Positions 1 through 50,193 of a stretch of 50,193 bases of DNA are shown here, piece after piece. How positions within the stretch are numbered: position 1 is the stretch's first letter; each line of letters opens with the position of its first letter. Below the pieces are notes generated by a model, which worked only from the letters and a program-made list of their open reading frames with translations, had not been told where the DNA came from and did not search any database. The stretch is from a virus (taxonomy: Duplodnaviria > Heunggongvirae > Uroviricota > Caudoviricetes), in IMG/VR virus record IMGVR_UViG_2585427746_000005, positions 1-50,193 of that record, one strand, 5' to 3'. The position numbers were made by a program, and so were the translations under genes.

Positions 1-483
1 ATGACGAAGAAAAAAGCACATAAACCTGGTTCAGCGACCATCGCGCTTAACAAGCGCGCCCGTCACGAATACTTTATCGAAGAAGAGTTCGAAGCGGGAC
101 TTGCCCTGCAAGGCTGGGAAGTTAAATCCCTGCGCGCAGGAAAAGCCAATATCAGCGACAGCTACGTCCTTCTGCGTGACGGAGAGGCATTTCTGTTTGG
201 CGCTAACATCACGCCAATGGCCGTGGCCTCCACGCATGTGGTGTGCGATCCTACCCGTACCCGCAAGTTACTTCTCAACCAGCGCGAACTGGACTCATTG
301 TACGGTCGCGTCAATCGAGAAGGCTATACCGTAGTGGCACTCTCCCTGTACTGGAAAAATGCCTGGTGCAAAGTGAAAATCGGCGTCGCCAAAGGTAAGA
401 AACAGCACGATAAACGTTCAGATATCAAAGAGCGCGAATGGCAGGTGGATAAAGCACGTATCATGAAAAACGCCCACCGTTAA
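1..483 (+). CDS. smpB: SsrA-binding protein SmpB
   Basis: Complete 160-aa ORF, ATG at 1, TAA at 481-483; translation recognisable as enterobacterial SmpB; lies directly upstream of ssrA as in Enterobacteriaceae. Confidence 0.95.
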
Positions 484-697
484 ACCTGCACTCCAATTAT
501 TGACCAGTTCCTCACCGCGCCTCCCTCTCCGGCGGCGCGAATGAACATCTTATTGGCTATCACATCCGACACAAATGTTGCCATCCCATTGCTTAATCGA
601 ATAAAAATCAGGCTACATGGGTGCTAAATCTTTAACGATAACGCCATTGAGGCTGGTCATGGCGCTCATAAATCTGGTATACTTACCTTTACACATT

Positions 698-1060
698 GGG
701 GCTGATTCTGGATTCGACGGGATTTGCGAAACCCAAGGTGCATGCCGAGGGGCGGTTGGCCTCGTAAAAAGCCGCAAAAAATAGTCGCAAACGACGAAAA
801 CTACGCTTTAGCAGCTTAATAACCTGCTTAGAGCCCTCTCTCCCTAGCCTCCGCTCTTAGGACGGGGATCAAGAGAGGTCAAACCCAAAAGAGATCGCGT
901 GGAAGCCCTGCCTGGGGTTGAAGCGTTAAAACTTAATCAGGCTAGTTTGTTAGTGGCGTGTCCGTCCGCAGCTGGCAAGCGAATGTAAAGACTGACTAAG
1001 CATGTAGTACCGAGGATGTAGGAATTTCGGACGCGGGTTCAACTCCCGCCAGCTCCACCA
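698..1060 (+). ncRNA. ssrA: tmRNA (transfer-messenger RNA)
   Basis: 363 nt starting GGGGCTGATTCTGGATTCGACGGG and ending with tRNA-like 3' end GGGTTCAACTCCCGCCAGCTCCACCA; internal tag frame GCAAACGACGAAAACTACGCTTTAGCAGCTTAA encodes ANDENYALAA-stop. Confidence 0.95.
1016..1060. repeat. attL: 45-bp direct repeat forming the 3' end of intact ssrA
   Basis: ATGTAGGAATTTCGGACGCGGGTTCAACTCCCGCCAGCTCCACCA is repeated identically at 36100-36144. Confidence 0.85.
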
Positions 1061-1071
1061 AATAAAACAAA

Positions 1072-1100
1072 GGGTTACGTGAAAACGTAGCCCTTTTTTT
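1072..1100 (+). terminator. Rho-independent terminator after ssrA (prophage-supplied)
   Basis: Stem GGGTTACG / CGTAGCCC with 6-nt loop followed by T7 run, 12 nt after the tmRNA CCA end. Confidence 0.7.
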
Positions 1101-1176
1101 ATGCCCCGTGGCGGCAAAATGGCGACAGACGTTTGGGCGTGGCGACACAGGCAATAAAAAACCCGCCAGTGGCGGG

Positions 1177-1392
1177 TTAGTATGCAAACTGCTCCTGCAG
1201 GCCTTTTGGATGCGGTGGAGCTGCACTGATTTTCTCCGGGCGGCAAACCGATCGCACAAACGTTTCATGGGTTACAAACGTATGCCCGCATTCAATATTT
1301 GTACATTGGTTGTAACGCTCTTTGGTTTCGCTGGAGACCTGAAAGCTGCTGCGTGTATGTGCTGCCATTCCACACAACGGACAATTCATCAT
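1177..1392 (-). CDS. ogr: Ogr/Delta-type zinc-finger late-gene transcription activator
   Basis: Translation MMNCPLCG...C.NIECGHTF has the Cys4 pattern and length of P2 Ogr / 186 B; start moved to the ATG preceded by AGGGGAG; sits next to the att end as in P2. Confidence 0.8.
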   Translation of the reverse strand: MMNCPLCGMAAHTRSSFQVSSETKERYNQCTNIECGHTFVTHETFVRSVCRPEKISAAPPHPKGLQEQFAY

Positions 1393-1463
1393 GAGCAACT
1401 CCCCTTAATCATTTTTGCTGAAATCGCAATAATGATACACCATAATTCAATATTGAGAACTAA

Positions 1464-2567
1464 TTATTCCATTTCGAGATCATCTATTTTCACCTCAAAA
1501 TCCAGGCTGGTCGTAAATCCGTTATCTGCCGTAACGGTATGGGTCAGCGTGGTAATGGTCCATTCCGCATCATCGATCTGCTTTTTGAACCCCTGCACCT
1601 TTACCGGCATTTCCGTATAGAGATCAGCGCGCCCCTCTGCCAGCTGCATAGAGAATGAGGCCACCCCACGCTGCAGGCGCTCCCATTGCATTTTTGCGGC
1701 CCGTTCCGCGTTGCTGCGGTTCGCATAGGTCCGACTGAGTACCAGCACGTTTTCATCCGTACCGACCAGGTAATCCCCTTGCTTCTCCTCCGGTGTTTTG
1801 GTTTTGGTCGTGGTTGTTTTCCGCTTACGCTTTACCTTTACCGCTTCTTTTTTTACCGGTTCCCGCGTATGCAGCCAGCTGGCAATTACGCCGGTATAAG
1901 CTCCACGGTCTGCCAGCGTAAACCGGTGACTGTCACCATCTTTACGGGTAATAGTGATAACCGGCAGCGCTTTGCCACTGGCAGTTTTACCCTGGCCCTG
2001 CCGGAGAAATAGCAGATTGCCATCTTTCACGGACGCAATAGCGCCATACTGGCGCGCCAGACGCATCAGAAAACTGGCGTCGCTCTCGTTTGTCTGGTCA
2101 ATATGATCGATCGCTTTGTCGGTCAGGTCTTTGCCCAGCGCCATTTTCAGGTTATGGCGCCCGGCTATTTCTTTTACCACCTCCCCCACGGTTGTCTGGT
2201 GCCATGACTTTTCGCGCCTGGTATTCAGCGTTTCCCGGAAGTCAGCACTGCGGGCGCGAATGGTCAGACGGTCAGGCGCGCCACTGTGTTCAATTTCATC
2301 TACCGTATAACCGCCCTTTGGGAACAGCGGCTGACCTTTCCAGCCCAGCGCCACGGTGATCACCGCCCCACGGCGCGGCAGCACAATCAGGCCGTCCGCG
2401 TCGTCCAGCTCCAGATCAAGCTGGTCAGCCTCAAAGCCCCGGTTATCGGTCAGGGTCAGGCTCATCAGGCGCTTATCCAGCACCGTTGTAATATCCTTAC
2501 CCTCAATCGTGACGCTGAATGCTGGCGTTTTGCTGCCGGTAGTCAGCAGCCCTGAATCTAAACTCAT
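1464..2567 (-). CDS. Tail protein D (P2 gpD-like)
   Basis: 367-aa ORF, ATG start, ATGA overlap with the upstream U gene; position and size match P2 gpD. Confidence 0.8.
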   Translation of the reverse strand: MSLDSGLLTTGSKTPAFSVTIEGKDITTVLDKRLMSLTLTDNRGFEADQLDLELDDADGLIVLPRRGAVITVALGWKGQPLFPKGGYTVDEIEHSGAPDRLTIRARSADFRETLNTRREKSWHQTTVGEVVKEIAGRHNLKMALGKDLTDKAIDHIDQTNESDASFLMRLARQYGAIASVKDGNLLFLRQGQGKTASGKALPVITITRKDGDSHRFTLADRGAYTGVIASWLHTREPVKKEAVKVKRKRKTTTTKTKTPEEKQGDYLVGTDENVLVLSRTYANRSNAERAAKMQWERLQRGVASFSMQLAEGRADLYTEMPVKVQGFKKQIDDAEWTITTLTHTVTADNGFTTSLDFEVKIDDLEME

Positions 2568-3049
2568 GACAGTAAACCTCCCACCGTTCCGCTGATGCTT
2601 CCAATCGCAGACGTTGCCGTGTTCTGCAGAATGCCCAGCTGATCGCTAAGGCTGCCGAACATATCCGCCAGCGACTCATCCACCCTTTTCAGTGACAATG
2701 AGAACTCAATGCGGCGCGGCATCCCGTCACGGAAAAATTCTGCTTTCGTCTGGTTCAGCCCCTCGATCACATACATGCCATAAATCGTGCCACTTCCCTC
2801 GATCAGGGGCCACGCCTTGCCCAGCTCCGCCATCTGTTCCAGCGCCAGCATAGACAGCCTGCCGCCGGTGATTTCCGGTAACAGCACCCCGGATAGTGTC
2901 AGCGTGTCATTATCCGGCCCCAGAAATTGCGTGGTGGCGCGACGGTTTACGCGGCTGTTTGTCGCATGGCGCCAGCTACGCTGATACTGCAGCTCCTGAT
3001 AAGGGACCGTGCGCAGTTCGAAAACAAATAATCCCAGCACCATCATCAT
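2564..3049 (-). CDS. Tail protein U (P2 gpU-like)
   Basis: 161-aa ORF between the tape measure gene and D; overlapping stop/start codons on both sides. Confidence 0.8.
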   Translation of the reverse strand: MMMVLGLFVFELRTVPYQELQYQRSWRHATNSRVNRRATTQFLGPDNDTLTLSGVLLPEITGGRLSMLALEQMAELGKAWPLIEGSGTIYGMYVIEGLNQTKAEFFRDGMPRRIEFSLSLKRVDESLADMFGSLSDQLGILQNTATSAIGSISGTVGGLLS

Positions 3050-5841
3050 TCGTCATAGCCCCCCTGATCGCTGTAGTTACTCCGGGCCTTCGCCCTGATC
3101 CGGCGGTCACGCTCATCAAGCTGGCGCGCCACCTCTCGCGCAATGTCCTGCGCATTCTGCCCTGGCTGCGCCTGGATAATAATCTGCGTGGGCGCGTCCA
3201 CATGGAAAACTGGCTGCGCGCTTGCGCCCTGCCCCATCATCACGGCGCCCGATTTCACCGGCAGGCTAAACGGATGAAGCGGGGCCGCATCGGCCGGCGC
3301 CGCAGCCACCCCCATCATCCCGGCAACCACCGAGGCCAGCGCCGCTGTGCGTCGCCTGCTGGTTACGTTTACCGGGCCGTTGATAATCTCCGGGCCGTTC
3401 TCCCCCACGATGCCAAACTGCCCGCGCGGGATATTACCGCCGGTGTCATACATCCCTGCATAAGCCGGAAACCCGCCGGGCGGCAATATCACGCTGCCGT
3501 TACCGCCCAATGTGGCAGGCGTCTGATTTGGCAGCCTGGCGCTGGCGGCCTCTTTGTTAACCAGACCAAGTTTATCCAGCAACCAGACCACACCGGATTT
3601 CAGAGACTCCAGCGGATGCAGTGCCACGTTCAGCCCTTCCGCCAGCATTTCCCCGAACAAACGCCCCATTGATGCCGCACTCTGCAGCTCTGCCGCCGTC
3701 GATTTAACTGGCGTCAGCAAGTCGGTAAACCAGCCCCACAACTCCCGGACCTTATCCCCTACCCATTGAAATATGGGCATCAATGGCGCAAAGGCTGACA
3801 GAATTGGCTCAGCTGCAGCTTTAAACCCTTCCACCACGCCCCCCAGAAAGGCGCTGATAGGCTGCCAGTATTTCCAGACCACCATCGCCACCCCAGCCAG
3901 CGCAGCCACCACCAGACCGATCGGACTCAATAGCGCGCCCAGCAGACCGCCCACAGAAAACAGCGCCACGCGCAACACTGCCAGCGGGCCTGAAACCAAC
4001 AAACGCAGCACCCCGCCCGTACGGGTCACTGCAGCTGCGGTAGAAGGTAAAGCCTTAACCGCCAGCATCGACAGCGCGAACCGGATCACCGCAATCGGCC
4101 CCAGCACTGCAGCCACCGCCACCGCCAGCGTACCCAACCCGACAGTGATCGCCGCCGTCGCCGCAGCCACTTTCATCAGCGTGCCAGCCAGCACGGGATT
4201 CTGCTCAACCCAGCGCCGCAGCGCCCCTGTCACGCCTTTAACCATGCTCATGATATCCATCAGCGGCTGGCGCAGCGTTTCCCCCAGGCTACTGAAAGCG
4301 TTCTGCGCGCCCGTCTTAACCAGCAACCACTGCGCAGACAATGAATCTTTATTAATGTCGGATTCTTTCTGCATTGAGCCGTTCGCATCAGCTCCGGCGG
4401 TGAGTTTCAACTGGCGCTGCAGCTCCAGCAGGTTGTTAGCCAGTTTCGCGGCATCATCGCCAAACTCTTTACCAAAAATCATCGTCATTGCTGACAGGCG
4501 CTTATCCTGCGGCAGCTTGTTGACCTTCTCCAGTACGCGCTGAATAGTTCCCATGGCATCCGTGGTCATCTGCTTTTCAATCTCTGCCGGATTGAGTTTC
4601 AGCAGGTCCATACCTTCAAAAAAGCGTTTGCTTTGCATGGTGGCAATGGAAAGCTCACGCACCATGGCATTAGAAGCGCTGGCGGCAATTTCAGGCGCGG
4701 CGCCCAGAGAAAGGAAGGTTGAACCCAGCGCCGCCGCTTTGCGGAAGTCGAGGCGGTCAGCCACGCCCCCCATGCGCTGCAGGACGTTGATAATATCCCC
4801 GCCCTTTGACATGGCGTTATCGTCCAGGTAGTTCAGCGCATCACCCAACTGCTCAATATTGCGCGTAGGCACTTTATACAGCTGCGCTATTTTTCCTAAC
4901 CCTTCCGCCAGTTCATCTGCAGGCAATTCAAAGGCCGTTGCTGCTTTAGCCGCAGTGGAGGCAAAGGCCAGCAGATCGCGCTTCTGGTCCTCAAAAGGAT
5001 CATCCTGATTGATCACGCCCATGCGGGCGCCCCCCTCAACTAATGCCGCGTAGTCAATCGCGCCGTTCTCCATCGGCAACTGCTCACTGGCTGCTTTGAT
5101 GGCATCCTGCATTTCATAAAACTGCTTTGTGCGGTTGCCGTTGTCGTCACGCAGTCCGTTAACCTGTTTTGCCACGCCTTTCATGGCATCTTCCATGCTG
5201 GCATAGCTCCTGACCGCAGCCACAACCGGTGCCCCCATCGCTGCGCCAGCGGCTGCCGTTGTCGCCCCGGCGCCAGCGATGCGATCACGAACTTCAAGAC
5301 GGCGGGAATACTGCTCACGGACCGCATTCATTCGCGCCTGCTGTTCCCCCAGGCGTTTGAGTGATTTTTGCTGGCGGTCCAGCGCCTGCCGCGTTTCGTC
5401 AGCATTCTGCCGTAGCGTGCGCTGGGCGGAACTCAGATTTTTTGTACTAATACCCGCAGCACTTAATTCATCCCGCTGCCGCTGGGCAGATTGACGCAGC
5501 CCGTCAAAGGTATCTTTTAGCTGGCTGGCACGGCGTTTAGCCTGCTCCAGTTCTTTCGCCTGTTTTTTTGTCGGATTGCTGGCTGCAGAAAATGCATTCG
5601 CCAGTTCAGATACTTTCTGGCGCGCAGCCGCAAGATCGTGTTTTGCCCCCTCGAGCTGGGTGCGGACCTTGCGGAATCCATCAATACGGGCGGCCTGTGA
5701 ATCAAGCGCTTTGAGGCTGGCGCGGCTTTGCTGGATTGCGGCTGCCAGCTCCTTAGAGCTGGCCTGCGCAGAACGGAAGGGGCGGGTGAGTTTATCCACC
5801 GCATTCAGAATGACCTGCAGGCGCAGGTTGTTATCGCTCAT
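3046..5841 (-). CDS. Tail tape measure protein (P2 gpT-like)
   Basis: 931-aa Ala/Gln-rich helical protein with hydrophobic central block, GGAG SD; position between E and U. Confidence 0.9.
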   Translation of the reverse strand: MSDNNLRLQVILNAVDKLTRPFRSAQASSKELAAAIQQSRASLKALDSQAARIDGFRKVRTQLEGAKHDLAAARQKVSELANAFSAASNPTKKQAKELEQAKRRASQLKDTFDGLRQSAQRQRDELSAAGISTKNLSSAQRTLRQNADETRQALDRQQKSLKRLGEQQARMNAVREQYSRRLEVRDRIAGAGATTAAAGAAMGAPVVAAVRSYASMEDAMKGVAKQVNGLRDDNGNRTKQFYEMQDAIKAASEQLPMENGAIDYAALVEGGARMGVINQDDPFEDQKRDLLAFASTAAKAATAFELPADELAEGLGKIAQLYKVPTRNIEQLGDALNYLDDNAMSKGGDIINVLQRMGGVADRLDFRKAAALGSTFLSLGAAPEIAASASNAMVRELSIATMQSKRFFEGMDLLKLNPAEIEKQMTTDAMGTIQRVLEKVNKLPQDKRLSAMTMIFGKEFGDDAAKLANNLLELQRQLKLTAGADANGSMQKESDINKDSLSAQWLLVKTGAQNAFSSLGETLRQPLMDIMSMVKGVTGALRRWVEQNPVLAGTLMKVAAATAAITVGLGTLAVAVAAVLGPIAVIRFALSMLAVKALPSTAAAVTRTGGVLRLLVSGPLAVLRVALFSVGGLLGALLSPIGLVVAALAGVAMVVWKYWQPISAFLGGVVEGFKAAAEPILSAFAPLMPIFQWVGDKVRELWGWFTDLLTPVKSTAAELQSAASMGRLFGEMLAEGLNVALHPLESLKSGVVWLLDKLGLVNKEAASARLPNQTPATLGGNGSVILPPGGFPAYAGMYDTGGNIPRGQFGIVGENGPEIINGPVNVTSRRRTAALASVVAGMMGVAAAPADAAPLHPFSLPVKSGAVMMGQGASAQPVFHVDAPTQIIIQAQPGQNAQDIAREVARQLDERDRRIRAKARSNYSDQGGYDE

Positions 5842-6282
5842 CGCTGGCTCCGCTTCTCTGTATCGCTTTGTACCGCCATTCCAGCACTTCGGTCAGCGGC
5901 ATAACGTCAGTGACGGAGGGCGGCCAGTGAAAAATGGTGGCAATATCTGCCACCAAATCATCTACCGTCAGGCAGTCGGTAAACCGGCAAGCACCGACTT
6001 CTTCAACAAAAAAGTGACCACCTCAACAGACAACGAGGTGAGATCGGCGGGGTCCAGCTCTGCCATTTCCTGCGGCGTCAGCGTCGGGGTGGAAATGCGG
6101 GGGATCACCGTCATCATGGCGCCCACATCCATATCCATAAGGGCCTGCAGGCGCGTGCCACGCAGTGCGCCGGATTGCGGCTTACGCAGTACAATTTCAG
6201 TGATTTCAGTTTTACCGCGCTTGATTGGGGTATCCAGCTGCACAGTCTTTTCAGTCAGTTTATCGCTCATTATCTTTTCCAT
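5831..6282 (-). CDS. E+E' fused tail chaperone made by programmed -1 frameshift
   Basis: -1 frame after the slippery site stays open for about 56 codons and ends at TAA 5831-5833, just past the T start codon; total about 147 aa, as in P2 E+E'. Confidence 0.6.
5968..6282 (-). CDS. Tail assembly chaperone E (P2 gpE-like)
   Basis: 104-aa ORF directly upstream of the tape measure gene; carries the T-TTT-TTG slippery heptamer near its 3' end. Confidence 0.75.
   Translation of the reverse strand: MEKIMSDKLTEKTVQLDTPIKRGKTEITEIVLRKPQSGALRGTRLQALMDMDVGAMMTVIPRISTPTLTPQEMAELDPADLTSLSVEVVTFLLKKSVLAGLPTA
6007..6013 (-). other. Slippery heptamer T-TTT-TTG (programmed -1 ribosomal frameshift site)
   Basis: Minus-strand reading GTC ACT TTT TTG TTG AAG in the E frame; heptamer position verified by codon-by-codon translation. 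Confidence 0.7.
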
Positions 6283-6319
6283 TAGGGTTATTGCGCGGCC
6301 TGCCGCGCCATCAGGTTAA

Positions 6320-6835
6320 TCAGAGGCCAATTGCGTTGCGGTGTTCTTCCAGCAGGTCCACACCATCACAAATTTCGACCATATTGATAACATCGACCTC
6401 ATAGAGCACCTCACCGGCGATCGTCAGCTTCGCATAGGTATTGGTGCTGCTGACCTTCGTGGAATTGCTCTCGCCCGTTTTCAGTTCGCCAGCATCCACC
6501 TCTTTATGGCGCCCACGTACAACCAGCTCAACCGCCTGCACTTCGCCGGTATCGTCACGCTGAATTGAGCCAGTGAAACGCAGCTGGATGCCGTCGACAG
6601 TGGCTTTCCCCATCTGCTTGTATAGCAGTGACTCCATACCGCCAATTGAGAATTCGGTATCCAGCGCGCCATCATCCAGCCCCAAATCCACATCTGCAGA
6701 TCCCGGCATCCCGCCGCCGCGATATTTTTCAAACTTGCGTGAATACTTTGGCAAGGTGATTGACTCAACAATCCCCATCCAGTTGTTCCCGTCGTTAAAC
6801 AGGTTCAGGTGCTTTAACTTGCGTGGTAATGCCAT
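6320..6835 (-). CDS. Major tail tube protein (P2 FII-like)
   Basis: 171-aa ORF, ATG start, directly downstream of the sheath gene. Confidence 0.85.
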   Translation of the reverse strand: MALPRKLKHLNLFNDGNNWMGIVESITLPKYSRKFEKYRGGGMPGSADVDLGLDDGALDTEFSIGGMESLLYKQMGKATVDGIQLRFTGSIQRDDTGEVQAVELVVRGRHKEVDAGELKTGESNSTKVSSTNTYAKLTIAGEVLYEVDVINMVEICDGVDLLEEHRNAIGL

Positions 6836-6844
6836 GTATCCCCC

Positions 6845-8017
6845 TTATGCGCTGACGCGGCTGGCAAAATCGACCAGATAGCGATCGGTGATGCGCTGGC
6901 GCAGCATCAGATTTTCAAGCGGCGGCACTGGCGTATAGTCGTAGTCGATCGCCAGCTTCCCGGCTTTCAGGGTGTCCTTATCGTTCACCGACTCATCCAG
7001 CCAGCAATCACCACCAATCAGATAGCCCTGGTTAACCAGGCTGCGCATTTTGGCGCGGATACCTTCGATAATGTCGCGGGCCAGTGATGGATTCAGCGGC
7101 ATATCAACTGCCCACATATGCGCTTCCGCCATGGTGTCAGCCAGCACCTGCGCCGTGCGGGTGTAGTTTTCAAACTGGAACAACGGATCATCACTGAGGC
7201 AACGGGAACCCCAGAAGCGGAAACCGTCTTTACGAATGAGGGTGGTGATATCGTTCTGGTTAAGCAGTCCCGCATCCGTTGCCGGGTCCTGCAGATCCCA
7301 GGACACATCAGCGGACAGGCCAGTGACGCCATTCACGCCCACGTTAGACAGGGTTTTGTGCCAGCCGGTCTGCTCGTCAATTTTGGCGCGCATACCCAGC
7401 GCGCGAGCGGTGGCAAAAGCCGTCGCATCCGCCTGCAGCACGGTGTCAAAGTTGATAAAGTCAGGCCAAATCAACATCCCTTCACGCTGGCTGAAATTCT
7501 CACGATAGGCGATCGCTTCCTCCACCGTTTTGCAGCCATAGGCGGAAAGGTAAGCGAACCCGCGCAGGCTCTGCGCCACGCTAAGCAGTTCAGTGGAAAC
7601 CGCCTGCGTATCATGGCCCGGCACACCGAGGATGCGCGGCTTAACGCCCAGCTGCGACTGCGCAGACAGCAGCGCTTTGATGCCCGTTTTTTTACCGTCT
7701 GCCGTGACGCCGCCGATAATATTGGCGGTGGTTTCAGCTTCGGTTTCACCCTGGGCCACGCGGATAACCACGGTGACAGGCTTTGCCTGATCTGCAATAG
7801 CATCCAGCGAGCGGGCCAGCGTGCCGGACTCGCCTGCTTTGCCGCTGGCGGTCAGCACATCGGTCAGAAGGACCGGCTTATTGAGGGGGAACACGGACGC
7901 ATCGGCATCATCGCCGGTGCAGACCATGCCCACGATGGCAGTGCTCACCGTGGTAATCGTTCGGGTGCCTTCGTTGATTTCTTCAACGCGCACGCCGTGG
8001 TGGTAATCCTGAGCCAT
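6845..8017 (-). CDS. Contractile tail sheath protein (P2 FI-like)
   Basis: 390-aa ORF, ATG with GGAGA SD; first gene of the FI-FII-E-T-U-D operon. Confidence 0.9.
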
Positions 8018-8089
8018 AAGGCATTATCTCCGGTTGACAGGGATGCCTTATGTTCTGGTTGATACGCACGCGGCGCACGTTTTTCTGCC

Positions 8090-8107
8090 TGTGCCATCAC
8101 TGACACA
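8090..8107. promoter_or_regulatory. Candidate Ogr-dependent late promoter dyad TGT-N12-ACA upstream of FI
   Basis: TGTGCCATCACTGACACA, centred about 81 nt upstream of the FI ATG. Confidence 0.45.
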
Positions 8108-8119
8108 ATAACGGGGTTT

Positions 8120-8677
8120 TCAGCCTGGCTGGCTGGCGGGAAATTTCTTATACAGCGTGGAAATACCCACATCAAAAAGCAGCGCCACGCGCTGACGTGT
8201 TTCACCTGCAGCCAGTAACCGCCCGGCCTGCGCCCATTGTTCCTGTGACAACTTTGGACGGCGCCCGCCGATTCTCCCCTGCGCCCTTGCTGCTGCCAAT
8301 CCCGCACGGGTTCTTTCCACAATCAGTTCACGCTCCATTTCAGCCAGGGCGCCCATAATGTGGAAGAAAAAGCGCCCCATGGGTGTCGAGGTATCAATGC
8401 TGTCCGTCAGACTGCGGAAATTAACAGCCCGCTGCCGCAGTTCCTCCACGAGAACCACCAGATGCCGCATACTGCGCCCAAGTCGATCAAGCTTCCAGAC
8501 AACCAACGTATCTCCCGGTGACAGGGTTTTAAGCAGCTTTTTTAATCCGGGGCGGTCCGATGTTTTACCGCTCATTTTGTCCTCAAATATCAGTTCACAT
8601 CCTGACCGCTCCAGCGCATCACGCTGCAGTGCCGTGTTTTGTTCATTTGTTGATACGCGTATATATCCCACTTGCAT
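8120..8677 (-). CDS. Site-specific DNA invertase (Hin/Gin/Cin/Pin family serine recombinase)
   Basis: MQVGYIRVSTNEQNTALQRDAL...LVVWKLDRLGRS...GRRPKL...ISTLYKKF is near-collinear with Hin/Gin; start moved to ATG with GAGGGA SD; abuts an inversion site. Confidence 0.9.
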   Translation of the reverse strand: MQVGYIRVSTNEQNTALQRDALERSGCELIFEDKMSGKTSDRPGLKKLLKTLSPGDTLVVWKLDRLGRSMRHLVVLVEELRQRAVNFRSLTDSIDTSTPMGRFFFHIMGALAEMERELIVERTRAGLAAARAQGRIGGRRPKLSQEQWAQAGRLLAAGETRQRVALLFDVGISTLYKKFPASQPG

Positions 8678-8731
8678 CTGCTTTCCCTCACGCAAAACCC
8701 CGAATGATGCCAGCCAGGCAGAAAAACTGCA

Positions 8732-8757
8732 TTTTCTTAAACGTTGGTTTAAGCGAA
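8732..8757. repeat. Left inversion site (hix/gix-like)
   Basis: TTTTCTTAAACG-TT-GGTTTAAGCGAA; half-sites resemble the TTATCCAAAACC consensus; core TT. Confidence 0.6.
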
Positions 8758-9423
8758 TCGTTTTCAGGCCGGGTTTTACGGGTAAAAAAAATTACTGCCA
8801 GCCAGTTATATGAATGGCCTGATGATGTTGATGATATCGACGTAACCATTGTCGCCGGTGGTGGCGGTGGAGGCGCCGGGGTATCCGTTCCTGTGGGGTA
8901 TTGTTCTGCTGGTTCAGGTGGCGGCGCCGGTGGTTCGGCACGCTCACGGTATAAGCGCGGGGATGTACCGCTCGCTATTCAGATAGAAATTGGTGCAGGT
9001 GGTAAAGGTGGTATTGCGGACGGCGCACAACCGACCAGCGGCGGCAATACAAAATTTGGTGAGCTTATGCTTGCTGAAGGGGGAGCAAGAGCCGCAAACG
9101 GTCTTGCCTTTCAGCAGACTGGCGCGTCTATGTTGATAGGCAATGGCGGCGGCGGTGCAGCGTATGGCGGCAATCTGTTTTCCAGTCGTGGAGGCTCAGG
9201 AACGCCAGCGGTATTCCTCAGCAATGGCTATGAGTCTGGGGCCGGTGGCGATTCAGTGTTTTCTTTCGGCCCACCGCCGTTAACAACAAATATCAGCGTT
9301 GCCGGTTATGACGGTGTGGATGGTGCTGGCGGCGGCGGTGCTGTCATTATTGAAAATACCGCCGGTCGAGATGGTGGCGATGGTGGCGATGGTGTTTGCC
9401 TGATTGTGGAGTATTCAAAATGA
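8746..9423 (+). CDS. Alternative tail-fibre C-terminal segment (silent orientation, no own start codon), glycine-rich
   Basis: Open frame continuing from the left site core in the same codon phase as H; gains an N-terminus only after inversion; stop overlaps the tfa' start (ATGA). Confidence 0.55.
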   Translation, partial: GLSESFSGRVLRVKKITASQLYEWPDDVDDIDVTIVAGGGGGGAGVSVPVGYCSAGSGGGAGGSARSRYKRGDVPLAIQIEIGAGGKGGIADGAQPTSGGNTKFGELMLAEGGARAANGLAFQQTGASMLIGNGGGGAAYGGNLFSSRGGSGTPAVFLSNGYESGAGGDSVFSFGPPPLTTNISVAGYDGVDGAGGGGAVIIENTAGRDGGDGGDGVCLIVEYSK

Positions 9424-9806
9424 ATCGTTTTGCGATTATTGATAAAGGAGTTGTGATTAACATTGTCAGCGCTATCAACCCTGCTGATTTAAATTACCCG
9501 GCATCGGATGTTATCGACATTGGTGATATGAGTATTGAGCGCGGATATATTCTTTCTGGCGATGAGTTTTCAGCCCCACCGAAAACAAAAGATGAAGAAA
9601 TCTCCGCTGCTTATCAGTTAAAAATGAGGCTAACATCGACCGCGAGAGAAATTGTTTCGACTTTACAGGCTGATTTATTACTAGGTGAAATCAGTGATGA
9701 AGATAAAGCGCGCCTGATTGAATGGCGCGCCTATCTGAAAAAAATGGAAACTATTAATATTCAGGATGCGCCGGGCATTAACTGGCCTGAGTCACCGGCG
9801 GTGTAG
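9420..9806 (+). CDS. Tail fibre assembly protein (alternative cassette)
   Basis: C-terminus ...RLIEWRAYLKKMETINIQDAPGINWPESP matches the conserved Tfa C-terminal motif. Confidence 0.75.
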   Translation: MNRFAIIDKGVVINIVSAINPADLNYPASDVIDIGDMSIERGYILSGDEFSAPPKTKDEEISAAYQLKMRLTSTAREIVSTLQADLLLGEISDEDKARLIEWRAYLKKMETINIQDAPGINWPESPAV

Positions 9807-10380
9807 GCCATACGGGTTTTGTTGTATCAACTCGCATCAGCAAGACCCTGTATTTTATCCATTCAGCCAGCGCTGCGGTTTCTCCTTTCGTCGCGATTCC
9901 TGAGTTAACAGCATCCTGTCGCCATGCTATTTCAGAATCAGCCGCACCGCGAAGTTGTGATTTTTTCCGCTCAGCATCGGCTACATCCGCCGCCTGTTGA
10001 GCATCTGCGTCCGTCACCCACTCGCTACCGTTCCATATGTCATATGCGGTTGTCGGGGGTAATGTTGTCACGCCGTCAGCATAATCGCCCAACGCACCAA
10101 CAACAGATGATTTCCCGGTCATTGTGTCATACACAATATCCCCTCGATGGTCAGCGACATACATCCAATCGCTCAAATCAGCATTACGACAAATAGCAAA
10201 CCCATCTTTATTTTTGGGTGGCGCATCTGTGCATGAACTGGCTGGAATGCCAACACCTAAGGGAAGATATTCAACCGAACGGCCAATATATTCGCACGTC
10301 GTTTTATCATAGTTATAAACAATAATATTCCCTGCTGTTGTGGCAATATCATTTGCGCCTAAAATAGCGTCATTCATCAT
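9778..10380 (-). CDS. Tail fibre assembly protein (currently expressed cassette)
   Basis: C-terminus ...ALAEWIKYRVLLMRVDTTKPVWPTPP; ATGA overlap with the H stop. Confidence 0.8.
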   Translation of the reverse strand: MMNDAILGANDIATTAGNIIVYNYDKTTCEYIGRSVEYLPLGVGIPASSCTDAPPKNKDGFAICRNADLSDWMYVADHRGDIVYDTMTGKSSVVGALGDYADGVTTLPPTTAYDIWNGSEWVTDADAQQAADVADAERKKSQLRGAADSEIAWRQDAVNSGIATKGETAALAEWIKYRVLLMRVDTTKPVWPTPPVTQAS

Positions 10381-11489
10381 GCAGCCCTCACAATATAGTT
10401 AAATGCAATATTACGCGGCCTTGCGTAGCCCATATATTGAACACCATCGCTATTGCTCGGCGCTGAAGTCCATGTTGATGTCGCTTGAATGGCTCTTGCC
10501 CTTATCAAATCGCCATTGTTTTCACTTTTGTCCCATCCGAGGAGCGCAAGGGTATTCAGTGAAAACTGAACAATATTATCAACAGCGGATTCCCGTTCCT
10601 GAACTAAATAAGAGCCCTTTTGCCATGACAGCAATGTACGCCCACTATCAACACCACGACCATCATCCCATCCACGGATAAACTCACTGCGCAAATCAGG
10701 TAATTTCAGCGCTGGATAAGCCAGTGCCAGTTTCGGGTATTGCTGCGCAGTAAACGCAGCACCATTACATTTCAGCCACCCAGCCGGTGCTGTTGCGGTA
10801 GGCCACGGAACAGGGACGCCAACGGGCAACGCCGAGCCATCTCCCAAACCAAGGTATTCGAGAACGCCTGCGGCATCCGTTTTGCCCAGCATCAAACGAA
10901 TAAAATCACTCAAATCAGCCAGCGCGGCTGCCTTCTCCGCAGTGAAATATGGAAACTTTCCTTTAGCCGGTTTCAGCTCCGCCAGCGCGGTCAGGGTATC
11001 GCTTTTCTGCTGCCGGGTTTCAATGAGGTTATCGACATAGCTACGCGTTGCCAGCACTACAGATGGATCGATTTTCAGCGTGATGTTATCGGTGCTACTG
11101 GTGATCAGCACCATGCGCACGGTCTGCGTGCGTCCGCTACCTTCAACGAGCTGCGGCTTATAGCTTTCCGGGCAATTCCCCACGGCAATCAGCGCGCCGG
11201 TCTCATCGAACAGTCCAACCTCGCGAATCCACCAACCGCCCTCAGTTTCAGGGATCACTTGTTCAGCAATAATCTGGCTACTGTTCTGTGGATCGATATA
11301 AAGCATATTCAGCGCGGCGCGGCGTTTTTCTGCAACCAGCGCCGTCTGTTTTGCGTCAGGCGTCGGCAATGCTCCACCGCCGTCACCCACCGCCATCTGG
11401 GTAATTTTCAGAGGGATACCGAGCGCGGCAGCGCTTGCCAGCTTCGCCGCCCCAATATCCGTCATCAAGGTGTAAAATTTTGCGCTCAT
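10377..11489 (-). CDS. Tail fibre protein H (constant N-terminus plus current variable C-terminus)
   Basis: 370-aa ORF; inversion site falls in codons LEYLGLGD; C-terminal part has the WLKCNGAAF...LPDLRSEFIRGWDDGRG fibre tip motif. Confidence 0.85.
   Translation of the reverse strand: MSAKFYTLMTDIGAAKLASAAALGIPLKITQMAVGDGGGALPTPDAKQTALVAEKRRAALNMLYIDPQNSSQIIAEQVIPETEGGWWIREVGLFDETGALIAVGNCPESYKPQLVEGSGRTQTVRMVLITSSTDNITLKIDPSVVLATRSYVDNLIETRQQKSDTLTALAELKPAKGKFPYFTAEKAAALADLSDFIRLMLGKTDAAGVLEYLGLGDGSALPVGVPVPWPTATAPAGWLKCNGAAFTAQQYPKLALAYPALKLPDLRSEFIRGWDDGRGVDSGRTLLSWQKGSYLVQERESAVDNIVQFSLNTLALLGWDKSENNGDLIRARAIQATSTWTSAPSNSDGVQYMGYARPRNIAFNYIVRAA
10839..10864. repeat. Right inversion site (hix/gix-like) inside tail-fibre gene H
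   Basis: ATCTCCCAAACC-AA-GGTATTCGAGAA; inverted relative to the left site, 17/26 identical when aligned, identical codon phase. Confidence 0.6.
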
Positions 11490-12097
11490 GGGTTCACTCT
11501 CATTGTGTCGATATCGTGGACCGCGCCGCTATGGTACGCAGTGCCGCCGGAAACGATGGTTTCATTGATATACGGGTAAATCGTAATTTCTTCGCCGGTA
11601 TAGGTCGCGGCTCCGAGGTAATACGGGCCACTGGTTTGCAGATTGATAGACATGCCGATCAGATGGCGGCTGCACGGTTTTGCATCACTAATCAGGCGCT
11701 CAAGCTCCAGATAGGTTTCCTCTGTGATCCCCTGGTCCTGCACACCTATATCCAGCCGGAATGTGCCCGGCTGCTCACCGTTTTGCCACCACTCAATAAT
11801 GCGGATCAGGAAACCAAACGGCTCAACCACGCGACGAACGGCGCTGAGCGTCCCTTTGTGCTGATGAATATAGAAAGCATCCTGCACTACCCGGCGTTTT
11901 GTACTTTCGGCCCAGCTTTCGTCCCAGCGGTCCACTGAAAAAGCCCAGGCCAGATAAGGCAGAAAGCGGACCGGACACGTTGCCGGGTTCCACAGGTCGC
12001 GCAGTGGAACCTGCAGATCAGAAATGCCGCTGCAGGTCAGAGCCAGGCGACGCTCAAGGGCAGATGAGCCAGGCGGCAGAAGCGTGTTGTTACTCAT
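11486..12097 (-). CDS. Baseplate/tail protein I (P2 gpI-like)
   Basis: Start moved to ATG (MSNNTLLPPGSSALERRL) with GAGG SD, 4 nt after the J stop. Confidence 0.75.
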   Translation of the reverse strand: MSNNTLLPPGSSALERRLALTCSGISDLQVPLRDLWNPATCPVRFLPYLAWAFSVDRWDESWAESTKRRVVQDAFYIHQHKGTLSAVRRVVEPFGFLIRIIEWWQNGEQPGTFRLDIGVQDQGITEETYLELERLISDAKPCSRHLIGMSINLQTSGPYYLGAATYTGEEITIYPYINETIVSGGTAYHSGAVHDIDTMRVNP

Positions 12098-13007
12098 TTT
12101 CGGCAACCTCACTCGCCACCGATACATCACACCCATCGCAAAAACCGGATTCTGTGCGGTCCATAATGATATCGGCGGCAGGCTCAATCATTTCTACCCA
12201 ATCCACCCCGGCAACACGTAACACCGCGCCATAAGACTCACTGCGCACACTTCGGCCCAGGCGCTTTTGCTCAATCAGGTATGCGGCTAAATTCGCGTTA
12301 GCCGCCTCAAGGCATGGCCCTGCAATGACACCATCAAATAGATGCAGTTTTGCTTTAACGCTGTAGTGGTGAATCGCGGCAGACTGCACCGTGACACGGT
12401 CCGCAATGGGCCTTTTATCTTCCCCGTTTACCGCCAGCGCCACCGCGCCCAGCAGCTCCTCGGATGCGGTCCCATCCCCGTCATGACTCAGAACGGTAAG
12501 CACCACCTCCGCCGGGGCCGGGCTGGTCGCACTGGCATCAGCCACGCGCCCATCGGCACTTTTAGCGTGAAACTCATAGGCCGCAGATGGCCCTGCAACG
12601 GATAGCCCTTCAAAGGCTTCCGGCACGCGCTGGCGTAATGCATCATCACTTTCCATCACAGCGGCGACCGGCGGCACAGAGTCATCATCTGCTGGCGTTA
12701 CCGTCAGACGTTTTACGTTGTTGTTTCCCGCGAGCTGATCCAGATCGGTACCGATGGCATAAGCCGCCATGACAGCCTGCGCAGCTTCATTGATACGCTG
12801 ACGCAGCAAAATTTCACGGTAGGTATTTTCCTGCAGCTGCTTGACGATGGGATCAGACTCCAGCGCCAGCGTGCGCGCCACAGCCTCCTGTTCGTCTGCA
12901 GGATAAAGCGCGACAAAATCCGCCTTGCGTTCCGCCAGTAGCGCTTCAAAATCCGGCACATCCACAATCTGCGGCGGCAGCAGTTGGGAAAGGTCAATTA
13001 CTGCCAT
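12090..13007 (-). CDS. Baseplate assembly protein J (P2 gpJ-like)
   Basis: Start moved to ATG (MAVIDLSQLLPP...) with AGGAG SD. Confidence 0.8.
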   Translation of the reverse strand: MAVIDLSQLLPPQIVDVPDFEALLAERKADFVALYPADEQEAVARTLALESDPIVKQLQENTYREILLRQRINEAAQAVMAAYAIGTDLDQLAGNNNVKRLTVTPADDDSVPPVAAVMESDDALRQRVPEAFEGLSVAGPSAAYEFHAKSADGRVADASATSPAPAEVVLTVLSHDGDGTASEELLGAVALAVNGEDKRPIADRVTVQSAAIHHYSVKAKLHLFDGVIAGPCLEAANANLAAYLIEQKRLGRSVRSESYGAVLRVAGVDWVEMIEPAADIIMDRTESGFCDGCDVSVASEVAENE

Positions 13008-13353
13008 TTTCAGCTCCTGTCGATATGGAAAGAGAAACTGCGGCGCCATCGTTGCGCTGCCCGGAAAGCTCCACCACCATCGAGCCATCAAAATTTGTGC
13101 TGATAGAAATGGCATCCAGCGTCAGGCGAGGTTCCCAGCGGCTCAGCGCCACATAAACGGCAGACATAACCTGCAGGCGCAGCGCCGGGTTCTGAGGCTG
13201 ATCGATAAGCTCAGAAAGCAGCGAGCCATATTCCCTGCGGGCAATCCGGCTGCCCTGCGGCGTCAGCAAAATATCCCGCACCGATTGGCGCAAATGGTCC
13301 GTATCCGTGATCGCTTTTCCGTTGGTCTGACTCATGCCCAGATACATCGTCAT
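12994..13353 (-). CDS. Baseplate protein W (P2 gpW-like)
   Basis: 119-aa ORF, ATG start, ATGA overlap with V stop. Confidence 0.8.
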   Translation of the reverse strand: MTMYLGMSQTNGKAITDTDHLRQSVRDILLTPQGSRIARREYGSLLSELIDQPQNPALRLQVMSAVYVALSRWEPRLTLDAISISTNFDGSMVVELSGQRNDGAAVSLSISTGAENGSN

Positions 13354-13928
13354 ACCGGCCCCCCTGATTTATCACTGCCAGCTTTCACACCATCATGACC
13401 GTGTTTATCAACCACAATGTCGTTTGAACTCATGGCGCCGCCGCCCTGGGTAACACCGCCGTTAATCACCACATCACTGTTAATCCGCGTATTGTCAGCC
13501 TCCACCACAAACTCACTGGTTTTAAAAGTGACGTTATCGGCAGCCTCGATCACCATGGATTTGATGCCCCTAACATACCAGCGGCCCGTGGCGGGTTCGT
13601 ATTCAAACCAGCCGCCATCGTCATATTCGGTCACGCTGCCGTCCTCAGAATCAGACGGCGGCGGGTACTGATTGGAATAGACGGCAGGCAGCGCAAAGGC
13701 GGTTTCAAGATTGCCGCCAAGACTCAGCAGCACAACCTGCTCACCCACTGACGGTTTCCACCACGTACGTGATTTACCGGCGCGGCAGGTCAGCCAGTTA
13801 ACCCAGTTGGTTTCGAGATCGCCTGTTTTCACCCGGCATAGCCAGTTCTTCCGGTCCACTTCCGTTACAGTTCCGGTGCGGATCAGATTGGTGATAAGGC
13901 GCATGATTTCTGTTAGCTGTGTATTCAT
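13350..13928 (-). CDS. Baseplate spike/assembly protein V (P2 gpV-like)
   Basis: Start set at ATG MNTQLTEIMRLITNLIRTG; exact start uncertain (alternative ATG at 13904). Confidence 0.75.
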   Translation of the reverse strand: MNTQLTEIMRLITNLIRTGTVTEVDRKNWLCRVKTGDLETNWVNWLTCRAGKSRTWWKPSVGEQVVLLSLGGNLETAFALPAVYSNQYPPPSDSEDGSVTEYDDGGWFEYEPATGRWYVRGIKSMVIEAADNVTFKTSEFVVEADNTRINSDVVINGGVTQGGGAMSSNDIVVDKHGHDGVKAGSDKSGGPV

Positions 13929-13974
13929 TCCAATACAATGCAGAGAATACTTTCGATCAGCACTCTGTTGCTTT

Positions 13975-13992
13975 TGTATGGTGTTTAATACA
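13975..13992. promoter_or_regulatory. Candidate late promoter dyad TGT-N12-ACA between V and the divergent moron
   Basis: TGTATGGTGTTTAATACA in the 105-bp V / moron intergenic region. Confidence 0.4.
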
Positions 13993-14033
13993 ATAATCAG
14001 AATCAAGTCGAACAAAACAGCATGAGTTAAGAA

Positions 14034-14927
14034 ATGTCCCTTTATAAATACGTTTCAGCCACAACGCTCGAATACATTCTGAACGGTTCAATACGATTCA
14101 CTCAACCCGGAGGATTTAACGACCCATTCGAATTAGCTTTAGAAGTTTACAATCCTACCCTTAATGAAGATGAAAAAGTAAATATACAATTTGATGTTTT
14201 ATCGCAAGATGATTTAATTAATAAATACCTTCTTGATAAGGACTTTCAAGACGACAATTGTAGTGATGTTTTTTCTCGCGAACTTATAAGTAACCTAAAC
14301 AAAGAAATAGGCATACTATGCTTATCTAAAAATTCAGACTCCCATCTAATGTGGGCTCACTATGCCGATGAGTATAGCGGTGCTGTCATAGAGTTTGATG
14401 AAAACCATGAATATTTCTCTGGCTTAACTGAAGTTAAATATGAAAAAGATCGGCCAATTATTCACATGAATTATTTCCTAGAAAATAAAACGATCCCAAT
14501 TTCAAACCTATGCATCAAGCCGGACATTTGGAGTTACGAGAAAGAATTCAGAATAACAAGGTCATTAAGAGACTGTAAAAAAAACAAAGCCAAAACTAAA
14601 AAGTTCGATATTTACACGAACGAAATACCTCTTGATGCCATTAAAACCGTTACACTTGGCGAGCGATGCTCTCTAGAATCTGCTCGCAATACATATCATA
14701 AGCTTAAGAATACCCATGTTGCCTTGAGTATAGCTGCATTAGCAAATTGGAAGTATGAATTCCGTTATGAACCAATAAAATTTAATGAGCCAATCAAAAA
14801 TATGTCCCCGATGATCTCACCACGCACAGCGGAGATTTTTGCAGAAGATAAATCCTCGTTAGGTGAAGTTGCAAGATACATCCTCCAAAAACACCCAATG
14901 AGCAAAATAACTAAATGGCGATTATAA
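14034..14927 (+). CDS. Moron: DUF2971-like protein
   Basis: 297-aa ORF, ATG start; N-terminus LYKYVSATTLEYILNGSIRFTQPGGFNDPFE resembles the DUF2971 signature; AT-rich, opposite strand to the late operons; 3' end overlaps S by 6 nt. Confidence 0.7.
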   Translation: MSLYKYVSATTLEYILNGSIRFTQPGGFNDPFELALEVYNPTLNEDEKVNIQFDVLSQDDLINKYLLDKDFQDDNCSDVFSRELISNLNKEIGILCLSKNSDSHLMWAHYADEYSGAVIEFDENHEYFSGLTEVKYEKDRPIIHMNYFLENKTIPISNLCIKPDIWSYEKEFRITRSLRDCKKNKAKTKKFDIYTNEIPLDAIKTVTLGERCSLESARNTYHKLKNTHVALSIAALANWKYEFRYEPIKFNEPIKNMSPMISPRTAEIFAEDKSSLGEVARYILQKHPMSKITKWRL

Positions 14928-15374
14928 CAATCGACATAACCAATTTATCATGGTGTCTTTGATCAATCTCTCAGATTCAGAGTTGAATCCAAGGAGGTTA
15001 CGTTCTGTATAGCGGATTTCTGGTCCCTTGCGGCTAACCCGATCGCGCAGACCATAGTGGTGTACGCGGGCAATGCGCTGCACCCGCCCCTCAAACTGCA
15101 CGCTGGCAGAATCTGCGCTGGCGGTGGCTTTCAGGTATTTAGCGGTACGCAATTTGGTGAACATCTGCCGCTTAATTCGCCCCTGCTTCGTACGAGCCGT
15201 AACGCGGCGCGGCTCGTAGCCGCTGCCATCCGGGTTACGCTGCAGCCTGATGTTTTTTTGCTGCGTGCGGCGCAGCTGCTGCGCCAGCTCGCGCAGCATC
15301 CGCTTTCTTTCTGCCGGGGCGAGGCTTGCCAGCAGGGCTGTTAGCCACGCATCAACCTGCTGCAGCTCATCCAC
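14922..15374 (-). CDS. Tail completion protein S (P2 gpS-like)
   Basis: 150-aa ORF with GTG start overlapping the R stop. Confidence 0.7.
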   Translation of the reverse strand: MDELQQVDAWLTALLASLAPAERKRMLRELAQQLRRTQQKNIRLQRNPDGSGYEPRRVTARTKQGRIKRQMFTKLRTAKYLKATASADSASVQFEGRVQRIARVHHYGLRDRVSRKGPEIRYTERNLLGFNSESERLIKDTMINWLCRLL

Positions 15375-15822
15375 GTTTCACTGTCCACATTGCATCATCA
15401 GGGTTTTCCGGCTCCGGTACAGCCTCCACGCTCGACACGCCGCCGTCAGTGCTGACCACAACGCGCTCCGTCAGCTGCAGGTCTATGCTGATATCGCAAA
15501 TATCATTGCGCAGAATATCCACCTCAAAGCTAAACAGTTTTTCCCTCAGCTCCGGATTATTGATAGCGTCAGGCTGGTTAATGCTCAGCCACTGGAGGAT
15601 CGGTGCCATCAACAAATTCTGGTCGCCGCTGAAATCGACTATCACCACGTTCAGGGTGTACCGGTATTCCCATGAAATAGACGGCGCGCCGGTCGCCACT
15701 ACTGCGCCTTTGTCCACGAACATATGCAGCTTGTCCGGGTTCTCCCGGATGTACTGCACCGACTTATTGAGTGCGTGGCGTAAGGATTGAGGCTTGTTCA
15801 CTGTTTCGCTCCTGGCAGGCAA
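15367..15822 (-). CDS. Tail completion protein R (P2 gpR-like)
   Basis: Start ambiguous: TTG at 15822 (AGGTGG SD) or GTG at 15801 (AGGAG SD). Confidence 0.7.
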   Translation of the reverse strand: MPARSETVNKPQSLRHALNKSVQYIRENPDKLHMFVDKGAVVATGAPSISWEYRYTLNVVIVDFSGDQNLLMAPILQWLSINQPDAINNPELREKLFSFEVDILRNDICDISIDLQLTERVVVSTDGGVSSVEAVPEPENPDDAMWTVKRG

Positions 15823-16045
15823 TAATCACATCCACCTTATCAGCGCAGATGGCCCATGCAGCCTCGGCTTCATCAGCCGCCGTAAGCAGATCGCCGTTAG
15901 TCCTGGCTGACGACTTTTGCAGGCGGCACTGTGTTATTTTCGGACAGCCATTCACGGTAAGCTGCACCTCCGGCGAGCGCGGGGCGGTCCCGCAACCTGA
16001 TAACGTCAGGAGGCAAAGGAGTATCAGACCAGCGCCGCAAATCAT
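15764..16045 (-). CDS. o-spanin lipoprotein (LysC/Rz1-like), nested in the i-spanin gene in another frame
   Basis: ATG start giving MICGAGLILLCLLTLSGC with lipobox LSGC; embedded in the 3' part of the upstream spanin gene. Confidence 0.6.
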   Translation of the reverse strand: MICGAGLILLCLLTLSGCGTAPRSPEVQLTVNGCPKITQCRLQKSSARTNGDLLTAADEAEAAWAICADKVDVIIACQERNSEQASILTPRTQ

Positions 16046-16322
16046 CGTTTTCACGTTTAAGCTCCTCAATACGCCGTTGCCGCTGGCGCAGTAGCGCGGT
16101 GGATTCTTCCGCCGCCGCATAAAGCCGCGCCTGCTCCCGGTTGTTGGTTTCGGTCAGAACAGACAGCGCGATCAGCTGACTGCTGGCGCGGGCCTGTTTT
16201 TCCTTGCTGGCTTCAAGATCACGTCCCTGCAGCTCAATCGTCTGCCGGGCCTTGTTCAACTGCCACGATTGCCAGCCAAGCAAGGCAAGAACCAGCGCTA
16301 TCACCGCCGCCAGTATGCGCAT
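15897..16322 (-). CDS. i-spanin (LysB/Rz-like)
   Basis: N-terminal TM helix MRILAAVIALVLALLGW then charged coiled-coil region; directly downstream of the endolysin. Confidence 0.65.
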   Translation of the reverse strand: MRILAAVIALVLALLGWQSWQLNKARQTIELQGRDLEASKEKQARASSQLIALSVLTETNNREQARLYAAAEESTALLRQRQRRIEELKRENDDLRRWSDTPLPPDVIRLRDRPALAGGAAYREWLSENNTVPPAKVVSQD

Positions 16323-16352
16323 CAGGCCACCGCCACTTTATTTTTCATTCCG

Positions 16353-16862
16353 TTACGCTCCCTTTAAGCACCAGGACAGCTCCCGCGCGCGGCGGTTATC
16401 CAGCCCCTGATTAAATACACCGTTGACATACACCCAGCGCGGCAGCTGATAGCACGCATCCCGCCAGCGCTTCTGATTAATAAACTTCACCATGGTGGAA
16501 CTGCAGGCATTGCCGGTCCCAACGTTAAAGGCCAGAGACACCAGCGCGTCATAGACAAACTGCGGAACATCCACTAGGACACAGCGCGCCAGCGCGGTTT
16601 CAACCCTCAGCACGTTGGTGATGAAGTTCCCCGCCGCCTGCCGTTCTGTAATGGTCCGGCCCGGCTTCACGCCTGACGTGTTGCCGATGCCGTCAGTCCA
16701 CACACCCGCATCACACTGATAAGGCTGCAGGCGACATCCCTCGTAATCCGCAATCAGCTTTAATCCTTCCACCGATGTGTGGAGTTGCTGAAAACCCGGC
16801 AGCGTGGCGGCAATCGCCAGCACCACACCGATAACGCAGTTTTTAACGGCCCGCAGACTCAT
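16353..16862 (-). CDS. Endolysin, GH24 phage lysozyme with N-terminal SAR-like hydrophobic segment
   Basis: Start moved to ATG (MSLRAVKNCVIGVVLAIAATLPG...); E-x8-D-x5-T catalytic triad pattern in EGLKLIADYEGCRLQPYQCDAGVWTDGIGNT. Confidence 0.8.
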   Translation of the reverse strand: MSLRAVKNCVIGVVLAIAATLPGFQQLHTSVEGLKLIADYEGCRLQPYQCDAGVWTDGIGNTSGVKPGRTITERQAAGNFITNVLRVETALARCVLVDVPQFVYDALVSLAFNVGTGNACSSTMVKFINQKRWRDACYQLPRWVYVNGVFNQGLDNRRARELSWCLKGA

Positions 16863-17058
16863 ATTCACCCCGGCTGATTTTTCCGCTGGCAAGCAGCTGA
16901 TAGGTCTTGTGCCGGTAGTACCAGCTGACCAGAAACATGCACAAACCCAGCACCATTCCGGTGATGGTCGCTGCCGCCTGCAGATCAAAGTTCCCAAGCT
17001 TCGCCATGAATAAGGCGATGCAGTACGTAACAAAGGCGCTGATTCGTTCAAGCGTCAT
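16843..17058 (-). CDS. Holin (P2 gpY-like)
   Basis: 71-aa protein with two hydrophobic helices and charged C-terminus, immediately upstream of the endolysin. Confidence 0.75.
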   Translation of the reverse strand: MTLERISAFVTYCIALFMAKLGNFDLQAAATITGMVLGLCMFLVSWYYRHKTYQLLASGKISRGEYESAGR

Positions 17059-17061
17059 AGT

Positions 17062-17265
17062 TCAGTCCCATAGCTGGACGGTCTGCACCGTGGTCGTGGC
17101 GGCAATATCCGGCAGCTCCACCTGCAGGCCGTGTGGTAAAAATGGGCCATATTCAGCCAGCCCCGGATTTGCCTGCAGTACCTGTTCCGTGACGCCCTGC
17201 GTGCGTCCGTAATGACGCCAGCAAAGCGCGTCCACCGTGTCATTCTGGTACGCACGCACTTTCAT
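17062..17265 (-). CDS. Tail protein X (P2 gpX-like)
   Basis: 67 aa from the internal ATG; MKVRAYQNDTVDALCWRHYGRTQGV...ANPGLAEYG resembles P2 gpX; ATGA overlap with L. Confidence 0.75.
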   Translation of the reverse strand: MKVRAYQNDTVDALCWRHYGRTQGVTEQVLQANPGLAEYGPFLPHGLQVELPDIAATTTVQTVQLWD

Positions 17266-17729
17266 CAGATCAGCTCCACCGTGCAGTGCGGCGCATCCTG
17301 TACCCGACTGATAGCCCAGCGGGCATCCCGCCACAGGTCGCCGCTGGCCTCCGCCAGTTCCTCTCCCCGCTTCACGCCAGACGCCGTGGCGTCATAGTCC
17401 TGATAACGCTCATTGACCTGCGCACGCGCCCAGCAAAAAACAGCATTGTGATAGTGGTGGATGCGCTCGCTTTTACCGTCCAGCTGCTCCGCAGGCACAT
17501 CTGCCAGCGTCATAAACCCCAGCATCTGCTGGCGCTGGCGGAAGGTGTAAAGCTCTGCGTTAACTTCTGACATAGCGGAAAGGATCAACTGCTTTAAACG
17601 TGGTGCCGTCACCGTGCCGTCCGTTCGCATCACGCTGCGAAATTCCGACAAATCAACATCAGGCCAGAACGGCGTATTTTTGATGACTTCGGCCTGTTCC
17701 GGTGCCTGTTCGGGCGCAACAAACTTCAT
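17265..17729 (-). CDS. Head completion/stabilisation protein L (P2 gpL-like)
   Basis: 154-aa ORF, ATG start, position between M and X. Confidence 0.8.
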   Translation of the reverse strand: MKFVAPEQAPEQAEVIKNTPFWPDVDLSEFRSVMRTDGTVTAPRLKQLILSAMSEVNAELYTFRQRQQMLGFMTLADVPAEQLDGKSERIHHYHNAVFCWARAQVNERYQDYDATASGVKRGEELAEASGDLWRDARWAISRVQDAPHCTVELI

Positions 17730-17822
17730 GCGGCTTTCTCCAGATTAGAGGGCGGTGGACGGGGTTTTGATGTGGCGTTGCCTTTCGCCACCCCGTGCCG
17801 CCCGTGCGCGGGGCACGTTCGG

Positions 17823-18473
17823 TCAGCTACTGGCGGCGCGCAAACGGCGCTCCAGTTGCTGTTTATCTTTCTTCACGCCACAGTGGTTATCGAGCTGCAG
17901 CGCATGGTTGAGGTGGTTAAGCGCTGATGCGGGGCTGGATTCAGCCAATACAAGGCCGATTGCTTTATGCAGTCGCGCCCGTGACTGATCCGGCATATCG
18001 TGATCGGCGGTAAGGTCCAGCGTCTGCAGAAGCGGCTCAGCGTCAAAGCCCGTTGCGGCAATCAGGGCGCTTTGCGCCGCGTCTGCAATTTCTTCCGCCA
18101 GCACCGTCTGCACGTTCCGATTGCCAATTGGCATCACCCAACCCTGACGCAGCGCATGACGCCCGATTTCCAGCGCTCCGGCATAATCACCGGCATCGAT
18201 ACGCCATAGCATCACGAACATCAGCACATCGTCCTGCTGCGTACCTCCGGCAGCCAGCACCCCCTCAGCCCAGGCGGCATACTTAGGCAGCAACTCAACT
18301 TTGATTTGTGCCTTTGTTACCGTGGACTGGATGCCTTTAAGGCGGCGGCGATCCTCCGCCAGCTGCAGCAGCATCAGGTCATAACCTGACGCATGGCGAA
18401 CACTGCCGCCCTGACGGGCGGCCTGTTCAGCCTGGACGCGCAGGCGGTGCTGCCTTGCGGGACTCAGGCTCAT
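17823..18473 (-). CDS. Terminase endonuclease (small) subunit M (P2 gpM-like)
   Basis: 216-aa ORF, ATG start, follows the capsid gene N. Confidence 0.8.
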   Translation of the reverse strand: MSLSPARQHRLRVQAEQAARQGGSVRHASGYDLMLLQLAEDRRRLKGIQSTVTKAQIKVELLPKYAAWAEGVLAAGGTQQDDVLMFVMLWRIDAGDYAGALEIGRHALRQGWVMPIGNRNVQTVLAEEIADAAQSALIAATGFDAEPLLQTLDLTADHDMPDQSRARLHKAIGLVLAESSPASALNHLNHALQLDNHCGVKKDKQQLERRLRAASS

Positions 18474-18476
18474 GCA

Positions 18477-19553
18477 TTACTCTCCGGTATCTGGTGCTGG
18501 GGTACTGAAATCACCGTACTCGATGTTTTCAACCAGAGCCGCGCAGCGGTAGTCCTCCACCACAAACGCCTCATTGACCGATTCAAAGTTTTCAATGCGA
18601 TCGCGTTTCGGGTTATCGATGACAGAACGGCGGCGGGTATCTGCCTGCCAGTAAATGGACAGGTTATCCAGACGTGTGATCAGCAGGGCATTTGCCGGGA
18701 AGAACGGCGCGCGGACCGCCTGCAGGCCACCCATGCGTTTCTGGCTGATAATGAGATCGGCAGCCAGCTTTTCACTGTTTTCCTGGTCCTTGTTGACGAG
18801 AGGGAAATACTTATCGGACAGCAGCTCACGACCACAGATCACCACCAGTTCATCATCGTCCTGGTACACCACATCGATCAGTTCGTTGACGGCATCCATC
18901 ACCACGGCGTCCAGATTTTCGTAGCCTTTTTCATCCAGCCCCGACGCGCCTTTACCCACTTTCACAGCGCCTTTAGTGGTTACGCCGTCTTTGGTGGTAC
19001 TGCCCATAACGTGATCCGGTGCATCTTCGCGGATTTTCTGCAGCCAGCCTTTGTTCACATCCTGCAGCAGAGGGTTAGCAGAACGGTCAGAGGTTTTGGC
19101 GCGGCTCACGCCGTTAAAGCCAATCATGATGCGGTCCAGCGCCTGACGCTTGATGATGGCGTTACGCACGCGCACCTGGAAGTCCTGGAATTTCGCCCAC
19201 AGGTCCAGCTTCGCGTAGGTCAGCACCGTGTCATAGTTGGTCTGCTCGCATTTATACTCCACGTCCTCCATCACCATCGGATCGGTAGGCTCACGGTCCT
19301 GTTTGGTGGTGTCGGTGGTTCCGGCAACGGTGCTACCTACGCCCAGCCCCAGCAGTTGTCCAGACTGCTCATCAACCGGCGAGACGTTAATCAACGTCAG
19401 GAATGCAGCGGACTGCTGGATCTCATCCTCTAGCGTCTGCTGTACGGACGGCTCAACGGTGAACTTGCTGGAAAGCTCCTCAACCTCCACACCGTTCAGG
19501 CGGGCCAGCTGCTGCAGGTAGGCATTGAATGCAAATTTAGTTTTCTGTTTCAT
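18477..19553 (-). CDS. Major capsid protein N (P2 gpN-like)
   Basis: 358-aa ORF, ATG start; size and position typical of P2 gpN. Confidence 0.9.
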   Translation of the reverse strand: MKQKTKFAFNAYLQQLARLNGVEVEELSSKFTVEPSVQQTLEDEIQQSAAFLTLINVSPVDEQSGQLLGLGVGSTVAGTTDTTKQDREPTDPMVMEDVEYKCEQTNYDTVLTYAKLDLWAKFQDFQVRVRNAIIKRQALDRIMIGFNGVSRAKTSDRSANPLLQDVNKGWLQKIREDAPDHVMGSTTKDGVTTKGAVKVGKGASGLDEKGYENLDAVVMDAVNELIDVVYQDDDELVVICGRELLSDKYFPLVNKDQENSEKLAADLIISQKRMGGLQAVRAPFFPANALLITRLDNLSIYWQADTRRRSVIDNPKRDRIENFESVNEAFVVEDYRCAALVENIEYGDFSTPAPDTGE

Positions 19554-19569
19554 CGGGTTTTATGCTCCA

Positions 19570-20403
19570 TCAGCAATTGGTCAGAGAGCCAGCAGGTGCA
19601 GAGCCGCCCGGCGTGCGCTGGCGATAATCTTTGCGGCTATCTTCCTGGCTCAGCTTCTGCTGCAGTTCGGAAAAGGCATCGACCTGCGCCTGCAGCGAGG
19701 TTTCCAGCTCAGACAGACGGGCGGCCAGCTCAGATAAGGATTTTTGCGTGCTGTCGCCCAGGTTCTGCTGCTCAGTTGCCAGCAGTTCCACGGCTTTATG
19801 CACATCAGAGAATCGCGCATCGTCGCTTTGTTCTTTTTTGCTGAACATCGCAGCCACGCGGGAAAAAAGGCTCGGTTTTTCGTCCTGGGTTTCTTCCAGT
19901 TCGATCACCGTTTCTGCAGCGGCGGTAAACAGGTTTTCAGGGTTCTGTTTACGGTTCGCCAGCGGGTTGTGCGCAGCGCTGGCACTGAAAGCCAGCATTT
20001 CGGTACCCAGACTTGCTGGATCGTCAGTGGCCGCCAGCCCTACCAGATAGGCTTTACCGGTATCAGCAAATTTCGGGCTGACCTCCATGGAGGTGAACAG
20101 CTTCTGGCCTTTTTTTACCAGCTCCACCAGTGAATCCGTTGGCTCCACATCGGCATAAAGCGCCATCTTGCCCGCCAGCGGGCCATCACTGATTTCCTCT
20201 GCAACCAGCGCCGCTACCTTGCCGTAACGGTTAAAAGTGCTGTCCGGCATGTAGGACTTAATGTGTTCTAGGTTGATCAGCGCGGTATAGACCGACGGGT
20301 TATAGCTGGCAGCCATCTGAATCAGCCAGTCACGCTGGATTTCGCGTCCGTCAGTGGTGGCACCTTCCACCCCAATACGGAAACGCTTTGCTTTCACTGT
20401 CAT
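19570..20403 (-). CDS. Capsid scaffolding protein O (P2 gpO-like)
   Basis: 277-aa ORF, ATG start; first gene of the leftward head operon, divergent from P. Confidence 0.85.
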   Translation of the reverse strand: MTVKAKRFRIGVEGATTDGREIQRDWLIQMAASYNPSVYTALINLEHIKSYMPDSTFNRYGKVAALVAEEISDGPLAGKMALYADVEPTDSLVELVKKGQKLFTSMEVSPKFADTGKAYLVGLAATDDPASLGTEMLAFSASAAHNPLANRKQNPENLFTAAAETVIELEETQDEKPSLFSRVAAMFSKKEQSDDARFSDVHKAVELLATEQQNLGDSTQKSLSELAARLSELETSLQAQVDAFSELQQKLSQEDSRKDYRQRTPGGSAPAGSLTNC

Positions 20404-20479
20404 GAGCTGTGCTCCGTTAGAAAACTTACTGGAGCCTTATGTTTGCTGTGATGGAGGGGGTGAAACAACGCGCGCACCT

Positions 20480-20497
20480 TGTGCGATAAACCACACA
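20480..20497. promoter_or_regulatory. Candidate late promoter dyad TGT-N12-ACA in the O/P divergent region
   Basis: TGTGCGATAAACCACACA, about 85 nt upstream of the O ATG and 55 nt upstream of the P ATG. Confidence 0.45.
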
Positions 20498-20543
20498 AAA
20501 CGCAGTCAGGGAAAGGCTGCAATCAAGGCCGTATGTTTGAGCC

Positions 20544-22307
20544 ATGGAAACCATGACCCCCGCAGACCTCGATCCCCGCAGGCAGGCAATGCTGCTGTAT
20601 TTTCAGGGATACCGCGTAGCCCGCATTGCTGAAATGCTGGGCGAAAAAGTTGCAACCGTTCACAGCTGGAAAAAGCGTGATAAGTGGGGCGAGTATGGCC
20701 CACTCGATCAGATGCAGCTCACCACTGCAGCCCGCTATTGCCAGCTCATCATGAAGGAGCAGAAAGAAGGGAAAGACTTTAAGGAAATTGACCTGCTGGC
20801 ACGTCAGTCAGAGCGTCACGCCCGGATCGGGAAATTCAACGATGGCGGGAACGAGGCAGATTTGAATCCGAAAGTTGCCAACCGCAACAAAGGCCCGCGC
20901 CGCCAGCCTGAAAAGAACGTTTTCACCGATGAGCAGATCGAAAAGCTGGAAGAAATATTCCGTGGCGGTATGTTCGAATATCAGCGCCATTGGTGGCAGG
21001 CAGGCGTTAAGCACCGCATCCGCAACCTGCTTAAATCCCGTCAGATAGGCGCAACGTATTTCTTCGCCCGCGAGGCACTGATCGACGCTATCACCACAGG
21101 GCGCAATCAAATCTTCCTCTCCGCCAGCAAGGCGCAGGCACACGTCTTTAAGCAATACATCATCGACTTTGCCAAAGAGGTTGATGTGGAGCTGAAAGGC
21201 GACCCGATGACGCTCAGCAATGGCGCCACGCTGTATTTCCTCGGCACAAACGCCCGCACCGCGCAGAGCTACCATGGCAACCTTTACCTTGATGAATATT
21301 TCTGGATACCGAAATTCCAGGAGCTACGCAAAGTGGCATCTGGGATGGCGATTCACAAAAAATGGCGGCAAACCTATTTTTCCACGCCGTCCAGCCTGAC
21401 CCACAGCGCCTATCCGTTCTGGTCGGGCGCCCTGTTCAATCGGGGCCGCGCAAAAGCTGACAAGGTAGATATTGACCTGACCCACGCCAATCTGGCGCGC
21501 GGCGTGCTTTGCCCAGATGGACAATACCGCCAGATCGTCACCGTTGAGGATGCCGTGCGCGGTGGCTGTAACCTGTTCGACCTCGACCAGCTGCGCATGG
21601 AATACAGCCCTGACGAATACCAGAACCTGCTGATGTGTGAATTTATTGACGATCTGGCGTCAGTGTTCCCGCTCAGCGAGCTGCAGGCCTGCATGGTGGA
21701 CAGTTGGGAAGTCTGGACTGATTTTCAGGCGCTGGCGCTGCGTCCGTTTGGCTGGCGTGAAGTCTGGATCGGTTATGACCCGGCGAAAGGTACGCAGAAC
21801 GGTGACAGCGCCGGTTGCGTCGTCATTGCCCCGCCATCAGTATCGGGCGGCAAGTTCCGTATTCTGGAGCGTCACCAGTGGCGCGGAATGGACTTTCGCG
21901 CCCAGGCTGACGCTATCAAAGCCCTCACGCAGCAATATAACGTGACCTATATCGGCATCGACTCAACCGGCGTAGGCCACGGCGTCTATGAGAACGTTAA
22001 AGCCTTTTTCCCCGCCGTCCGCGAGTTCGTTTATAACCCGAACGTCAAAAACGCCTTGGTTCTCAAGGCATACGACATTATCAGCCACCGCCGCCTGGAG
22101 TTCGACGCAGGGCACACCGACATCGCGCAATCCTTTATGGCAATCCGCCGGGCCACCACCGCCAGCGGCAACCGCCCAACATATGAAGCCAGCCGAAGTG
22201 AAGAAGCCAGCCATGCAGATTTGGCCTGGGCAACGATGCACGCGCTGTTTAACGAACCGCTGCAGGGCGAGGCCGCTAATACCAGCAATATTGTGGAGAT
22301 TTTCTGA
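20544..22307 (+). CDS. Terminase large (ATPase) subunit P (P2 gpP-like)
   Basis: 587-aa ORF, ATG start; position and size match P2 gpP. Confidence 0.9.
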   Translation: METMTPADLDPRRQAMLLYFQGYRVARIAEMLGEKVATVHSWKKRDKWGEYGPLDQMQLTTAARYCQLIMKEQKEGKDFKEIDLLARQSERHARIGKFNDGGNEADLNPKVANRNKGPRRQPEKNVFTDEQIEKLEEIFRGGMFEYQRHWWQAGVKHRIRNLLKSRQIGATYFFAREALIDAITTGRNQIFLSASKAQAHVFKQYIIDFAKEVDVELKGDPMTLSNGATLYFLGTNARTAQSYHGNLYLDEYFWIPKFQELRKVASGMAIHKKWRQTYFSTPSSLTHSAYPFWSGALFNRGRAKADKVDIDLTHANLARGVLCPDGQYRQIVTVEDAVRGGCNLFDLDQLRMEYSPDEYQNLLMCEFIDDLASVFPLSELQACMVDSWEVWTDFQALALRPFGWREVWIGYDPAKGTQNGDSAGCVVIAPPSVSGGKFRILERHQWRGMDFRAQADAIKALTQQYNVTYIGIDSTGVGHGVYENVKAFFPAVREFVYNPNVKNALVLKAYDIISHRRLEFDAGHTDIAQSFMAIRRATTASGNRPTYEASRSEEASHADLAWATMHALFNEPLQGEAANTSNIVEIF

Positions 22308-23344
22308 TGGGAAAACGCAAGAACCGCCGCACCGCGGCTAATCACAGCACAAATGCCAGCGGTGGCGCAGCGGCAGAGGCATTCAGCTTTGGCGACCCGA
22401 TCCCGGTACTGGACCGCCGTGAACTGCTGGATTATGTGGAATGCGTCCAAATGGACAGGTGGTATGAGCCGCCCGTAAGTTTTGACGGGCTGGCGCGCAC
22501 TTACCGCGCCGCTGTTCATCACAGCTCGCCGATTGCCGTTAAACGCGACATTCTCAGCAGCACCTACATCCCGCACCGCCTGCTTAGCCAGCAGGCATTT
22601 ACCCGTTTTGTGCAGGATTATCTGGTTTTTGGTAACGCCTATCTGGAGAAGCGCGCCAATCGGCTCGGCGGCGTGCTTTCGCTGGAACCGACGCTGGCGA
22701 AATTTACCCGCCGTGGGGTGGACCTCGATACATACTGGTATGTGCAATATGGATTCACCACACAGCCCTATGAATTCACGCAGGGAAGCGTTTTCCATCT
22801 TCTTGAACCTGATATTAACCAGGAGATTTACGGTCTACCGGGTTATCTGTCCGCTATTCCATCAGCGCTGCTGAATGAGTCCGCAACACTGTTCCGCCGT
22901 AAGTATTACATCAACGGCAGCCATGCTGGCTTTATCATGTACATGACTGACGCCGCGCAGAACCAGGGGGATGTAGACAACATCCGCCAGGCCATGAAAA
23001 ATGCCAAAGGACCGGGTAACTTCCGCAACCTGTTTATGTATTCGCCAAACGGCAAAAAGGACGGCATCCAGATCATCCCGTTATCAGAGGTTGCGGCGAA
23101 AGATGAGTTTCTGAACATCAAGAACGTGAGCCGCGATGACATGATGGCAGCGCACCGCGTGCCGCCACAGATGATGGGCATCATTCCCAACAATACCGGC
23201 GGCTTTGGTGATGTGGAAAAGGCCAGCCGCGTATTTGTACGAAATGAATTAATCCCCCTTCAAGAAAGGATTAAAGAACTCAATGAATGGTTAGGTGATG
23301 AAGTCATAAGATTTGCGAAATATACACTCGACGACATAAGCTAG
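22307..23344 (+). CDS. Portal protein Q (P2 gpQ-like)
   Basis: 345-aa ORF; start overlaps the P stop (TGATG). Confidence 0.9.
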   Translation: MGKRKNRRTAANHSTNASGGAAAEAFSFGDPIPVLDRRELLDYVECVQMDRWYEPPVSFDGLARTYRAAVHHSSPIAVKRDILSSTYIPHRLLSQQAFTRFVQDYLVFGNAYLEKRANRLGGVLSLEPTLAKFTRRGVDLDTYWYVQYGFTTQPYEFTQGSVFHLLEPDINQEIYGLPGYLSAIPSALLNESATLFRRKYYINGSHAGFIMYMTDAAQNQGDVDNIRQAMKNAKGPGNFRNLFMYSPNGKKDGIQIIPLSEVAAKDEFLNIKNVSRDDMMAAHRVPPQMMGIIPNNTGGFGDVEKASRVFVRNELIPLQERIKELNEWLGDEVIRFAKYTLDDIS

Positions 23345-23356
23345 TTTCTTATAAAA

Positions 23357-23387
23357 GATGGTGTCATCATATAATGACGACACCATC
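23357..23387. terminator. Hairpin between convergent Q and cargo operon (putative bidirectional terminator)
   Basis: GATGGTGTC ... GACACCATC 9-bp stem (extendable to 13 bp with one mismatch); U-rich tract follows on the minus strand. Confidence 0.5.
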
Positions 23388-23391
23388 GCAT

Positions 23392-24087
23392 CTAAAACCT
23401 ATCAATTTCCAAACATGAAATGGCATCATTGAAAATTGAAAAATGCTCATCAGGAACCACTGCAGAAGCCCCACTAGTTAATTCAAAACTAATCTTTGAA
23501 TCAAGGTAAAGCCCTCCAGCTTTTATTTTATCGAGCTTGAATTCGCCATCCCCAACAAAACTCTTCAAATCATGCAAAGCATCGCCACTAGAATTCAATT
23601 CCAAACATGCTCTTGTTTTGTCAGTAACAGGAAGATTTGATACCTTCACTTTTGAAATACCAAACACCTTTACGCCAAAATTTTCTCGAACGACCCTCAT
23701 GAAAGCTTTAAGATCAACGGTTAAATTTCCATAAGCAACATTTAATCCTTCAGCCTGAGATAAAAAATCGATGAAAGGTTTAACTGTTTTTGGCGGATTG
23801 TAAAAAGTTAACAGACATATCTTATTGCTGAGGGTTTGGATAGAAAAACTAATCTGATCAAATACAACCCTTTCGAATTCCAGCACCTCACCAAATGGAT
23901 CGGCAACCGGCTCTAAAACAACAGATTTTTTATTGAAAGTTGCAGCAATACCATTATGAATGGTTTCATACTTAGTAAAGCCAGCACCAATAGCATCAGA
24001 ATAAGGCGTGTTTTTGATAAAATCAAAGACAGCCTCAGGGCTGGTTCTGATTTTCAATCTCATCCACTTCAATCTTAATTGTGACAT
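23392..24087 (-). CDS. Cargo operon gene 3, hypothetical protein
   Basis: 231 aa from ATG with AAGGAG SD; AT-rich; no motif recognised. Confidence 0.7.
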   Translation of the reverse strand: MSQLRLKWMRLKIRTSPEAVFDFIKNTPYSDAIGAGFTKYETIHNGIAATFNKKSVVLEPVADPFGEVLEFERVVFDQISFSIQTLSNKICLLTFYNPPKTVKPFIDFLSQAEGLNVAYGNLTVDLKAFMRVVRENFGVKVFGISKVKVSNLPVTDKTRACLELNSSGDALHDLKSFVGDGEFKLDKIKAGGLYLDSKISFELTSGASAVVPDEHFSIFNDAISCLEIDRF

Positions 24088-24106
24088 AGCCACTCCTTAT
24101 GATGTA

Positions 24107-25171
24107 TTAGCTGATTTCCATTATAATAGAATAAGCTCTATTTTCAATTAGTTTATTGAATCGCTCAGCTTCTCTACCAGAGAGTTTTTGCGGCTTACTG
24201 AAATATTGTCCATTTGCCTTATACTTTCTGACTCCCTTAACCAAATATGAAAAATTAGTACAATTAAGAGGATCACCAAATTGGGCCTCAAGCTCAAATA
24301 TATCTGGATCAGCCAAGTTCTCCTTGACCTTCCATTTTATTTTCCAAATATAGAACCCTCTATCATAAAGATCACTTAATTCATCAGATTTAAGCACCCC
24401 CTCCCCCTTAAGTGATGCCCTAGACACGTGCACCCCAGTTTCGGTGTTTCCATCTTCAGCCTCAATAGTTTCAGGCTTAGGGTGATATACATAAGCATCA
24501 GTAACATCCAGTAACTCATAACCATCAAGTGTACGGATTAATCTATCGAAGAATAAAGTTCTAACATCAGCAGATGTATTGTGAGAGAGAGAAATTTCGT
24601 TTAATTTTAAATCAAGGTTACTATCATCCGCTTGCTCGTCCTGAATAGCGCTGATGTGCCCAAGTAAGAGTCCCTCGTAATCTTCAAGGTTTTCATTATC
24701 TGGACGACGGATACTGTAACCATCATCAAGAGGCTCAATTTCAATTAACGCCTCTTTATTAATAGCCTGTTTGAAATCACTTTTACCATAATTAGTTGAA
24801 AGATACCTGATATTAATAAGAACTCGAGGCCCATCTACGATTATTTTACAATAATCATCCTGATCGGTAATTTCTTTCTTAAGTTTTTCTGCGGCATCTA
24901 TAATACCTTTCTTATCTATACCAGTCTCAATTCTTACACATGTAAATTTTTCGGTCCTTGTCTGGCCACCTAAAAGGGTTGCAATTTTTTGATGCTCGTA
25001 ATAATCATGAGTCATTCGAGAATAGTTTCTTGCCAATTCTTTTCGAGGTGTTTTTTTACATATTATTGTCCCCCTCTCTAAGAAAAGATCTTGAATTTCA
25101 TTTAGAGTAATTTGCTTTTGGTTTAAAGCATCATATAAAGCTTTATCAGTTACGCTGTGAATATTTTTCAT
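24107..25171 (-). CDS. Cargo operon gene 2, hypothetical protein
   Basis: 354 aa from ATG (MKNIHSV...) with GGGAG SD; ATGA overlap with gene 1 stop; no motif recognised. Confidence 0.7.
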   Translation of the reverse strand: MKNIHSVTDKALYDALNQKQITLNEIQDLFLERGTIICKKTPRKELARNYSRMTHDYYEHQKIATLLGGQTRTEKFTCVRIETGIDKKGIIDAAEKLKKEITDQDDYCKIIVDGPRVLINIRYLSTNYGKSDFKQAINKEALIEIEPLDDGYSIRRPDNENLEDYEGLLLGHISAIQDEQADDSNLDLKLNEISLSHNTSADVRTLFFDRLIRTLDGYELLDVTDAYVYHPKPETIEAEDGNTETGVHVSRASLKGEGVLKSDELSDLYDRGFYIWKIKWKVKENLADPDIFELEAQFGDPLNCTNFSYLVKGVRKYKANGQYFSKPQKLSGREAERFNKLIENRAYSIIMEIS

Positions 25172-26232
25172 TTCGGCTCCCAAGAAATAACTTCTGCAGA
25201 GAAGAATTCTTTTACTGTAGACACAACTTTAACGTCTAAATCTTCAAGCCTCTTTTTAGCTTCTTCATCTAACCCATACTCATGTGCATATTTTTCAACT
25301 CCACGTTGAAAGTGTGAGAGAATCCTCTCATCTTTTTCTCGATAAGCCAGCCTTATCCTAATTTTATTTATACCATCAAGAATTTGATAATTTGACAAAA
25401 TATCTAACAAATAAAAAAATTCATTGTCGCTATTACCTTTTTTGTTGTAATACACAACAAACCCTTCTGGATAAACCTCCTCCTCTATACCTTTAGCTCT
25501 ATTATATTTATGAACAGCGCCATGTTTGATAATCATGAAAGGTGATGACAAGACTTCTATAGTAGCTGGAAGATATTTTTCAGTCACAGCAACCTTATGA
25601 AAAGTCAATTGAGGGTAATAGAATCCATATTCTTCATCAGGAAACTCTTTCTTAGCAATCAAATCATTCATATCATTCGTAATTGCCAACATATAATTAA
25701 TCAAAAATGGATCGATTATATGAATTTGCTGACCTGAAGATAAAGGAATCTTTTCTAAATTGACAGCCTTATCCCTTCTTCCTTTAGTAGGTTTAGGAGG
25801 ATTAAAAAAATCATAAAAATCATGCTGCAACTGATTATCATGATTAAAAACAAACAACAAACCTCGAACTTCACAGTCGATTTGAGAAAAATTATACTTT
25901 TCTGACCACTCAGGACTATACCGAGCACATTCAATAGTTTTTGCTAATGACTCCAGTGCAGATTCTATTTTTGACGCATTTATTGAACCTGCTTTATAAC
26001 TTTTTAAATCAGTATTTAAATAAATGACCTTGTTTAAATATGGATCTTTATAACTAAAAACAACATCTACAGGATGCGTATGCTTCTGTTTCTTACCTTC
26101 GGGCTTATGTTTAGCCTCATCATCACAAAGGAAATCTCGGTCGCAGGGGCCATGCTGCTGCCACTTAAATCGACTCAGTAGATCCTCAGATATGCGTTTT
26201 GCCAAATCTTCAATAGGGCCGTTCTCTGCCAT
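25168..26232 (-). CDS. Cargo operon gene 1, hypothetical protein (possible PD-(D/E)xK-like motif)
   Basis: 354-aa ORF, ATG with AAGGAA SD; HPVDVVF...IYLNTDLKSYK could be a D...(D/E)xK nuclease core but this is unverified. Confidence 0.7.
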   Translation of the reverse strand: MAENGPIEDLAKRISEDLLSRFKWQQHGPCDRDFLCDDEAKHKPEGKKQKHTHPVDVVFSYKDPYLNKVIYLNTDLKSYKAGSINASKIESALESLAKTIECARYSPEWSEKYNFSQIDCEVRGLLFVFNHDNQLQHDFYDFFNPPKPTKGRRDKAVNLEKIPLSSGQQIHIIDPFLINYMLAITNDMNDLIAKKEFPDEEYGFYYPQLTFHKVAVTEKYLPATIEVLSSPFMIIKHGAVHKYNRAKGIEEEVYPEGFVVYYNKKGNSDNEFFYLLDILSNYQILDGINKIRIRLAYREKDERILSHFQRGVEKYAHEYGLDEEAKKRLEDLDVKVVSTVKEFFSAEVISWEPK

Positions 26233-26269
26233 TTGATTTCCTTACTTTTTTGCAGACAAATCTAATTGA

Positions 26270-26298
26270 AAGATAAAGGTAAGCTTTTTTGCTTGCAA
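26270..26298 (-). promoter_or_regulatory. Putative sigma70 promoter of the cargo operon
   Basis: Minus-strand TTGCAA - 17 bp - TATCTT about 30 nt upstream of the gene 1 ATG. Confidence 0.35.
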
Positions 26299-26333
26299 GG
26301 ACTTTGGGCCTAACGTGAGACGCTGAGCGCGCG

Positions 26334-26352
26334 CTCGTATCCCCGCCACGCC
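26334..26352. other. Putative cos (cohesive end) site
   Basis: Minus-strand GGCGTGGCGGGGATACGAG shares its first 12-13 nt with the 186/P2 cos 19-mer as recalled; lies in a GC-rich non-coding patch. Confidence 0.5.
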
Positions 26353-26490
26353 TGCCCGCTTTATGCAGTGGTTTTCATGCACCTGCATGACATACGGAAA
26401 ATCCCGCCAGAACTGGCGGGCCTCGGCTAAAACGATCCTCAAACGATCATGCGGATTCATGCGGCATAGGCATGCAGTCTCACCACGTCG

Positions 26491-26748
26491 TCACGTCAGC
26501 GTAAAATCATCGTCAAAATCCATAAAATTAGCCGCCGCCTGCGTATGCTGGACTATGTACACAACACCATCGTGAAGGGAAACCGGGTATTCAAACTCCA
26601 GCATAAACAATCCATCATAAGTTTTTCCTAACCAGAAGCCGCCGCCGTATTGCTTGCCTCGCTGAAACAGAACCCAGCCACCGGGAACGTACTTCTGCAG
26701 TATCTCATCCCGATAAACGACCTGATAATTACTGTCACTTTTGCCCAC
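26491..26748 (-). CDS. Small hypothetical protein
   Basis: 85-aa ORF between cos and the DinI-like gene; no motif recognised. Confidence 0.35.
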   Translation of the reverse strand: MGKSDSNYQVVYRDEILQKYVPGGWVLFQRGKQYGGGFWLGKTYDGLFMLEFEYPVSLHDGVVYIVQHTQAAANFMDFDDDFTLT

Positions 26749-26821
26749 GGCCTAACGCCTCGCTTCTCTCGTTGTTCAACCTTGCAAGCGGTAAAACCAG
26801 TTTTATCGCTTGCAATGTTCG

Positions 26822-27055
26822 TTAATGCATCCAGCTATCGTCCTCCCAGACCTGCTGCATTATTTCCATTACCTGCTGCTTATCTTCATCAAGTTTTACG
26901 CCACTCAATTCGATGCCATTGGTACTGCCTTTACGAATGCGGATCGTGGTTTTGGGATACAGAGGTTGCAGGTTCCGATAAAGCTCTGCCTCTAATGCTT
27001 CCAGTGTCGCCTGGCTAATTTTCTGCTCTTTATCAATCATTATTTCGACACGCAT
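26822..27055 (-). CDS. DinI-family protein (Tum C-terminal-like)
   Basis: MRVEIMIDKEQ...MEIMQQVWEDDSW resembles DinI (MRIEVTIAK...ISEILQETWE); ATG start. Confidence 0.75.
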   Translation of the reverse strand: MRVEIMIDKEQKISQATLEALEAELYRNLQPLYPKTTIRIRKGSTNGIELSGVKLDEDKQQVMEIMQQVWEDDSWMH

Positions 27056-27067
27056 AAGAGGCCGCCT

Positions 27068-27256
27068 TTAGCTGGTTACGTCCATTGAACGGTTATATTC
27101 ATAGCTTCTGATTTTCGCCATCAACTCATCAGTCAGCTCTGAAACCCACTGGATAGCCAGCCGCTTTTCTTCATCGCTGCACTCACTAGCCGCTACAAGC
27201 TTGATAAAAAAATCAATGCGCTGGAGCTTCAACGACTCCAAAAGGTAGTCCTGCAT
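27068..27256 (-). CDS. Tum-like antirepressor N-terminal ORF (SOS-regulated)
   Basis: 62 aa from ATG with AGGAGG SD; separated from the DinI-like ORF by an in-frame TAA; LexA box just upstream. Confidence 0.55.
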   Translation of the reverse strand: MQDYLLESLKLQRIDFFIKLVAASECSDEEKRLAIQWVSELTDELMAKIRSYEYNRSMDVTS

Positions 27257-27303
27257 TTTCCCTCCTATCACTACTATCGACCAAATAACTGTATGTATAT
27301 CCA

Positions 27304-27319
27304 CTGTTTATATATACAG
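27304..27319. promoter_or_regulatory. LexA (SOS) box
   Basis: CTGTTTATATATACAG matches CTGT-N8-ACAG with AT-rich spacer; about 50 nt upstream of the tum-like ATG. Confidence 0.75.
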
Positions 27320-27399
27320 TATAGTAGCTATTTCGAATTGTAAAACCCTTTTTTGCTTTCAATCAGATAGCGCTGATAGAAATCAAATAATCAGGAAAA

Positions 27400-29862
27400 T
27401 CAATACCACTGCCGCCATTTGTCATCTTCCTGCAGTCGCTGGTTCCGGTAAAAAAGCCGCAGGCCAGCGCCAGATGGGATACTGCCACCTCGCAGAAGCA
27501 AATCGATCTCCCTGTCACCGCAGTCAAAGCCCCTGGACTGCAGCTCATACTCCAGCTGCAGACGCTGCTGATCGCTGATTTCCTGTTTATAGCCTCTTCG
27601 GCGCTTCGGTTTTACCAGCCGCAGACGGGTGTTTAACTCACGCAGTTCCTTTTTCCCCATTCCATGCAGGTATTCCTGCAGTGTTTGGTCATCCATGGTC
27701 GTTATATCAGGTGCAGCTGGCGCAGTTTTCGCCCCTGATTCGTTCAAATTTTCCACAAGGGGACAGTTATTGCCACGAGTCCAAGGGGCGCTAGCGCCCT
27801 GGTCGGCTGACGCCTCCTGCAGGTCAACGTCAACGGCCTTACGAACCATTTTCCATTTCACCGCGTGCGTACAAATCCGCCCTTCCTGAATAGGGGACCA
27901 GACGCCATAGATACGGATACCATGATCGCCATAAGTACTCGGCTCATCGTTCAGCTCGTAGGCTGTTCTGACCAGATGGTGTTTACGAGGGACCAGCACG
28001 CCGCCTTGCGCCATGACGTAAGTGGCAAAGCAACCGGCATCTGCCGCAGCCAGCACAGCATCAAGACGCGGATTGCCGATAACAGGCCGCGCATTTGCAA
28101 GGGCCACCAGAATCTCTGGCGTTAGTTCAGGTTTCCCCGGTACGGGTTTTAATGGCGGAAGGTCGCGTTTAGCCTGGCCCGCCAGCAGTCGCAGCTCACG
28201 GTAAGCCTGGCGGCCCGGAATACCGAAGAAGCGGAATTGCTGGACGCGATGCAGTGATGCCCAGGCGTTCACGTTCTCCGCGTTATCACGCAATGATTTG
28301 CCGGTTTCCTTGCTGACTTCATTAGCCAGGCCGCGCCCATCAATATTCTTACTGATGTATTTAGCGATGTAGCTGGTTGGCGTGCCTTTACGCGGATTGA
28401 TTAGCTCAGACTTAAAGCGCGGGCCGGTATTGTTTCCCAGCTCCTCGCGGTCCTCACGAATGGCAAACTTGCGCAGCAGCTCCGTGATCGCTTTGCGGTG
28501 TTTCTTGCGCATAAAGCACAGCAGGTGCCAGTGCACAGTGCCATCATGATGAGGCTCAGCGACTCGCACCCCGTACCAGCGCAGCCCGGCTTTATGCATG
28601 GCCTTACGGAATGCGGCGAACGTATCAACCAGATAATCACTGCTCTGTCGCACTGTAGCGCTGGTCCATTTCGGGTTTGGTCTGCCATTGTTGAGCGTGG
28701 CGTGGAAGCGTGACGGGCAAGTGATGGTATAAAACACGGCACAGTCGCCGCGCATTTCCGCGATAAGCTCCAGCCCTTTAACACAGGCCATCATTTCGTT
28801 ACGGCGGTGCGCCGGATTGCTGGCGCTGGCGTTTACCACATCCTCTAAATCCAGCGTGTCGCCCTGCTCATTGGTCAATTCGTGTGAGCGGAAAAACTCC
28901 AATGATTTACGGCGCTGTTCGCGCTTATGGATCACTGCTTCATAGCTGACATATGGCGACGCCTTTTTATTTACCAGGCACACTGCGCGCAGCTGCTCCT
29001 CGCGCCACTCACAGCGCATCTGCCATAATTTGCGATACCACCAATCCGCGCACAGCATACGCGCCAGCGAGCCGGGAATAAGCTCATAGGGCACAGGCTT
29101 GCGGCGGCGTTTCTTACGTCGCAAACGCTCAAACGCTGGCGGGATAACATCAAGGCGCATCGCTTCCGCTGCAACCAGTTCCCACGCCTGGCGGATTTCT
29201 TCCGGCTTCACTTCGTCAGTGGAATAGAGATCACCGCAGGCAGCTTCCAGACACATGCTCATATGAGCCGCAACCAGCGTGGACAGGCGTTTGACCTGAT
29301 CCTGATTCATTTCAGGCAGAACCAGCAGCCCTTCCAGCCCTTCATGGCTCGCCATGAATCGGAAAGAAGCAGACACCTGGCTATCACGCGCACGCGCCAG
29401 CCGTTCAAGGCATGGCCTGACGGTTTCACGCAGATAACGGGAATATGCCTGCGGACGGCCCAGACTATGGAAGTATTTAATACGCTCAAGCAGGGGTTTG
29501 CTGATGTGTGATGGCTCGGCGCTTACGTCTGCCAGAACCACCAGATCGGGATTGACTCGCTGCTGCTCGCGGGCCATTTTGGCGTGGCTGATCAGCCGGT
29601 CCTGCTCCATTTCACGCAGAACTGGATCACGGGCTTCGTTATAAAAATAGCGTTCCCAGACCTCATCACTCAGTTCCTCGCGACGCAGCCGGTCCTGCTC
29701 ATTGTCAGCGGCATACAAAGTGATCAGGTTTGAAAGCGCAGATACCGGCGCAACTTCCGCCGGGTCCGTGTATGGGTTAATCGCTTTTGGGGTTTTGTTC
29801 CAGGCAAAAGCAGCGGCGGCATCATGTACGCCGCCGTGGTTTTTAACATCGTGATCGCTCAC
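27400..29862 (-). CDS. Replication initiation endonuclease A (P2 gpA-like)
   Basis: 820-aa ORF with GTG start overlapping the Dam stop; size and position typical of P2 gpA. Confidence 0.85.
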
Positions 29863-30800
29863 GCTTGCGCCTCATCACTTATTTGATTCGCCGCGGCAGA
29901 GCCTAGATGGCAATAGTGCCATCCCTCAGGATGGCTAGTGCTTCGACCGTATCGTTCACAAACGATCCGAACCTCCTCGCCAGGGCCAGCAAGATCAACG
30001 CCATGCCAAAGAGGCGGTATCGACACTGCGATGATTTCAGCTGCAGATTTACCTTCTCCGGCAGCCACGCCCATGCTGCGTTTTGCATTGATGCAATTGC
30101 GGGTAAAGTTGCGATAAAGGGAGCGAGTCAGGGGCGTATCGCTATTGGACACGACGACCGGATGACCTTCTGATGTGCGACGTTCAAGAATAGACGCCAG
30201 ATGATACTGATCATCCTCGGTAAATCCGTCAGTGTGGTAAGTAGAAAATGCACCGTCATACGGAGGGTCGCAGTAGATAACATCCCCCGACTGCAGCATT
30301 GCCAATGTTTCCTCATAGCTGGCGCAAATGAAGGTGGCACGCTTTGCCTTTTCGGCAAATGCACGTATTTCATCAACGGGCAGATAAGGTTTTTTGTAAT
30401 TACCGTACGGGACGTTAAACAGGCCGCGCTGGTTATAACGGCATAACCCGCGATAACAATGGCGATTAAGGAAAAGAAAATAAGCCGCCTTGTCCATGTA
30501 ATCCAAAGGCGCAGTATTAAAATACTGTCGGCATTTATAATAGGCTTCTTCCGTTGTGAACTTAGAAAAAACTCGCTCAGCCAAGTGAATAAATCCGTTA
30601 ACATCATCTTTAATTGCTTGATACAGATTTATCAGATCAGGATTAACATCTGCGACAAGATAATGAGGATAGTCTGTCGCCATCATGACAGCGCACGAAC
30701 CCGCGAAAGGTTCAACAAGGCGCTGGCCTGCTGGCAGATGCTTTTTCAGCTCCGGCATGATGGCTGTTTTATTGCCAGCCCATTTCAGGATAGTGCTCAT
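29859..30800 (-). CDS. DNA adenine methyltransferase (Dam-like)
   Basis: [11 protein letters not shown]...LVEPFAGS...DPPY... matches N6-adenine MTase motifs I and IV. Confidence 0.9.
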
Positions 30801-31093
30801 TCAACACCCCCAACCGCTGCCATTGAAAGCGCCTGAATATCATTTTCGTCAAGTGGGGCAATAGACATCATCACCCAATTACCGCCAGCAGTGATCAAGC
30901 CCTCAAGCGGTAGTATGTGGGTAACTTTTACTACCAGTTTATTTCCCGAATATTCTCCAGCCCATTCACGCAATAACAGAAAATCACCGCGTTGATAATT
31001 ACGGTCATTAATTCGCAGCTCTGCTTTTTTCTCACCATTAGATACGGCATTAAAATAAAGCGGCCCAATCTTCAAACCATGAATGACGCTCAT
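30797..31093 (-). CDS. Small early protein (DUF3850/ASCH-like, tentative)
   Basis: 98-aa ORF with ATGA overlaps on both sides; family assignment from memory only. Confidence 0.5.
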   Translation of the reverse strand: MSVIHGLKIGPLYFNAVSNGEKKAELRINDRNYQRGDFLLLREWAGEYSGNKLVVKVTHILPLEGLITAGGNWVMMSIAPLDENDIQALSMAAVGGVE

Positions 31094-31365
31094 GCCGCAC
31101 CACCTTTTGAAATTGCGGTGCGTCTTACTTCAAATAAATGGCCCTCATCGCATTCATACGTTCCATGCTCTTGCAGCCACGCATCATGCCCGCACATATC
31201 GCAGATCATTACCTCTGGGACTGGCTGCTGGTCAGCATTGCGGCGCTGCTGCAGCTCTACTAATCCAGCCAGCAGGCGCTGATGGAACCCCTCCGCTTTC
31301 AGGCCCCAAATCAGTCGCGCTAATTCGCTATCAGTCAGAGGATTAATCAGTTTCTCGGTAGTCAT
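31090..31365 (-). CDS. Hypothetical early protein
   Basis: 91-aa ORF, overlapping stops/starts within the early operon. Confidence 0.55.
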   Translation of the reverse strand: MTTEKLINPLTDSELARLIWGLKAEGFHQRLLAGLVELQQRRNADQQPVPEVMICDMCGHDAWLQEHGTYECDEGHLFEVRRTAISKGGAA

Positions 31366-31589
31366 ACCGCACCCCCTACGTAATGCTTGCCTTTCAGCTC
31401 TGCAATTTCCTGGCAGGTTACGCAGAGATCACAGCCCGGAACTGCAGCGCGGCGTTCTGCGGGAATGACAATTCCGCAGCTCTCGCACTCAAGAGAAGAA
31501 GCCCCAGCCTTTCGGCTGCGGGCGTGGTGGATATGGCGCTGGCGTTCTTCTTCAACGCGCTGCTGTACAAGGTCCATAGAATCAGCCAT
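31362..31589 (-). CDS. TraR/DksA-family C4 zinc-finger protein
   Basis: CESCGIVIPAERRAAVPGCDLCVTCQ has the Cys4 spacing of phage TraR/DksA-like proteins. Confidence 0.7.
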   Translation of the reverse strand: MADSMDLVQQRVEEERQRHIHHARSRKAGASSLECESCGIVIPAERRAAVPGCDLCVTCQEIAELKGKHYVGGAV

Positions 31590-31822
31590 CAGTGGATCTC
31601 CTGCGCTTCGTTCTGGATGTTTTCAGCTGCGATACGCAGCAGCTCTGCCGCCTCAACATGGTTAAGCTGGCGGGAAGTAATACGGCTAGCCAGGCTATCG
31701 AGGCGGGCAGCCATTGCTGCAGCACGCGCTCGGCGTTCTTCCATACGCGCATCCGTCAGCAGCTGGTTAAGGCCAGCATCATCTGGGCCGCTTTTGGTGA
31801 ATCGGGTTTCAATATTTCGCAT
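31589..31822 (-). CDS. Hypothetical early protein
   Basis: 77-aa ORF in the early operon. Confidence 0.5.
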   Translation of the reverse strand: MRNIETRFTKSGPDDAGLNQLLTDARMEERRARAAAMAARLDSLASRITSRQLNHVEAAELLRIAAENIQNEAQEIH

Positions 31823-31889
31823 CGTTCGTTCTCCTGAATTTGGGCAAAGGAATGCCCGGCGGGTTTACGCCTTTAATTTTTGTGGTTGG

Positions 31890-32231
31890 TTAATTCGGCA
31901 TGGCTAGCCGAGTTGGAAATAAGCTCACCACTGTACGGAAATGGTTCATTGCTTTAATCAGCTCCCGCTTTTCGCCAGTCGTCAGCTCACTAACATTGAC
32001 GCTATGACGTTCCGCCGGGATTTTTGCCATAAAGAATATTGCGGCTAGTGCGCGTTTATTCTGCTCATGGTTAATATCCCGTTGGTCCCGCATATCGCTA
32101 ATAAAGCGCCCTAGTTCTGAATCAATATTTAAGCCAAACACTTTCGCCCTTAGTTCCGCGATGTGGTTTAACCCATTAAGGCGGAGGCCAGCGCTTAGCG
32201 GAACAGTCGCAGCATCGCCTTCAATAGCCAT
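31890..32231 (-). CDS. Hypothetical early protein
   Basis: Start moved to ATG (MAIEGDAATV...) with AGGGGA SD. Confidence 0.5.
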   Translation of the reverse strand: MAIEGDAATVPLSAGLRLNGLNHIAELRAKVFGLNIDSELGRFISDMRDQRDINHEQNKRALAAIFFMAKIPAERHSVNVSELTTGEKRELIKAMNHFRTVVSLFPTRLAMPN

Positions 32232-32402
32232 GGTTTCCCCTGTTTTGTGGTGGACAGGCCAGCCAGCAGCGCATCCTGCGAGCGGCATGGATGCCAGCGC
32301 TTACCATCCGTTCCAGAGATCCAGCCGTGACCGTAATGCGGGGCCGGGTTTTGCTTAACGAGTAGCGATGCAAAAGATGGTTCTTTAGTCAGCATAAGCA
32401 CC

Positions 32403-32912
32403 TCACAGCAGGCCGAACGACGCGCCAAGGCCCGTCATTGTATCAACGGCACTACCCATCGCCGGGCTGGACTGCAGGCGCGCCTGCATCGATACCGCGG
32501 TTAATGCCATCAGGCGAGTAACAGAGTTGATACTGTCGATAATCTGGCGGCGGCCTGCAGTCGTCAGTTGCTCACCGGAAACAGCACCGGCAGCGACGTG
32601 CCCAATCTCAGCCGTTGCTTTAAGGACGTACTGCGGCATTTTCTCTTTTGCCACTTCATTCAGCGGCACGCACGGCAGGCAATGGATTTGTGCCAGGAAA
32701 CCATCAACCAGCGTGGAGTCCTCAGTGATATCTGTCAGCCCCCAGATTTCCGGCGGGGTAAGCTGATGAGGCTGGTCCGGGTTCAGCTTGTTGCGCAGAG
32801 TCTGGACGTTCATTCCGGCGCTGGCTGCCAGCTTCGCCATGTTGTGACGCAGCGCGAAAGCGCGGCAGGCTTCGTCAAAGTGCGGATGTTTGGAAATCTT
32901 ATAATCAAACAT
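32403..32912 (-). CDS. CII-like lysogeny establishment regulator (186 CII-like)
   Basis: 169 aa, same length as 186 CII, with an HTH-like segment; position after apl. Confidence 0.65.
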   Translation of the reverse strand: MFDYKISKHPHFDEACRAFALRHNMAKLAASAGMNVQTLRNKLNPDQPHQLTPPEIWGLTDITEDSTLVDGFLAQIHCLPCVPLNEVAKEKMPQYVLKATAEIGHVAAGAVSGEQLTTAGRRQIIDSINSVTRLMALTAVSMQARLQSSPAMGSAVDTMTGLGASFGLL

Positions 32913-32944
32913 GTGAACTCCTTAAAAAGTTCTCATAATTGAAT

Positions 32945-33187
32945 TTATTGGCCAACAATGACGCGGAAGTTGGAATGACCGAGGGATTCGCGAACCTGGT
33001 CGGTTTTGTACATCAGGTAACGCAGGCTTACGCGACCTTTGTTTTTTTCTTTCTTGACCATGTACTTAGCAAGCTGACCATGGTGAATTTTCTGGTAAAC
33101 AGAGCCACGGGAGATACCTTCCCATTCAGCGAACTCTGCAGGCGTAGCCATCTCTTTTGGTACACGAATTGAAATATCAGTGCTCAT
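32945..33187 (-). CDS. Apl/Cox-like excisionase/transcriptional regulator
   Basis: 80-aa HTH protein (ATPAEFAEWEGISRGSVYQKI) divergent from cI, first gene of the lytic operon. Confidence 0.6.
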   Translation of the reverse strand: MSTDISIRVPKEMATPAEFAEWEGISRGSVYQKIHHGQLAKYMVKKEKNKGRVSLRYLMYKTDQVRESLGHSNFRVIVGQ

Positions 33188-33306
33188 AGTGCAATATCTC
33201 TCAGTTAAGGTTTGGTTTACGTCGTTTTATCTTGTTTTACTTGATTCAATAATTGATACATCGAGATACTACGATCCAATATTTGATACGTCAATAGGAT
33301 TGAAAA
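33188..33306. promoter_or_regulatory. Immunity switch region: face-to-face promoters and operator repeats
   Basis: Leftward TTGACG-17-TAGTAT promoter; repeated TTGATAC(A/G)TC motifs; palindrome TCAATAATTGA; between divergent apl and cI. Confidence 0.5.
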
Positions 33307-33939
33307 ATGATACAGGTGAAAGCTGGCGAGAATACCGGGGGAAGAGAGGCTATCCATAGGCTAATGGCTGCCTATGATTTCAAATCCAGACAACAGCTGT
33401 GCGATCACCTGGGCGCATCAAAAAGCACCATGGCAAACAGATACTTAAGAGATAGTTTTCCAGCGGAATGGGTGATTCAGTGTGCTTTGGAGACAGGGGT
33501 TTCTTTACTGTGGCTCACTACCGGACAGGGTGAGACAGGTTCAAACATTGACCATAAAAAAGGTATCAATTTCGTGAACTCTGGCAAAGTTAAACCCCTT
33601 TCTGAGCTTGTCTCCCCCGAAATTGATAAGGCAACTCTCAACGGTGGTTTATTGGTCGATGCTGGAAAAGCAATCATTGATAGCAGCCTGCTCCCCTCAG
33701 ACTCAAGCAACCTATTGCTGGTGAATACTTCTGGAGATTCTTACTTAGTGGACCGCAGCCAAACACCTCCAGTTAACGGTATGTGGTTGGTAGATATCGA
33801 CGGAATAAAAAGCATTGTTAAGTTAACACGGCTACCAGGAAACAGATTAGTGGTCCATCAAGACGAATCATCCTTTGAGTGCAGTCTTGATGATATCGAG
33901 GTAGTCGGACGCGCATTAAAAATAATTAAGAGCCTTTGA
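33307..33939 (+). CDS. CI immunity repressor (186 CI-like)
   Basis: CALETG..LLWLTTGQGE and LWLVDIDGIKSIVKLTRLPG align with 186 CI as recalled. Confidence 0.8.
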   Translation: MIQVKAGENTGGREAIHRLMAAYDFKSRQQLCDHLGASKSTMANRYLRDSFPAEWVIQCALETGVSLLWLTTGQGETGSNIDHKKGINFVNSGKVKPLSELVSPEIDKATLNGGLLVDAGKAIIDSSLLPSDSSNLLLVNTSGDSYLVDRSQTPPVNGMWLVDIDGIKSIVKLTRLPGNRLVVHQDESSFECSLDDIEVVGRALKIIKSL

Positions 33940-33940
33940 T

Positions 33941-34969
33941 ATGACCATCAGAAAGCAGCCAAACGGAAAATGGTTGTGTGAATGCTACCCGAACGGGCGA
34001 GACGGCAAGCGTGTGCGCAAACAATTTGCGACGAAAGGCGAGGCCATAGCATTCGAAAACTTCACCATGGATGAAGTAAACAAAAAGCCATGGCTTGGTG
34101 AGAAGGAAGATCGTCGGCGCTTGTCAGAAGTAATTGAGCAATGGCACTCACTCTACGGGCAGACGCTTGCAGATCCCAAACGCCTGATGGCGAAACTTAA
34201 AATTATCTGTAATGGTCTGGGCGATCCCATCGCTTCAGAGCTGACCGCCGGTGACTTTACGAAATACCGCGAAGCACGGTTAAAAGGTGAGGTGCGAAAT
34301 GAAGATGGCGCGCTTATGTCACCAGTTAAGCCTCGCACGGTAAACCTTGAACAACGCAACCTATCATCCGTGTTTGGCACACTGAAAAAGTTGGGCCACT
34401 GGTCAGCACCCAACCCACTCGCCGGTTTGCCAACATTTAAAATCGCAGAAGGTGAACTGGCGTTCCTGACACCGGAAGAAATTAAACGCCTGCTGGATGC
34501 CTGCGCTGATTCTCAAAGCCCCAGCCTGCTGATGATTGCAAAAATATGCCTGGCAACTGGTGCACGCTGGAGTGAAGCCGAAAATCTGCAGGGCCATCAG
34601 TTATCGAAATACCGGATCACCTATACCAAGACTAAGGGCAAGAAAAACCGTACCGTGCCGATATCTCAGGATCTGTATGATGAACTTCCCAAGAACAGAG
34701 GGAAGTTATTCACCCCGTGCAGAAAAGCTTTTGAGCGTGCAGTAAAACGGGCAGGTATTGAGCTGCCTGAAGGCCAATGCACTCACGTGCTGCGTCATAC
34801 GTTCGCCAGTTATTTTATGATGAATGGCGGAAACATACTGGTATTAAGAGATATTCTGGGCCATGCCGATATAAAAATGACGATGATTTATGCACATTTT
34901 GCACCTGATCATCTAGAGGATGCAGTAACAAAAAACCCTTTACATGGATTAAAATGGACCTCACCATGA
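33941..34969 (+). CDS. int: Tyrosine integrase (P2/186 Int-like)
   Basis: 342 aa with C-terminal ...HVLRHTFASYFMMNGG...LGHADIKMTMIYAHF (R..H..Y catalytic signature). Confidence 0.9.
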   Translation: MTIRKQPNGKWLCECYPNGRDGKRVRKQFATKGEAIAFENFTMDEVNKKPWLGEKEDRRRLSEVIEQWHSLYGQTLADPKRLMAKLKIICNGLGDPIASELTAGDFTKYREARLKGEVRNEDGALMSPVKPRTVNLEQRNLSSVFGTLKKLGHWSAPNPLAGLPTFKIAEGELAFLTPEEIKRLLDACADSQSPSLLMIAKICLATGARWSEAENLQGHQLSKYRITYTKTKGKKNRTVPISQDLYDELPKNRGKLFTPCRKAFERAVKRAGIELPEGQCTHVLRHTFASYFMMNGGNILVLRDILGHADIKMTMIYAHFAPDHLEDAVTKNPLHGLKWTSP

Positions 34970-35985
34970 TTCTAGAATTAATAACTAGCAATATAAAAAA
35001 ACCAGAAATCTCTATCTTATTAATAGCTCTGTATTTAATTTACTTATTTATAGAATATACAAAAAATAAAAATAACAGTTATTTTGAAATGACTGAGGAA
35101 AGACTAACAAAACAAAAACTATTCAAACAATCAATAAGAATACCTGTTATTTCATCTTTATATTTTGGTGTCTTCGCATGGGTGGGACACTCCCCTCAAT
35201 TTGATGCTACAGGATTTAAAAACTTCATTGAAATAAGCAAGTTGCCTATTGCTCTTCTGTCTCTTTCGATACCATTTGTAGCCATAGTTGCTAACATTCA
35301 CAGAACAATACAAACCGAGAATCAAATTAGAAAAACACAACAACAGATAGATTTAGTAACCGAGAAAAACCGCAGTGATGCTTACTACGCTCACCTAAAA
35401 AATTATTCTGATATATTTAAAACACTGCCATCATTTACCCTCTCTCGCCGTGACAATACAACCTTTGAAAAAGGTACTGTTAAATTATCTGTGGATCATA
35501 CATATTCATTATATAAAAAAATATTCACAAAATCCTCAATCTCTGCTGGATATAACAGCGAGGTTGATAAAAAATTCCTTAGACAACTAGAAAACATATA
35601 CACTAGCATCGGGAATGCAATAATAAGAAACAATGAAATTTACCCAAGTCAAGTGAGCATATCTAATTTAGAGAACATTGAAGCGCTAGTGGTATTTTTG
35701 TGTAGAGAACTAGGTGTCAATTATGAACGAGAAGTTAACAAATTCGATATATTTGACCCAATTTCAAATTTAGGAATAGAAACATCATTTTCAGATGAAA
35801 AAGAGATCAAAGAAATGCTACGAGGCTTAAGGGACATATTGATATCTCTTTACATGCTAATTGATCAAAATACAATTATTTTTCAAGGCAATGCCAATAG
35901 CGGCGATTTTTTAGCTAATTATGCTTACGACCCAGATAATTTGATTTTTAAAGATATCTTACCTATAGATTCTCAAGGTAAATAA
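34954..35985 (+). CDS. Cargo: predicted multi-pass membrane protein, function unknown
   Basis: 343-aa AT-rich ORF with three hydrophobic segments near the N-terminus; sits between int and attR. Confidence 0.65.
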   Translation: MDLTMILELITSNIKKPEISILLIALYLIYLFIEYTKNKNNSYFEMTEERLTKQKLFKQSIRIPVISSLYFGVFAWVGHSPQFDATGFKNFIEISKLPIALLSLSIPFVAIVANIHRTIQTENQIRKTQQQIDLVTEKNRSDAYYAHLKNYSDIFKTLPSFTLSRRDNTTFEKGTVKLSVDHTYSLYKKIFTKSSISAGYNSEVDKKFLRQLENIYTSIGNAIIRNNEIYPSQVSISNLENIEALVVFLCRELGVNYEREVNKFDIFDPISNLGIETSFSDEKEIKEMLRGLRDILISLYMLIDQNTIIFQGNANSGDFLANYAYDPDNLIFKDILPIDSQGK

Positions 35986-36099
35986 TTGGCGACACTTTGG
36001 CGGCAGAGCATTAAAAACGTATAAAACAGACAAACATCAGATAACACTAAGGCACTGATTTAAAACATAAACTACTGTTTTTATTATAGTAAAAATGGT

Positions 36100-36144
36100 A
36101 TGTAGGAATTTCGGACGCGGGTTCAACTCCCGCCAGCTCCACCA
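36100..36144. repeat. attR: displaced 45-bp copy of the ssrA 3' end
   Basis: Identical to 1016-1060; followed by a second integrase gene. Confidence 0.85.
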
Positions 36145-36180
36145 ATTTTTGATATATTGAAGTTCAGTGAAGTCTATCAA

Positions 36181-36212
36181 GCCCGCATGGAACCAGCCTT
36201 GCGGGCTTTTTT
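36181..36212 (+). terminator. Rho-independent terminator downstream of the displaced ssrA 3' end
   Basis: GCCCGCA ... TGCGGGC stem followed by TTTTTT. Confidence 0.55.
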
Positions 36213-36310
36213 ACGTCTATAGTAGTCTACCGAGAATTGCTAGAATCTACTCGTTATGGCACCCTTTTTGGGACCCAACACAAAGGGTCCAAAACATGAG
36301 GGTCCCAAAC

Positions 36311-37540
36311 ATGGCAAAAATCGCTAAGAAGCTCACTGACACTGAAATCAAAAGCACCAAACCTGCCGAGAAAGAGGTTAACCTTTTTGACGGCGATGGT
36401 TTGCTCCTGCGAATCGCCCCCTTAGCGAAGGGAGGAAAGAAAAATTGGTATTTCAGATATGCAGTGCCTGTGACCAAAAAGCGAACTAAGGTGAGCTTAG
36501 GAACCTATCCTCACCTTACACTTGCGAAGGCACGAGCTTTACGTGATGAGTACTTGTCGTTGCTTGCAAATGGTATAGACCCACAAGTTCATAACACCCA
36601 CAAAGCCAATGCCCTTAAGGATGCAACGGAACATACATTTCAAGCAGTAGCCAAGAAGTGGCTTGATGAGAAAGTCAAAACGTCAGGCATCTCCCAGGAT
36701 CATGCTAACGACATCTGGCGAAGCCTAGAGAGAAATATCTTTCCAACGTTGGGTGATACCCCCATTAAGGAGATTCGCCCTAAAATGCTTAAACAGCATT
36801 TAGACCCCATAGAAAAACGAGGTGTCCTTGAAACACTTCGCCGCGTCATATCCCGCCTGAATGAAATTTTCCGCTATGCAGCAACAGAAGAACTCATAGA
36901 ATTCAATCCGGCTGACAACCTGGGGCAACGGTTCAGCAAGCCAAAAAAACAGAATATGCCAGCATTACCCCCTTCCGAACTCCCCCGCTTCCTGGTTGCT
37001 CTAAACAATGCTTCTATCCGTTTAGAAACAAGGCTACTGATTGAGTGGCAACTTCTCACATGGGTTCGCCCTGGTGAAGCTGTTCGCACAAGATGGTCAG
37101 ATATTGATATAGAAACCAGCATGTGGAACATCCCGGCGGAGTTTATGAAAATGAAGAAGCCTCACAAAGTTCCACTGAGCAAAGAATCTTTGCGAGTCTT
37201 GGATTCAATGAAAGCCATCAGCGGGCATAGAGAGTGGGTTTTTCCCAGTATCAAAGCTCCACTCAATCACATGCATGAACAAACAGCTAATGCGGCTATA
37301 ATCCGTATGGGCTTCGGAGGTGAGCTTGTAGCTCATGGTATGCGATCAATCGCTAGAACGGCGGCTGAGGAGTGTGGCAAGTTTAGAACTGATGTCTTAG
37401 AAGCCGCCCTTGCCCACTCGAAAAAAGATGAAATAATTGCAGCCTACAATCGTGCAGAGTATCTCACAGAACGTGTGGTTCTCATGCAATGGTGGAGTGA
37501 CTATGTTTCGTCTCAAAAATACAAAGTTATTGCCGCATAA
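36311..37540 (+). CDS. P4-type tyrosine integrase (IntA-like)
   Basis: Start moved to ATG MAKIAKKLTDTEIKSTKP...; N-terminal arm-binding-like segment and C-terminal catalytic domain. Confidence 0.9.
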   Translation: MAKIAKKLTDTEIKSTKPAEKEVNLFDGDGLLLRIAPLAKGGKKNWYFRYAVPVTKKRTKVSLGTYPHLTLAKARALRDEYLSLLANGIDPQVHNTHKANALKDATEHTFQAVAKKWLDEKVKTSGISQDHANDIWRSLERNIFPTLGDTPIKEIRPKMLKQHLDPIEKRGVLETLRRVISRLNEIFRYAATEELIEFNPADNLGQRFSKPKKQNMPALPPSELPRFLVALNNASIRLETRLLIEWQLLTWVRPGEAVRTRWSDIDIETSMWNIPAEFMKMKKPHKVPLSKESLRVLDSMKAISGHREWVFPSIKAPLNHMHEQTANAAIIRMGFGGELVAHGMRSIARTAAEECGKFRTDVLEAALAHSKKDEIIAAYNRAEYLTERVVLMQWWSDYVSSQKYKVIAA

Positions 37541-37822
37541 CTCTTCCATGATGGGTTAACTATCTTGATTTATTTGAAGAATTAATGATCACACCATTAA
37601 CCTATGTGGACTAAGCATAGCCATTTACAAATGGGTACCTTGAGGCCACATAACGAAAGCTGTCGGTCATATCAGCTAAATAATTCACATCTCTTCTCGA
37701 TTATCATACACCTCGAAGAACTACCAAATTCGCTCTAATCAATGATAAAACAGTTGAATTCGGTTAAAATTTGATCAATTTTATCCTCTACATTGTATTG
37801 AATCATCCATGAGGTTTTGTGC

Positions 37823-39379
37823 ATGGCTAGCGGAAATGAAAAAAATCATAGAGTTAGGGTCGCACAGTACTTGAGGATGTCTACCGACCATCAGCAATAT
37901 TCTTTACATAATCAGTCTGAATATATCAAAGATTATGCTGAAAAGAACAATATGGAAATCGCTTATACCTACGATGATGCAGGTAAGAGCGGAGTCAGTA
38001 TCGTAGGCAGGCATTCTTTGCAGCAGTTACTTAGCGATGTAGAACAAAAGAAAATAGATATACAGGCTGTATTATTTTATGATGTGAGCCGTTTTGGTCG
38101 TTTTCAAAATAGTGATGAAGCTGCATATTATTCCTTTCTATTTGAAAGAAATGGTGTAGATCTTATATATTGTTCCGAACCTATACCCACTAAAGATTTC
38201 CCTTTAGAGTCCTCTGTTATACTGAATATAAAAAGATCAAGTGCTGCATATCACAGCAGGAATCTATCTGAAAAGGTATTTATAGGGCAAGTAAATTTAA
38301 TAAAGCTTGGTTATCATCAAGGCGGTATGGCTGGTTATGGGCTGAGACGTCTTTTAGTAGACGAAAATGGCATAGCTAAAGAAATATTGAATTTCCGCAA
38401 AAGAAAGAGTATTCAAACAGATAGGGTAATATTAATTCCGGGACCAAAAAATGAAATAAAAATTGTAAATAGAATCTATGATCTCTTTATAGATAGTAAC
38501 GTCCCAGAATTCATTATTGCTGAGAGATTAAATGAACAGAGCATACCTGCAGAAAATGGAACATCATGGACTCGTGCAAAAATACATCAAATTTTGACAA
38601 ATGAAAAATATATTGGAAACAACATATATAACAAAACCTCATCTAAACTAAAAAGTAAGCTTGTAAAAAACCCCAAACATGAATGGATTAGATGTGACAA
38701 GGCATATAAACCAATTATTTCAAAGAAAAAATATAATAAAGCTCAAGAAATAATTCAGCTCCGATCCATTCATTTGACTAATGAAGATCTATTAGAAAAG
38801 CTAAAAGAAAAATTAGAATCTAATGGAAAACTATCAGGCTTTATCATTGATGAAGATGATACAGGCCCTTCATCTTCTGTTTATAGAACCCGATTTGGTG
38901 GTCTTTTAAGAGCATATACTTTGATTGGTTATAAGCCAGAACATGATTACAGCTATCTCCAAATAAATGAAGCACTAAGATCATTTTACTCAGAGATAAT
39001 TGAGGATTTTAAGGGCGAAATATTAAAAAGTAACTGTCATATAGACGAGTATAAATATTACCCAATGCTTTACATCAATGATGAGTTTTTAATTTCCGTC
39101 CTTGTTACTAAATGCATACATATGAAATCAGGTAAACTTAGATGGAAAGTCCGGTTTGATAACTCACAGAAAGCAGACATAACAATTGTTATACGAATGA
39201 ATTCACAAAATATTTCACCTCTTGATTTTTATATCATACCAAAGATTGAAAACGAATATAGTAAAATGTGTATGATGGAAACAAACAACATTCGGTTAGA
39301 TCTCTATAGATTTGATAATCTTGATAAATTTCTACAAATTATTACTCGCATGAAAGTGAGGGAACTATATGCTGCCTGA
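37823..39379 (+). CDS. Large serine recombinase (resolvase-domain N-terminus)
   Basis: YLRMSTDHQ...GKSGVS...LLFYDVSRFGR resolvase motifs with a long C-terminal extension; ATG with GAGG SD. Confidence 0.85.
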   Translation: MASGNEKNHRVRVAQYLRMSTDHQQYSLHNQSEYIKDYAEKNNMEIAYTYDDAGKSGVSIVGRHSLQQLLSDVEQKKIDIQAVLFYDVSRFGRFQNSDEAAYYSFLFERNGVDLIYCSEPIPTKDFPLESSVILNIKRSSAAYHSRNLSEKVFIGQVNLIKLGYHQGGMAGYGLRRLLVDENGIAKEILNFRKRKSIQTDRVILIPGPKNEIKIVNRIYDLFIDSNVPEFIIAERLNEQSIPAENGTSWTRAKIHQILTNEKYIGNNIYNKTSSKLKSKLVKNPKHEWIRCDKAYKPIISKKKYNKAQEIIQLRSIHLTNEDLLEKLKEKLESNGKLSGFIIDEDDTGPSSSVYRTRFGGLLRAYTLIGYKPEHDYSYLQINEALRSFYSEIIEDFKGEILKSNCHIDEYKYYPMLYINDEFLISVLVTKCIHMKSGKLRWKVRFDNSQKADITIVIRMNSQNISPLDFYIIPKIENEYSKMCMMETNNIRLDLYRFDNLDKFLQIITRMKVRELYAA

Positions 39380-40265
39380 AAAAAATGAATTCCCAATAAT
39401 TCAAATTGAGATTGCAAAAATAAAATTTCTTAACCCACGAACAAGAAATAAGGTAGTGCATGAAGAAATAAAGGAAAGCATAAAAAAAAGAGGATTAAGC
39501 AAGCCTATAAGCGTAAGAGCTATTGATGAAGACGATTTCAAATATGCTTTAATTTGTGGTCAAGGGAGAATAGAGGCTCTTGTTGCATTAGGTGAAACTA
39601 TTATTCCAGCAATTATAAGAGATGTATCAGAAGAAGATGCTTACGTTATGAGTTTAGTTGAAAACATTGCAAGGAGAAGACCACGTTCTAATGAGTTATT
39701 ACAGGTGATTAAAGACATGAAAATCAGAGGACTTTCAGACTCCGAAATAAGTGAGATTACTGGATATTCATCGAACTGGGTGAGCAGTATTAATATGCTT
39801 CTTGATAAGGGAGAGCATAAACTTCTCTCAGCAGTCGAACGGGGTAATTTGCCTCTGTATCTCGCAGTGCAATTTGCAAGATGTGAAACTGAGGAAGCAC
39901 AAGATATTCTTACCGAAGCATATGATAAAAAATTAATAAAAAGTCGGGACATTATAAAGATAAAATACATTCTAAATCAAAGAACAGTTGGGAATAAAGG
40001 TGCAAAAGCAGCCGGATTTTATTATCACAAACCATCAAAAAGGATGACTGCAGAGGAGTTGATTGAGCTTTATGAAAATAGTATCGCTGAACATAAATCT
40101 GTTTATAACAACTCGAAATTTATAAAAACCAATCTACTAATAATAAATGAGATTTTTAACATCATAATGATGAATAAAAGCTTTCAAAATATACTTGAAC
40201 AAGAGAATCTTTCAGAACTACCATCTCAGATATTAAACCCAGTAAACAAAGAGGTATCAAAATGA
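39369..40265 (+). CDS. ParB/Srx-fold N-terminal domain protein
   Basis: ICGQGRIEAL resembles the ParB GxxR box; 11-nt overlap with the recombinase gene. Confidence 0.65.
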   Translation: MLPEKNEFPIIQIEIAKIKFLNPRTRNKVVHEEIKESIKKRGLSKPISVRAIDEDDFKYALICGQGRIEALVALGETIIPAIIRDVSEEDAYVMSLVENIARRRPRSNELLQVIKDMKIRGLSDSEISEITGYSSNWVSSINMLLDKGEHKLLSAVERGNLPLYLAVQFARCETEEAQDILTEAYDKKLIKSRDIIKIKYILNQRTVGNKGAKAAGFYYHKPSKRMTAEELIELYENSIAEHKSVYNNSKFIKTNLLIINEIFNIIMMNKSFQNILEQENLSELPSQILNPVNKEVSK

Positions 40266-41158
40266 TTCAGATACGTTTTGGCAAAAATTTTATTTACCTG
40301 GAAACTAATAAGTTAATTCCATCTAAGGAATTATTAGAAAACGTAAAGCGAAGCCATAAATATCATCAAATAGTTACCTCTATCGAAAGCTTGGGTATTA
40401 TTGAACCAATAATAGTATTCTATGACAAAGATAAAGATGTCACTAAGATACTTGATGGCCATTTAAGGGTTGAGGCTTTAAAAGACTTAGATATAGAAAA
40501 AGCTCCATGTATACTTTCGAGCATAGATGATGCTTTCACTCCTAACAAACAAGTGAATCATATAAATGTAGTTGAAGAACATAGAATGATAATTAAGTCT
40601 CTGGCAAAAGTATCAATTGAAAAACTTAGTGCTGCTTTGGGCATATCTGTTGATGCCATAAAAGATAAAGCTAATGTGATGAACGGCATAGATCCAAGTG
40701 TAATTGCGAAACTTTCTGATAAACCTATACCTAAGGCTACATTTGACGTTTTGAGGAAAATGAAGCCAATTCGTCAAATTGAAGCAGTCGGTACAATGAT
40801 TAATTTTGATAATTATAGTAAAAAATTTGCAATGAGCATCTTGGATGCAACACCGTCATCGATGATAGTAAATAAAGGGAAAAACACTCCCTATAAAAAG
40901 GACATAAAAAAAACCATACTTCGTCTGGAACAAGAAATGGCAACAACTTCGGAAGAAACGAAAAAACTTCAAACCGAGTATGGTTCAGATATGTTGAAAT
41001 TCGTTATAATCCAGTCATATATTAATAAATTACTTGGCAACTCTAAAGTTCTTCATTGGTTCTTAGAAAACGAGGTTGATTATCTTAATGAGTTAAAAAG
41101 AATTTCTAGAATAAATTCTTTGGATGATAAGACTCTTACTGAAAACAGCCAGTCATAG
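40262..41158 (+). CDS. ParB-like nuclease domain protein
   Basis: KILDGHLRVEALKDL matches the DGHHR-type ParB-like nuclease motif; ATGA overlap with the preceding gene. Confidence 0.65.
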   Translation: MIQIRFGKNFIYLETNKLIPSKELLENVKRSHKYHQIVTSIESLGIIEPIIVFYDKDKDVTKILDGHLRVEALKDLDIEKAPCILSSIDDAFTPNKQVNHINVVEEHRMIIKSLAKVSIEKLSAALGISVDAIKDKANVMNGIDPSVIAKLSDKPIPKATFDVLRKMKPIRQIEAVGTMINFDNYSKKFAMSILDATPSSMIVNKGKNTPYKKDIKKTILRLEQEMATTSEETKKLQTEYGSDMLKFVIIQSYINKLLGNSKVLHWFLENEVDYLNELKRISRINSLDDKTLTENSQS

Positions 41159-41811
41159 TCATGGTTTTATATAGCCTAAATAAACCAAGAAGTATACTTA
41201 CACAACGACCTTCACGCCGAAGAAGCTGTCAGATACGCCAGCAACCAAAGCATTGCGTTTAAGAGTCAGTCATTGATACGAAGGGATAACTGCGTATCAG
41301 CAGCCGGACATTGAGTCGAATAAAGGCTGGTAGAGAGGGACAGTTCTGTGTCACCGGGAGATTAGTCAGAAACATCAGCGGCAGAACAGATGAACCAGCA
41401 ATTGGTAGTGTACAGAAAACTCTCCAGTATATAATTATTCAACTTAACACTAAAAAAAATCACATAGTTAATATCATAATTTTTCTTTGGTCTACTTATG
41501 CGAGAGATATTGTGGCTTCAACCTGGTATTAGGAGTCGTTTCAGATAAAAGATGTTCTTCGATTCGACTGGACTTGGTAATAGCAATAAGTAATCGTGAA
41601 TATTGAAGGACGAAAGGCTACTTCAAAACAAAGTAACCTTTCCAATATTCCCATATATGGGACAAGTGGCACATTAACTGCACATAGTGCAGGATACATA
41701 TGACATAAAACTTTTTATTTATGGCATACATTAAAAATAACTTTTATTTTACGAATGTCAATAGGCTCTTGCTTAATACTTTTAAAATAATTAATTGATT
41801 TTTTATTATAG

Positions 41812-41831
41812 CTTCGCTTGTACAAGCGAAG
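41812..41831. repeat. Perfect 20-bp palindrome
   Basis: CTTCGCTTGTACAAGCGAAG equals its reverse complement; in the 1-kb non-coding gap between convergent operons. Confidence 0.6.
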
Positions 41832-42162
41832 ATCCTATTGTTCTTGAATGAATAATGCCAATTATAAAAGAAGCAAGGGCTAACCCTACGAAGCCGCTGC
41901 GCTTGTTTCTTTGGGTTCCCCTTGCTTTTCTTCCCTTCGGTTAGAAAAGAAAATCCAGCCCAGTTTATCAACTATCTACAGTATTCCCACTAAAGAGTAA
42001 CCGCCACTTTATACTCCGTTTGTGAGCTGAGGCTACTGTAGCATTTTTGGGTTTAAATTTTCTATCATTACCAGTTGTTGTGTCGGGATAAAAATATTTT
42101 CTCGCATCCAACCATAAAGATAGCAGATTTGCTATCATCATCACTTCACATAATGAAACTTT

Positions 42163-42194
42163 TTAAGTAGGCCTAAAATACAAGGCCTACTTAA
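42163..42194 (-). terminator. Putative terminator hairpin after the RelA/SpoT-like gene
   Basis: 11-bp perfect inverted repeat TTAAGTAGGCC / GGCCTACTTAA, 17 nt after the stop; no clean U-tract. Confidence 0.4.
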
Positions 42195-42210
42195 TAGCCG
42201 GAGATAGTTA

Positions 42211-43116
42211 TTATTTAGATGCTAAAATAGTATTTTTATTGAATTTTTCATCAGCATCTGTAAGCTTTTTCATTATTAAAGCAGGGGCTATATCCTGAAG
42301 CTCCGTAGATTTTATGAAAAAATAATTACAAAGGTAAATTATATTATTAAGATTAATTGGTATATCAATATTATAATCTAACATTAACGATAACAAACGA
42401 TCTCTGTCAATTCTATAAAACTTTTTACCAAGCTCTTTCTCATTAATTATTGAAATTATCTTTTCATCAAGCTTATCGTCCATTCTCAATCTTAATTTAT
42501 TTCTTAGCATAGCGGACCATGCGCTTGACTTATAATTTCTATATGCTAAATCCTCAAATAACTTCATTATTCCCCAATCAGATGTTTCCAAAGAGGCGTA
42601 AATTCCATTCAGCGCGCGACTAAGGTCATTATGCTCAACCCAATCCTCTTTGCACTTATAGCGTAGATCATGCTCAACTTCATGCCATCCTTCAGATAAA
42701 ATAGTTCTAAATTGGACTTCAAAAGTAGTATCAATATAAGAATATTTCTTTAATAAGACACTATCATTTGATAATACTTCTGGTAACTTAAAGACGTAAT
42801 TGCATCGAGTTGCCGCAAAGAGATTAGCCGTGGTTTCGTCTACGGTTTTAGATTCAATTTCGAATAATTTCTCCAGTGTTTTTTGAGCAATAAATAAATC
42901 ATCAGGAAAATATAATATTATCCTAACCCCAAATAAGTCTTGAATTTTTTTACCATCCTCTGAGTATTTATTAGGCTCTTTTTCATATTTCTTAATTATT
43001 GAGCTTTCTGATTTTGTCCTCGAAAAAAAACGATAAAGTAATCCAATACGATTAAGTTCATCTTCTATATCTTTTTGCAAACTTTGAATAATTCGCAATT
43101 CATTCCCGTTATACAT
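42211..43116 (-). CDS. RelA/SpoT-domain nucleotidyltransferase (small alarmone synthetase / toxSAS-like)
   Basis: DLFGVRIILYF and FEVQFRTILSEGWHEVEHDLRYK match the synthetase-domain motifs; start overlaps the upstream stop (TGATG). Confidence 0.8.
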   Translation of the reverse strand: MYNGNELRIIQSLQKDIEDELNRIGLLYRFFSRTKSESSIIKKYEKEPNKYSEDGKKIQDLFGVRIILYFPDDLFIAQKTLEKLFEIESKTVDETTANLFAATRCNYVFKLPEVLSNDSVLLKKYSYIDTTFEVQFRTILSEGWHEVEHDLRYKCKEDWVEHNDLSRALNGIYASLETSDWGIMKLFEDLAYRNYKSSAWSAMLRNKLRLRMDDKLDEKIISIINEKELGKKFYRIDRDRLLSLMLDYNIDIPINLNNIIYLCNYFFIKSTELQDIAPALIMKKLTDADEKFNKNTILASK

Positions 43117-45221
43117 CAGAAATTCCTCCCAAGAATTGCTTTAATCTCTGATATTCTTGCCATGTTAAGTTCAAGGAACGAACGCTTGTCTGGCGTAAGT
43201 AAAAGACCGTCTTTCCTCAATTTATCTAAAGAATGGAGTATTTCACTTAACTGAAATTGATTGTTGTTAGAACATAAGCCTTTTATAGGCCGATGCTTAT
43301 GATAGCTAACACTCCCTCTGGGACAGAACTTCTCTAAGATGTAAATATCACAATCTGTAATATCGTGATCATTTTCACTGTTTATCTCGACAGATTTTTT
43401 ATTAATAGCATCATTGTCACATTCACATCCCAAAAAATAAATATCTTCCCTACCACTTAATTCGTTAAAACTACAATCTATAAAAGAACAGTTCACGAAT
43501 GTAACGTTTTTATAATTACCACAGGTAAATATGCTGCTAAAAAACGAACAATCAACAAAGATAGTATCATGTATTATATTTATATCGCCTAAAGAAAGTT
43601 TTGATATAGACAATTGCTCAACACTATCATTTTTTAAATCTAATGGAACTTTTCCTATAAGCAAATGACTATAAAGGATTTTATCATTACCTGACATAAA
43701 ATATAAAGCAAACTCTAAGCTATGCCAAAGTAATTCTTTTTCATCATCGATCCTCGGCATATAAGATTGCACTGCTGGTTCTATAAAACGTTTATCACCA
43801 ATCCATTCATTTGACTTATCATTAATAATATTTTCAGAAACAAAATTACCAAGAACAAATTCATTAACAAATCCAATACCTTGGTTTTCTGAGCCTGACC
43901 GATCTAATAGAGCATGCGATGCTAATTTATTAACTAATTCGTCAGTAGTTGGTCTTTCATCTACAGTATAAAGCTTTCTTGTAGCCTCCAAGAGTTGTTG
44001 ATTCTTTTCAGTTATGACTAACGATATATACTCTCTAGACTCAGATGTGTAGTTACCCTCGACCATGTCGTCAGCTATTATTTTTAGTATAGTATATTGA
44101 TCTTCAATAGACATTAATAAATCTTGTCTTTTTCTTTCTCGCTCAAGCATTGAATCAAAATACTTCCTCACTATAGTTGTTGGGTCGCTTATAACTTTAT
44201 TAAAGTCGGTGTCGTCGATGCATCTTAGAAATGATAGCAGTACAGGGTTTGATAATTTGTTAAGAGGAAATCCTGTCGATGAAATTTCATCTAAACGTTG
44301 ACCTGGAAGCCAGTCTTCAATTTGTGGTTCATGAATTCTTATTCTTATCACATCAAAATCTTCTTGATGTGATGCTATCCACTGATGGAATTCATCTCCG
44401 TCAAATATAGCTGTTCTTCGAGTTGTCAAAACCACTTTTGCACTATCAGTTAGAAGCTCACTTATTGTTTCCAGCATTGGCTCTGTTTTTTCATAATTAT
44501 TTTCAATTCCGTTTGTACTTTCATGCAATAGTTCATCAAACCCGTCAAGTATAACTGGTACATTTCCTGCTCTTATTTCATTCCTTACTAAGGCTGAGCT
44601 TAACAAAGGAAAACTTCTATCAATTTCATCTAATAGTACATACCTGAATATTTTTGCTTGCCTATTCCTTGATAGTTCTGAAAATAATGGTATTTTCCCT
44701 ATATTGTTAACTATAATCTCCCTCAATAATTCATACGCCGTGCAAGTCTTTCCAAAACCGGCTGCAGCCTCAATCAAAAACAGAATTGGACGCCTATGTT
44801 GTATTCTCTCTAATATTTCCGTAACAACATTAGCTTCGCCAATAACACCATTTAAGTAATATTTTGAATTTATGTAGGAATAAGTTGCAGTAGGTGAGTG
44901 AATTTTTACAATTGAATCTGTGAAAGTATTATAATCTTTAATCAACCTTTCTTTAGTTGAATCGACGCTAAAGAAGCCATTAAATAATTCCTTATGTGCT
45001 TCTTCATAAGACTGATATTTTTTAATTTGACATGCATAACCTAACTGCCTATATTCTTCAAAGGTTTGATTTACATTAACCTCATTATTTAGTGGAAGTA
45101 TGTCCGCGTTATGGTAGTGCCCTGTTTTAATAGAATATACAGCAATACTTTCGTTACCTGTATTTTCTTCAGTAAAACCAAACCTTTTATATATCTCTGT
45201 AAGTTTGCTTTTTCGTAACAT
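43116..45221 (-). CDS. NACHT/STAND-like P-loop NTPase with C-terminal pentapeptide repeats
   Basis: Walker A AAAGFGKT, NACHT-type Walker B VILDGFDEL, C-terminal FVDCSFFSSIFTCGNYKNVTFVNCSFIDCSF repeats; start moved to ATG with AGGAGG SD. Confidence 0.8.
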   Translation of the reverse strand: MLRKSKLTEIYKRFGFTEENTGNESIAVYSIKTGHYHNADILPLNNEVNVNQTFEEYRQLGYACQIKKYQSYEEAHKELFNGFFSVDSTKERLIKDYNTFTDSIVKIHSPTATYSYINSKYYLNGVIGEANVVTEILERIQHRRPILFLIEAAAGFGKTCTAYELLREIIVNNIGKIPLFSELSRNRQAKIFRYVLLDEIDRSFPLLSSALVRNEIRAGNVPVILDGFDELLHESTNGIENNYEKTEPMLETISELLTDSAKVVLTTRRTAIFDGDEFHQWIASHQEDFDVIRIRIHEPQIEDWLPGQRLDEISSTGFPLNKLSNPVLLSFLRCIDDTDFNKVISDPTTIVRKYFDSMLERERKRQDLLMSIEDQYTILKIIADDMVEGNYTSESREYISLVITEKNQQLLEATRKLYTVDERPTTDELVNKLASHALLDRSGSENQGIGFVNEFVLGNFVSENIINDKSNEWIGDKRFIEPAVQSYMPRIDDEKELLWHSLEFALYFMSGNDKILYSHLLIGKVPLDLKNDSVEQLSISKLSLGDINIIHDTIFVDCSFFSSIFTCGNYKNVTFVNCSFIDCSFNELSGREDIYFLGCECDNDAINKKSVEINSENDHDITDCDIYILEKFCPRGSVSYHKHRPIKGLCSNNNQFQLSEILHSLDKLRKDGLLLTPDKRSFLELNMARISEIKAILGRNF

Positions 45222-45298
45222 TAAACTCACCTCCTGATATTTTTCGCAATGATGCTATAGTCGCTGTATGAACTTTTAATATAATATTACAAAAACCA

Positions 45299-45337
45299 TC
45301 TACATAGCTACCGCCTAAGCAATAATAGCTATGTAGA
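45299..45337. repeat. 12-bp perfect inverted repeat upstream of the NTPase operon
   Basis: TCTACATAGCTA - 15 nt - TAGCTATGTAGA; followed on the minus strand by GGTTTTTG. Confidence 0.5.
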
Positions 45338-45945
45338 GATTATCTGTAAGAGAACAGTTCAACGGTTACGTGCACGTTATGACATCGTTCTAACTTCATG
45401 GGGTGCTCAGTAACAGAACTTTTAAGCCATTCTTGCTCGCTGAACATGCAGTCATACCTATCACAAGCAGTACAACCATTACTTAGCAGACCTCTGCTTC
45501 TTGTTCCAAAAGGAACGTAAACCAGATGTTAGAGTTAACAAAACTGAAAGCCACTGCCCCCCAAATCTCCAAGTCAAACATTAGAGACTTTAAGTGAGCT
45601 CAGCCCAGATTATGCATTCTAATCAATTTCCAAATAATCAATCGGGCTAAGCCGTGGTGGTCATCGCGCCAATCCCCATAATGAAGGATACATCTTGGCT
45701 GTATCATCTTCCTTACAACTGCGTTTCAACATGTGCTGAACAACACTCAAGTTAATGTAAATGAGCCAGTGAATACAACATCTGTTTCAAATCACTTTGA
45801 AGTTTTCTTCACTTAATGTGTACGCCAAAATTATCCGGATAAACATAGAGTAACGGTCGACCGGGATTACAATCAACCAGTTTCATCTCTAGTAAGCGAT
45901 ATTCTTAAGGCGGCAGCGGAATGTTCTGACAACCCCACTGAGGCG

Positions 45946-46332
45946 GTGCTACAAATCTTATCGAAGCCAAACATCAGCTACGTTTCCCTAGATGTTAAAA
46001 TCAGTAGTCGCAGGGCCAATGCTAATGATCCACACATTGACCGTGAAGGGGCCTTTCAGGTGGGTACGACTGCATTCCAAGTGACCACCGCACCTATGGA
46101 GAAATTGATTTCACACTGTATCAAAATCAAACGCGCAGGCTACAGGCCGGTCATCCTAACTCTTGAAAGCAAGGTCATTGCAGCACGCCAGCTGGCTGAT
46201 AACGTTGGTATGTCTGAACTGATAGCCATCCAGGCAGCTGAAACTTTCATTGGTAACAATATTGAAGAGATTGCTATTTATGACGGCGATAAAATCCGTG
46301 AGAGTCTCGCAAGATTGATACATCTCTTATGA
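45946..46332 (+). CDS. Hypothetical protein or gene remnant
   Basis: 128-aa ORF with GTG start and no clear SD, after about 600 bp of ORF-free sequence. Confidence 0.3.
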   Translation: MLQILSKPNISYVSLDVKISSRRANANDPHIDREGAFQVGTTAFQVTTAPMEKLISHCIKIKRAGYRPVILTLESKVIAARQLADNVGMSELIAIQAAETFIGNNIEEIAIYDGDKIRESLARLIHLL

Positions 46333-46913
46333 TTGATGAGCCTCTTGGATCGTTAACTTACTGACCGACTCCTGAAATACATAGAGCTCAGTAAGCTTAA
46401 CGAGTCGCTTTTTTCCACCATACCTAAGCCCCAAAACTAAAGCACTACGGCTTGATTGGGCTGGCGTAAGTCTGCACACCGAGCCTTTTGCACTATAAAT
46501 TTCTCAGAATATATAACCAATATGTCAGTAAAGGTTTAAAGTGAATGATTCGTTTTGGCAGGATACTTACGATTATCACAACACTATCACATATTGTGTC
46601 TCACACACAAAGTTGAAAATCAAAACAGAAGTAAAAGATATAATATTCCCCTGCTAAAATACGATTCACTTCAAACATTTAATATTAATGGGATATATTT
46701 CCCCCTAAGCAATGGGGAAAAACGCCCATCAATCAACCATGAAATAAAAATAGCACTTTTTGCAAACTATGAATTTATTTATATAAAACATCACATTAAA
46801 TTAGTTTATTCAAAAGAAAACGCTTGCTTATTTTTTATTATTAAAAATAAATTTGATTTTTATTTATTTGATAATATACATTCATTTCATCAAAATAATA
46901 AAGGAGAATAAAA

Positions 46914-47354
46914 ATGAAAAAACAAAACTATTCAACCCTGACAAGTTACCTATCTAAAACAAAAAAGAATACAGATCTCTACCGTCTGTATAACCCTCAC
47001 TTTTCAATATTCTGTAAAAATAGCATTGAAGATCATGTTTTTTATCTTAATTATTTTTCCAGACATATGGTGACGGAAAGAAATATTCTGACCATATTTG
47101 CTATCCATACCTTTTTCTCTTATAGCATGGAAAAAAAAGACACCATAAAAGCTTTTACCCGTTTTCTTAAAGAGGAGAATCACGATACTTTCTATCAGTC
47201 ATTTTCTTTTCGTGGCTGCAATATCATTTACACAAACAAAAAAGGCGAAGTGAAAGAGATCTCATGGTTTTCTTTTTCACGGATCTATGACGAGATCATT
47301 AAGATAAAAGAATATGAATACAACAATAATACCTGGCACAAAACGACCGCTTAA
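46914..47354 (+). CDS. Hypothetical protein (first gene of ankyrin operon)
   Basis: 146-aa AT-rich ORF, ATG with AAAGGAG SD. Confidence 0.6.
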   Translation: MKKQNYSTLTSYLSKTKKNTDLYRLYNPHFSIFCKNSIEDHVFYLNYFSRHMVTERNILTIFAIHTFFSYSMEKKDTIKAFTRFLKEENHDTFYQSFSFRGCNIIYTNKKGEVKEISWFSFSRIYDEIIKIKEYEYNNNTWHKTTA

Positions 47355-47368
47355 AAAGGAGAACGCCC

Positions 47369-48322
47369 ATGAGTAACTATACAGAAGATAATTTATTTGA
47401 CAGCAAAACTAAAAAAGACGTCCAGAATTGCATTGCTGCAGGCATTGACATTAACACACTTAATGAACACGGTGAAAACGCCCTTTTCGGTTGCGACAGT
47501 ATCGGGGCTTTAAAAGCCATGATTGAAGCAGGCATAGCGCTGAACCATACAGATTGTTATGGTAATAATGCCCTGTTTAGCAGAAAAAGCCCACGTGCAG
47601 TGAGGCTATTGATAAAGTCAGGTATTAACGTTCACCACAAAAATAATAAAGGCCAGTCCTGTCTTCACTGGCAGCGCTACGCCATAGATTGTGCGGAACT
47701 CCTCATAAACGCGGGCATTGATATCCACAGCACAGATAACGAAGGACAAACGCTTCTTTATGACCTCCTCGATCATGACGTCTTTGATTACTGGGTAAAT
47801 AAAGGGTGTGACATAAACCACAGAGATTATGGTGGCAAAGCGGTGCTGGATCTTCCGACTGACAACGAGTGGTGGATATATGATTTCAGTATTAATGCCC
47901 TCAAACGCCATGTTGATAGAATAGACAGCACGCCAGTATTATTTAAACATGTTTCAACTGAGGCTTTGCCTCTAATTGCTTTGCTTCATGAAAAAGGGCG
48001 TAATATCCTTATCGCTGAACACTGTTCCTTCGCATTATATGTCAAAAACATGAAGTACTTCTTTACCTCACTGAAAAAATATACCGATATCAGTCATGTT
48101 CAGTTTTATAATTGTTATCATGATAAACATATTGGTATCTACACCGGCATAGAAAGTGTGAAATGGTTCATTCGAAATGGTATCCGAATGGACGACGATA
48201 TACTCAGACAGCGTTCTGACTCCGATAAGATTTTTTCTTATATCGCAGCAAGAGAGAAAAAAGACCTGTTAAAAGAAATGAAGCCAGAGATCCCCCGTTC
48301 ATCTGTACGAAAAAGACTCTAA
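47369..48322 (+). CDS. Ankyrin-repeat protein
   Basis: At least four N-terminal repeats of the G-x-(N/T)-(A/L)-L...L(I/L)..G(I/A)..N pattern; ATG with AAGGAG SD. Confidence 0.75.
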   Translation: MSNYTEDNLFDSKTKKDVQNCIAAGIDINTLNEHGENALFGCDSIGALKAMIEAGIALNHTDCYGNNALFSRKSPRAVRLLIKSGINVHHKNNKGQSCLHWQRYAIDCAELLINAGIDIHSTDNEGQTLLYDLLDHDVFDYWVNKGCDINHRDYGGKAVLDLPTDNEWWIYDFSINALKRHVDRIDSTPVLFKHVSTEALPLIALLHEKGRNILIAEHCSFALYVKNMKYFFTSLKKYTDISHVQFYNCYHDKHIGIYTGIESVKWFIRNGIRMDDDILRQRSDSDKIFSYIAAREKKDLLKEMKPEIPRSSVRKRL

Positions 48323-48396
48323 AACTCTGGAGTAAACAACCCTTTTCTTAGTCTGCAAGGATTCATTTAATGACCATTAATCTGATATGTCCTCGT

Positions 48397-48430
48397 GGGT
48401 ATACTATTTGTCAAATGGTATACCTTTTTT
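48397..48430 (+). terminator. Putative terminator after the ankyrin operon
   Basis: GGGTATAC ... GTATACC stem followed by TTTTTT. Confidence 0.4.
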
Positions 48431-48523
48431 AATCCAGATAATTAAATTATTTATCCCGTAACAACTTGACTTATTCATTTCATCGGTTATCTGTAGTAAT
48501 AAACATGAAATAAAAGGATAACT

Positions 48524-48931
48524 ATGAACAGTGACATGAGTAATGATGATGATATAACCAGAGTATCAAAACGCGGTAAATTCCATACTGACAAATTTCC
48601 TGAGAATGAAATACGACATCACTGCATCAGTGTCAGATTAAATGAAGAAGAATTAATTATTCTCGACAGTAAAAGAGGTCAGTATAAAAAAGGAGAATGG
48701 CTCAGGATGGCTTCCCTGAATAAACTCCCGCCGGTTCTGCCAGAAATCAATCGTGAAGCATGGATAAAACTTGGCAGCCTTTCACAGGATTTAAACTACC
48801 TGTTGAGTCATCTCGACAGCAAAAGCCCTGACAGCGAACTGACCCGTACAGAACTCTTCGCCCTGCGCAGACAAATCAAAACTCTCAGGGATCACCTTAT
48901 TCCCTCAACATTTCTGGAGTCAGACCCATGA
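48524..48931 (+). CDS. MobC-like relaxosome accessory protein
   Basis: 135-aa protein with RHH-like segment and LGSLSQDLNYLLSHL motif; ATGA overlap with the relaxase gene. Confidence 0.65.
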   Translation: MNSDMSNDDDITRVSKRGKFHTDKFPENEIRHHCISVRLNEEELIILDSKRGQYKKGEWLRMASLNKLPPVLPEINREAWIKLGSLSQDLNYLLSHLDSKSPDSELTRTELFALRRQIKTLRDHLIPSTFLESDP

Positions 48932-50193
48932 AAGGCATGCAGAAAATAAAAAGGGGTAAACAATTCACAGGTGTGGTTATTTATAGCCTGAAGTCAGGTT
49001 CTCACCACAAAATCACGCCTTATGTCATCGGTGGCAACATGACGGGTAGCACTGCTGCTGAGCTTATAAGTGAATTTGAAGGCACCCGACTGCTGCGTCC
49101 CGATGTCGCCAAACCTGTCTGGCATAATTCACTTCGCCTGCCAAAGGGTGAGAAACTGTCAAACAGACAGTGGGCAGCATTCGCTGACGATTATATGGCC
49201 CGAATGGGCTTCACTGACACCCATCTTCGCTGCTATATCATGCACGATGATCCGGATGGGCAGCATATTCATATCATTGCAAGTCGTATTAACATGGTCG
49301 GTGGAAAACTGTACCTGGGGAAAAATGAAAATCTTATCGGCACACGGATTATCAGTGAGCTGGAGAGAGTACACGGCCTCACCGAAACTACGGGTGTAAC
49401 CGGCAGTAGCCGCCAGGATAAAAGGAAGCCTTCCCGTAATGAACTGATGATGGCAGAACGCACAGCAGCTCCCTGCCCTAAGTCACTGTTGCAGGCCCTG
49501 CTCGACAATGCATTAACACACCATCCCGATTTACTAACCTTTGTTCGCTTACTGGAACAGGAAGGAGTGACCTGCAAACCCAATATCGCCACTACGGGTA
49601 AAATGAGTGGATTTTCATTTCAATACCAGGGTATTGCCTTTAAAGCATCTCAGTTGGGTAAAAAATATGGCTGGTCTTCCCTGCAAGCACTGATTGATTT
49701 TACGCCTGAGCATCTGAGTTTACTGAAAGAAGCCCAGAGGCCAATAGAACCTACAACCGCGCCAGTGCCAGTGCCAGTGCCAGTGCCAGTGCCAGTGCCA
49801 GTGCCAGTGCCAGTGCCAGTGCCAGTGCCAGTGCCATCATGCGAGTCTGAAGAGCAGGCTGCAAACCGGGAAACGATTCTGGAGAAAATCCATCAGCTTG
49901 AAGAAAAAATTCGTCTGGAAAGACAACAGGAGACAGTGGGTATCATCCAGCTCAGGAGCAATCTGCACAATACAGCTCGTCAGATACCCCGCCAGCGTCG
50001 TCTGTATTCATGGCTTGTATTGCTCGTCCATATTGTGGCACTTCTCAGGCGCAGAGGCATGTCTCTGTTACATGCCACTGCACATCCTTTCCACCAAATC
50101 CTCCACCTACATATTCTGACACCCTGTCATCCCATGACAACAAATACCAATAAAGAACAATCATTTAAAAACAACAACCATCCTGCACCATAA
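48928..50193 (+). CDS. Mobilisation relaxase (MobA-like)
   Basis: Histidine triad IMHDDPDGQHIHIIASRIN; internal (PV)n linker; stop TAA at window end. Confidence 0.8.
   Translation: MKGMQKIKRGKQFTGVVIYSLKSGSHHKITPYVIGGNMTGSTAAELISEFEGTRLLRPDVAKPVWHNSLRLPKGEKLSNRQWAAFADDYMARMGFTDTHLRCYIMHDDPDGQHIHIIASRINMVGGKLYLGKNENLIGTRIISELERVHGLTETTGVTGSSRQDKRKPSRNELMMAERTAAPCPKSLLQALLDNALTHHPDLLTFVRLLEQEGVTCKPNIATTGKMSGFSFQYQGIAFKASQLGKKYGWSSLQALIDFTPEHLSLLKEAQRPIEPTTAPVPVPVPVPVPVPVPVPVPVPVPVPSCESEEQAANRETILEKIHQLEEKIRLERQQETVGIIQLRSNLHNTARQIPRQRRLYSWLVLLVHIVALLRRRGMSLLHATAHPFHQILHLHILTPCHPMTTNTNKEQSFKNNNHPAP
49762..49836 (+). repeat. Hexanucleotide tandem repeat (CCAGTG), about 12.5 copies, encoding (Pro-Val)n
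   Basis: Uninterrupted CCAGTG repeats inside the relaxase ORF, in frame. Confidence 0.9.

Follow-up and report, generated by a model that had tools for sequence, protein, structure and literature searches.

The window, i.e. the whole 50,193-nucleotide stretch of DNA analyzed, opens with the conserved chromosomal gene smpB (1-483, plus strand), annotated under this name in E. coli genomes, with which it shares 99.5-99.7% identity. It is followed by an intact, full-length ssrA (698-1060, plus strand), coding for tmRNA with the tag peptide ANDENYALAA and recognized by both ARAGORN and Rfam (RF00023, 295.8 bits). The last 45 nucleotides of ssrA have exact matches at 1016-1060 and 36100-36144; allowing as many as 3 mismatches adds no further site, and 100 shuffles gave none. 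The identity extends one base past the gene, giving a perfect 46-bp repeat on the plus strand whose copies, at 1016-1061 and 36100-36145, are 35,084 bp apart. The first copy, the 3' end of the functional gene, is the core of the attL site of a prophage, and the second, a displaced ssrA fragment, is the core of its attR site, its last ca. 13 nucleotides serving also as the attL core of an island located further downstream.

The DNA between the two copies (1062-36099) is a gene-complete P2/186-like (Peduoviridae) prophage of ca. 35.0 kb, recognized by nucleotide alignment and by matches to PHROGs and Pfam. Its first gene after attL codes for an ogr-type late transcription activator (1177-1398, minus strand; phrog_603, 3.7e-25), followed on the same strand by the tail genes for D, U, the tape measure, E, the tube, and the sheath (1464-8017; phrog_52, 76, 28, 103, 55, and 23, respectively); the tube gene is labelled 'head closure' by PHROGs. 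Next to a DNA invertase gene (8120-8695, minus strand; phrog_125, 2.2e-93), tail-fibre PHROGs match tail-fibre and assembly ORFs on the plus strand (8560-9806) and tail-fibre assembly and tail-fibre genes on the minus strand (9778-11489). A search for an invertible segment revealed no inverted repeats of at least 18 nucleotides around the tail-fibre region (7900-11600). The baseplate, tail completion, lysis, head, small and large terminase, and portal genes occupy 11486-23344, and the genes for the replication protein gpA and a Dam methylase lie on the minus strand within 27400-30800 (Phage_GPA, 3.3e-131; MethyltransfD12, 1.4e-67). A P2-type set of structural, lysis, and replication genes is present in P2 order (ogr, D, U, T, E, tube, sheath, fibre, baseplate, S/R, lysis, head, terminases, portal, gpA). 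The late genes are arranged as in P2, and the lysis-lysogeny switch (32403-33939) resembles that of 186 (CI, CII, Apl). It comprises the genes for CII (32403-32912, minus strand; phrog_101), the Cox/Apl excisionase (32945-33187, minus strand; phrog_6912), and the CI repressor (33307-33939, plus strand; phrog_575, Phage_CI_repr, and Phage_CI_C). The adjacent gene codes for a tyrosine integrase specific for ssrA (33941-34969, plus strand; Int_N and Phage_integrase), 96% identical to that of SEN8. Between int and attR a low-GC cargo ORF is located (34954-35985, plus strand; ca. 31% GC), matching solely phrog_17460, of unknown function, with no match in Pfam, PADLOC, or NCBIfam.

When the prophage ends are joined (35986-36145 to 1062 onward), the rebuilt attP corresponds to a single unbroken stretch in the free phages Cartapus and SEN8, and, as in Peduoviridae, this attP matching the prophage ends lies between int and ogr. 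Of the first 24 kb, 63-66% can be aligned to the records that match best, namely Yersinia phage MLG42, Klebsiella phage Kp4865-2, and SEN8, with identities of 80-84%. The right-hand 11 kb, at a coverage of at least 80%, is found in none of 5426 complete E. coli genomes. The right end of the prophage also occurs, with no mismatch over 11.19 kb, ahead of a P4-like satellite in a metagenome contig (L006). The completeness of the genes and this mismatch-free copy in another context argue for a prophage that was probably active recently.

Each copy of the repeat is followed by a terminator. The first (1069-1103, plus strand), an intrinsic terminator with a 12-bp stem (1069-1096) and a T7 tract (-20.4 kcal/mol, z = -6.8), lies directly behind the intact ssrA and belongs to the P' arm of attP. 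It is phage DNA, since the same 46-bp block runs uninterrupted into the same terminator in the attP of Cartapus and SEN8. The second (36180-36213, plus strand), an ssrA-type terminator with a GCCCGCA...TGCGGGC stem (36180-36207) and a T6 tract, is supplied by the island and serves ssrA in strains devoid of the prophage. The preliminary description of this DNA had reported a perfect 45-bp direct repeat bracketing a P2-like prophage and a second terminator behind the displaced copy, all of which is confirmed here by sequence matching, by the full gene set, and by the continuity of attP in free phages. It had also ascribed both the 3' end of ssrA and its terminator to the phage. For the terminator this holds, the sequence after the 46-bp block being identical in Cartapus and SEN8; for the 3' end it holds for the part lying 3' of the crossover, whose extent is not fixed, since with identical copies the crossover can be placed anywhere within the 46 bp. 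A gene coding for an RNA essential in quality control thus owes its terminator, and possibly its last nucleotides, to a phage.

The island extends from 36146 to ca. 56615 (20.5 kb), the window covering its first 14 kb. It begins with a gene for a tyrosine integrase of the P4/CP4-57 IntA type (36311-37540, plus strand; Arm-DNA-bind_3, Phage_int_M, and Phage_integrase), 49% identical to IntA of K-12 and scoring 445 bits against NCBIfam PRK09692 (cutoff 434). Next comes a three-gene module (37823-41158, plus strand) coding for a large serine recombinase (Resolvase and Recombinase domains) and two ParB/RepB-like proteins (ParB_N and RepB). The same three genes occur in the same order on distant plasmids; their NCBIfam matches are only sub-threshold or to generic domains, and a literature search on the module returned nothing relevant. 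On the opposite strand lie genes for a RelA/SpoT-domain protein and a NACHT-type protein with an NA-iREase2 N-terminus (42211-45221, minus strand; Pfam and RefSeq annotation), a candidate defence pair; neither the NACHT protein nor the serine recombinase was matched by PADLOC. A MobA/VirD2-type relaxase is encoded at 48928-50193 (plus strand; Pfam Relaxase, 1.6e-22, with a weak TraI/MobA(P) match), in the right half of the island, its stop codon coinciding with the end of the window, and a gene for an AlpA-family regulator is located near the right end of the island. No type IV secretion system or coupling protein gene was found among the ca. 20 island ORFs. The integrase, AlpA-type regulator, and relaxase ORFs are intact; signs of wear comprise an IS3 fragment and truncated DUF4928 pieces. 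The cargo is of low G+C content and defence-like, and several of the genes that the prophage and the island bear at known cargo positions are anti-phage candidates.

The far end of the island was reached in contig JOQQ01000002.1, located by an exact protein match, which agrees with the window without a mismatch over 24954-50193 and continues beyond it. In this contig the island ends at CGCCAGCCCACCA, after which come ATCATGATTGG... and ypjA. The end of the island holds a third att copy, CGCCAGC-CCACCA, 13 nucleotides long and devoid of the ssrA nucleotide T357, ca. 6.4 kb past the window end (17676-17688 in the contig, L009, equivalent to 56603-56615, as the contig is identical to the window); it was found by way of the 'psaA' annotation of K-12 and a search with a short core. 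The two integrases thus share the ssrA end as a target, but the blocks of identity differ in length, 46 bp for the prophage and ca. 13 nucleotides for the island. The earlier expectation of a further copy of the repeat at the far end of the island, whose absence would have spoken for a mere remnant, is accordingly borne out, for the short core only: when the window and AST198 were searched for a long copy (25 nucleotides, up to 3 mismatches), none turned up, and one for a third 45-bp copy came back empty because the third copy is that short and lacks T357. The T357-less core was detected at the far end of the island in the source contig and at 7 other loci, with additional erosion in strains L010 and L017. 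In Kluyvera and in a second enterobacterium, the right arm together with this core adjoins DNA of an unrelated kind; the core is found with three different downstream sequences and in three genera. In related strains the stack goes on downstream with an older, fossil att copy, at which, in both K-12 and AST198, a CP4-57-like right arm meets a P' arm of P2-like type.

The comparison with empty ssrA sites, suggested in the preliminary description, delimits the island exactly, since among 5426 complete E. coli genomes up to 1389 have an intact ssrA joined to the same downstream flank (the count accepts halves separated by at most 0.8 kb; the 12 matches listed are direct joins with 100% identity). 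The island itself is near-identical in 53 genomes, and the same type of junction occurs in 64 complete genomes. The claims that the displaced ssrA copy is followed by a P4-type integrase and a further island, and that the two elements arose by successive integrations at one tmRNA site, are likewise upheld, the former by the integrase domains, the likeness to IntA, and the far-end att, the latter by the fragment of ssrA and the own tyrosine integrase that each element carries. In our view, with a probability of about 0.88, two integrative elements independent of each other have accreted in tandem at this locus, where the tmRNA gene of E. coli has its 3' end.

The order of the two events is suggested by AST198, which has the same locus, with island and flanks 99.97% identical (6 mismatches and 1 gap over 24,048 bp; the left flank of 1,060 bp has a single mismatch), but no prophage; the DNA 3' of the second att copy in the window is identical to that found 3' of the intact ssrA in AST198. 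The prophage is therefore a clean gain or loss of 35,084 bp on an island-bearing background. Most likely the island had settled beside ssrA first and the phage then entered the intact gene, landing between ssrA and the island. The phage integrase would have recombined attP, carrying the 46-bp ssrA end and the phage's own terminator, with ssrA, rebuilding the gene from phage DNA at attL and shifting its former 3' end, along with all that lay beyond, to attR, 35 kb downstream. AST198 may instead have arisen by precise excision of the prophage, or the island may have entered the fragment later. The reverse order, in which the phage integrated into an empty ssrA and the island subsequently into the displaced 46-bp fragment (attR), is unlikely. 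The ca. 13-nucleotide core of the island is present in both ssrA copies, both thus being formally possible targets, and the fossil copy in K-12 and AST198 provides a precedent for a P4-type island beside P2-like phage DNA; in that example, however, the later island adjoined ssrA and did not take the distal position. The same island directly on ssrA in AST198 and the identical prophage right end ahead of a different downstream element fit a phage entering the intact gene whatever lies behind it.

Other readings concern the nature of the second element and of the repeat. That the element is an integrase-associated remnant, i.e. fixed, immobile foreign DNA and not a discrete island, would agree with its IS3 scar and truncated genes and with its degenerate right-end core, more eroded in some strains. 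This reading is nevertheless quite improbable in view of ends that are exact relative to the empty sites, an att core of its own at the far end, the same right arm and core joined to other DNA in other genera, and the intact genes for the integrase, regulator, and relaxase in an element that is nearly the same in 53 genomes. Far less probable still is a P4-like satellite using the neighbouring P2-like prophage as a helper. The island does have a P4-type integrase, as P4-like satellites do, as well as an AlpA-family gene, it adjoins a P2-like helper, and such tandems exist, the same prophage being followed in L006 by a P4-like satellite with alpha and capsid-hijacking genes. Yet across the 20.5 kb (the window, with the remainder taken from AST198 and L009) no ORF for Psu, Sid, Ogr/Delta, or the alpha primase-helicase was found, and a relaxase, ParB-like proteins, and a serine recombinase are encoded instead; with the hallmark genes absent, the satellite reading was rejected. 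Finally, a repeat due to chance, local duplication, or an assembly artefact is refuted by the shuffles, by the same structure in an independent NCBI assembly contig and in the 64 complete genomes, and by the seamless joining of the two prophage ends in free phage genomes.

The tandem accretion bears on tmRNA itself. Excision of CP4-57 is reported to leave ssrA without T357 and to inactivate tmRNA (PMC10107115). The island has such a T357-less att at its right end; its left core, however, does not lie within the functional ssrA but at 36100-36145, 35 kb from the end of the working gene at 1060. Excision of the island alone would be unable to alter the working tmRNA gene, since the left core lies in a non-functional ssrA fragment, and excision of the prophage alone would restore a perfect ssrA. 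A prophage placed between the island and the working gene should consequently change the effect of island excision on tmRNA relative to the published CP4-57 case. It is conceivable, if rather doubtful, that the T357-less core is the constant right end of P4/CP4-57-type ssrA islands and not a product of chromosomal decay, and that the prophage acts as an insulator. If so, all P4/CP4-57-type ssrA islands could switch tmRNA off on leaving, as has been reported for CP4-57; here, with the prophage as an insulator, excision of the island would edit a dead ssrA fragment only, and the working tmRNA would be altered only when both elements leave or are excised as one 55-kb unit.

Among known phages, the prophage is closest in its integration to the ssrA-integrating Peduoviridae, Salmonella phages SEN8, Fels-2, and SopEPhi (Felsduovirus) and Escherichia phage Cartapus (Elveevirus). 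The attP of Cartapus and SEN8 has the same organization from int to ogr, with the identical 46-bp ssrA block and then the same terminator. The prophage nonetheless differs from these and other top records, as only 59-66% of the first 24 kb aligns to them, at 80-84% identity, and in its cargo, namely a DUF2971/PDC-S31 gene, an Hp1-Hp2-Hp3 cluster, and the ORF of unknown function beside attR.

The island resembles CP4-57 of E. coli K-12 (IntA, AlpA) in its position after ssrA, its integrase family (PRK09692), its AlpA-family gene, its element-supplied ssrA-type terminator, to which that at 36180 is analogous, and its right-end att copy lacking T357 and adjoining the same flank before ypjA. It differs in the right-arm sequence and in being parted from the working ssrA by the prophage. 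The two have no gene content in common beyond this: where CP4-57 carries replication genes of the P4 type along with the toxin-antitoxin pairs RnlAB and YpjF/YfjZ, the island has the relaxase, the serine recombinase, two ParB-like genes, and the NACHT and RelA/SpoT pair. By its gene content the island is a 20.5-kb integrative mobilizable element (IME), which may be capable of excision and transfer. In agreement with the definition of IMEs (PMC5704250), it has its own integration and excision functions (the integrase and the AlpA-family protein) bounded by att cores at both ends, and a relaxase gene (48928-50193) for mobilization without mating-pore genes. Like IMEs, it combines its own integrase with an AlpA-type regulator and a MobA/VirD2-type relaxase; unlike them, it has no recognized oriT and no known helper conjugative element.

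Tandem arrays at tDNAs are documented, IMEs frequently occur in tandem with prophages (PMC5704250), and the E. coli tmRNA locus is defence hotspot #9, where prophages, P4-like satellites, and integrative mobilizable elements are reported to reside (PMC10121019). As in the arrays delimited by the Islander criteria (PMC4383910), an intact target gene lies at one end (ssrA, 698-1060), while to each element belong a separate fragment of that gene in the same orientation (46 bp at 36100-36145 and 13 nucleotides at 56603-56615) and a separate tyrosine integrase (33941-34969 and 36311-37540). The ssrA stack is a real but ordinary case of a well-known integration hotspot. It is a fully delimited example, with three att copies, both terminators, and empty-site and island-only references, so that PCR assays for excision can be designed directly. 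It does not differ in principle from the known tDNA arrays; particular to it is the pairing of an element with a 46-bp att and one with an att of ca. 13 nucleotides, the distal copy of which lacks T357.

The first 1.1 kb of the window, found in 5426 of 5426 complete E. coli genomes (best 99.7%), identify E. coli as the host species and comprise smpB (1–483) and a full-length tmRNA gene, ssrA (698–1060, + strand; ARAGORN, tag ANDENYALAA; Rfam RF00023, 295.8 bits). The last 45 nt of ssrA do recur as a perfect second copy at 36100–36144, as the preliminary description had stated, and the identity of the two copies runs one base beyond the CCA end, so that the repeat is actually 46 bp long (1016–1061 and 36100–36145, 35,084 bp apart). 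Allowing for as many as 3 mismatches, the 45-nt end has no further match in the window, and 100 shuffled sequences gave none either. The 46-bp block occurs 5968 times across the 5426 complete genomes, with a maximum of four per genome. Copy 1 is followed by an intrinsic terminator at 1069–1096 (12-bp stem and T7, -20.4 kcal/mol, z = -6.8), and the second terminator noticed behind the displaced copy is located at 36180–36207 (a GCCCGCA...TGCGGGC stem and T6).

Between the two copies lies a prophage (1062–36099) with a complete P2-type gene set, as judged with PHROGs and Pfam. It comprises ogr (1177–1398), the tail genes D, U, tape measure, E, tube and sheath (1464–8017), the tail fibre, baseplate, tail completion and lysis genes, a head/terminase/portal block with both terminase subunits (20544–23344), gpA (27400–29862) together with a Dam methylase, and the integrase (33941–34969). 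The switch region is of the 186 type, with CII (32403–32912), the Cox/Apl excisionase (32945–33187) and CI (33307–33939). The ogr end adjoins the intact ssrA and the int end the displaced copy. The first 24 kb align over 59–66% of their length, at 80–84% identity, with Peduoviridae records, among them Yersinia phage MLG42, Salmonella SEN8, RE2010, SopEPhi and Fels-2, and Escherichia phage Cartapus; the prophage has no close representative in the phage collection, one of the few new points of this analysis.

The attP site was rebuilt by joining window 35986–36145 to 1062 onward and searched against phage records. It is one unbroken stretch in free phages (SEN8, query 2–277; Cartapus, 2–234; MLG42, 2–227), which, together with the complete gene set, bears out a P2-like prophage bracketed by the repeat; its integrase shares 96% identity with the SEN8 enzyme. 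In the alignment the 46-bp block is identical in Cartapus and SEN8 and is followed in both by AAATAAA(A/T)CAAGGGGTTACGTGAAA(A/G)CGTAGCCCC-T5, the terminator of window 1062–1103. On this comparison, attL is composed of the ssrA body, the core and the phage P' arm, and attR of the phage P arm, the core and whatever formerly stood behind ssrA. The terminator now serving ssrA is accordingly phage DNA, because attP with the same terminator is unbroken in free phages. The proposal that the phage had supplied the end of ssrA thus holds for the terminator; the phage-derived share of the 46-bp block is not readable, since both copies are identical.

The prophage carries several low-G+C genes. Three ORFs (32–40% G+C, 23392–26232, - strand) separate the portal gene from gpA, a usual P2 cargo position, and match PADLOC Hp1 (2.3e-66), Hp2 (5.1e-39) and Hp3 (1.7e-09), with PF26115 PDDEXK_GAPS4 recorded for the first of them in the contig annotation; they are a candidate three-gene defence system. 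A DUF2971 gene (36% G+C, 14034–14927, + strand), situated between the baseplate gene V and the tail-completion gene S, matches the PADLOC candidate PDC-S31 (1.9e-39). Between the integrase and attR there is a 343-aa ORF (31% G+C, 34954–35985, + strand; phrog_17460) with no match in Pfam, PADLOC or NCBIfam. The right-hand region of related prophages holds other cargo, annotated as dCTP deaminase, TIR, HNH and DUF2971, and the int–attR gap may be a further cargo hotspot, the cargo of the relatives being placed only to the right-hand region. A DNA invertase gene (8120–8695, - strand) adjoins an opposite-strand tail-fibre C-terminus and assembly ORFs (8560–9806), which points to an invertible host-range segment; a search around 8120–9806 revealed no inverted repeats of at least 18 nt.

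Behind copy 2, the P4-type integrase and further island of the preliminary description proved to be an integrase at 36311–37540 and an att-bounded element of ~20.5 kb. The integrase (Arm-DNA-bind_3, Phage_int_M, Phage_integrase) shows 49% identity to IntA of K-12 and scores above the cutoff of NCBIfam PRK09692. It is followed by a large serine recombinase with two ParB/RepB-like proteins (37823–41158), a RelA/SpoT-domain and a NACHT-type protein (42211–45221, - strand) and a MobA/VirD2-type relaxase (48928–50193), the stop codon of which closes the window; an IS3 scar, DUF4928 fragments and an ankyrin protein also lie within the window, and the remainder beyond it has an AlpA-family regulator and a DUF6387 protein near the right end. 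The G+C content is 31–41% over 37–49 kb against ~50% in the flank. By its gene content the island is classed as an integrative mobilizable element, of a family annotated in genomes and, as far as searches show, apparently undescribed in the literature searched. No T4SS or coupling protein is encoded among its genes, the remainder beyond the window included. The psu, sid, delta and alpha primase genes are absent from the island, which on gene content is not a P4-like satellite.

The genes of the 42211–45221 pair abut, the NACHT-type protein has an NA-iREase2 N-terminus, and this low-G+C cargo is probably an anti-phage pair, the NACHT protein having no match in PADLOC (2023 version). Within the relaxase gene, GCCAGT is repeated in ~14 tandem copies (49749–49844), equal in number in E. 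coli strain AST198, and from the reading frame of the gene should encode a predicted Pro-Val repeat. Past the window, the island has a 49-bp repeat in three tandem copies (20188–20334 of the AST198 locus, L001), ~430 bp upstream of the gene for a 187-aa protein (L001 20766–21329) that matches HTH_36 and phage Rep-O weakly; the repeats could be an iteron-type replication origin of the excised island.

In the cassette at 37823–41158, the large serine recombinase (~520 aa) and the two ~298-aa ParB_N/RepB proteins are encoded with overlapping stops. The same three-gene order and sizes are found on Piscinibacter and Burkholderia plasmids (L024 4923–8328; L025 4971–8310), the recombinases being 44–46% identical to that of the island, and the Piscinibacter cassette stands directly behind Tn7-like tnsA/tnsB/tniB/tniQ. 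Equally close matches, in a comparison of the recombinase alone, are present on Sphingobium, Agrobacterium, Ensifer and Lactiplantibacillus plasmids. None of the three proteins matched a specific NCBIfam family above the cutoff, the recombinase, alone scanned with PADLOC, had no match there, and the literature search yielded nothing relevant on the cassette.

An exact-protein look-up located contig JOQQ01000002.1 (GCA_000714175.1), which has 0 mismatches to the window over 24954–45985 (L007) and 38928–50193 (L009) and runs 10 kb beyond its end. About 6.4 kb past that end it reads ...ACAGGGA-CGCCAGCCCACCA-ATCATGATTGGACGG..., then ypjA. The third copy of the repeat, suggested as a mark of the island's far end, was thus found as a 13-nt core (L009 17676–17688, window-equivalent 56603–56615) equal to the ssrA end CGCCAGCTCCACCA without T357, giving an island that measures ~20.5 kb with att cores at both ends. 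In K-12 the same T357-less remnant, annotated 'psaA', stands before the same flank at the end of CP4-57. An empty-site query, in which intact ssrA runs straight into ATCATGATTGG..., was covered to at least 80% in 1389 of 5426 complete genomes. Since partial hits separated by as much as 0.8 kb were joined, strictly empty sites number at most 1389; the 12 matches listed are single pieces of 100% identity. The proposed comparison with empty-ssrA strains is therefore answered by up to 1389 genomes joining intact ssrA to the island's far flank, and these direct joins define the island ends exactly. The junction of the P2-like P arm, ssrA fragment and island left end (query 35990–36420) is at least 80% covered in 64 complete genomes. 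In one of these, GDSC2227PM, part of the P2-like prophage is deleted, and behind it stand integrase, recombinase and ParB genes as in the window, but with other cargo, namely a type I R-M system and McrBC.

Two integrations at one tmRNA site, as envisaged earlier, are borne out by the tandem arrangement, by AST198, which has the island only, and by a metagenome contig with another downstream element. At least 80% of 36146–50193 is held by 53 complete genomes, with at least 99.8% identity in the best 20, and the identity to AST198 (NZ_AP043606.1) is 100%. There the island stands directly behind intact ssrA, the prophage being absent, and the ssrA flank aligns as equal to the attR flank of the window, second terminator included; this terminator is therefore island-owned and serves ssrA in prophage-free strains, similarly to K-12, where the ssrA terminator sits inside CP4-57. 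Against AST198, the island and right flank of the source contig show 6 mismatches and a single gap over 24,048 bp, and the left flank differs at 1 of 1,060 positions, so the difference between the two loci amounts essentially to one clean unit of 35,084 bp. Less probably, the prophage was lost precisely in AST198, or the island entered the displaced ssrA fragment after the phage. The metagenome contig (ENA k127_10473, L006 11375–21032) has the same prophage right end, with 0 mismatches over 11.19 kb to the core, and after the 46-bp copy a different element, a true P4-like satellite with integrase, UvrD-like, OLD/TOPRIM-like cargo, Psu, Ogr/Delta, AlpA and primase genes; the contig thus has a tandem of helper prophage and satellite at ssrA. 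Because both AST198 and this contig fit a phage entering intact ssrA whatever stands behind it, arrival of the island first and of the phage second is favoured.

A fourth, fossil att copy (GCCAGC-CCACCA, without T357) is located downstream of ypjA, in the interval from pinH to ypjB, in K-12 (L002 28971–28982), AST198 (L001 29822–29833) and L015 (20169–20180). A CP4-57-like right arm stands before it, and behind it come ~75 nt of a P2-like P' arm with the phage terminator. The ypjA–pinH segment of these three loci therefore has the appearance of an earlier layer of this stack, left by a P4-type island that would have integrated ahead of a P2-like prophage.

The T357-less right-end core is shared with CP4-57, whose excision deletes T357 of ssrA; U357 is a partner in the acceptor-stem G-U pair, and its loss renders tmRNA inactive and shifts ribosome rescue to ArfA/RF2 (PMC10107115). 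In a survey of the DUF6387 right-end gene in one genome per species, the island's own right arm, ending ACAGGGAC(G/C)CCAGC-CCACCA, recurred in a Kluyvera genome and an unclassified enterobacterium, before different DNA, a P4-satellite-like left end in one and a CP4-57-like left end in the other. The missing T therefore travels with the island right end and does not stem from local decay; in two E. coli loci the core is eroded further. A travelling T357-less core would fit the published excision outcome awkwardly, as that outcome needs exchange 5' of T357, or T357 within the overlap region. Here the island left core lies within the dead fragment 36100–36145. Excision of the island alone should leave the working ssrA untouched, and excision of the prophage alone should restore a perfect ssrA; deletion of T357 could reach ssrA only if both elements were lost, or if they excised jointly, as 55 kb, by exchange of copy 1 with the far-end core. 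The prophage would thus insulate the working ssrA from island excision, a new point.

What is new is limited to a prophage without a close phage record, an apparently undescribed island family and the insulating role we infer for the prophage. Tandem arrays with a separate gene fragment and integrase for every element form a defined category, with the tmRNA gene as the most enriched target (PMC4383910), and tandem accretion of integrative mobilizable elements with prophages has been reviewed (PMC5704250). The E. coli tmRNA locus is described, in a passage of PMC10121019 citing Williams 2003, as a defence hotspot with prophages, P4-like satellites and integrative mobilizable elements. The prophage–island stack at ssrA, correctly read from the start, is an ordinary, recurrent architecture.

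Follow-up and report, generated by a model that had tools for sequence, protein, structure and literature searches.

Host-range switching by invertible tail-fibre cassettes is already well known, and its mechanism is textbook matter. In the C segment of P1 and the G segment of Mu, inverted by Cin and Gin, respectively, a constant fibre N-terminus is joined to alternative C-termini that each have their own chaperone (S/U and S'/U'); the invertase gene lies outside the segment, the 26-bp crossover sites carry a central TT, and the 5' part of the invertase gene harbours an enhancer. Among E. coli prophages, e14 with its Pin invertase and the P2-like loci of EPEC E2348/69 likewise combine an invertase with inverted repeats to give alternative tail-fibre carboxyl termini. 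For EPEC E2348/69, inversion in two P2-like prophages was shown by sequencing (Goldberg et al. 2014, PMC4272514), and both tail-fibre variants coexist in clonal cultures (PMC4272514). The fin cassette of Fels-2 in Salmonella Typhimurium LT2 (STM2702-STM2706) has the gene order I-H-tfa-tfa'-H'-invertase-FI, with tfa' and the H' C-terminus inverted. The locus analyzed here shares this gene order with Fels-2 and the above features with P1 and Mu, its enhancer being predicted. It lies in a stretch of 50,193 nucleotides, referred to below as the window, and is very probably an invertible tail-fibre cassette of the Cin/Gin/Fin type, carried by a complete P2-like E. coli prophage that is integrated beside ssrA (Table 1).

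A first-pass annotation had read the locus as a Hin/Gin-family invertase gene adjoining a 2.1-kb segment on a P2-type backbone, bounded by two inverted 26-bp hix/gix-like sites in the same codon phase and holding an alternative glycine-rich C-terminus with a second Tfa, in an arrangement like that of Mu G and P1 C. Each of these elements was borne out by our analysis. As to the backbone, we found gpD, gpU, tape measure, gpE, tube, sheath, I, J, W, V, S, R, lysis genes, gpL, gpX, a P2-family capsid, the gpO scaffold, terminases, portal, gpA, CI, and integrase, and the set and order of structural and replication genes are those of Peduoviridae. A tailocin instead of a phage is ruled out by the capsid, scaffold, terminase, portal, replication, and integrase genes. 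An invertase cassette on such a backbone is not unusual, since the same position is occupied in Fels-2, SEN8, pro483, and many other Peduoviridae.

Table 1. Features of the invertible tail-fibre cassette (coordinates of the window).
Feature	Position	Strand	Evidence or remark
Serine DNA invertase (185 aa)	8120..8677	-	Outside the invertible segment; transcription directed away from the segment
Predicted Fis-dependent recombinational enhancer, in the 5' end of the invertase gene	8588..8659		Prediction
Left 26-bp crossover site, cix/hix-like, central TT at 8744-8745	8732..8757	+	Consensus, PWM, P1 cixR alignment
Invertible segment, 2,107 bp	8745..10851		BLAST of contig L002 against the window: block reversed, 99.9% identity
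Silent alternative H C-terminus (Hv', 225 aa), glycine-rich, putatively receptor-binding tip	8746..9423	+	Pfam Gly_rich_2 (PF21722), E 2.2e-13
Alternative chaperone Tfa' (128 aa), start overlaps the Hv' stop (ATGA)	9420..9806	+	Caudo_TAP, E 1.6e-18
Tfa chaperone now expressed (200 aa), start overlaps the H stop (ATGA)	9778..10380	-	Caudo_TAP, E 2e-28, and Caudo_TAP_N
Variable C-terminus of H now expressed (Hv, residues 214-370)	10377..10851	-	Pfam Collar, residues 224-271, E 9.7e-14
Right 26-bp crossover site, within gene H codons 209-217 (EYLGLG), central dinucleotide 10851-10852	10839..10864	-	
Constant N-terminal part of H (Hc, residues 1-213), late operon after gene I	10852..11489	-	Phage_tail_fib, E 4.3e-63

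The invertase gene starts with the ATG at 8677; a longer open reading frame (8120-8695) begins at an upstream TTG. Its product is intact and of full length, with the N-terminal catalytic domain including the serine nucleophile (Resolvase, E 2.5e-51) and the C-terminal helix-turn-helix (HTH_7, E 3e-13; both Pfam) of small serine recombinases. Residues 1-183 align with 3uj3, a structure of Mu Gin (E 8e-86), and the protein is 79% identical to P1 Cin and 84.7% identical to Fels-2 Fin. The catalytic motif is kept in the form YIRVSTNEQ, which holds the active-site serine, and GYxRVSTN is conserved relative to Gin 3uj3. The enhancer is predicted from its positional homology to the annotated P1 cin enhancer (nt 19-90 of the gene), and both ends of the region are nearly invariant in the DNA alignment. 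Among five diverged invertase genes, codon identity at same-amino-acid pairs was 0.51-0.66 for codons 9-40 versus ~0.36 for codons 41-184, a difference confounded by protein conservation in the same stretch. Both the position of this enhancer and its Fis dependence are putative.

The left crossover site (TTTTCTTAAACGTTGGTTTAAGCGAA) lies where the silent glycine-rich reading frame begins and 55 bp upstream of the start codon of the invertase gene, and the right site reads TTCTCGAATACCTTGGTTTGGGAGAT as reverse complement. The two inverted sites have 17 of 26 bases in common, including the 7-bp centre TTGGTTT with the dinucleotide TT in its place in both. Searched with up to three mismatches allowed, a degenerate hix consensus matched just these two places in the 50,193 bp, where shuffling led us to expect 0.01 matches, and none of 100 shuffles gave two or more. 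The cix comparison, independent of the hix and gix sequences behind the site comparison and the PWM, draws on the annotated P1 record: centred on the annotated crossover point of P1 cixR, the left site is identical in 20 and the right site in 21 of 26 positions. A half-site PWM scan of the whole window ranked the same two sites first and second (22.3 and 18.0). The count of sites also bears on a shufflon-like arrangement that would yield more than two fibre variants by multiple inversion, of the kind known from p15B Min and the three-site EPEC prophage. Such systems do occur in P2-like E. coli prophages (PMC4272514), yet the permissive consensus leaves two sites alone in the window, the next-best PWM score of 13.4 belongs to a place 14 kb away (25336), and the segment holds just two tip-plus-chaperone modules, so that we consider multiple inversion most improbable. 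By consensus as well as PWM, systems with at least three crossover sites (p15B Min, the R64 shufflon, or the three-site EPEC type) were rejected as models for this locus.

In either reading frame, codon positions 2 and 3 fall on the central dinucleotide. When the segment was flipped in silico at the central TT, gene H stayed in frame and gave an uninterrupted H' of 438 aa compared with 370 aa in the window orientation, the Collar-type C-terminus with its 200-aa Tfa being exchanged for the glycine-rich C-terminus with the 128-aa Tfa'. Hc is identical in both orientation states, and both alternative reading frames and both chaperone genes are intact. A scan of positions 7900-11700 for promoters and terminators returned counts at or below the shuffle expectation; the expression logic set out below therefore rests on knowledge of the P2 operon.

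Inversion of this segment has happened in nature, with the exchange at the site centres. Among the outcomes that would speak against it, the first-pass annotation had named the sighting of one orientation only in deep long-read data from an invertase-proficient strain; the flipped state was found in an otherwise 99.98% identical prophage, and the predicted 438-aa fusion is present letter for letter in the NCBI databases (P0001 = KEL40608.1 / WP_032300241.1). A variant of this fusion with at least 90% identity (P0003) occurs on 36 contigs. The flipped prophage is carried by an 85.7-kb metagenome contig (L002) whose gene calls include the 438-aa H' with Hv'. Exactly this segment is reversed: BLAST delimits a single reversed block of 8741-10852, with breakpoint overlaps at 8741-8750 and 10846-10852, and the flanks depart from the window just by one mismatch within 6,331 bp to one side and one 1-nt gap within 5,962 bp to the opposite side. 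At both L002 junctions the sequence is an exact hybrid of the left and right sites, with the exchange confined to positions 13-19 of the 26-bp site, an interval that includes the central TT. Contigs with both states were found through Tfa', which occurs in either orientation; the flipped state is that of L002 and L005, the unflipped one that of L001, L003, L004, and the window.

As the full-length flipped copy stems from a short-read metagenome assembly, one might suspect an assembly artefact, or RecA-dependent recombination between the inverted repeats in place of site-specific inversion. Either would have to act on 7 identical central bases (17/26 overall), which is far shorter than assembler k-mers (k127 in the contig name) and far below what RecA needs. 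Moreover, the same junction appears in two independent assemblies, since L005 is a second assembly of the run behind L002 (Logan and ENA, respectively), the same fusion protein is encoded in NCBI isolate genomes, and the exchange interval holds the dinucleotide at which serine invertases cut. We regard this explanation as highly improbable, and site-specific inversion as the source of the flipped state.

A different question is whether the cassette is still at work, or a fossil that was formerly invertible and is now inactive, the database orientations then being old fixed states of separate lineages. The invertase of L002 (from run ERR2359769) is frameshifted by a 1-nt deletion at window position 8531, so that this copy may be locked, unless the deletion is an assembly error. 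The Logan contigs across the sites (L004, L005) each have a single orientation, the two states coming from different samples or assemblies, and the annotators of Fels-2 labelled its silent H' a probable pseudogene. KEL40608.1 and KEL56253.1 share the strain name E. coli 5-172-05_S3_C1, with accession numbers ~15,600 apart that do not allow assignment to one assembly. The near-identity of the flanks in the two states nevertheless implies that the flip was very recent relative to sequence divergence, which is at odds with old fixed states. Inactivity also fits poorly with the full-length, catalytically equipped invertase of the window, the same central dinucleotide kept in both sites, and the intactness of all alternative reading frames and chaperones. 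In cluster 1, the fused form is found on ~40 contigs versus ~35 for the unfused one, i.e. in comparable numbers. A fossil thus appears quite unlikely, if somewhat less so than the artefact or multiple inversion, and the cassette is real and probably active as a host-range switch.

In the mechanism that we propose for this switch, the invertase would bind the two inverted 26-bp sites and, assisted by the putative enhancer within its own 5' coding region, make staggered cuts at the central TT, upon which the 2.1-kb segment would rotate. Expression should be limited to whichever half of the segment adjoins codons 1-213 of H, a part driven by the late V-W-J-I-H operon. The window orientation would then yield the 370-aa fibre with the Collar-type tip and the 200-aa Tfa, and the other orientation the 438-aa fibre with the glycine-rich, Pam3-gp24-like tip and the 128-aa Tfa'. 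In either case the ATGA overlap would couple translation of the chaperone to that of the fibre gene. Switching may take place within a single culture, and a lysogen population would be expected to release two kinds of virions with different receptor specificity; that the orientations differ in host range is suggested by homology to the known systems.

A fold class could be assigned to each of the two tips, which are unrelated in fold. For the glycine-rich tip, sequence searches against the PDB gave no significant match (best E 0.13, on glycine linkers), which made a fold search necessary. Its AlphaFold2 monomer model (pLDDT 90.9) matched the fibre of cyanophage Pam3 in Foldseek (7ypx_A, E 1.8e-8, TM 0.67, 25% identity), followed by lower matches to Bxb1 tail-tip chains and the ALK GRD. 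Judged by this model, Hv' is a Pam3 gp24-type tip, with a TNF-like sandwich and a glycine-rich lattice at the distal fibre end and a Tfa-type gene downstream. The glycine-rich domain of Pam3 gp24 has been described as receptor-recognising and as assembled by a Tfa-like chaperone (PMC9608196).

A tblastn search of 50,697 phage records with the glycine-rich tip gave no match, the low-complexity filter possibly hiding weak ones, and positions 8700-9810, covering tip and Tfa', gave a match of just 49 bp, surrounding the site, in 2 of the 5,426 complete E. coli genomes. By megablast with positions 8000-11600, none of the complete E. coli genomes reached a query coverage of at least 80%, and matches in the phage collection were limited to the constant part of H (~84%) and the invertase (~74%). 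Tfa' is homologous over its full length to 135-aa genes behind Gly_rich_2 fibres in two other loci (L014 and L012). Two diverged invertase-bearing elements (L009 and L012/L013) have the same layout with exactly two strong inverted sites each, and their in-silico flip brings Gly_rich_2 alternatives into frame; the invertase-less loci L010 and L014 have no such strong inverted sites. It is conceivable, and to our minds close to an even balance without quite reaching it, that the glycine-rich (Pam3 gp24/ALK-GRD-like) tip and its mini-chaperone of 128-135 aa form a mobile receptor-binding module that has repeatedly come under invertase control versus a different tip and is absent from sequenced phage isolates and complete E. 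coli genomes. We rate the novelty of the tip module, found neither in sequenced phage isolates nor in complete E. coli genomes, as only modest. The tip pairings in the invertase-bearing elements are Collar with glycine-rich in two P2-like ones and glycine-rich with glycine-rich in an unrelated myophage.

In public records the silent half is named "glycine-rich domain-containing protein" or "hypothetical protein", and the two fibre forms are listed as unrelated proteins; recognition of the switch corrects both. Host-range prediction for this prophage must consider two tips. Once its receptor has been identified, the compact, confidently modelled glycine-rich tip with its mini-chaperone could be of value in engineering P2-type phages or tailocins. 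Should the module be mobile, a P2-like coliphage would gain a second receptor, of a type so far uncharacterised in enterobacterial phages.

Set against the described systems, the locus agrees in its architecture with Fels-2: both are P2-like in their backbone, and both have the cassette in the slot that separates the fibre genes from FI; in SopEPhi, an invertase fragment occupies the same slot. Fels-2 and its relatives in Peduoviridae (SEN8, pro483, S164, Cartapus, and Klebsiella P2-likes) carry other variable modules, whereas here a Collar-type tip is paired with a Gly_rich_2 tip and its short 128-aa Tfa. At the DNA level the match to them is confined to the constant part of H (~84%), and H comprises 370 or 438 aa here as opposed to 524 aa in Fels-2. 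Relative to Mu and P1, the tip modules are unrelated and the backbone is P2-like; the end of cin that abuts cixL in P1 is the 3' end, while the present invertase gene has its 5' end towards the site, at a distance of 55 bp, and the segment measures 2.1 kb compared with 4.2 kb in P1. One EPEC E2348/69 locus has three repeats and four variants (PMC4272514), in contrast to two sites in a different prophage with different modules here. Finally, Pam3 gp24 with its chaperone gp25 (PDB 7ypx / 7yfw) has the same tip fold class followed by a small Tfa-type chaperone (PMC9608196), a likeness seen in the monomer model; unlike gp24, the tip of the present prophage is joined to the N-terminus of a P2-type H and is controlled by an invertase.

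The cassette is a real tail-fibre switch of the Cin/Fin type, carried by a complete P2-like prophage at ssrA. According to the ORF listing, I, H and tfa lie on the minus strand, the way the late tail operon runs; two plus-strand genes follow, and then, back on the minus strand, the recombinase gene and FI. The start of tfa overlaps the stop of H as ATGA, and the same overlap is found between the glycine-rich frame and the second tfa. The first-pass annotation had proposed an invertase beside a segment with two inverted 26-bp sites, and this was borne out: the domains were found, and under a degenerate hix-type consensus with at most 3 mismatches only these two sites match in the 50-kb window (0.01 expected from shuffles). 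The two agree at 17 of 26 positions, the centre TTGGTTT and the central dinucleotide TT included, and take ranks 1 and 2 in the window with a half-site PWM. The first site comparison and this window PWM used hix and gix sequences; the site comparison was repeated against the P1 genome record, which annotates cixL, cixR and the crossover points. A 26-bp stretch with the cixR crossover at its centre agrees with the right site at 21/26 and with the left site at 20/26 positions, and the central TT is common to all.

Features of the cassette and of the rest of the window (window coordinates)
Feature	Position	Strand	Evidence or remark
smpB	1-483		precedes prophage
tmRNA gene	698-1060		precedes prophage
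Sheath gene FI	6845-8017	minus	ORF
Recombinase gene, 185 aa	8120-8677	minus	Resolvase 2.5e-51, HTH_7 3e-13 (Pfam)
Left site	8732-8757	plus	TTTTCTTAAACGTTGGTTTAAGCGAA
Glycine-rich reading frame	8746 (or earlier)-9423	plus	Gly_rich_2 2e-13 (Pfam)
Second tfa (Tfa'), 128 aa	9420-9806	plus	Caudo_TAP 1.6e-18 (Pfam)
tfa, tail-fibre assembly gene, 200 aa	9778-10380	minus	Caudo_TAP 2e-28 (Pfam)
Fibre gene H, 370 aa	10377-11489	minus	Phage_tail_fib 4e-63, Collar 1e-13 (Pfam)
Right site	10839-10864	minus	reverse complement TTCTCGAATACCTTGGTTTGGGAGAT
Gene I	11486-12097	minus	ORF
297-aa ORF	14034-14927	plus	DUF2971; PADLOC PDC-S31, E 2e-39
Three adjacent ORFs, 233, 358, 354 aa	23392-26232	minus	PADLOC Hp3, Hp2, Hp1; E 2e-9, 5e-39, 2e-66
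D12-class N6-adenine DNA methyltransferase, 313 aa	29859-30800	minus	E 1.4e-67
P2-like integrase	33941-34969
Second, different tyrosine integrase	36167-37540		Arm-DNA-bind_3

The proposed common codon phase of the two sites was likewise confirmed, as the central dinucleotide falls on codon positions 2-3 in H and in the glycine-rich frame alike. In-silico inversion of 8745-10851 yields a single open frame of 438 aa, in which residues 1-213 of H are joined to the glycine-rich domain (junction ...EYLGL|SESF...). The crossover site encodes an xLGL motif in the window and in L009 and L012, two contigs with homologues of the glycine-rich tip; the peptide reads EYLGLG in the window (10839-10864) and NLGL or VGLG in the homologous proteins P0025 and P0027-P0029 of alignment A2. 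Coding for a conserved xLGL, the site thus also acts as a conserved linker at the variable-domain boundary of the fibre, which eases module exchange among fibres. Upstream of the left site, the glycine-rich frame is still open into the opposite-strand invertase gene (8560-8745, plus), a region where the NCBI annotation has a stand-alone 239-aa protein. The 239-aa entry most likely arose from annotating the silent orientation and does not reflect an expressed gene; a promoter/terminator scan of the cassette region was uninformative, with no promoter signal at 8560-8745.

The inversion has occurred in nature. Searching with Tfa', which is encoded in either orientation, we found L002, an 85.7-kb metagenome contig with the gene order I, H' (438 aa, Phage_tail_fib plus Gly_rich_2), Tfa', inverted Tfa, inverted Collar ORF, recombinase and sheath; an alternative glycine-rich C-terminus and a second Tfa are thus swapped in, as had been predicted. 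BLAST gives 99.98% identity between L002 and the window on either flank, with 8741-10852 as the sole inverted block. Its junctions are exact hybrids of both sites, TTCTCGAATACC-TT-GGTTTAAGCGAA and ATCTCCCAAACC-AA-CGTTTAAGAAAA, and the exchange is restricted to positions 13-19 of the 26-bp site, the interval containing the dinucleotide at which serine invertases cut. The same junction is present in L005, an independent assembly of the same run (ERR2359769). Misassembly or RecA recombination is not a credible source of the flip, since the repeats share only 7 exact bases. Exact-sequence look-up further retrieved the predicted 438-aa protein (KEL40608.1 / WP_032300241.1, E. coli) and likewise the 370-aa form (KEL56253.1), the two KEL entries bearing the same strain name and accession numbers far apart. 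A fused-form variant, at least 90% identical, occurs on 36 contigs, and JOQQ01000002.1 (E. coli 5-172-05_S3_C1) is identical to the window over the 13-14 kb stretches compared. The orientations are known from separate assemblies, and the switch is very probably active. In L002, a 1-nt deletion at 8646 (window 8531; GCTGCTTAAAACC to GCTGCTAAAACC) puts the invertase out of frame around codon 49, leaving a gene call of only 86 aa; this copy may be locked by nature, or the base may have been lost in assembly.

The recombinase shares 79% identity with P1 Cin, aligns over its full length with the crystal structure of Gin (E 8e-86) and conserves the active-site serine motif; its nearest relatives among phage records are the invertases of Fels-2 and SEN8 (84.7%). 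In the P1 record, nt 19-90 of cin are annotated as the enhancer, and the homologous stretch, at window 8588-8659, lies ~85-155 bp from the left site centre. Both ends of this putative enhancer are almost invariant in the DNA alignment. When five diverged invertase genes (window, Fels-2, P1, L009, L012) were compared, codon identity at same-amino-acid pairs was 0.51-0.66 for codons 9-40 versus ~0.36 for codons 41-184, an excess that is consistent with added DNA-level constraint. As the pairs lack independence, this counts as supportive only.

The expressed tip carries a tail-collar domain. For the silent glycine-rich tip, the model (13-sequence alignment as input) reached a pLDDT of 90.9 and a pTM of 0.85, and its best structural matches were the cyanophage Pam3 fibre 7ypx_A (E 1.8e-8, TM 0.67) and Bxb1 mycobacteriophage tail-tip chains, with ALK/LTK glycine-rich domains lower in the list. 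In Pam3, a TNF-like plus glycine-rich unit forms the distal fibre part, is proposed by its authors to recognise the host receptor and is folded together with a Tfa-like chaperone (PMC9608196). Receptors and host-range consequences of the present switch we only infer. Full-length homology links Tfa' with the 135-aa genes downstream of Gly_rich_2 fibres in L014 (Mu-like) and L012, so tip and small chaperone travel together. The glycine-rich module was absent at megablast level from 5,426 complete E. coli genomes and had no tblastn match among 50,697 phage records, the low-complexity filter being a caveat; a 5.8-billion-sequence search with the tip, scoring just the 8,000 candidates with most words common to the query, gave only 14 proteins at E <= 1e-5.

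Four homologues of the tip are encoded by the contigs examined. Two diverged elements, L009 and L012, repeat the invertase design of the window. L009, likewise P2-like, combines an invertase and a Collar-type H with a silent Gly_rich_2 ORF and is devoid of tfa genes; its region 4393-6854 toggles Collar versus glycine-rich tip through a 1.2-kb segment without tfa genes inside. L012 and L013 represent a myophage whose baseplate differs; it has an invertase and a pair of alternative Gly_rich_2 tips, which are toggled at 4377-7370 of L012. The Mu-like loci L010, L011 and L014 have a Gly_rich_2 fibre and no invertase. With a PWM derived from the sites of P1 and the window, each invertase-bearing locus showed exactly two strong inverted sites (scores 22.8-31.3), and L010 and L014, the scanned loci without invertase, showed no strong site (best score <=8.6). 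Flipped in silico, L009 and L012 likewise keep the reading frame, and the products finish with the EEYA terminus typical of the family.

Elsewhere in the window, the presence of two integrases, the second ~1.2 kb after the P2-like one, points to a tandem of two elements at ssrA. No Pfam family matches the three adjacent ORFs that separate the portal gene from replication gene A; they are likely cargo for defence against phages, sited in a P2 hotspot. The 297-aa ORF, matching a PADLOC candidate defence family, is flanked by tail genes S and V and runs on the strand opposite to them, and the methyltransferase gene adjoins replication gene A in the early region of the prophage.

The gene order of the window recurs in Fels-2 (I, H, tfa, inverted tfa', inverted H' C-terminus, invertase (Fin, STM2702), FI), the corresponding slot of SopEPhi retains a piece of an invertase gene, and many Peduoviridae records hold invertases 80-85% identical to that of the window. 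In EPEC E2348/69, whole-genome sequencing revealed inversion in two P2-like prophages, at loci described as alternative fibre carboxyl termini, one reported as phase variation and the other with all four variants coexisting (Goldberg et al. 2014, PMC4272514); invertases with inversion of adjacent genes are also frequent at the P2 Z/fun hotspot (2024 preprint). In view of these precedents, this kind of switch is well known. Among the features of the cassette, only the glycine-rich tip and the mini-chaperone that goes with it merit further attention, and the window cassette differs from known invertase cassettes only in its cargo.

Follow-up and report, generated by a model that had tools for sequence, protein, structure and literature searches.

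A DUF2971 gene in the slot between S and V of a P2-like prophage as a candidate single-gene anti-phage defence enzyme

What is a small AT-rich gene doing among the tail genes of a P2-like prophage, on the strand opposite to all of them? We addressed this question in a stretch of viral DNA of 50,193 nucleotides (hereafter, the window), which contains a P2-like prophage whose late genes lie on the minus strand and extend from ~1.4 kb, where tail genes lie, to ~23 kb, where the capsid and terminase genes are found, with a 186-type CI repressor and an integrase at 33.3-35.0 kb. The gene in question sits between the tail genes S and V, in what we call the S-V (orf30) slot. The slot and its borders are laid out as follows.

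13350 to 13928, minus strand: gene V (baseplate spike), first gene of the V late operon and left border of the slot (Pfam Phage_base_V, 3.6e-18, and Apex)
14034 to 14927, plus strand: DUF2971/PDC-S31 cargo gene, 297 aa, ATG start, a single-gene cargo with a predicted ADP-ribosyltransferase fold
14922 to 15374, minus strand: gene S (tail completion), right border of the slot (Pfam Phage_tail_S, 5.5e-41)

The gene, its homologues and its prophage

The layout of the locus is as originally predicted. The 297-aa ORF is encoded on the plus strand, while all the surrounding late genes are on the minus strand, and it is AT-rich, with a GC content of 0.356 against 0.569 in the flanks. Along the window, GC drops to 0.33-0.38 over positions 13900-14950, compared with 0.53-0.62 on either side. 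Taking the ATG of MNTQLTEIM as the start of V, the slot holds this one ORF, with flanks of 105 bp on the V side and 0 bp on the S side. The ORF and S overlap tail to tail by 6 nt (14922-14927), the stop and last sense codon of the ORF being superposed on the stop (14922-14924) and last codon of S. Transcription of the ORF thus converges on S, and nothing resembling a terminator separates them: a terminator scan found no intrinsic terminator at the ORF/S junction, and RNA folding downstream of S is unremarkable (z = -1.06). These properties are those of a moron, i.e., an AT-rich, horizontally acquired gene on the strand opposite to the late genes.

The ORF is a real gene, because an identical protein is present in NCBI (E. 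coli entry AB93_0241, from E. coli 5-172-05_S3_C1, 100% identity), its homologues are uniform in length (most of the 522 that we found have 293-304 aa), 33 alignment columns are invariant among 39 diverse homologues (down to 44% identity), and dN/dS is low (0.11-0.25 in comparisons with unsaturated dS). The last of these values points to purifying selection. An exhaustive search of 1.84 billion cluster representatives returned 9754 relatives at E <= 1e-3 and 28 at E <= 1e-30; the family is thus a small full-length subfamily within the very large DUF2971 superfamily.

The gene is rare in E. coli, since megablast found it in 0 of 5426 complete E. coli genomes, in which V alone gave matches, at 80-84%. 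An Enterobacter homologue (P0007) is 82% identical, and orthologues occupy the identical slot, in the same orientation, in P2-like prophages of Leclercia (69%), Pantoea (62%), Winslowiella (59%) and Klebsiella quasipneumoniae (56%). All the copies in the slot are AT-rich, with a GC content of 0.33-0.37 against 0.55-0.60 in their flanks. Across the slots of P2-like phages in at least five genera, the identity between cargo proteins (56-69%) resembles that between S proteins (58-74%), which, together with the AT-richness that has been kept, indicates either long residence or repeated exchange of the gene among P2-like phages, as judged by sequence comparison. More distant homologues (48-50%) were found in Stutzerimonas, where the gene adjoins an integrase, and in the accessory region of a lambdoid-type prophage of Aeromonas, ~2.6 kb from a PtuA/AriA-like ATPase. 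Close homologues are also present in environmental genera (Stutzerimonas, Vreelandella and Shewanella), and remote DUF2971 relatives (25-31%) are frequent on plasmids and phage-plasmids, the records numbering 653 for plasmids and 15 for phages (SSU5 among them).

Two other parts of the window deserve mention. First, the immunity repressor of the prophage (33307-34969) is of the 186 type (Phage_CI_repr and Phage_CI_C) rather than of the P2 C type, and therefore the prophage may be SOS-inducible, in contrast to P2. Second, outside the prophage, there is another AT-rich part of the window, an island at 36-48 kb that encodes a separate integrase, a large serine recombinase and two proteins like ParB/RepB. 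In this island (42211-45230, minus strand), a gene for a 301-aa RelA/SpoT-domain protein is followed directly by one for a 704-aa NA-iREase2 protein, NA-iREase2 being the NACHT-associated inactive restriction endonuclease domain. The two could be a defence pair, although they have no match in PADLOC.

The slot between S and V in P2-like prophages

The original prediction considered that V and S are normally adjacent in P2 and that the position of the gene is unusual. Neither view stands. P2 itself (NC_001895) carries between them the non-essential orf30 (261 aa), on the opposite strand and adjoining the annotated pV activator site. We then carried out a census in which gpS served as bait and one genome was taken per species, which left 80 loci, of which 75 have both S and V. 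Cargo is present in 44 of these 75 P2-like prophages, and in 34 of the 44 all of it is on the opposite strand. The question whether the position is empty in related prophages has therefore a divided answer: it is empty in 31 of 75, including the closest relative found (Kluyvera L017), and occupied in the other 44. Because the slot is empty in so many relatives, the closest one included, the gene is not structural; it is absent from most relatives, rather than being present with a structural role in all of them.

Empty slots leave 75-192 bp between S and V, whereas occupied ones hold 577-3817 bp of cargo, in most cases a gene or two. This cargo is AT-rich (GC 0.32-0.44 against 0.47-0.64 in the flanks) with few exceptions, which are in Pandoraea, Pseudoduganella and one Yersinia locus. 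The arrangement that we see in the window is thus the norm for this slot. Variation in content is considerable, the 44 occupied loci containing 62 ORFs that fall into 46 unrelated clusters. Recognisable cargo includes Septu PtuA/PtuB (three loci), an EcoRII restriction-modification pair, SIR2, TIR and Shedu SduA_C, and also BrnT/BrnA, HigB, Phd/YefM, Fic, FRG, DUF5677, DUF6216 and 8xMP. Going by these family matches, the recognisable content consists mostly of defence or conflict genes, and the slot acts like a small defence hotspot. For any single gene, location is suggestive only, as toxin-antitoxin modules, Fic proteins and methylases in the slot may serve other ends.

Several further observations were made on slot content. 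About 40 of the 46 cargo clusters (loci L017 to L096) have no PADLOC match, and several of them recur across genera, e.g., a DUF6216-like protein of ~235 aa (four loci) and a protein of ~185 aa (three loci). In Winslowiella arboricola (L043, 5450-7419), the slot holds, besides the DUF2971 orthologue, an unrelated gene of 348 aa, and this gene is the sole cargo in another Pantoea prophage (L049); cargo genes can therefore stack. The Klebsiella phage ST437-OXA245phi4.1 has a different gene (288 aa) in the slot, in the same orientation, while the slot of ST15-OXA48phi14.1 is empty (68 bp).

The gene in the window belongs to another gene family than P2 orf30 but sits in an already known cargo slot, the orf30 region having been described before. 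This region was listed, together with TO (old/tin) and Z/fun, as one of three horizontal-transfer regions of P2-like phages (PMC3091744), and phage R18C has a different ORF there (PMC6823313). Recent hotspot surveys focus on old/tin, Z/fun or the D-to-C region, or pool "tail genes / downstream of gpL." P2 orf30 and other S-V cargo share with our gene the slot, the opposite strand, AT-richness and a non-essential nature. Homology is another matter. P2 Orf30 was rejected as a homologue (best BLASTP E value 0.056, over 13 residues), and so was the slot gene of ST437-OXA245phi4.1, which shows no similarity, the three cargo proteins being mutually unrelated. Neither Orf30 nor the Klebsiella phage protein has a match in Pfam or PADLOC.

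How cargo is exchanged at the slot is suggested by the comparison with Kluyvera L017, whose empty slot measures 75 bp and whose V is 94.6% identical in DNA.

13929 to 15000: exchanged cassette (pV control region, cargo gene and last ~25 codons of S), without DNA homology to Kluyvera L017

When the window is aligned by blastn with the corresponding part of L017 (5380-5560), homology ends at 13928, at the ATG of V, and restarts only at 15001, ~75 nt into the 3' end of S. It follows that, along with the cargo gene, the cassette supplies a pV control region of its own and replaces the last ~25 codons of S. Consistent with this, the S of cargo carriers has a different C-terminus over ~20 residues, the protein ending in ...NSESERLIKDTMINWLCRLL in the window versus ...NDEVETITRDTLLRWLAG.

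The slot resembles the old/tin (A-Q) and Z/fun (G-FI) hotspots (Rousset et al. 2022) in holding variable, AT-rich, defence-dominated cargo between core genes. It differs from them in its locus, in the small size of its cargo (0.6-3.8 kb) and in the cassette taking in the pV control region and the 3' end of S. At the old/tin hotspot of this prophage, between the portal gene and the replication gene (23392-26232, minus strand), we found three AT-rich ORFs of 233, 358 and 354 aa that match PADLOC Hp3, Hp2 and Hp1 (1.7e-9, 5.1e-39 and 2.3e-66), i.e., the 3HP system. 3HP (Hp1-Hp2-Hp3) comes from P2-like phages and protects against P1 (Rousset et al. 2022). At the Z/fun position, a Hin-type DNA invertase (8120-8695, minus strand; Resolvase and HTH_7, 2.8e-51) adjoins tail-fibre and tail-fibre-assembly genes, and oppositely oriented Caudo_TAP genes lie near it, which suggests an invertible host-range segment.

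Protein family, predicted fold and proposed function

As for the protein, profile searches bore out the guess that it belongs to DUF2971, with a match to PF11185 of 28.5 bits (gathering cut-off 22) that covers residues 106-174 and positions 1-89 of the model. Other matches are PADLOC PDC-S31 (PDLC04990), with an E value of 1.9e-39 over residues 2-244 of 297 and profile positions 8-254 of 259, and phrog_1762 in PHROGs (1.6e-45), a group annotated as being of unknown function. No NCBIfam family matches the protein, Pfam at E <= 1 adds only two sub-threshold, unrelated matches, and the family profile has no match among PDB sequences at E <= 10. The relevant features are listed below.

14349 to 14555, plus strand: Pfam DUF2971 region (Pfam match and alignment), with the HYA motif (Tyr110, codon 14361-14363) and the ExE motif (Glu169, 14538-14540; Glu171, 14544-14546)
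14094 to 14096, plus strand: Arg21 codon, candidate ART motif I residue, near-invariant (Lys in a few homologues) and in a predicted strand (residues 19-23)

Calling DUF2971 a domain of unknown function, as in the original prediction, is now outdated. It is a predicted ADP-ribosyltransferase (ART) family near DarT, AbiGi and Tox-ART-HYD1 (PMC12522546), it is the domain of Aristaios (PMC11381338), and PADLOC has it as PDC-S31. The predicted structure of our protein displays the split β-sheet NAD+-binding core of the ART fold and is nearest to the DarT toxin, with a resemblance to Tpt1 too. In DUF2971, the motif I His is poorly conserved, the Tyr is strictly conserved, and the third motif is ExE (PMC12522546). 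Tyr110 and ExE of our protein fall inside the Pfam match and agree with the published motif II (Tyr) and motif III (ExE). For motif I, Arg21 in the second predicted strand is tentatively the best candidate in the model, in place of the His. Tyr110, Glu169-x-Glu171, Arg82, Arg173 and an FNDPFE loop are invariant in the 39 homologues. Such a set is what one would expect of a conserved active site, and it argues against the protein being a degenerate, non-catalytic member of the ART fold, e.g., with a binding or decoy role, a reading that we therefore consider very improbable.

We propose that the gene encodes a single-gene anti-phage defence enzyme of the Aristaios/PDC-S31 kind, with an ART fold, that is carried as prophage cargo and acts in the lysogen. 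We put the probability of this reading at about 0.55, slightly better than even. The support comes from the family match, the Tyr and ExE motifs, dN/dS, the content of the slot and its being empty in many relatives, the presence of 3HP in the same prophage, the PtuA/AriA-like ATPase near the Aeromonas homologue and the precedent of Aristaios. Points against it include an ambiguous ART motif I, with Arg21 standing in for the His, and the lack of an above-threshold sigma-70 promoter upstream of the gene. In addition, a lone toxin-like enzyme without an antitoxin needs a mechanism of restraint.

PDC-S31 is a single-gene candidate proposed by "guilt-by-embedding," among 145 candidate systems (bioRxiv 10.1101/2024.01.29.577857). 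Our protein matches its profile near end to end and is encoded by a stand-alone gene, as the "S" class demands. However, PDC-S31 was defined from genes in chromosomal BREX, DISARM and type I restriction-modification loci, while ours is prophage cargo amid tail genes. Aristaios is a single DUF2971 protein of 316 aa encoded by the Lactococcus plasmid pUCCL641_199, its phage resistance being read as abortive infection and its structural model resembling ART (PMC11381338). The two have much in common: a single gene, PF11185, an ART fold over most of the protein, a similar size and a mobile element. They differ in that Aristaios comes from a Gram-positive plasmid and our gene from an enterobacterial P2-like prophage. 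What links them is a common Pfam family and fold, sequence relatedness being probably remote; Lactococcus is absent among the plasmid matches listed for our protein. The anti-phage phenotype has been demonstrated for Aristaios only, that of the prophage gene being predicted.

The mechanism that we envisage is the following. The gene would encode a cytoplasmic enzyme with an ART fold, present in the lysogen. Upon infection by a heterologous phage, it would use NAD+ to ADP-ribosylate a target and thereby cause abortive infection. As the fold resembles those of DarT and Tpt1, nucleic acid is the probable target, a protein being possible as well. There being no antitoxin partner, the protein would have to restrain itself or respond only to a trigger or target that comes from a phage.

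The missing partner also bears on whether the gene might simply be a selfish toxin or addiction module that stabilises the prophage or hitch-hikes in it, with no role in phage defence. A fold nearest to the DarT toxin is in line with this, as are the toxin-antitoxin pairs found elsewhere in the slot (BrnTA, HigB and Phd/YefM) and the AT-richness that has persisted after long residence. However, no antitoxin gene is present, the flanks of 105 bp and 0 bp being too small for another ORF, and an unopposed constitutive toxin is not expected to persist under the purifying selection seen. We therefore consider this quite unlikely. As for DarTG itself, this identity was rejected: there is no DarG macrodomain partner at the slot or in the homologue contexts examined, and no DarT Pfam match. 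Compared with DarT, our protein is ~90 residues longer and shows no sequence-level similarity.

An effector role has been proposed for ~18% of DUF2971 proteins, including Legionella lpg1268, which raises the prospect of lysogenic conversion or virulence, directed at eukaryotic cells or competitor bacteria. Here, we see no signal peptide and no Rhs/PAAR carrier, nor is there an immunity gene or a secretion system nearby; the surroundings consist of phage tail genes alone, and the environmental Stutzerimonas, Vreelandella and Shewanella are among the sources of close homologues. A role of this kind is, in our opinion, highly unlikely.

Control region and expression of the gene

If the protein acts as a defence enzyme in the lysogen, as we favour, the gene must be expressed there, and the region that it shares with V is of interest in this respect.

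13929 to 14033: divergent control region from the V start codon to the cargo start codon, 105 bp
13975 to 13992: TGT-N12-ACA dyad (TGTATGGTGTTTAATACA), predicted from geometry and conservation to be the Ogr-type activator site of pV
13968 to 13997, plus strand: weak candidate sigma-70 promoter of the cargo gene, TTGCTT (13968-13973), 18 bp, AATAAT (13992-13997), which brackets the dyad; sub-threshold, low confidence

The TGT-N12-ACA dyad noted originally upstream of the ORF is indeed there, within the 105-bp intergenic region. The bare pattern occurs at chance level in the window, with 11 instances found versus 10.5 expected, and it is the context of this one that matters. Its centre is 55.5 bp from the ATG of V, the distance at which the pV activator site of P2 is annotated. 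Both arms, TGT and ACA, are retained without change in four other species, at loci of Leclercia, Klebsiella and Pantoea, and an equivalent dyad is found at the same place in relatives without cargo. Because of the P2-like spacing, the invariant arms and its presence in cargo-free relatives, we assign the dyad to pV, as its predicted Ogr-type activator site.

The cargo gene lies beside this Ogr-dependent control region and shares the dyad, which is one ground for a different view, i.e., that the ART is made during lytic growth or early infection, when it would modify host proteins or nucleic acids so as to favour the P2-like phage or disarm host immunity. There are phage precedents, as Alt, ModA and ModB of T4 modify host proteins. 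In addition, the gene has kept to this slot across five or more genera while diverging about as much as S, which looks like long co-residence with the phage backbone. The details speak against this. If the canonical geometry applied (dyad centred at -55), plus-strand transcription would begin at ~14038, past the ATG of the ORF, and in Pantoea the dyad is only ~25 nt from the cargo ATG. The ORF is therefore not a standard Ogr-activated late gene. Moreover, late transcripts reading through S would be antisense to the gene, there being no terminator. Homologues exist outside phages, beside an integrase, and the family was flagged because of its embedding in host defence systems. Finally, the protein has no viral structural relatives, a Foldseek search of its model against the predicted viral structures of BFVD having returned nothing at E <= 0.001. 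We conclude that a benefit to the lytic phage is unlikely.

Returning to the defence enzyme that we favour, it would probably be transcribed in the lysogen from a weak promoter of its own, which we assume to lie in the divergent region. No sigma-70 promoter upstream of the ORF scored above threshold in a promoter scan, and two weak candidates were found by eye. One of them, TTGCTT/AATAAT, has been kept in Leclercia and, in weaker form, in Klebsiella, but not in Pantoea.

This arrangement raises the speculative prospect that the cassette is wired for self-protection, such that the late phase of the prophage shuts off its own defence enzyme, a lone antitoxin-less ART acting on nucleic acid hits only foreign phages, and the cassette moves as a unit among P2-like phages. 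Ogr bound to the dyad, which the cargo promoter elements bracket, would shut the cargo promoter in the late phase, and unterminated read-through of the late operon from S would then run antisense across the cargo gene. We regard this scheme as doubtful and give it a small chance of being correct.

Together, these findings do not overturn current understanding, neither through the gene nor through the slot census. What they mainly add is that the S-V slot often holds cargo and is rich in defence genes, and that its cassettes extend over the pV control region on one side and into the 3' end of S on the other. The slot thus represents a compact, minable source of candidate defence genes alongside the old/tin and Z/fun hotspots. 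Should the DUF2971 protein prove to be an enzyme active in defence, DUF2971/PDC-S31 would have its first example from an enterobacterial prophage, and one in which an ART-fold effector acts alone, with no antitoxin. The protein would then also provide a handy E. coli model for finding out which targets DUF2971 enzymes modify and what triggers them.

Follow-up and report, generated by a model that had tools for sequence, protein, structure and literature searches.

A two-gene tumA–dinI SOS module in a Fels-2/PSP3-type P2-like prophage

The locus described here is a two-gene tumA–dinI SOS module of Fels-2/PSP3-type P2-like prophages. It is located on the minus strand of a 50,193-nucleotide viral sequence, referred to as the window, and comprises a tumA-like gene (ORF62), whose product is a putative antirepressor, and a tumB/dinI-like gene (ORF77). 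We put the probability that these are two independent genes in one LexA-repressed operon, constituting the SOS-induction module of a Fels-2-like (186-type) P2-family prophage, at about 0.88. An earlier note, made from the sequence, had recognized an SOS (LexA)-controlled tum-like module, and its placement next to gene A of a 186/Fels-2-like prophage agrees with that description. The same note had described the module as split by a TAA codon. This codon, at 27068-27070, is the ordinary conserved stop of the first gene, and the impression of one interrupted gene is an artefact that arises when the atypical fused protein of phage 186 is taken for comparison. The two-gene organization as such is already annotated and published.

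Prophage context, operator and boundaries of the module

The prophage is P2-like, about 35 kb in length, and integrated at the tmRNA gene (ssrA; tmRNA at 698-1060), with a 46-bp direct repeat at 1016-1061 and 36100-36145. The chromosomal sequence flanking the prophage matches E. coli chromosomes with 100% identity. The presumed target of the antirepressor, a CI immunity repressor of the 186 type, shares 32% identity with 186 CI over its full length (E 2e-35) and matches phrog_4 and phrog_34054, transcriptional repressor; a CII-like activator and an integrase adjoin it, and a portal gene is present. The order of genes at replication gene A is the same as in 186, PSP3, Fels-2 and SopEPhi. The module thus stands after gene A in a P2-family phage with a 186-type CI. 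Its particular allele was not found at high identity in 5,426 complete E. coli genomes, the best match being 83.6%. The closest copy found is that of Kluyvera sichuanensis L010, with 97% and 96% amino acid identity and the same 12-nt spacer between the two genes.

Table 1. Features of the tumA–dinI module and associated prophage genes, in window coordinates
Feature	Position	Strand	Remarks
Junction element, invariant 30-mer	26752..26781	-	GGTTGAACAACGAG-N4-GCGAGGCGTTAG; zero chance matches expected in the window
Hairpin, 17 bp	26778..26819	-	Immediately follows the stop of dinI; marks the 3' boundary of the module
tumB/dinI-like gene (ORF77)	26822..27055	-	77 codons + TAA (26822-26824)
Spacer, 12 nt	27056..27067	-	AGGCGGCCTCTT; four in-frame codons, RRPL; carries the RBS of the dinI-like gene
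tumA-like gene (ORF62), putative antirepressor	27068..27256	-	62 codons + TAA (27068-27070)
RBS of the tumA-like gene, AGGAGGG	27260..27266	-	Read from sequence
LexA box 2, degenerate (predicted)	27289..27304	.	GTGGATATACATACAG; one base in common with box 1
LexA box 1, perfect CTGT-N8-ACAG	27304-27319	.	CTGTTTATATATACAG; gene strand reads CTGTATATATAAACAG
-10 hexamer TACTGT (putative)	27316..27321	-	By analogy with 186 p95; overlaps LexA box 1
-35 hexamer TTTACA of p95-like SOS promoter (putative)	27339..27344	-	By analogy with 186 p95
Replication gene A	27400..29862	-	Pfam Phage_GPA, 3.3e-131; immediately upstream of the module
186-type CI immunity repressor, 210 aa	33307..33939	+	Presumed antirepressor target; by homology

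The sequence features listed in the earlier note, with their coordinates, were all recovered when the minus strand was read. The pattern CTGT-N8-ACAG occurs twice in the 50-kb window, against 0.45 matches expected. Of 41 related loci, 40 have a LexA box with at most one mismatch in the corresponding place, and the 41st is truncated by a contig edge; box 1 is thus not a chance match. At the level of sequence, the promoter is therefore of the LexA-repressed kind, with a perfect box overlapping the -10 hexamer. A strict sigma-70 scan called no promoter at the tum module, as these -35 and -10 hexamers did not pass, and the promoter was for this reason placed by analogy with the annotated p95 of 186 (-35 TTCACA, -10 TACTGT). 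The putative -10 of the window is the same hexamer, with the same overlap with the LexA site. Like the LexA box, the two hexamers are conserved in 40 of 41 loci, and the -35, 17 nt upstream of TACTGT, is kept as TTTACA in most related loci. The start codon of the tumA-like gene, an ATG at 27256, is 47 bases downstream of LexA box 1, and its strong ribosome-binding site is kept as (A/T)AGGAGG(G/A)AA in related loci.

The earlier note was correct in placing a LexA box here, but it overlooked a second one that overlaps the first. Box 2 has GTGG instead of CTGT, so that the normally critical CTG is off consensus. In 23 of the 41 related loci, box 1 is likewise followed at 15 nt by a conserved GTGG-N8-ACAG box. 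[quoted passage not shown] The 35-nt double operator of the window agrees at 29 of 35 positions with a colicin double SOS operator, TACTGTATATAAAACCAGTGGTTATATGTACAGTA; on ColRNAI plasmids, we found this colicin operator 45 nt upstream of a gene of the colicin-like kind. In both operators the two LexA boxes share one base. In layout, boxes 1 and 2 would thus constitute a colicin-like double operator, in which LexA may occupy box 2 as well. The colicin operator drives a bacteriocin, whereas that of the window drives a putative phage antirepressor.

At the opposite end, the module is followed by a conserved hairpin, 9 of whose 17 pairs covary, with changes on both sides and pairing kept; its G-U pairs favour the tum-sense strand. 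The hairpin has no U-tract after it, and Rfam holds no family for it, the only match being one to Ysr100 in antisense orientation (21.7 bits, versus a cutoff of 47). The junction element is a recurrent feature of the 3' edge of tum modules; in 186 it stands after orf97. Eighteen of 41 loci contain the exact 14-mer of this element; 186 is among them, and PSP3 has two copies. At least 120 IMG/VR contigs contain the exact 30-mer, which as a rule lies 44 nt beyond the stop codon of dinI. No paper was found in a literature search for the 14-mer. The element may mark the edge of a cassette, or it may serve as a signal for RNA processing or termination where the 'moron' region is entered. The variable region of the window contains an 85-aa phrog_2100 gene and a low-GC (35%) cluster of three genes, which match the PADLOC candidate-defence models Hp1, Hp2 and Hp3.

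The two encoded proteins

ORF77 belongs to the DinI family by its match to the Pfam profile PF06183, which spans residues 15-76 and is well above the curated cutoff (84.9 bits versus 24.2; 4.8e-24). It also matches phrog_189 (3.8e-29), as well as E. coli DinI (PDB 1GHH; E 2e-8, residues 1-75 aligned to 1-77), and it shares 41% amino acid identity with residues 71-145 of 186 Tum and 82% with PSP3 TumB. The downstream ORF had been called DinI-like from the beginning, and the PF06183, 1GHH and Tum matches bear this out. By virtue of its family, the protein probably interacts with RecA filaments.

The affiliation of ORF62 is more distant. The protein matches phrog_698 (9e-36), which consists of 63-aa phage proteins of unknown function, and its family includes hundreds of 62-aa 'hypothetical proteins' from across Enterobacterales. 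In Pfam, ORF62 obtained only chance matches below threshold and falls into no family; a PDB sequence search with ORF62 returned nothing meaningful, and BLASTP against 186 Tum produced no alignment. A hidden Markov model (HMM) of the ORF62 family was therefore decisive. This model, built from 27 diverse members, of which the divergent ones bridge ORF62 to Tum, matches residues 6-48 of 186 Tum with 35.5 bits (E 2e-7 at Z=1e6), while the best of 4000 composition-matched shuffles scores 8.7 bits. The HMM also matches a 60-aa 'tum protein' of a Yersinia phage (37 bits), and does not detect PSP3 TumA, which is too diverged. In addition, the family aligns gaplessly with standalone '186-type Tum proteins' of 63-70 aa, to which NCBI gives the name 'Tum protein'. 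From the HMM match and this alignment, we conclude that ORF62 is, at the profile level and over about 43 residues only, homologous to the N-terminal domain of 186 Tum, the part that is not DinI-like. The AlphaFold2 model of ORF62 is a two-helix hairpin (pLDDT 89), for which Foldseek returned no PDB match at E <= 1e-3, only generic helical hairpins.

Two genes or one interrupted gene

To compare the window with its relatives, we used 34 species-representative genome loci, plus Fels-2 and SopEPhi, and an independent sample of 80 IMG/VR contigs, which were chosen by a downstream DNA motif and not by tum. In none of the 34 genome loci, nor in the phage homologues, does the stop codon of tumA depart from this position, and it may be TAA, TAG or TGA. 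In the 23 loci in which dinI follows (window included), the spacer measures 8-12 nt, and the ATG is always preceded by a purine run of the type GG(G/A)G. The IMG/VR contigs comprise 56 with split genes and 5 with a fused gene; a further 9 have tumA without dinI, 1 has dinI without tumA, and in the last 9 neither gene lies nearby.

In the window, translation in one frame across the junction reads ...DVTS*RRPLMRVEI..., that is, the two genes share a frame. The same is true of 7 of the 23 Fels-2-type loci in the genome sample and of 4 of the 35 Fels-2-type split loci in the IMG/VR sample, where spacers are 9-14 nt long; pooled, 11 of 58 are in frame, versus one-third by chance. The homologous spacers, of 8-14 nt, all carry such a purine run and occur in all three frame relations. 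The shared frame of the window is thus a coincidence of spacer length, arising because the spacer is 12 nt long, and not the result of a mutation.

The earlier note offered two options, namely that the prophage makes two separate products or that it carries a nonsense mutation affecting SOS induction. The first fits the data. According to the second, a recent nonsense TAA would have arisen in a single 186-like tum, truncating the antirepressor and impairing induction. Its appeal is that the two in-frame ORFs together have 144 codons, versus 146 in 186 Tum, and that both domains form one polypeptide in 186. The position of the stop, which is invariant although all three stop codons are used, is contrary to this idea, as is the fact that most relatives are out of frame; furthermore, the spacer contains a conserved ribosome-binding site and has no homology to the 186 linker.

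Selection on the two ORFs also counts against an interrupted gene. The dN/dS ratio is 0.03-0.10 for the tumA-like gene and about 0.03-0.06 for the dinI-like gene where dS is unsaturated, so that both are under strong purifying selection. Moreover, tumA is often found on its own: 14 of the 34 genome loci have a LexA-boxed tumA with no dinI after it, and in 3 more dinI is disrupted beside an intact tumA. Relative to most relatives, synonymous sites are saturated in dinI but not in tumA; because of this difference, the data suggest a possible recombination joint in the spacer between the two genes.

The window itself has no uninterrupted ORF over both domains, and fused proteins are rare elsewhere. 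No tumA-DinI fusion was present among 60 phmmer cluster representatives (1.84 billion proteins). In a tblastn search of phage records, the fused 146-aa Tum was confined to 28 records with an identity to 186 Tum of at least 90%, and the fused loci in the IMG/VR sample, 5 of 61, are all of the 186 type. These two sources underlie the count of fused versus split genes; a search with the N-terminal part of 186 Tum returned mostly short or truncated proteins and no complete 146-aa entry, and is unfit for that purpose. The 186 record, for its part, retains a strong internal ribosome-binding site and a GTG before the DinI-like domain, with a separate 'truncated Tum' product annotated, and because these signals are kept the fusion would seem to be the derived state.

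Taken together, the comparative data point to two genes as the rule and to the fused 186 Tum as the exception, and they rule out a pseudogene created by nonsense mutation, to which we assign next to no probability. The earlier note had allowed that the layout would be ordinary if homologues with two ORFs and independent ribosome-binding sites proved to be the rule; in the alignment of homologues the stop is conserved, and this is indeed the usual arrangement.

If there are two genes, ribosomes might still pass the TAA at a low, programmed level, so that TumA and TumB would be accompanied by a fused, 186-like protein with a distinct role. The shared frame of the window, of K. sichuanensis L010 and of a minority of other loci would permit this, as would that of the PSP3-type loci in the IMG/VR sample, 12 of 16 of which are in frame with a 3-nt spacer, and 186 demonstrates that a fused protein can work. 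In the Fels-2-type loci, however, the in-frame fraction is below that expected by chance, and the many relatives that are out of frame do not require a fused product. The stop in the window is, in addition, a TAA, the most efficiently terminating stop codon in E. coli. We consider such readthrough highly improbable, and as a conserved feature we reject it, since the frame relation is not kept in the Fels-2-type family. Confined to the shared-frame lineages (the window, Kluyvera L010 and most PSP3-type loci), low-level readthrough yielding a third, fused Tum is equally improbable. Were it to occur there, the fused Tum would tune induction by anchoring its DinI-like domain on CI or on RecA filaments, and the split and fused forms would be the ends of a continuum rather than alternatives.

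A different question is which protein of the two-gene module acts as the inducer. The antirepressor role of ORF62 is assigned by analogy with PSP3, whose upstream gene was credited with antirepressor activity in a personal communication relayed in PMC3121763. Alternatively, ORF62 might have some other SOS role, and the inducer might be the DinI-like protein or the product of the downstream 85-aa ORF. In Gifsy prophages the antirepressor is indeed a different small gene, after dinI (PMC3121763), and in the window the 85-aa ORF lies downstream in the same orientation. Nevertheless, it is ORF62 that is homologous to the non-DinI half of 186 Tum, and ORF62 alone is invariably linked to the LexA-controlled promoter, while the 85-aa ORF is one among many alternative downstream cassettes. 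We thus regard a different inducer as unlikely. DinI as the antirepressor is rejected, given that dinI is so often absent or broken and that dinI deletions in Gifsy prophages have no effect on induction (PMC3121763).

The mechanism we propose for the two-gene module is as follows. In the undamaged cell, LexA would be bound to an operator, made up of the perfect and the degenerate box, that overlaps the p95-like -10. Upon DNA damage, RecA would become active and LexA would cleave itself, allowing the operon to be transcribed. The 62-aa, two-helix TumA-like protein would then bind the 186-type CI and take it off its operators, such that the early lytic promoter would fire and lytic development would ensue. 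The 77-aa DinI-like protein, equivalent to TumB and made from its own ribosome-binding site and start codon, would be an optional accessory that modulates RecA filaments and the SOS response, and not a part of the antirepressor. How LexA and CI are bound, and what the DinI-like protein does, are transferred here from 186 and PSP3.

Significance and comparison with known systems

The module represents the textbook 186-type route of SOS prophage induction, in its two-gene form, and carries little weight as a discovery. Its practical value is that an unnamed 62-aa 'hypothetical protein' found in hundreds of Enterobacterales prophages can be labelled a Tum-type antirepressor. Judging by its sequence, the prophage appears to keep the features for SOS induction, which is relevant because it also carries a candidate defence cassette.

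The nearest known systems are those of Fels-2 (STM2728/STM2726.1) and SopEPhi (orf10/orf11), of the genus Felsduovirus, in which, as in the window, two ORFs are arranged after gene A. ORF62 and ORF77 share 87% and 78% amino acid identity with the Fels-2 proteins, respectively, and 97% and 83% with those of SopEPhi; both of these phages have the same double LexA operator as the window. The spacer is 12 nt in the window, 10 nt in Fels-2 and 11 nt in SopEPhi, and of the three only the window copy is in frame. The downstream cargo of the window is also unlike that of Fels-2 and SopEPhi. Like the prophage in the window, Fels-2 integrates at ssrA. Induction of SopEPhi through an 'antirepressor Tum' is cited in PMC9827884.

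PSP3 (Eganvirus PsP3) likewise has a LexA-boxed promoter, a gene of about 60 aa and a 77-aa DinI-like gene, in frame as in the window. It differs in having a single LexA box and a 3-nt spacer, versus two boxes and 12 nt. The PSP3 record describes tumA as 'similar to 5' end 186 tum; UV induction of prophage' and tumB as 'similar to dinI and 3' end of 186 tum'. That tum is split in two in Fels-2 and PSP3 has been stated previously (PMC3121763, where the Fels-2 split is credited to Bunny, Liu & Roth 2002), and the same work (Lemire et al. 2011, PMC3121763) remarks that Tum resembles a fusion of an antirepressor with DinI.

In 186, derepression of the LexA-controlled p95 leads to inhibition of CI by Tum (PMC7708051); 186 Tum is known to bind CI and to keep it from its operators (PMC7708051, PMC3121763). 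The window resembles 186 in having a LexA-repressed promoter after gene A, a DinI-like part and a homologous CI. By contrast, 186 Tum is one polypeptide of 146 aa with a linker of about 23 aa, expressed from p95 under a single LexA box, and tum is followed by the terminator t95a and orf97, whereas the module of the window is followed by the hairpin and the junction element. The Gifsy prophages, lastly, have a LexA-controlled operon in which dinI and the gene for a small antirepressor are separate (PMC3121763). In these lambdoid Salmonella prophages (Gifsy-1/2/3, dinI-gfoA/gftA), LexA control and separate genes are thus as in the window, but the order is reversed, with dinI first, and the antirepressors and repressors belong to other families.

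The junction element of the tum module

The tum module, i.e., a tumA-like gene under predicted LexA control, a 12-nt spacer and a dinI-like gene, is followed by a junction element that consists of a 17-bp hairpin and then an invariant 30-mer, GGTTGAACAACGAG-N4-GCGAGGCGTTAG. Pairing in the hairpin is maintained despite two-sided changes in 9 pairs, and its G-U pairs favor the tum-sense strand. The start codon of the following gene usually lies within a few bases of the element. No fewer than 120 IMG/VR contigs contain exact copies of the 30-mer, generally 44 nt past the dinI stop codon or 49 nt past the tumA stop codon. Phage 186 carries the element after orf97, and PSP3 has two copies. Rfam holds no family that matches it, and a literature search with a 14-mer, an exact part of the element, gave no match. 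The element may be a cassette boundary, or a signal for RNA processing or termination, at the entry to the variable region.

Features of the window and of related loci (L numbers)
Feature	Position	Strand	Remarks
Junction element	26752-26819	minus	non-coding, conserved; directly 3′ of tum module
85-aa ORF	26491-26748	minus	phrog_2100 (unknown-function family), E 4.6e-37
Three ORFs (354, 358 and 233 aa)	23392-26232	minus	between tum module and portal gene
Second LexA box, degenerate, predicted	27289-27304		one base in common with perfect box
Second island	36146-50193		beyond attR; GC 37%; recombinase, ParB-like and integrase-domain genes
Junction element, L001	5845-5913
Junction element, L004	about 4555-4625 and 4960-5030
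Junction element, L018
Junction element, L025

Decay and possible exchange of the dinI-like gene

In three related loci, namely L007 (Serratia sp. L9), L012 and L039 (Leclercia adecarboxylata), the dinI-like gene is disrupted by a nonsense codon, frameshift or truncation, and in L012 its 3′ half is supplanted by the junction element. The adjoining tumA-like gene is intact in all three, despite the damage to its neighbor. When window positions 26822-27256 are compared with L002, L007, L009 and others, dS of the dinI-like gene is saturated (>2) against most relatives, whereas the neighboring tumA-like gene has a dS of 0.4-0.9. This difference points to a recombination joint within or close to the spacer between the two genes. 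Only the Kluyvera sichuanensis locus (L010) is closely similar to the window in both halves.

Downstream genes and the integration site

The GTG start of the 85-aa ORF comes right after the 30-mer. This ORF is oriented like the SOS operon, with which it may be co-transcribed, and its homologues (MGKKD..NYQ...) also lie 3′ of the junction element in several other loci. The three-ORF cluster has a GC content of 35%, versus about 55% for the phage. Its ORFs match the PADLOC candidate-defence models PDLC03004 Hp1 (2e-66), PDLC03005 Hp2 (5e-39) and PDLC03006 Hp3 (2e-9), as well as phrogs 7059, 6531 and 5850, all unknown-function families. The cluster has the appearance of a defence cassette in the variable hotspot of the P2 family.

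The prophage sits in the tmRNA gene (698-1060) at its 3′ end and is flanked by a 46-bp direct repeat, whose copies are at 1016-1061 and 36100-36145. The island beyond attR matches E. coli chromosomes at 100% identity, so the tmRNA site seems to have tandem occupants. This island, outside the prophage, also contains the sole further CTGT-N8-ACAG match in the window, CTGTTTATCTCGACAG, at 43378-43393.

The predicted double LexA operator

The perfect LexA box upstream of the tumA-like gene and the degenerate box beside it form a predicted double operator. This arrangement is kept in 23 of the 41 related loci; 186 and PSP3, unlike the window, lack it. The window's predicted operator matches the colicin double SOS operator at 29 of 35 positions.

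Follow-up and report, generated by a model that had tools for sequence, protein, structure and literature searches.

The locus considered here raises the question of what an AT-rich gene is doing between the integrase gene and the right attachment site of a temperate phage. An earlier note on this DNA had read it as a membrane-protein cargo gene of the kind that often mediates superinfection exclusion or abortive infection. Here we ask whether the gene is indeed cargo, what sort of protein it encodes, and which function its context and architecture best fit.

A cargo gene at the right end of a 186-like prophage

The window (the whole stretch of DNA analysed, 50,193 nt) contains a 186/P2-type prophage integrated in the Escherichia coli ssrA gene. 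The 3' end of this target gene (698..1060, + strand; an ARAGORN tmRNA with the tag ANDENYALAA) forms attL, and the smpB-ssrA region is 99.9% identical to that of E. coli. The 46-bp attL core (1016..1061, +) is identical to the attR core (36100..36145, +), a duplicate of the ssrA 3' end; the two constitute direct repeat family D2, with 100% identity and a spacing of 35084 bp. Because this exact repeat defines both attachment sites, the open reading frame at 34954..35985 (+), hereafter the cargo ORF, lies between int and attR, and the earlier description of an ORF filling that space is confirmed.

Upstream, a gene for a 186-type CI repressor (33307..33939, +; Pfam Phage_CI_repr and Phage_CI_C), the first gene of the lysogenic operon, is followed by one for a tyrosine integrase of 186/P2 type (33941..34969, +; Pfam Int_N and Phage_integrase, phrog_1), in the same order as cI-int-orf69 of phage 186. 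Read from ATG 34954, the cargo ORF encodes 343 aa and overlaps int by 16 nt, while an in-frame ATG at 34966 yields 339 aa and overlaps the int stop by the 4 nt ATGA. The second ATG is likely the true one; the RefSeq start of an E. coli homologue lies at the equivalent position. In the phage 186 record, the annotated operon runs from pL through cI and int to orf69, with its terminator beyond attP. From this annotated lysogenic operon and the ATGA overlap we infer that the cargo ORF would be transcribed together with cI and int, its translation coupled to theirs, and hence be made in the lysogen. The cI-int-cargo transcript would likely end just past attR at a hairpin with a T-run (36195..36217, +), a terminator-like feature from a consensus scan that is probably the native ssrA terminator.

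The GC content of the cargo ORF is 0.31, compared with 0.52 in the rest of the prophage, and its GC3 is 0.26 compared with 0.48 in int. This foreign composition, together with the empty or differently occupied site in sister prophages (see below), bears out its description as AT-rich cargo, and it is an accessory (moron-type) gene carried by a 186-like prophage in E. coli ssrA.

A polymorphic single-gene slot between int and the arm-type sites

Comparison of the window with sister prophages (blastn against L001-L008) delimits a variable cassette at 34939..35986, with similarity ending at 34938-34952 and restarting at 35980-35987. An E. coli prophage with an empty slot (L004) has 32 bp in place of the 1048-bp cassette. 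The cargo ORF ends at 35985, and the conserved phage backbone resumes at 35987 with two direct TTGGCGRCA repeats (35987..36010, +), followed by attR from 36100. These repeats are probably Int arm-type binding sites, as they resemble the reverse complement of the arm-type consensus YAYCGCCAYTY of the 186 record, and the same motif lies 21-24 nt past int in 43 relatives whose slot is empty. The slot is a single-gene exchangeable site bounded by the int 3' end and the putative arm-type sites.

The comparison of this junction across related prophages that the earlier note called for shows that it is polymorphic. In sister prophages whose Int is 92-98% identical, the slot is either vacant or filled with unrelated genes. 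Of the 71 relatives closest in Int (95-98% identity, downstream sequence present), the slot is empty in 43, holds other cargo in 18 and a member of the cargo-ORF family in nine, and is unclear in one; the cargo family is the commonest or second-commonest slot occupant in this sample of 186-like prophages. The occupants seen are the cargo family, GapS1, a family of 395-424 aa, an HNH protein and a small TM protein, with a TM protein of 222 aa among the alternatives to the cargo family. GapS1, found in the slot of other E. coli, matches NF047931 at 428 bits (cutoff 320), and the HNH protein has matches among the PADLOC HNH models. The 395-424-aa family was left unnamed. Assignment of one alternative cargo of 397 aa as a RES-domain protein was rejected, the match being sub-threshold (E=0.0046) and not reproduced in a relative. 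As expected of a hotspot, the slot lies inside the element, varies between near-identical flanks and has a validated defence gene as an alternative occupant.

The earlier statement that this position in P2-type phages normally contains nothing but the att site describes the 43 empty slots among the 71 closest relatives, but it needs qualification. Phage 186 carries orf69 in the int-att position, inside its annotated lysogenic operon, and the integrase-to-att interval has been listed as a minor P2 defence hotspot that accounts for 3% of P2 systems (NAR 2026, PMC13586616). The hotspot described there, orf69 and the cargo ORF all occupy the same site, after int and before the arm sites, and orf69, likened here to the cargo ORF by its position, encodes an 83-aa protein. 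The int-att slot as a P2 hotspot has therefore already been reported; however, that survey counts recognisable defence systems, and no library that we searched identifies the cargo family as such a system.

A conserved membrane core and a hypervariable C-terminal domain

Transmembrane segments were called from Kyte-Doolittle hydropathy in 19-residue windows, a Hessa-type scale, the family-mean profile and an AF2 model. Kyte-Doolittle windows exceed 1.5 at residues ~14-37 and ~91-119, and a third hydrophobic segment (residues 55-78) is backed by the family-mean profile. Hessa-type sums are 2.8 (18-36), 6.0 (60-78) and 3.0 (97-115), compared with at least 10 elsewhere, and the AF2 helices span residues 17-40, 55-76 and 96-155. 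Hydropathy, the Hessa-type scale and the AF2 helices thus agree on a membrane protein, as had been proposed, although of the three N-terminal hydrophobic helices then described two are clear (TM1 and TM3) and the third (TM2) is marginal.

TM1 (aa 18-36; 35005..35061, +) is variable in sequence and is missing from the called protein in 4 of 32 aligned members, and TM2 (aa 58-78; 35125..35187, +), marginally hydrophobic, contains the invariant residues P64, G72 and W76. The predicted periplasmic loop that follows (aa 79-96, GFxNFIEISKLP) is also highly conserved, and TM3 (aa 97-115; 35242..35298, +) is the most conserved segment of the protein (LPxxLLSLSIPFVAIV). A conserved polar juxtamembrane helix (aa 114-149; 35293..35400, +), with invariant or near-invariant columns in NIHRTIQTxxQI ... 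KNxxDxYYxHxK, is part of one long AF2 helix (105-155). The cargo product is accordingly predicted to be an inner-membrane protein with a variable TM1 and a conserved TM2-loop-TM3 core. Its remaining ~190 aa (aa 156-343; 35419..35982, +) form a hypervariable alpha/beta domain without a recognisable fold relative. K+R counts favour a cytoplasmic C-terminus, and this domain is probably cytoplasmic. Beyond residue 150 only Y187 is near-invariant in the 32-member alignment, which speaks for a binding domain and against an enzyme.

A profile search for homologues returned 1203 clusters at 50% identity (E<=1e-3), with members seen mostly in Enterobacterales, and the family evolves as a conserved membrane core joined to a hypervariable C-domain. 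Among alleles in the same slot, the core (aa 46-155) is 44-70% identical, the C-domain 16-20% and Int 92-97%, and 48% of pairs with cores at least 60% identical have C-domains whose similarity BLASTP cannot detect; nevertheless, 213 of 228 C-domains join one homologous cluster. The cargo ORF is intact across dozens of genomes and viral contigs, and its dN/dS of 0.11-0.16 (against two homologues), low in both halves, indicates purifying selection.

In IMG/VR, whose samples were not dereplicated so that counts are indicative, 73 of 77 family ORFs immediately follow a 186-type int and share its strand, at gaps of -31 to +260 nt (mostly -31 to +26), and CI is also present with 74 of the 77. The same slot holds the family in Citrobacter, Raoultella and [Erwinia] mediterraneensis genomes, and a scan of genome contigs with a narrow pattern recovered six loci. 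Elsewhere the family occurs at the ends of lambdoid prophages, on an ICE and in an inovirus, always as a lone gene. No true plasmid-borne copy was found in the plasmid collection: NZ_CP019275, a 37-kb 'plasmid' with a homologue, was considered as an excised phage circle, but it carries frameshifted chromosomal recN, bamE and ratA, and an assembly artefact is the best reading. A C-terminal tail of some homologues (...NGDxLAAEH) was likewise discarded as a functional motif, because it is translated from downstream arm-site DNA (GGCGACACTTTGGCGGCAGAGCAT) and also ends an unrelated GapS1-like cargo protein.

The HMM comparison suggested in the earlier note left phrog_17460 as the sole family match of the cargo ORF (E=6e-56, residues 26-304 against profile positions 15-292 of 343). 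The ORF belongs to this PHROG, which carries no assigned function, and across PHROGs the only two families that matched are of unknown function, with no Sie family among them. Pfam gave no match for the cargo ORF or 32 relatives, and NCBIfam, including its antiphage models, none for the cargo ORF. In PADLOC v2.0, the single hit was PDLC00695 over TM1 (E=0.017, 12.7 bits), which is at chance level; 32 family members gave no consistent match, with 2TM models hitting 2 of 32. Homology to characterised Sie, Abi and defence families was therefore absent from Pfam, NCBIfam, PADLOC and PHROGs. A sequence-profile search of the PDB returned only designed helical bundles (E>=0.004), a fold search of the PDB and BFVD gave no informative match, and no OB-fold matched the AF2 model of the C-domain. 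A full-text literature search found no paper on the slot-protein accessions or phrog_17460.

Candidate functions of the cargo protein

From its position and architecture, we tentatively read the cargo ORF as encoding a lysogen-expressed single-protein anti-phage factor that causes abortive infection at the membrane, a reading to which we give somewhat less than even confidence. TM3 would run on into the long conserved polar helix at the cytoplasmic face, and the hypervariable domain, which lacks the conserved polar residues expected of an enzyme, would recognise a component of the infecting phage in the cytoplasm. The conserved membrane module might then oligomerise or open, and membrane integrity or potential would collapse, aborting the infection.

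The context favours an anti-phage role because the slot can instead be occupied by GapS1, whose role in defence has been validated, and because the two other low-GC loci of the prophage match PADLOC models (PDC-S31 and Hp1-Hp3, which are candidate or defence models). GapS1 (GAPS1), whose activity against phage has been confirmed experimentally, in part by deleting an endogenous homologue from E. coli, is triggered by a phage capsid protein (bioRxiv 10.1101/2023.03.28.534373). It occupies the same site just past the int stop in sister E. coli prophages and combines sensor and effector in one protein. However, GapS1 induces dormancy as a soluble PD-(D/E)xK phosphodiesterase, whereas the cargo ORF encodes a membrane protein of unrelated sequence with no nuclease motif. 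In one study, more than one third of the P2/P4 hotspot systems that were cloned showed activity; against this, published screens found a phenotype for only about one third of the hotspot genes tested. Also weighing against our reading are the lack of a homologue among characterised defence, Abi and Sie proteins, the lack of an informative fold match, and the conserved loop GFxNFIEISKLP, which an effector gated from the cytoplasm only does not explain.

Known systems offer partial likenesses to the proposed abortive-infection factor. PdpSau of Staphylococcus aureus prophages and lactococcal AbiP are, like the cargo ORF, lone prophage-borne genes whose products have an N-terminal anchor and a cytoplasmic C-domain (predicted for the cargo protein), and PdpSau causes a loss of membrane potential on infection (PMC10127798), the mechanism proposed here. 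Nonetheless, they combine a single TM helix with an OB-fold-like domain that binds nucleic acid, a layout that the cargo protein, with its three hydrophobic helices, polar juxtamembrane helix and alpha/beta domain, does not share, and we found no sequence kinship. CBASS/Pycsar-type TM effectors ('2TM' PADLOC models) embody the same idea of a membrane-disrupting module released by a sensor, but the sole match was the chance-level one on TM1, and no cyclase or partner gene lies near the cargo ORF. With still more reserve, we suggest that the cargo ORF may be the founding example of a new, widespread single-protein anti-phage family (at least 1200 clusters at 50% identity), in which a TM2-TM3/polar-helix effector is gated by a fast-evolving sensor domain and allele swapping retunes the phages excluded.

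T4 Imm, P22 SieA and SieB, and HK97 gp15 are phage-encoded inner-membrane proteins, made in the lysogen or early in infection, that protect against other phages. It is possible, though in our view unlikely, that the cargo protein similarly acts in superinfection exclusion, blocking entry of the incoming genome at the inner membrane, as do T4 Imm, P22 SieA and HK97 gp15, while the cell survives. It is likewise a predicted inner-membrane protein, encoded in the lysogenic operon beside int, and the int-side position often holds Sie genes; moreover, the strongest conservation, in loop aa 79-96 and TM3, would fit a protein that touches a conserved entry component of host or phage. However, characterised Sie proteins are, to our knowledge, small and without a large soluble domain, whereas the cargo protein is much larger, matches no PHROG or Pfam Sie family, and carries a ~190-residue hypervariable domain on the predicted cytoplasmic side, where an entry blocker would need no specificity. 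As a candidate function, abortive infection at the membrane is thus more likely than a block to DNA entry, although, TM2 being marginal, a C-terminus that was periplasmic instead would favour the latter.

We similarly regard as improbable a lysogenic conversion unrelated to phage, such as bacteriocin immunity, envelope or stress adaptation, or another host-fitness trait. Immunity proteins of pore-forming colicins are 3-4-TM inner-membrane proteins, a likeness to the predicted architecture, O-antigen modification genes adjoin int-att in other temperate phages, and most hotspot genes tested in screens were without an anti-phage phenotype. Nonetheless, Pfam gave no match to Gtr, acyltransferase or immunity families, and none to GtrABC/Oac-type domains in the cargo ORF or 31 relatives. 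Furthermore, the slot holds GapS1, a validated single-gene defence, and an HNH protein that matches PADLOC, and it is typical of conflict genes that one domain diverges rapidly while the flanks stay nearly identical.

We give less credit to a function for the prophage itself, be it in modulating induction, excision or lysis timing, in countering P4-like satellites or, as a membrane toxin, in stabilising the prophage. Such a role would suit the tight coupling of the cargo ORF to int, the occurrence of nearly all IMG/VR copies in one phage lineage, and the P4-type integrase island that directly adjoins attR. Class I holins have three TM segments in an N-out/C-in topology, as predicted for the cargo protein, but they are proteins of ~100 aa encoded beside the endolysin in the lysis cassette, whereas this protein, of 339-343 aa, belongs to the cI-int operon and matches no holin family in Pfam. 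The gene is also dispensable for the phage, given the empty slots and unrelated genes of its relatives, the family extends to lambdoid prophages, an ICE and an inovirus, and no partner or antitoxin gene is conserved beside the cargo ORF. That the ORF is spurious or decaying in AT-rich junk DNA, as its low GC content and its lack of annotation or a known domain might suggest, is refuted by the 1203 homologous clusters, the intact copies, the position after int in IMG/VR, the low dN/dS in both halves and a confident AF2 model (pLDDT 87), and we give it practically no credence.

If the proposed anti-phage factor is active, it would add a compact membrane-based defence family, encoded by one gene and unrelated to any characterised system, and the 186-like int-att slot, so far a minor hotspot, would become a defined cassette site for single genes with clean boundaries. 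The dozens of divergent C-domains carried on one core behind near-identical integrases would then form a natural allele library suited to specificity mapping. If inactive against phages, the protein would still be among the commoner unexplained membrane proteins that lysogens of enterobacterial P2-like prophages probably express. The slot boundaries (the last int codons and the putative Int arm-type repeats) could also guide the search for further candidates, among them the 395-424-aa family and the 222-aa TM protein.

A cargo gene bounded by the end of int and probable Int arm-type repeats

The window opens with smpB-ssrA, at 99.9% identity to E. coli genomes, and the last 46 bp of the tmRNA gene (ssrA; 698–1060) form the attL repeat (1016–1061), of which an exact copy lies at 36100–36145. 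Between these 46-bp repeats lies a 35-kb element of P2/186-type gene content that shares ~84% identity across 60–67% of its length with Peduoviridae (e.g., Yersinia phage MLG42 and Salmonella phage SEN8). At its right end are CII (32403–32912, minus strand), a 186-type CI repressor (33307–33939, plus) and a tyrosine integrase (int; 33941–34969, plus). The 343-aa AT-rich open reading frame (ORF) that an earlier note had placed at 34954–35985, overlapping int, was borne out on the plus strand, with a GC content of 0.31 (0.52 for the rest of the prophage) and a GC3 of 0.26 (0.48 for int). An in-frame ATG at 34966 overlaps the int stop as ATGA and is also the RefSeq start of an E. coli homologue, so that the product is probably 339 aa long and translationally coupled to int. 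Compared with the homologues of E. coli 13P477T and [Erwinia] mediterraneensis, dN/dS was 0.11–0.16 in both protein halves. A word-indexed search recovered 71 homologous clusters, every one named "hypothetical", and a full profile search recovered 1203 clusters at 50% identity with E ≤ 1e-3 (266 with E ≤ 1e-30). The ORF is a real gene. The 37-kb record NZ_CP019275.1 (E. coli 13P477T "plasmid" p13P477T-2), listed both as plasmid and as phage, joins a frameshifted 186-like prophage copy with the chromosomal genes ratA, bamE, recN and ppnK, and appears to be an artefact of assembly and not an episome.

The cargo is exchangeable and sharply bounded. Identity with sister E. coli prophages ends in the last int codons (34938–34952) and returns at 35980–35987, and a prophage with an empty slot has 32 bp where the window has 1048 bp. 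The resumed phage backbone starts with two TTGGCGRCA direct repeats (35987–36010), which, taken in reverse complement, are similar to the Int arm-type consensus given in the phage 186 record; the same motif lies 21–24 nt past int in 43 empty-slot relatives. Several slot proteins (P0010, P0024, P0028, P0033, P0036 and that of locus L149), one of them an unrelated GapS1-like protein, end in "...GDxLAAEH/T". This tail is the translation of conserved arm-site DNA just 3' of the cassette (35987–36014 in the window), and the cargo ORFs of those alleles therefore run on into the Int arm-type repeats.

Slot occupants and distribution of the family

Comparison of this junction across related prophages, which the earlier note had proposed, revealed that slot content differs between sister E. 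coli prophages. Other E. coli genomes carry here the anti-phage defence protein GapS1, an HNH protein, a family of 395–424 aa, a 222-aa protein whose N-terminus is hydrophobic, or a divergent member of the cargo family. Among the 80 closest IMG/VR Int relatives (95–98% identical), 71 had downstream sequence, and in these samples, which were not dereplicated, the slot was empty in 43, held other cargo in 18 and the cargo family in 9, and was unclear in 1. The slot is dispensable and polymorphic. The commonest non-empty alternative in this sample was the soluble, uncharacterised 395–424-aa family (18 instances), with E. coli and IMG/VR loci including L005, L006, L113–L115, L120, L139 and L140. 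Its members share the conserved block LFRVRKSD...IFHIPF...AQRYSVxGLPCLYLG, one has a sub-threshold match to the RES domain, and the family is a further candidate of putative function.

The cargo family is itself closely tied to this position. A 186-type int lies directly upstream on the same strand in 73 of the 77 IMG/VR loci with a complete cargo-family ORF, at a distance of −31 to +260 nt (mostly −31 to +26), and CI is also present in 74 of the 77. Genomes of Citrobacter, Raoultella and [Erwinia] mediterraneensis show the arrangement as well, and in a Kosakonia locus the upstream int is partial. A minority of members, always solitary genes, occur elsewhere: in Proteus at lambdoid prophage ends, in Dickeya amid the T4SS genes of an ICE, in Xenorhabdus next to an integrase within a prophage remnant, in Pseudomonas after umuDC, and in Vibrio at the accessory end of inovirus VALG_phi6. 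The family is rare in complete E. coli genomes, with DNA-level relatives of the conserved core in at least 22 of 5426.

Protein architecture and candidate function

Of the three N-terminal hydrophobic helices described in the earlier note, TM1 and TM3 are clear and TM2 is marginal on a Hessa-type scale (values after Hessa et al. 2005). Hydropathy of both the cargo protein and the family mean delimits three segments (~14–41, 55–78 and 91–117), and an AlphaFold2 model (pLDDT 87, 32-sequence alignment) has helices at 17–40 and 55–76, two short loop helices, a long helix at 105–155 extending TM3, and then an alpha/beta domain, which modelled by itself reaches pLDDT 86 and pTM 0.86. Counts of K+R (3.4 in the TM1–TM2 loop, 1.9 in the TM2–TM3 loop and 5.7 past TM3) favour an N-out, C-in topology, which would place the C-terminal domain in the cytoplasm. 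TM1 is missing as called in 4 of the 32 aligned members, which begin at the equivalent of M46.

Conservation in this alignment is focused on residues 46–155, with invariant L51, Q54, L56, F57, P64, G72, W76, F91, P107, H116, Q120, Q124 and K138 and the motifs FIEISKLP..LLSLSIPFVAIVNNIHRTIQTxxQI and KNxxDxYYxHxK; past residue 150, Y187 is the only near-invariant position. Alleles from the same slot (Int 92–97% identical) are 44–70% identical in the core and only 16–20% in the C-terminal domain, and BLASTP could not relate the C-terminal domains for 48% of the pairs whose cores share 60% identity or more. Yet 213 of 228 C-terminal domains chain into a single cluster, so the domain is homologous family-wide and very fast-evolving. 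A hypervariable domain, predicted to be cytoplasmic and devoid of conserved enzyme-like residues, attached to a conserved membrane module is the pattern expected for an effector and a sensor in one chain.

In the phage 186 record, pL is followed by cI, int and orf69, with the operon terminator past attP; by this layout, one would expect a gene joined to the int stop to be expressed in the lysogen. A hairpin with a T-run just past attR (36195–36217) would be the predicted transcript end in the prophage. The int-att region of P2-like phages has been reported as a minor defence hotspot (PMC13586616), and GapS1 is a validated single-protein defence (bioRxiv 10.1101/2023.03.28.534373). In published screens, only about one in three hotspot genes was active. 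The earlier note had proposed superinfection exclusion or abortive infection; slot context, the GapS1 precedent, the hotspot, the two other low-GC loci of this prophage matching PADLOC models and the protein architecture together lead us to favour, tentatively and ahead of other readings, membrane-acting abortive infection. Prevention of DNA entry by the product appears unlikely, as does a conversion function unrelated to phage, and a role serving the prophage itself is more improbable still. Under membrane-acting abortive infection, the conserved membrane module would be the effector and the predicted-cytoplasmic hypervariable domain the sensor, and PdpSau and AbiP would be the nearest analogues in function (PMC10127798).

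The locus type is known, as cargo in a P2-like prophage hotspot at a site that the literature had already noted, and the protein family is uncharacterised and without relation to known systems. In the literature searched, we found no description of its near-exclusive tie to the slot or of its conserved-core, variable-domain evolution. No surprise in itself, the family is a well-defined candidate that can be tested.

Other cargo of the prophage and a second island at ssrA

The Hp block (23392–26232, minus) comprises three ORFs of 233, 358 and 354 aa (GC 0.32–0.40) matching PADLOC Hp3 (E = 1.7e-9), Hp2 (5e-39) and Hp1 (2e-66), and occupies the classical P2 old/tin hotspot, flanked by gpA and the portal/terminase genes; the Hp1-like protein weakly resembles GapS4a, under the NCBIfam cutoff. 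The third cargo locus (14034–14927, plus) is a single gene of GC 0.36 on the strand opposite to the adjoining structural (virion) genes, matching the PADLOC candidate PDC-S31 (E = 1.9e-39) and Pfam DUF2971.

A second mobile island of low GC (36167–50193) begins immediately past attR, so that prophage and island stand in tandem at ssrA. Its first gene encodes a P4-type integrase (Arm-DNA-bind_3), followed by a large serine recombinase (37817–39379), two ParB/RepB-like genes (39369–41158), an ankyrin-repeat protein (47369–48322) and a MobA/VirD2-type relaxase (48928–50193). Two neighbouring genes of the island (42211–45230, minus) may form a two-gene defence system: one encodes a 301-aa RelA/SpoT-domain protein with a weak PADLOC PDC-S33 match, the other a 704-aa protein carrying a NACHT-associated inactive restriction-endonuclease domain (NA-iREase2, E = 1.4e-33). 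In Citrobacter portucalensis (L024, 6345–11047), a divergent cargo-family allele occupies the same slot at an ssrA-type site, and the neighbouring island with a P4-type integrase carries GAPS4-like genes (PDDEXK_GAPS4, GAPS4b_N); the tandem of prophage and defence island therefore recurs across genera. The relaxase ORF of the window contains a perfect (GCCAGT)n hexanucleotide array of ~14 units (49749–49844), which in frame would encode a Pro-Val repeat and could be a slippage-prone tract.

Follow-up and report, generated by a model that had tools for sequence, protein, structure and literature searches.

The window, i.e., the whole 50,193-nt stretch of DNA analyzed here (IMG/VR virus record IMGVR_UViG_2585427746_000005), carries a trio of consecutive genes encoding an atypical large serine recombinase (Rec) and two ParB-like proteins (PbA and PbB) within an ssrA island (Table 1). 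A sequence-only reading had described this block as an AT-rich operon of three overlapping genes, each preceded by a Shine-Dalgarno (SD) sequence. This description was confirmed: the genes share the same strand and overlap by 11 nt (Rec/PbA) and 4 nt (PbA/PbB), SD-like sequences (GAGG, GAGGGA, and AGAGG) occur 7 to 12 nt upstream of all three ATGs, and the GC content is 32 to 33% in the trio versus 50 to 58% in the chromosome and the prophage. The assignment of the products to a large serine recombinase and two ParB/Srx-type proteins was borne out by Pfam and motifs. An alternative in-frame TTG start of Rec lies at position 37817. Comparison with the CH468 lineage (94.7% identical) yielded dN/dS values of 0.06 to 0.17, indicating purifying selection on Rec, PbA, and PbB in E. 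coli, and revealed no internal stops in any of the three; the genes are also intact in REL606 and BL21(DE3).

Table 1. Features of the trio locus, in window coordinates
Feature	Coordinates	Strand	Description
ssrA 3′-end repeat	36100-36144	+	45 bp; precedes the integrase
P4-type tyrosine integrase	36312-37540	+	ATG at 36312; ssrA island
Leader	37541-37822	+	Presumed operon promoter; kept with the trio in enterobacterial islands
Rec	37823-39379	+	518-aa atypical large serine recombinase; ATG start
PbA	39369-40265	+	298-aa ParB-type protein, first of the pair
PbB	40262-41158	+	298-aa second, diverged ParB/Srx-fold protein
Noncoding tail	41159-41957		Goes with the trio in the majority of islands of E. 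coli, Salmonella, and Klebsiella (IS-interrupted in the last), with the variable cargo after it

The trio heads the cargo of enterobacterial ssrA islands

The trio starts 282 nt past the stop codon of the P4-type tyrosine integrase, i.e., at the first cargo position. The six Enterobacteriaceae loci inspected always showed the order ssrA, P4-type integrase, trio, and variable defense-type cargo, the latter beginning 51 to 800 bp 3′ of PbB in E. coli and its relatives. As proposed earlier, the trio can be considered apart from ssrA integration, for which the tyrosine integrase of the island accounts. The island is AT-rich and carries a relaxase, which shows it to be mobilizable. The E. coli tmRNA hotspot corresponds to hotspot #9 in PMC10121019. 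Trio carriage in this species amounts to 657 of 5426 complete genomes (~12%), REL606 and BL21 included.

Unlike most relatives beyond Enterobacteriaceae, the leader contains no small regulator gene. With ssrA integrases at 78 to 84% identity the alignment stops at ~37507, and in the ≥94% class it extends through 37816. On the other side, homology to the CH468 lineage ends at 41209, and the noncoding tail is not part of the trio there. This tail matched no Rfam family, and its RNA folding energy was not in excess on one strand or the other. The sequence-only reading would have yielded to the finding that the trio is a conserved core of its island family with an assigned excision or partition role. 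The first half of this alternative stands, since the trio is a conserved core of the enterobacterial ssrA islands. The second does not: full-text literature searches retrieved related concepts and no description of the trio or assigned role.

Rec combines a serine recombinase core with a restriction-endonuclease-fold domain

Rec had been read as a resolvase-domain recombinase with a long C-terminal extension, and its Pfam profile agrees: it matches Resolvase (PF00239; 78.4 bits) and Recombinase (PF07508; 78.4 bits, residues 212 to 314), followed by ~200 residues (~315 to 518) with no Pfam match. None of the catalytic residues R18, S20, D87, R90, and R93 varies among 42 relatives, and Rec is predicted to be a catalytically competent serine recombinase. 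Foldseek matches to 9dxd, 9iu2, and 4bqq cover ~330 residues, corresponding to the catalytic and recombinase domains only. The full layout comprises the catalytic domain, a long αE helix, the recombinase domain, a helical linker, and a C-terminal domain of PD-(D/E)xK/Hjc-like fold. The last matches PD-(D/E)xK nucleases and displays the restriction-endonuclease-like αβββαβ core. Its relatives retain P451-D452 and D468 and hardly ever vary at R458, but the x-K position has no lysine; this domain may be inactive or have a variant active site.

Rec resembles serine integrases (phiC31, Bxb1, A118, and TP901-1; CcrA/B; TnpX) in the nucleophilic Ser, the conserved Arg/Asp, the αE helix, and PF07508, but differs from them in its C-terminal ~200 residues (the helical linker and the restriction-endonuclease-fold domain) and in being always encoded beside two ParB-like proteins. 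Its scores against the NCBIfam models of CcrB and CcrC were 64 and 42 bits versus a cutoff of 900. In phage serine integrases, a zinc-ribbon/coiled-coil domain reads the att sites and sets direction. Neither a zinc ribbon nor a coiled coil was found in Rec by Pfam, by inspection of the sequence for Cys clusters, or in structural alignments. With a putative DNA-binding domain of restriction-endonuclease fold in their place, a DNA recognition or control function would be missing from Rec and could come in trans. Two candidate natural Rec-ParB fusions with RepB-domain tails (P0174 and P0244) were discarded because they compared only weakly in pairwise alignment and may stem from a frameshift where the genes overlap by 4 nt.

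PbA and PbB are diverged ParB-fold proteins

PbA matches ParB_N (PF02195; 50.9 bits, cutoff 26.3) and RepB (31.2 bits) in Pfam and passes the cutoff of the ParB/RepB/Spo0J domain model TIGR00180 with 61.7 bits. Its residues 8 to 212 align to Spo0J/ParB/Noc/KorB structures, and its architecture consists of an N-terminal CTPase-fold domain, a helix-turn-helix (HTH) region, and a C-terminal region. Its boxes are variant, with GQGR in place of GERR, and ENxARR. PbB has a strong RepB-type domain (85.8 bits) in its middle and C-terminal parts, scores slightly under the cutoff for ParB_N (24.2 bits), and aligns to Noc (7ol9; E value 7e-6). The two proteins are ~30% identical to each other over 63 residues only.

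The ParB/Srx-type motifs claimed from the sequence (a GxxR box and DGHLR) were recovered as GQGR in PbA and DGHLR in PbB. Within their respective families, both motifs rank with the best-conserved columns, and the DGHLR box is kept in 70 relatives. DGHLR had also been called nuclease-like. This motif is part of the ParB/Srx NTP-binding box and gives no ground for nuclease activity; the restriction-endonuclease-fold domain resides in Rec, not in PbA/PbB. Both proteins are probably nucleotide-switched HTH proteins. Scores against the equivalog models of RepB, Noc, and PRTRC ParB were far under the cutoffs, the RepB match being to the generic Pfam domain only. Specifically, PbA reached 37 bits (cutoff 201.5) and 21 bits (cutoff 522) with the repABC-type RepB equivalogs (TIGR03454/PRK13866), which PbB did not match.

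Like the CTP-dependent clamps ParB, Noc, and KorB, PbA and PbB have an HTH region after the ParB N-terminal fold, an arrangement that also characterizes the ParB of ParABS systems; PbA exceeds the corresponding cutoff, whereas PbB falls under it but aligns to Noc. The trio differs from ParABS in the lack of ParA, in the changed boxes (GQGR and DGHLR), and in the constant pairing of two paralogues; no parS was found. The partition module contemplated by the sequence-only reading is unlikely, since no ParA/Soj partner was found beside the trio in the window, the six enterobacterial loci, the three annotated plasmid loci, or conserved neighbor clusters.

The trio is conserved as a unit in unrelated contexts

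The order Rec-PbA-PbB is kept in essentially all 80 related loci fetched, which represent at least five phyla (Proteobacteria, Acidobacteriota, Planctomycetota, and others) as well as plasmids. Rec relatives at E ≤ 1e-30 make up at least 1351 clusters (50% identity), and >590 genome matches come from several phyla. A 4-nt overlap between the Rec stop and the PbA start is the plurality arrangement (30 of ~68 loci). The only conserved neighbors across the 80 loci are small upstream regulators; all other flanking genes differ. In a Piscinibacter plasmid (L029), the trio directly follows TniQ of a TniA/B/Q-type transposon. Comparative genomics, suggested as a check of mobility apart from the island, placed the same trio in unrelated contexts in different phyla, and it behaves as an autonomous module.

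Among 50,697 phage records, a PbA homologue was found in one metagenomic fragment only. This near-absence led us to reject a phage module and excludes the trio as a generic module for integration. The IMG/VR matches are near-identical E. coli-type copies on contigs of 10 to 50 kb, which we suspect to reflect neighboring prophages. A plasmid origin of the trio in the window was likewise rejected: near-identical plasmid DNA is absent, and distant plasmid protein matches correspond to the conserved trio.

The idea of a nested element, in the sense of a transposon, did not hold, as E. coli copies lack flanking inverted or direct repeats and pairwise comparisons gave no crisp ends. A repeat search over 35.9 to 46.5 kb of the window retrieved short, chance-level matches only, and no crisp left module end was evident in an alignment of eight relatives. 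Between close relatives, homology breaks right outside the module on both sides. No inversion or excision products were seen among the E. coli loci inspected. The E. coli module region yielded neither a recombination site nor a parS-like site nor a flanking repeat; positions 37541 to 41400 contain only two short perfect palindromes, unremarkable for AT-rich DNA.

A structured RNA follows PbB in many alphaproteobacterial copies

Many alphaproteobacterial copies of the trio carry a ~108-nt structured RNA after PbB, on the sense strand, which is probably a further component or regulator of these versions. A scan of nine loci with the 4227 Rfam covariance models returned only tRNAs at the gathering score. 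At E ≤ 10, the 3′ element gave two chance-level matches, both outside its core, and its identity as a tRNA or tmRNA was dismissed because ARAGORN and Rfam found nothing there. This alphaproteobacterial motif constitutes a new class of structured RNA strictly associated with protein genes. We also rejected an E. coli equivalent: the covariance model had no significant match (the best, at 41272 to 41350, scored 5 bits with an E value of 1.9), and there is no excess folding energy downstream. Nonalphaproteobacterial loci share no sequence downstream of PbB. Cassette arrays bounded by the 3′ element were discarded as well, as two copies occur in a single locus (L038) of ~98.

A recombination module as the tentative reading

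Several lines of evidence lead us to favor, tentatively, the reading of the trio as a horizontally exchanged, self-contained module for site-specific recombination. Its ParB-like pair would select and control the Rec substrate for the host element, and the trio would be neither the island integrase nor a partition system. The three genes are strictly coinherited in essentially all 80 loci, and purifying selection acts on all of them in E. coli. The active site of Rec does not vary while its site-reading domain is replaced, and the ParB NTP-box positions as well as the HTH region are retained in PbA and PbB. Furthermore, the trio lies beside the core genes for mobility of two element types that are unrelated (P4-type integrase and TniQ), homology breaks just outside the module, with cargo beginning shortly after PbB, and there is a serine recombinase plus ParB-domain precedent in Dehalococcoides (PMC3146451). 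Against this reading we count that no site or repeat was found, that neither alternative arrangements nor RNA/site arrays were seen, that a trio plasmid already has a Xer-like recombinase and a ParA system, that the neighbors are mostly defense or toxin-antitoxin genes, and that the phage records yielded a single PbA homologue.

The gene content, domains, catalytic-residue conservation, three-gene linkage, variable context, and RNA structure and linkage are established here, whereas we infer a PbA/PbB-Rec complex, the DNA it acts on, the direction in which it works, and the benefit gained, as follows. Translational coupling would deliver PbA and PbB in fixed stoichiometry. Their heterocomplex would recognize or mark one or more DNA sites and license Rec synapsis and direction, a job that in other systems falls to accessory sites or to recombination directionality factors. 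The reaction would serve the carrier element, e.g., by DNA resolution or excision or by rearranging or exchanging adjacent accessory (defense) cargo. In many alphaproteobacterial versions, the sense-strand RNA after PbB probably acts as a further component or regulator.

Other systems share some of these traits. Tn3/γδ res-resolvase, Tn5053 TniR, and RK2 parCBA also place a serine recombinase beside transposition genes or in an operon with accessory proteins. In small operons of this type the accessory proteins stabilize the element, and in Tn5053-type elements the resolvase is positioned after TniQ. The Tn3/γδ/Tn5053-type resolvases are ~200-aa proteins with a C-terminal HTH that act on defined res sites, and the ParB of RK2 is a nuclease unrelated to PbA and PbB. 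At the trio, we found no res-like site. Another close system is the Dehalococcoides ssrA-island integration module (DsiB/DsiA), where a serine recombinase of ~540 aa shares its operon with a ParB-domain protein (PMC3146451). Both systems belong to ssrA-associated islands and pair a serine recombinase with a ParB-domain protein. However, the Dehalococcoides module has six genes, among them a second, small serine recombinase, a RecF-like protein, Mom, and one 210-aa ParB-domain protein, and its large serine recombinase is the proposed ssrA integrase, which abuts attL (PMC3146451). In the window, the tyrosine integrase takes that position.

A bolder version of the recombination module, which we consider unlikely as a whole, would make the trio a new recombination machine in which a serine recombinase without a site-reading domain is targeted and gated by a heterodimeric nucleotide-switched ParB-like clamp, with a structured RNA added in many lineages, and which mobile elements would use to move or exchange defense cargo or as a defense effector. 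We found no earlier analysis of such an obligatory combination of the serine integrase and ParB CTP-switch clamp families. How a Rec devoid of zinc ribbon and coiled coil finds and orients its sites could widen the programmable-integrase tool kit.

Alternative functions

The main rival, possible though rather unlikely, is an antiphage or antiplasmid defense or exclusion system: invading DNA would be sensed or loaded on by the ParB-like pair and broken or scrambled by Rec, which would rely on serine-recombinase cleavage and/or its endonuclease-fold domain. Since the neighbors of the trio are mostly defense and toxin-antitoxin genes (Fic, HipA, AbiE, Shedu, restriction-modification, DUF499, and Abi), they fit a defense function and a recombination module equally well. 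The module is compact, self-regulated, and horizontally spread, nearly absent from phage genomes, and heads the defense cargo at the E. coli tmRNA hotspot; on one plasmid it is dispensable for partition and resolution. The PD-(D/E)xK-fold domain of Rec also suits an effector, but its nuclease motif lacks the canonical lysine. We know of no defense mechanism with a serine recombinase as the effector, which we count against this rival. PADLOC-DB 2.0 likewise provided no specific model match: Rec and PbA had none, and the ParB_N region of PbB matched only a methyltransferase model, with 24 bits. Moreover, the invariable integrase-adjacent position of the trio, while the downstream cargo varies, is backbone-like rather than cargo-like. 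Small serine recombinases have been reported as markers of defense loci (PMC13552941). These recombinase-marked islands and the Gamma-Mobile-Trio (10.1101/2023.03.28.534373) resemble our locus in placing a conserved recombinase-containing set beside variable defense cargo. They are set apart by their description as small serine recombinases or another three-protein set, and a text search of both sources returned no mention of ParB. The trio could also help explain defense-island assembly beside recombinases.

It is improbable that the ~4-kb module (regulator, trio, and 3′ element) is itself an autonomous mobile element with Rec as its transposase or integrase and other mobile elements as its target. 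Such an element would explain the unrelated flanks that surround the module in plasmids, in a Tni-type transposon, and in integrated islands and chromosomes, the ~3.9- to 4.2-kb homology blocks common to otherwise unrelated loci, the many copies on short separate contigs, the permuted blocks flanking two of the loci (L101 versus L103), and the orphan 3′-element copies adjoining unrelated genes. However, terminal repeats, target duplications, and reproducible end points are all lacking: left ends scatter from +20 to about −700, with regulators swapped at the Rec start codon, and none of 14 whole-contig loci was circular by terminal overlap. In addition, the Enterobacteriaceae loci inspected all occupy one site behind one integrase, usually with one copy per genome.

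Most doubtful is a maintenance or silencing module in which KorB-like clamps would repress or compact the island or tether an excised circle, with Rec as a mere multimer resolvase: PbA does align to the clamps KorB, Noc, and ParB, mobile elements commonly carry orphan ParB-fold proteins of the RepB type (10.1101/2025.10.10.680097), and the island is AT-rich and, as its relaxase shows, mobilizable, but neither ParA nor parS-like repeats were found, and strict coupling to a large unusual recombinase is unexpected for a silencer. A 30-kb plasmid with the trio further encodes a separate ParA system as well as a Xer-like recombinase, so that a housekeeping role of the trio in resolution or partition is not required there.

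A serine recombinase and two ParB-fold proteins are encoded in one operon

The sequence-only reading had described an AT-rich operon just after the island's tyrosine integrase, encoding a large serine recombinase (Rec) and two ParB-like proteins (PbA and PbB), with each gene preceded by a Shine-Dalgarno (SD) sequence. The ORFs, which overlap by 11 nt (Rec/PbA) and 4 nt (PbA/PbB), a GAGG SD-like motif ahead of each of the three ATGs, the Pfam assignments and a measured G+C content of 32 to 33% agree with this description, and a P4-type integrase gene does precede the trio. Rec matched the Pfam families Resolvase and Recombinase. The ParB-like motifs also held on HMM comparison, PbA matching ParB_N and, weakly, RepB, and PbB matching RepB strongly and ParB_N at a borderline score. 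NCBIfam agreed at the generic domain level only, with the equivalog models CcrB/C, RepB, Noc, and PRTRC ParB all far under cut-off for the trio proteins. PbA and PbB are distant relatives (∼30% identity over 63 residues), and all three genes are under purifying selection (dN/dS 0.06 to 0.17 versus the E. coli CH468 lineage).

Table. Features of the window
Feature	Position	Strand	Remarks
ssrA	698-1060		preceded by smpB
45-bp direct repeats of ssrA 3′ end	1018-1060 and 36100-36144		bound the P2-family prophage
P2-family prophage	1061-36100		P2 capsid, GPA, sheath, terminase; inserted in ssrA 3′ end, between ssrA and older island
DUF2971 ORF	14034-14927	+	AT-rich, GC ∼36%; among prophage tail genes
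Hp3/Hp2/Hp1 block	23392-26232	-	three genes, AT-rich; inside prophage
343-aa ORF	34954-35985	+	31% GC; between prophage integrase and att repeat
P4-type tyrosine integrase	36312-37540		first gene of older island, behind second ssrA repeat
Rec	37823-39379	+	518 aa; in-frame TTG at 37817, possible alternative start
PbA	39369-40265	+	298 aa
PbB	40262-41158	+	298 aa
RelA/SpoT-domain gene and NACHT/NA-iREase2/pentapeptide gene	42211-45230	-	overlapping; downstream of trio
Rest of island	45946-50193		DUF4928 fragment, two unassigned small ORFs, ankyrin-repeat protein, 135-aa ORF, MobA/VirD2 relaxase

Residues R18, S20, D87, R90, and R93 of Rec are invariant across 42 diverse relatives. The AF2 model of Rec (pLDDT 87) matches serine integrase structures (9dxd, Bxb1, phiC31) over the catalytic and recombinase domains only (∼330 residues), and residues ∼315 to 518 show neither a Pfam match nor zinc-binding cysteines. 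Rec thus has two of the three features defining large serine recombinases but lacks the third, a zinc ribbon with coiled coil. In PbA, the N-terminal domain and HTH can be aligned to structures of Spo0J, ParB, Noc, and KorB, and GQGR is kept where GERR is expected, as is ENxARR; PbB aligns to Noc and conserves DGHLR. Both proteins share the ParB fold with ParABS systems, but neither ParA nor parS was found. One study reports that mobile elements are enriched in orphan ParB-fold proteins, some of which bind ATP or GTP, not CTP (10.1101/2025.10.10.680097); recombinases are not mentioned there. Five Rec homologues (P0174, P0244, P0202, P0223, and P0232) are ∼755 to 775 aa long, and P0174 and P0244 carry a RepB-domain C-terminal tail, which could reflect either a frameshift where the genes overlap by 4 nt or a naturally fused Rec-ParB-like protein.

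The trio is an integrase-proximal component of enterobacterial ssrA islands

The window derives from an E. coli chromosome, and its locus matches the tmRNA hotspot (#9) that PMC10121019 describes for E. coli. Where the prophage is missing, the order is ssrA, integrase, trio (ML35, REL606). Possession of both a P4-type integrase and a MobA/VirD2 relaxase, the latter running off the window end, makes the ssrA island an integrative mobilizable element. The trio occurs in 657 of 5426 complete E. coli genomes, always on the chromosome and normally in one copy, and no near-identical trio DNA was found on plasmids. Copies with 95 to 97% protein identity exist in Klebsiella, Salmonella, Enterobacter, Citrobacter, and Cronobacter, and the fetched Klebsiella and Salmonella loci again show integrase, then trio, in the smpB/ssrA neighbourhood. 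The cargo that follows varies: Mrr and McrA-like nucleases, two ThiF proteins together with a UvrA-like ABC protein, HNH_5/DUF5677/DUF6602, or TIGR04141 with HxsABCD. Homology to the window after PbB stops at 41209 in CH468, 41306 in Klebsiella (at an IS), 41502 in REL606 (at IS1), ∼41951 in most E. coli, and ∼41957 to 41964 in Salmonella. Since integrase-then-trio recurs while what follows varies, the trio is the conserved, integrase-proximal part of an ssrA defence island family.

In the 94.7%-identical CH468 lineage (L003), the trio is bracketed by two different P4-type integrase 3′ remnants (14299-14826 and 18575-18818), the second 81% identical to window positions 37316-37559, which suggests recombination between tandem islands rather than trio movement. 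The RelA/SpoT and NACHT genes, with weak PADLOC matches only, look like a STAND-type defence pair; the NACHT NTPase begins with an NA-iREase2 domain and ends in pentapeptide repeats, and its gene is interrupted by IS3 in ML35. The ankyrin-repeat protein weakly matched PDC-M72A.

The trio is widespread and keeps its gene order

A profile-free exhaustive search for Rec (E ≤ 1e-30) yielded at least 1351 clusters at 50% identity, which include no fewer than 150 full-length relatives (32 to 46% identity). Scanning one genome per species gave >591 confirmed matches, the best 80 of which were examined; these span alpha-, beta-, and gammaproteobacteria, Acidobacteriota, Planctomycetota, Myxococcota, and Bdellovibrionota. 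Behind Rec, all 80 have homologues of PbA and then PbB on the Rec strand, with exceptions only at contig ends or evident deletions, and the commonest overlap of Rec stop and PbA start is 4 nt (30 of ∼68 loci). Trios also reside on pAtC58 of Agrobacterium, flanked by AbiEii and Fic genes, on a plasmid of Piscinibacter, where TniA/TniB/TniQ immediately precede the trio, and on a 30-kb Paraburkholderia plasmid.

Clustering of all flanking ORFs of the 80 loci revealed no conserved gene besides small upstream regulators, namely a divergent HTH protein of ∼125 aa in ∼36 loci, one with a zinc ribbon in 11, and one with a winged helix in 4, none of which accompanies the E. coli trio. The nearest large neighbours (134 proteins) fall into 106 Pfam families, with Fic, DUF499, HipA, Shedu SduA, methyltransferases, type I/ISP restriction enzymes, AbiE, WYL, and TniQ recurring. 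Close relatives share ∼3.9- to 4.2-kb blocks, starting either with the Rec start codon or at the distal end of the regulator gene and stopping 0 to 215 bp past PbB. Such comparisons indicate that the trio is an ancient, self-contained module. Its most frequent non-regulator neighbour, on either side, is a Fic/DOC-family gene (Fic_N and Fic, ∼390 aa) in 6 to 7 of the 80 loci (L028, L081, L089, L101, L103, and others).

A structured RNA follows PbB in many alphaproteobacterial relatives

Of the 80 loci, 38, all from alphaproteobacteria, carry a ∼108-nt element on the PbB strand, 10 to 90 nt past the PbB stop (e.g., at 9379-9511 in L082); it is more conserved than the trio genes. RNAalifold predicted five helices; 97.8% of the seed alignment cells pair, versus 27 to 41% with slid partners, nine pairs show compensatory changes, and none of 500 shuffles reached any observed measure. 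A metagenome scan by sequence motif alone retrieved 80 loci; among the 75 with enough upstream sequence, 69 have a PbB ORF on the motif strand that ends no more than 150 nt ahead of it, and a few orphan copies adjoin unrelated genes. Among 96 distinct sequences, compensatory changes extend to 12 pairs, and one pair is G-C in 45 and G-U in 37; such frequent G-U pairs place the structure on the sense strand, i.e., in the transcript. The element has no match in Rfam. In a Rec tree, trios with the RNA turn up in several deep clades, and only one locus (L038) has two copies (13340-13448 and 18374-18481), so the element does not form arrays. The element was not detected in the window: the best model score within 37.4 to 42.4 kb (41272-41350; 5 bits, E 1.9) is not significant, the model detected nothing in E. 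coli, beta-/gammaproteobacterial, acidobacterial, or planctomycete loci, and the E. coli tail after PbB has no excess folding energy. Over the loci covered (L031-L110 and L115-L194), the element is a new structured RNA with strong covariation that directly follows PbB in trio modules of alphaproteobacteria.

Possible functions of the trio

We regard the trio as a serine-recombinase system with ParB-fold accessory proteins, for which we found no description in the literature searched. The nearest described arrangement (PMC3146451) is the integration module of a Dehalococcoides ssrA island, a serine recombinase operon including one ParB-domain protein, which differs in composition and position.

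We tentatively favour a stand-alone recombination module. Rec no longer has a domain of its own for reading sites and setting direction, and is always coexpressed with two ParB-fold DNA binders; PbA and PbB may act for the carrier element by selecting and gating the DNA on which Rec works. This role is suggested by the position of the trio right after the integrase in enterobacterial ssrA islands and right after TniQ in a Tni-type transposon, and by homology breakpoints clustering just outside the module. In Tn5053-type elements, a resolvase sits right after TniQ.

The main rival reading, which takes the trio itself for a defence or exclusion system, seems less likely; it fits the neighbourhood of the trio and its dispensability for plasmid housekeeping, and PADLOC has no model for the trio. 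Partition, which the sequence-only reading had named as one possibility, is unlikely because no ParA was found and the Paraburkholderia plasmid, where the trio sits among Abi, toxin-antitoxin, and restriction-modification genes, already encodes Rep, a ParA accompanied by a small partner protein, and a Xer-like recombinase. Near absence from 50,697 phage records rules out a phage integration module, and the nested, transposon-like element also envisaged did not hold up, as neither terminal repeats, reproducible ends, circular contigs, nor multiple copies were found. With these three readings falling away, a stand-alone recombination module is what is left. There is a modest chance that the trio is something categorically new: a recombinase guided by a clamp and/or RNA, or a novel mechanism of defence. 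The intact copies in BL21 and REL606 make direct testing possible.

Further cargo of the prophage

The three genes of the Hp3/Hp2/Hp1 block have no Pfam domain and match the PADLOC models of these names (E 2e-9 to 2e-66); we take the block to be the 3HP defence system of P2 hotspots. The DUF2971 ORF matches the PADLOC candidate PDC-S31 (E 2e-39). The 343-aa ORF, with no Pfam, NCBIfam, or PADLOC match, is probably prophage cargo.
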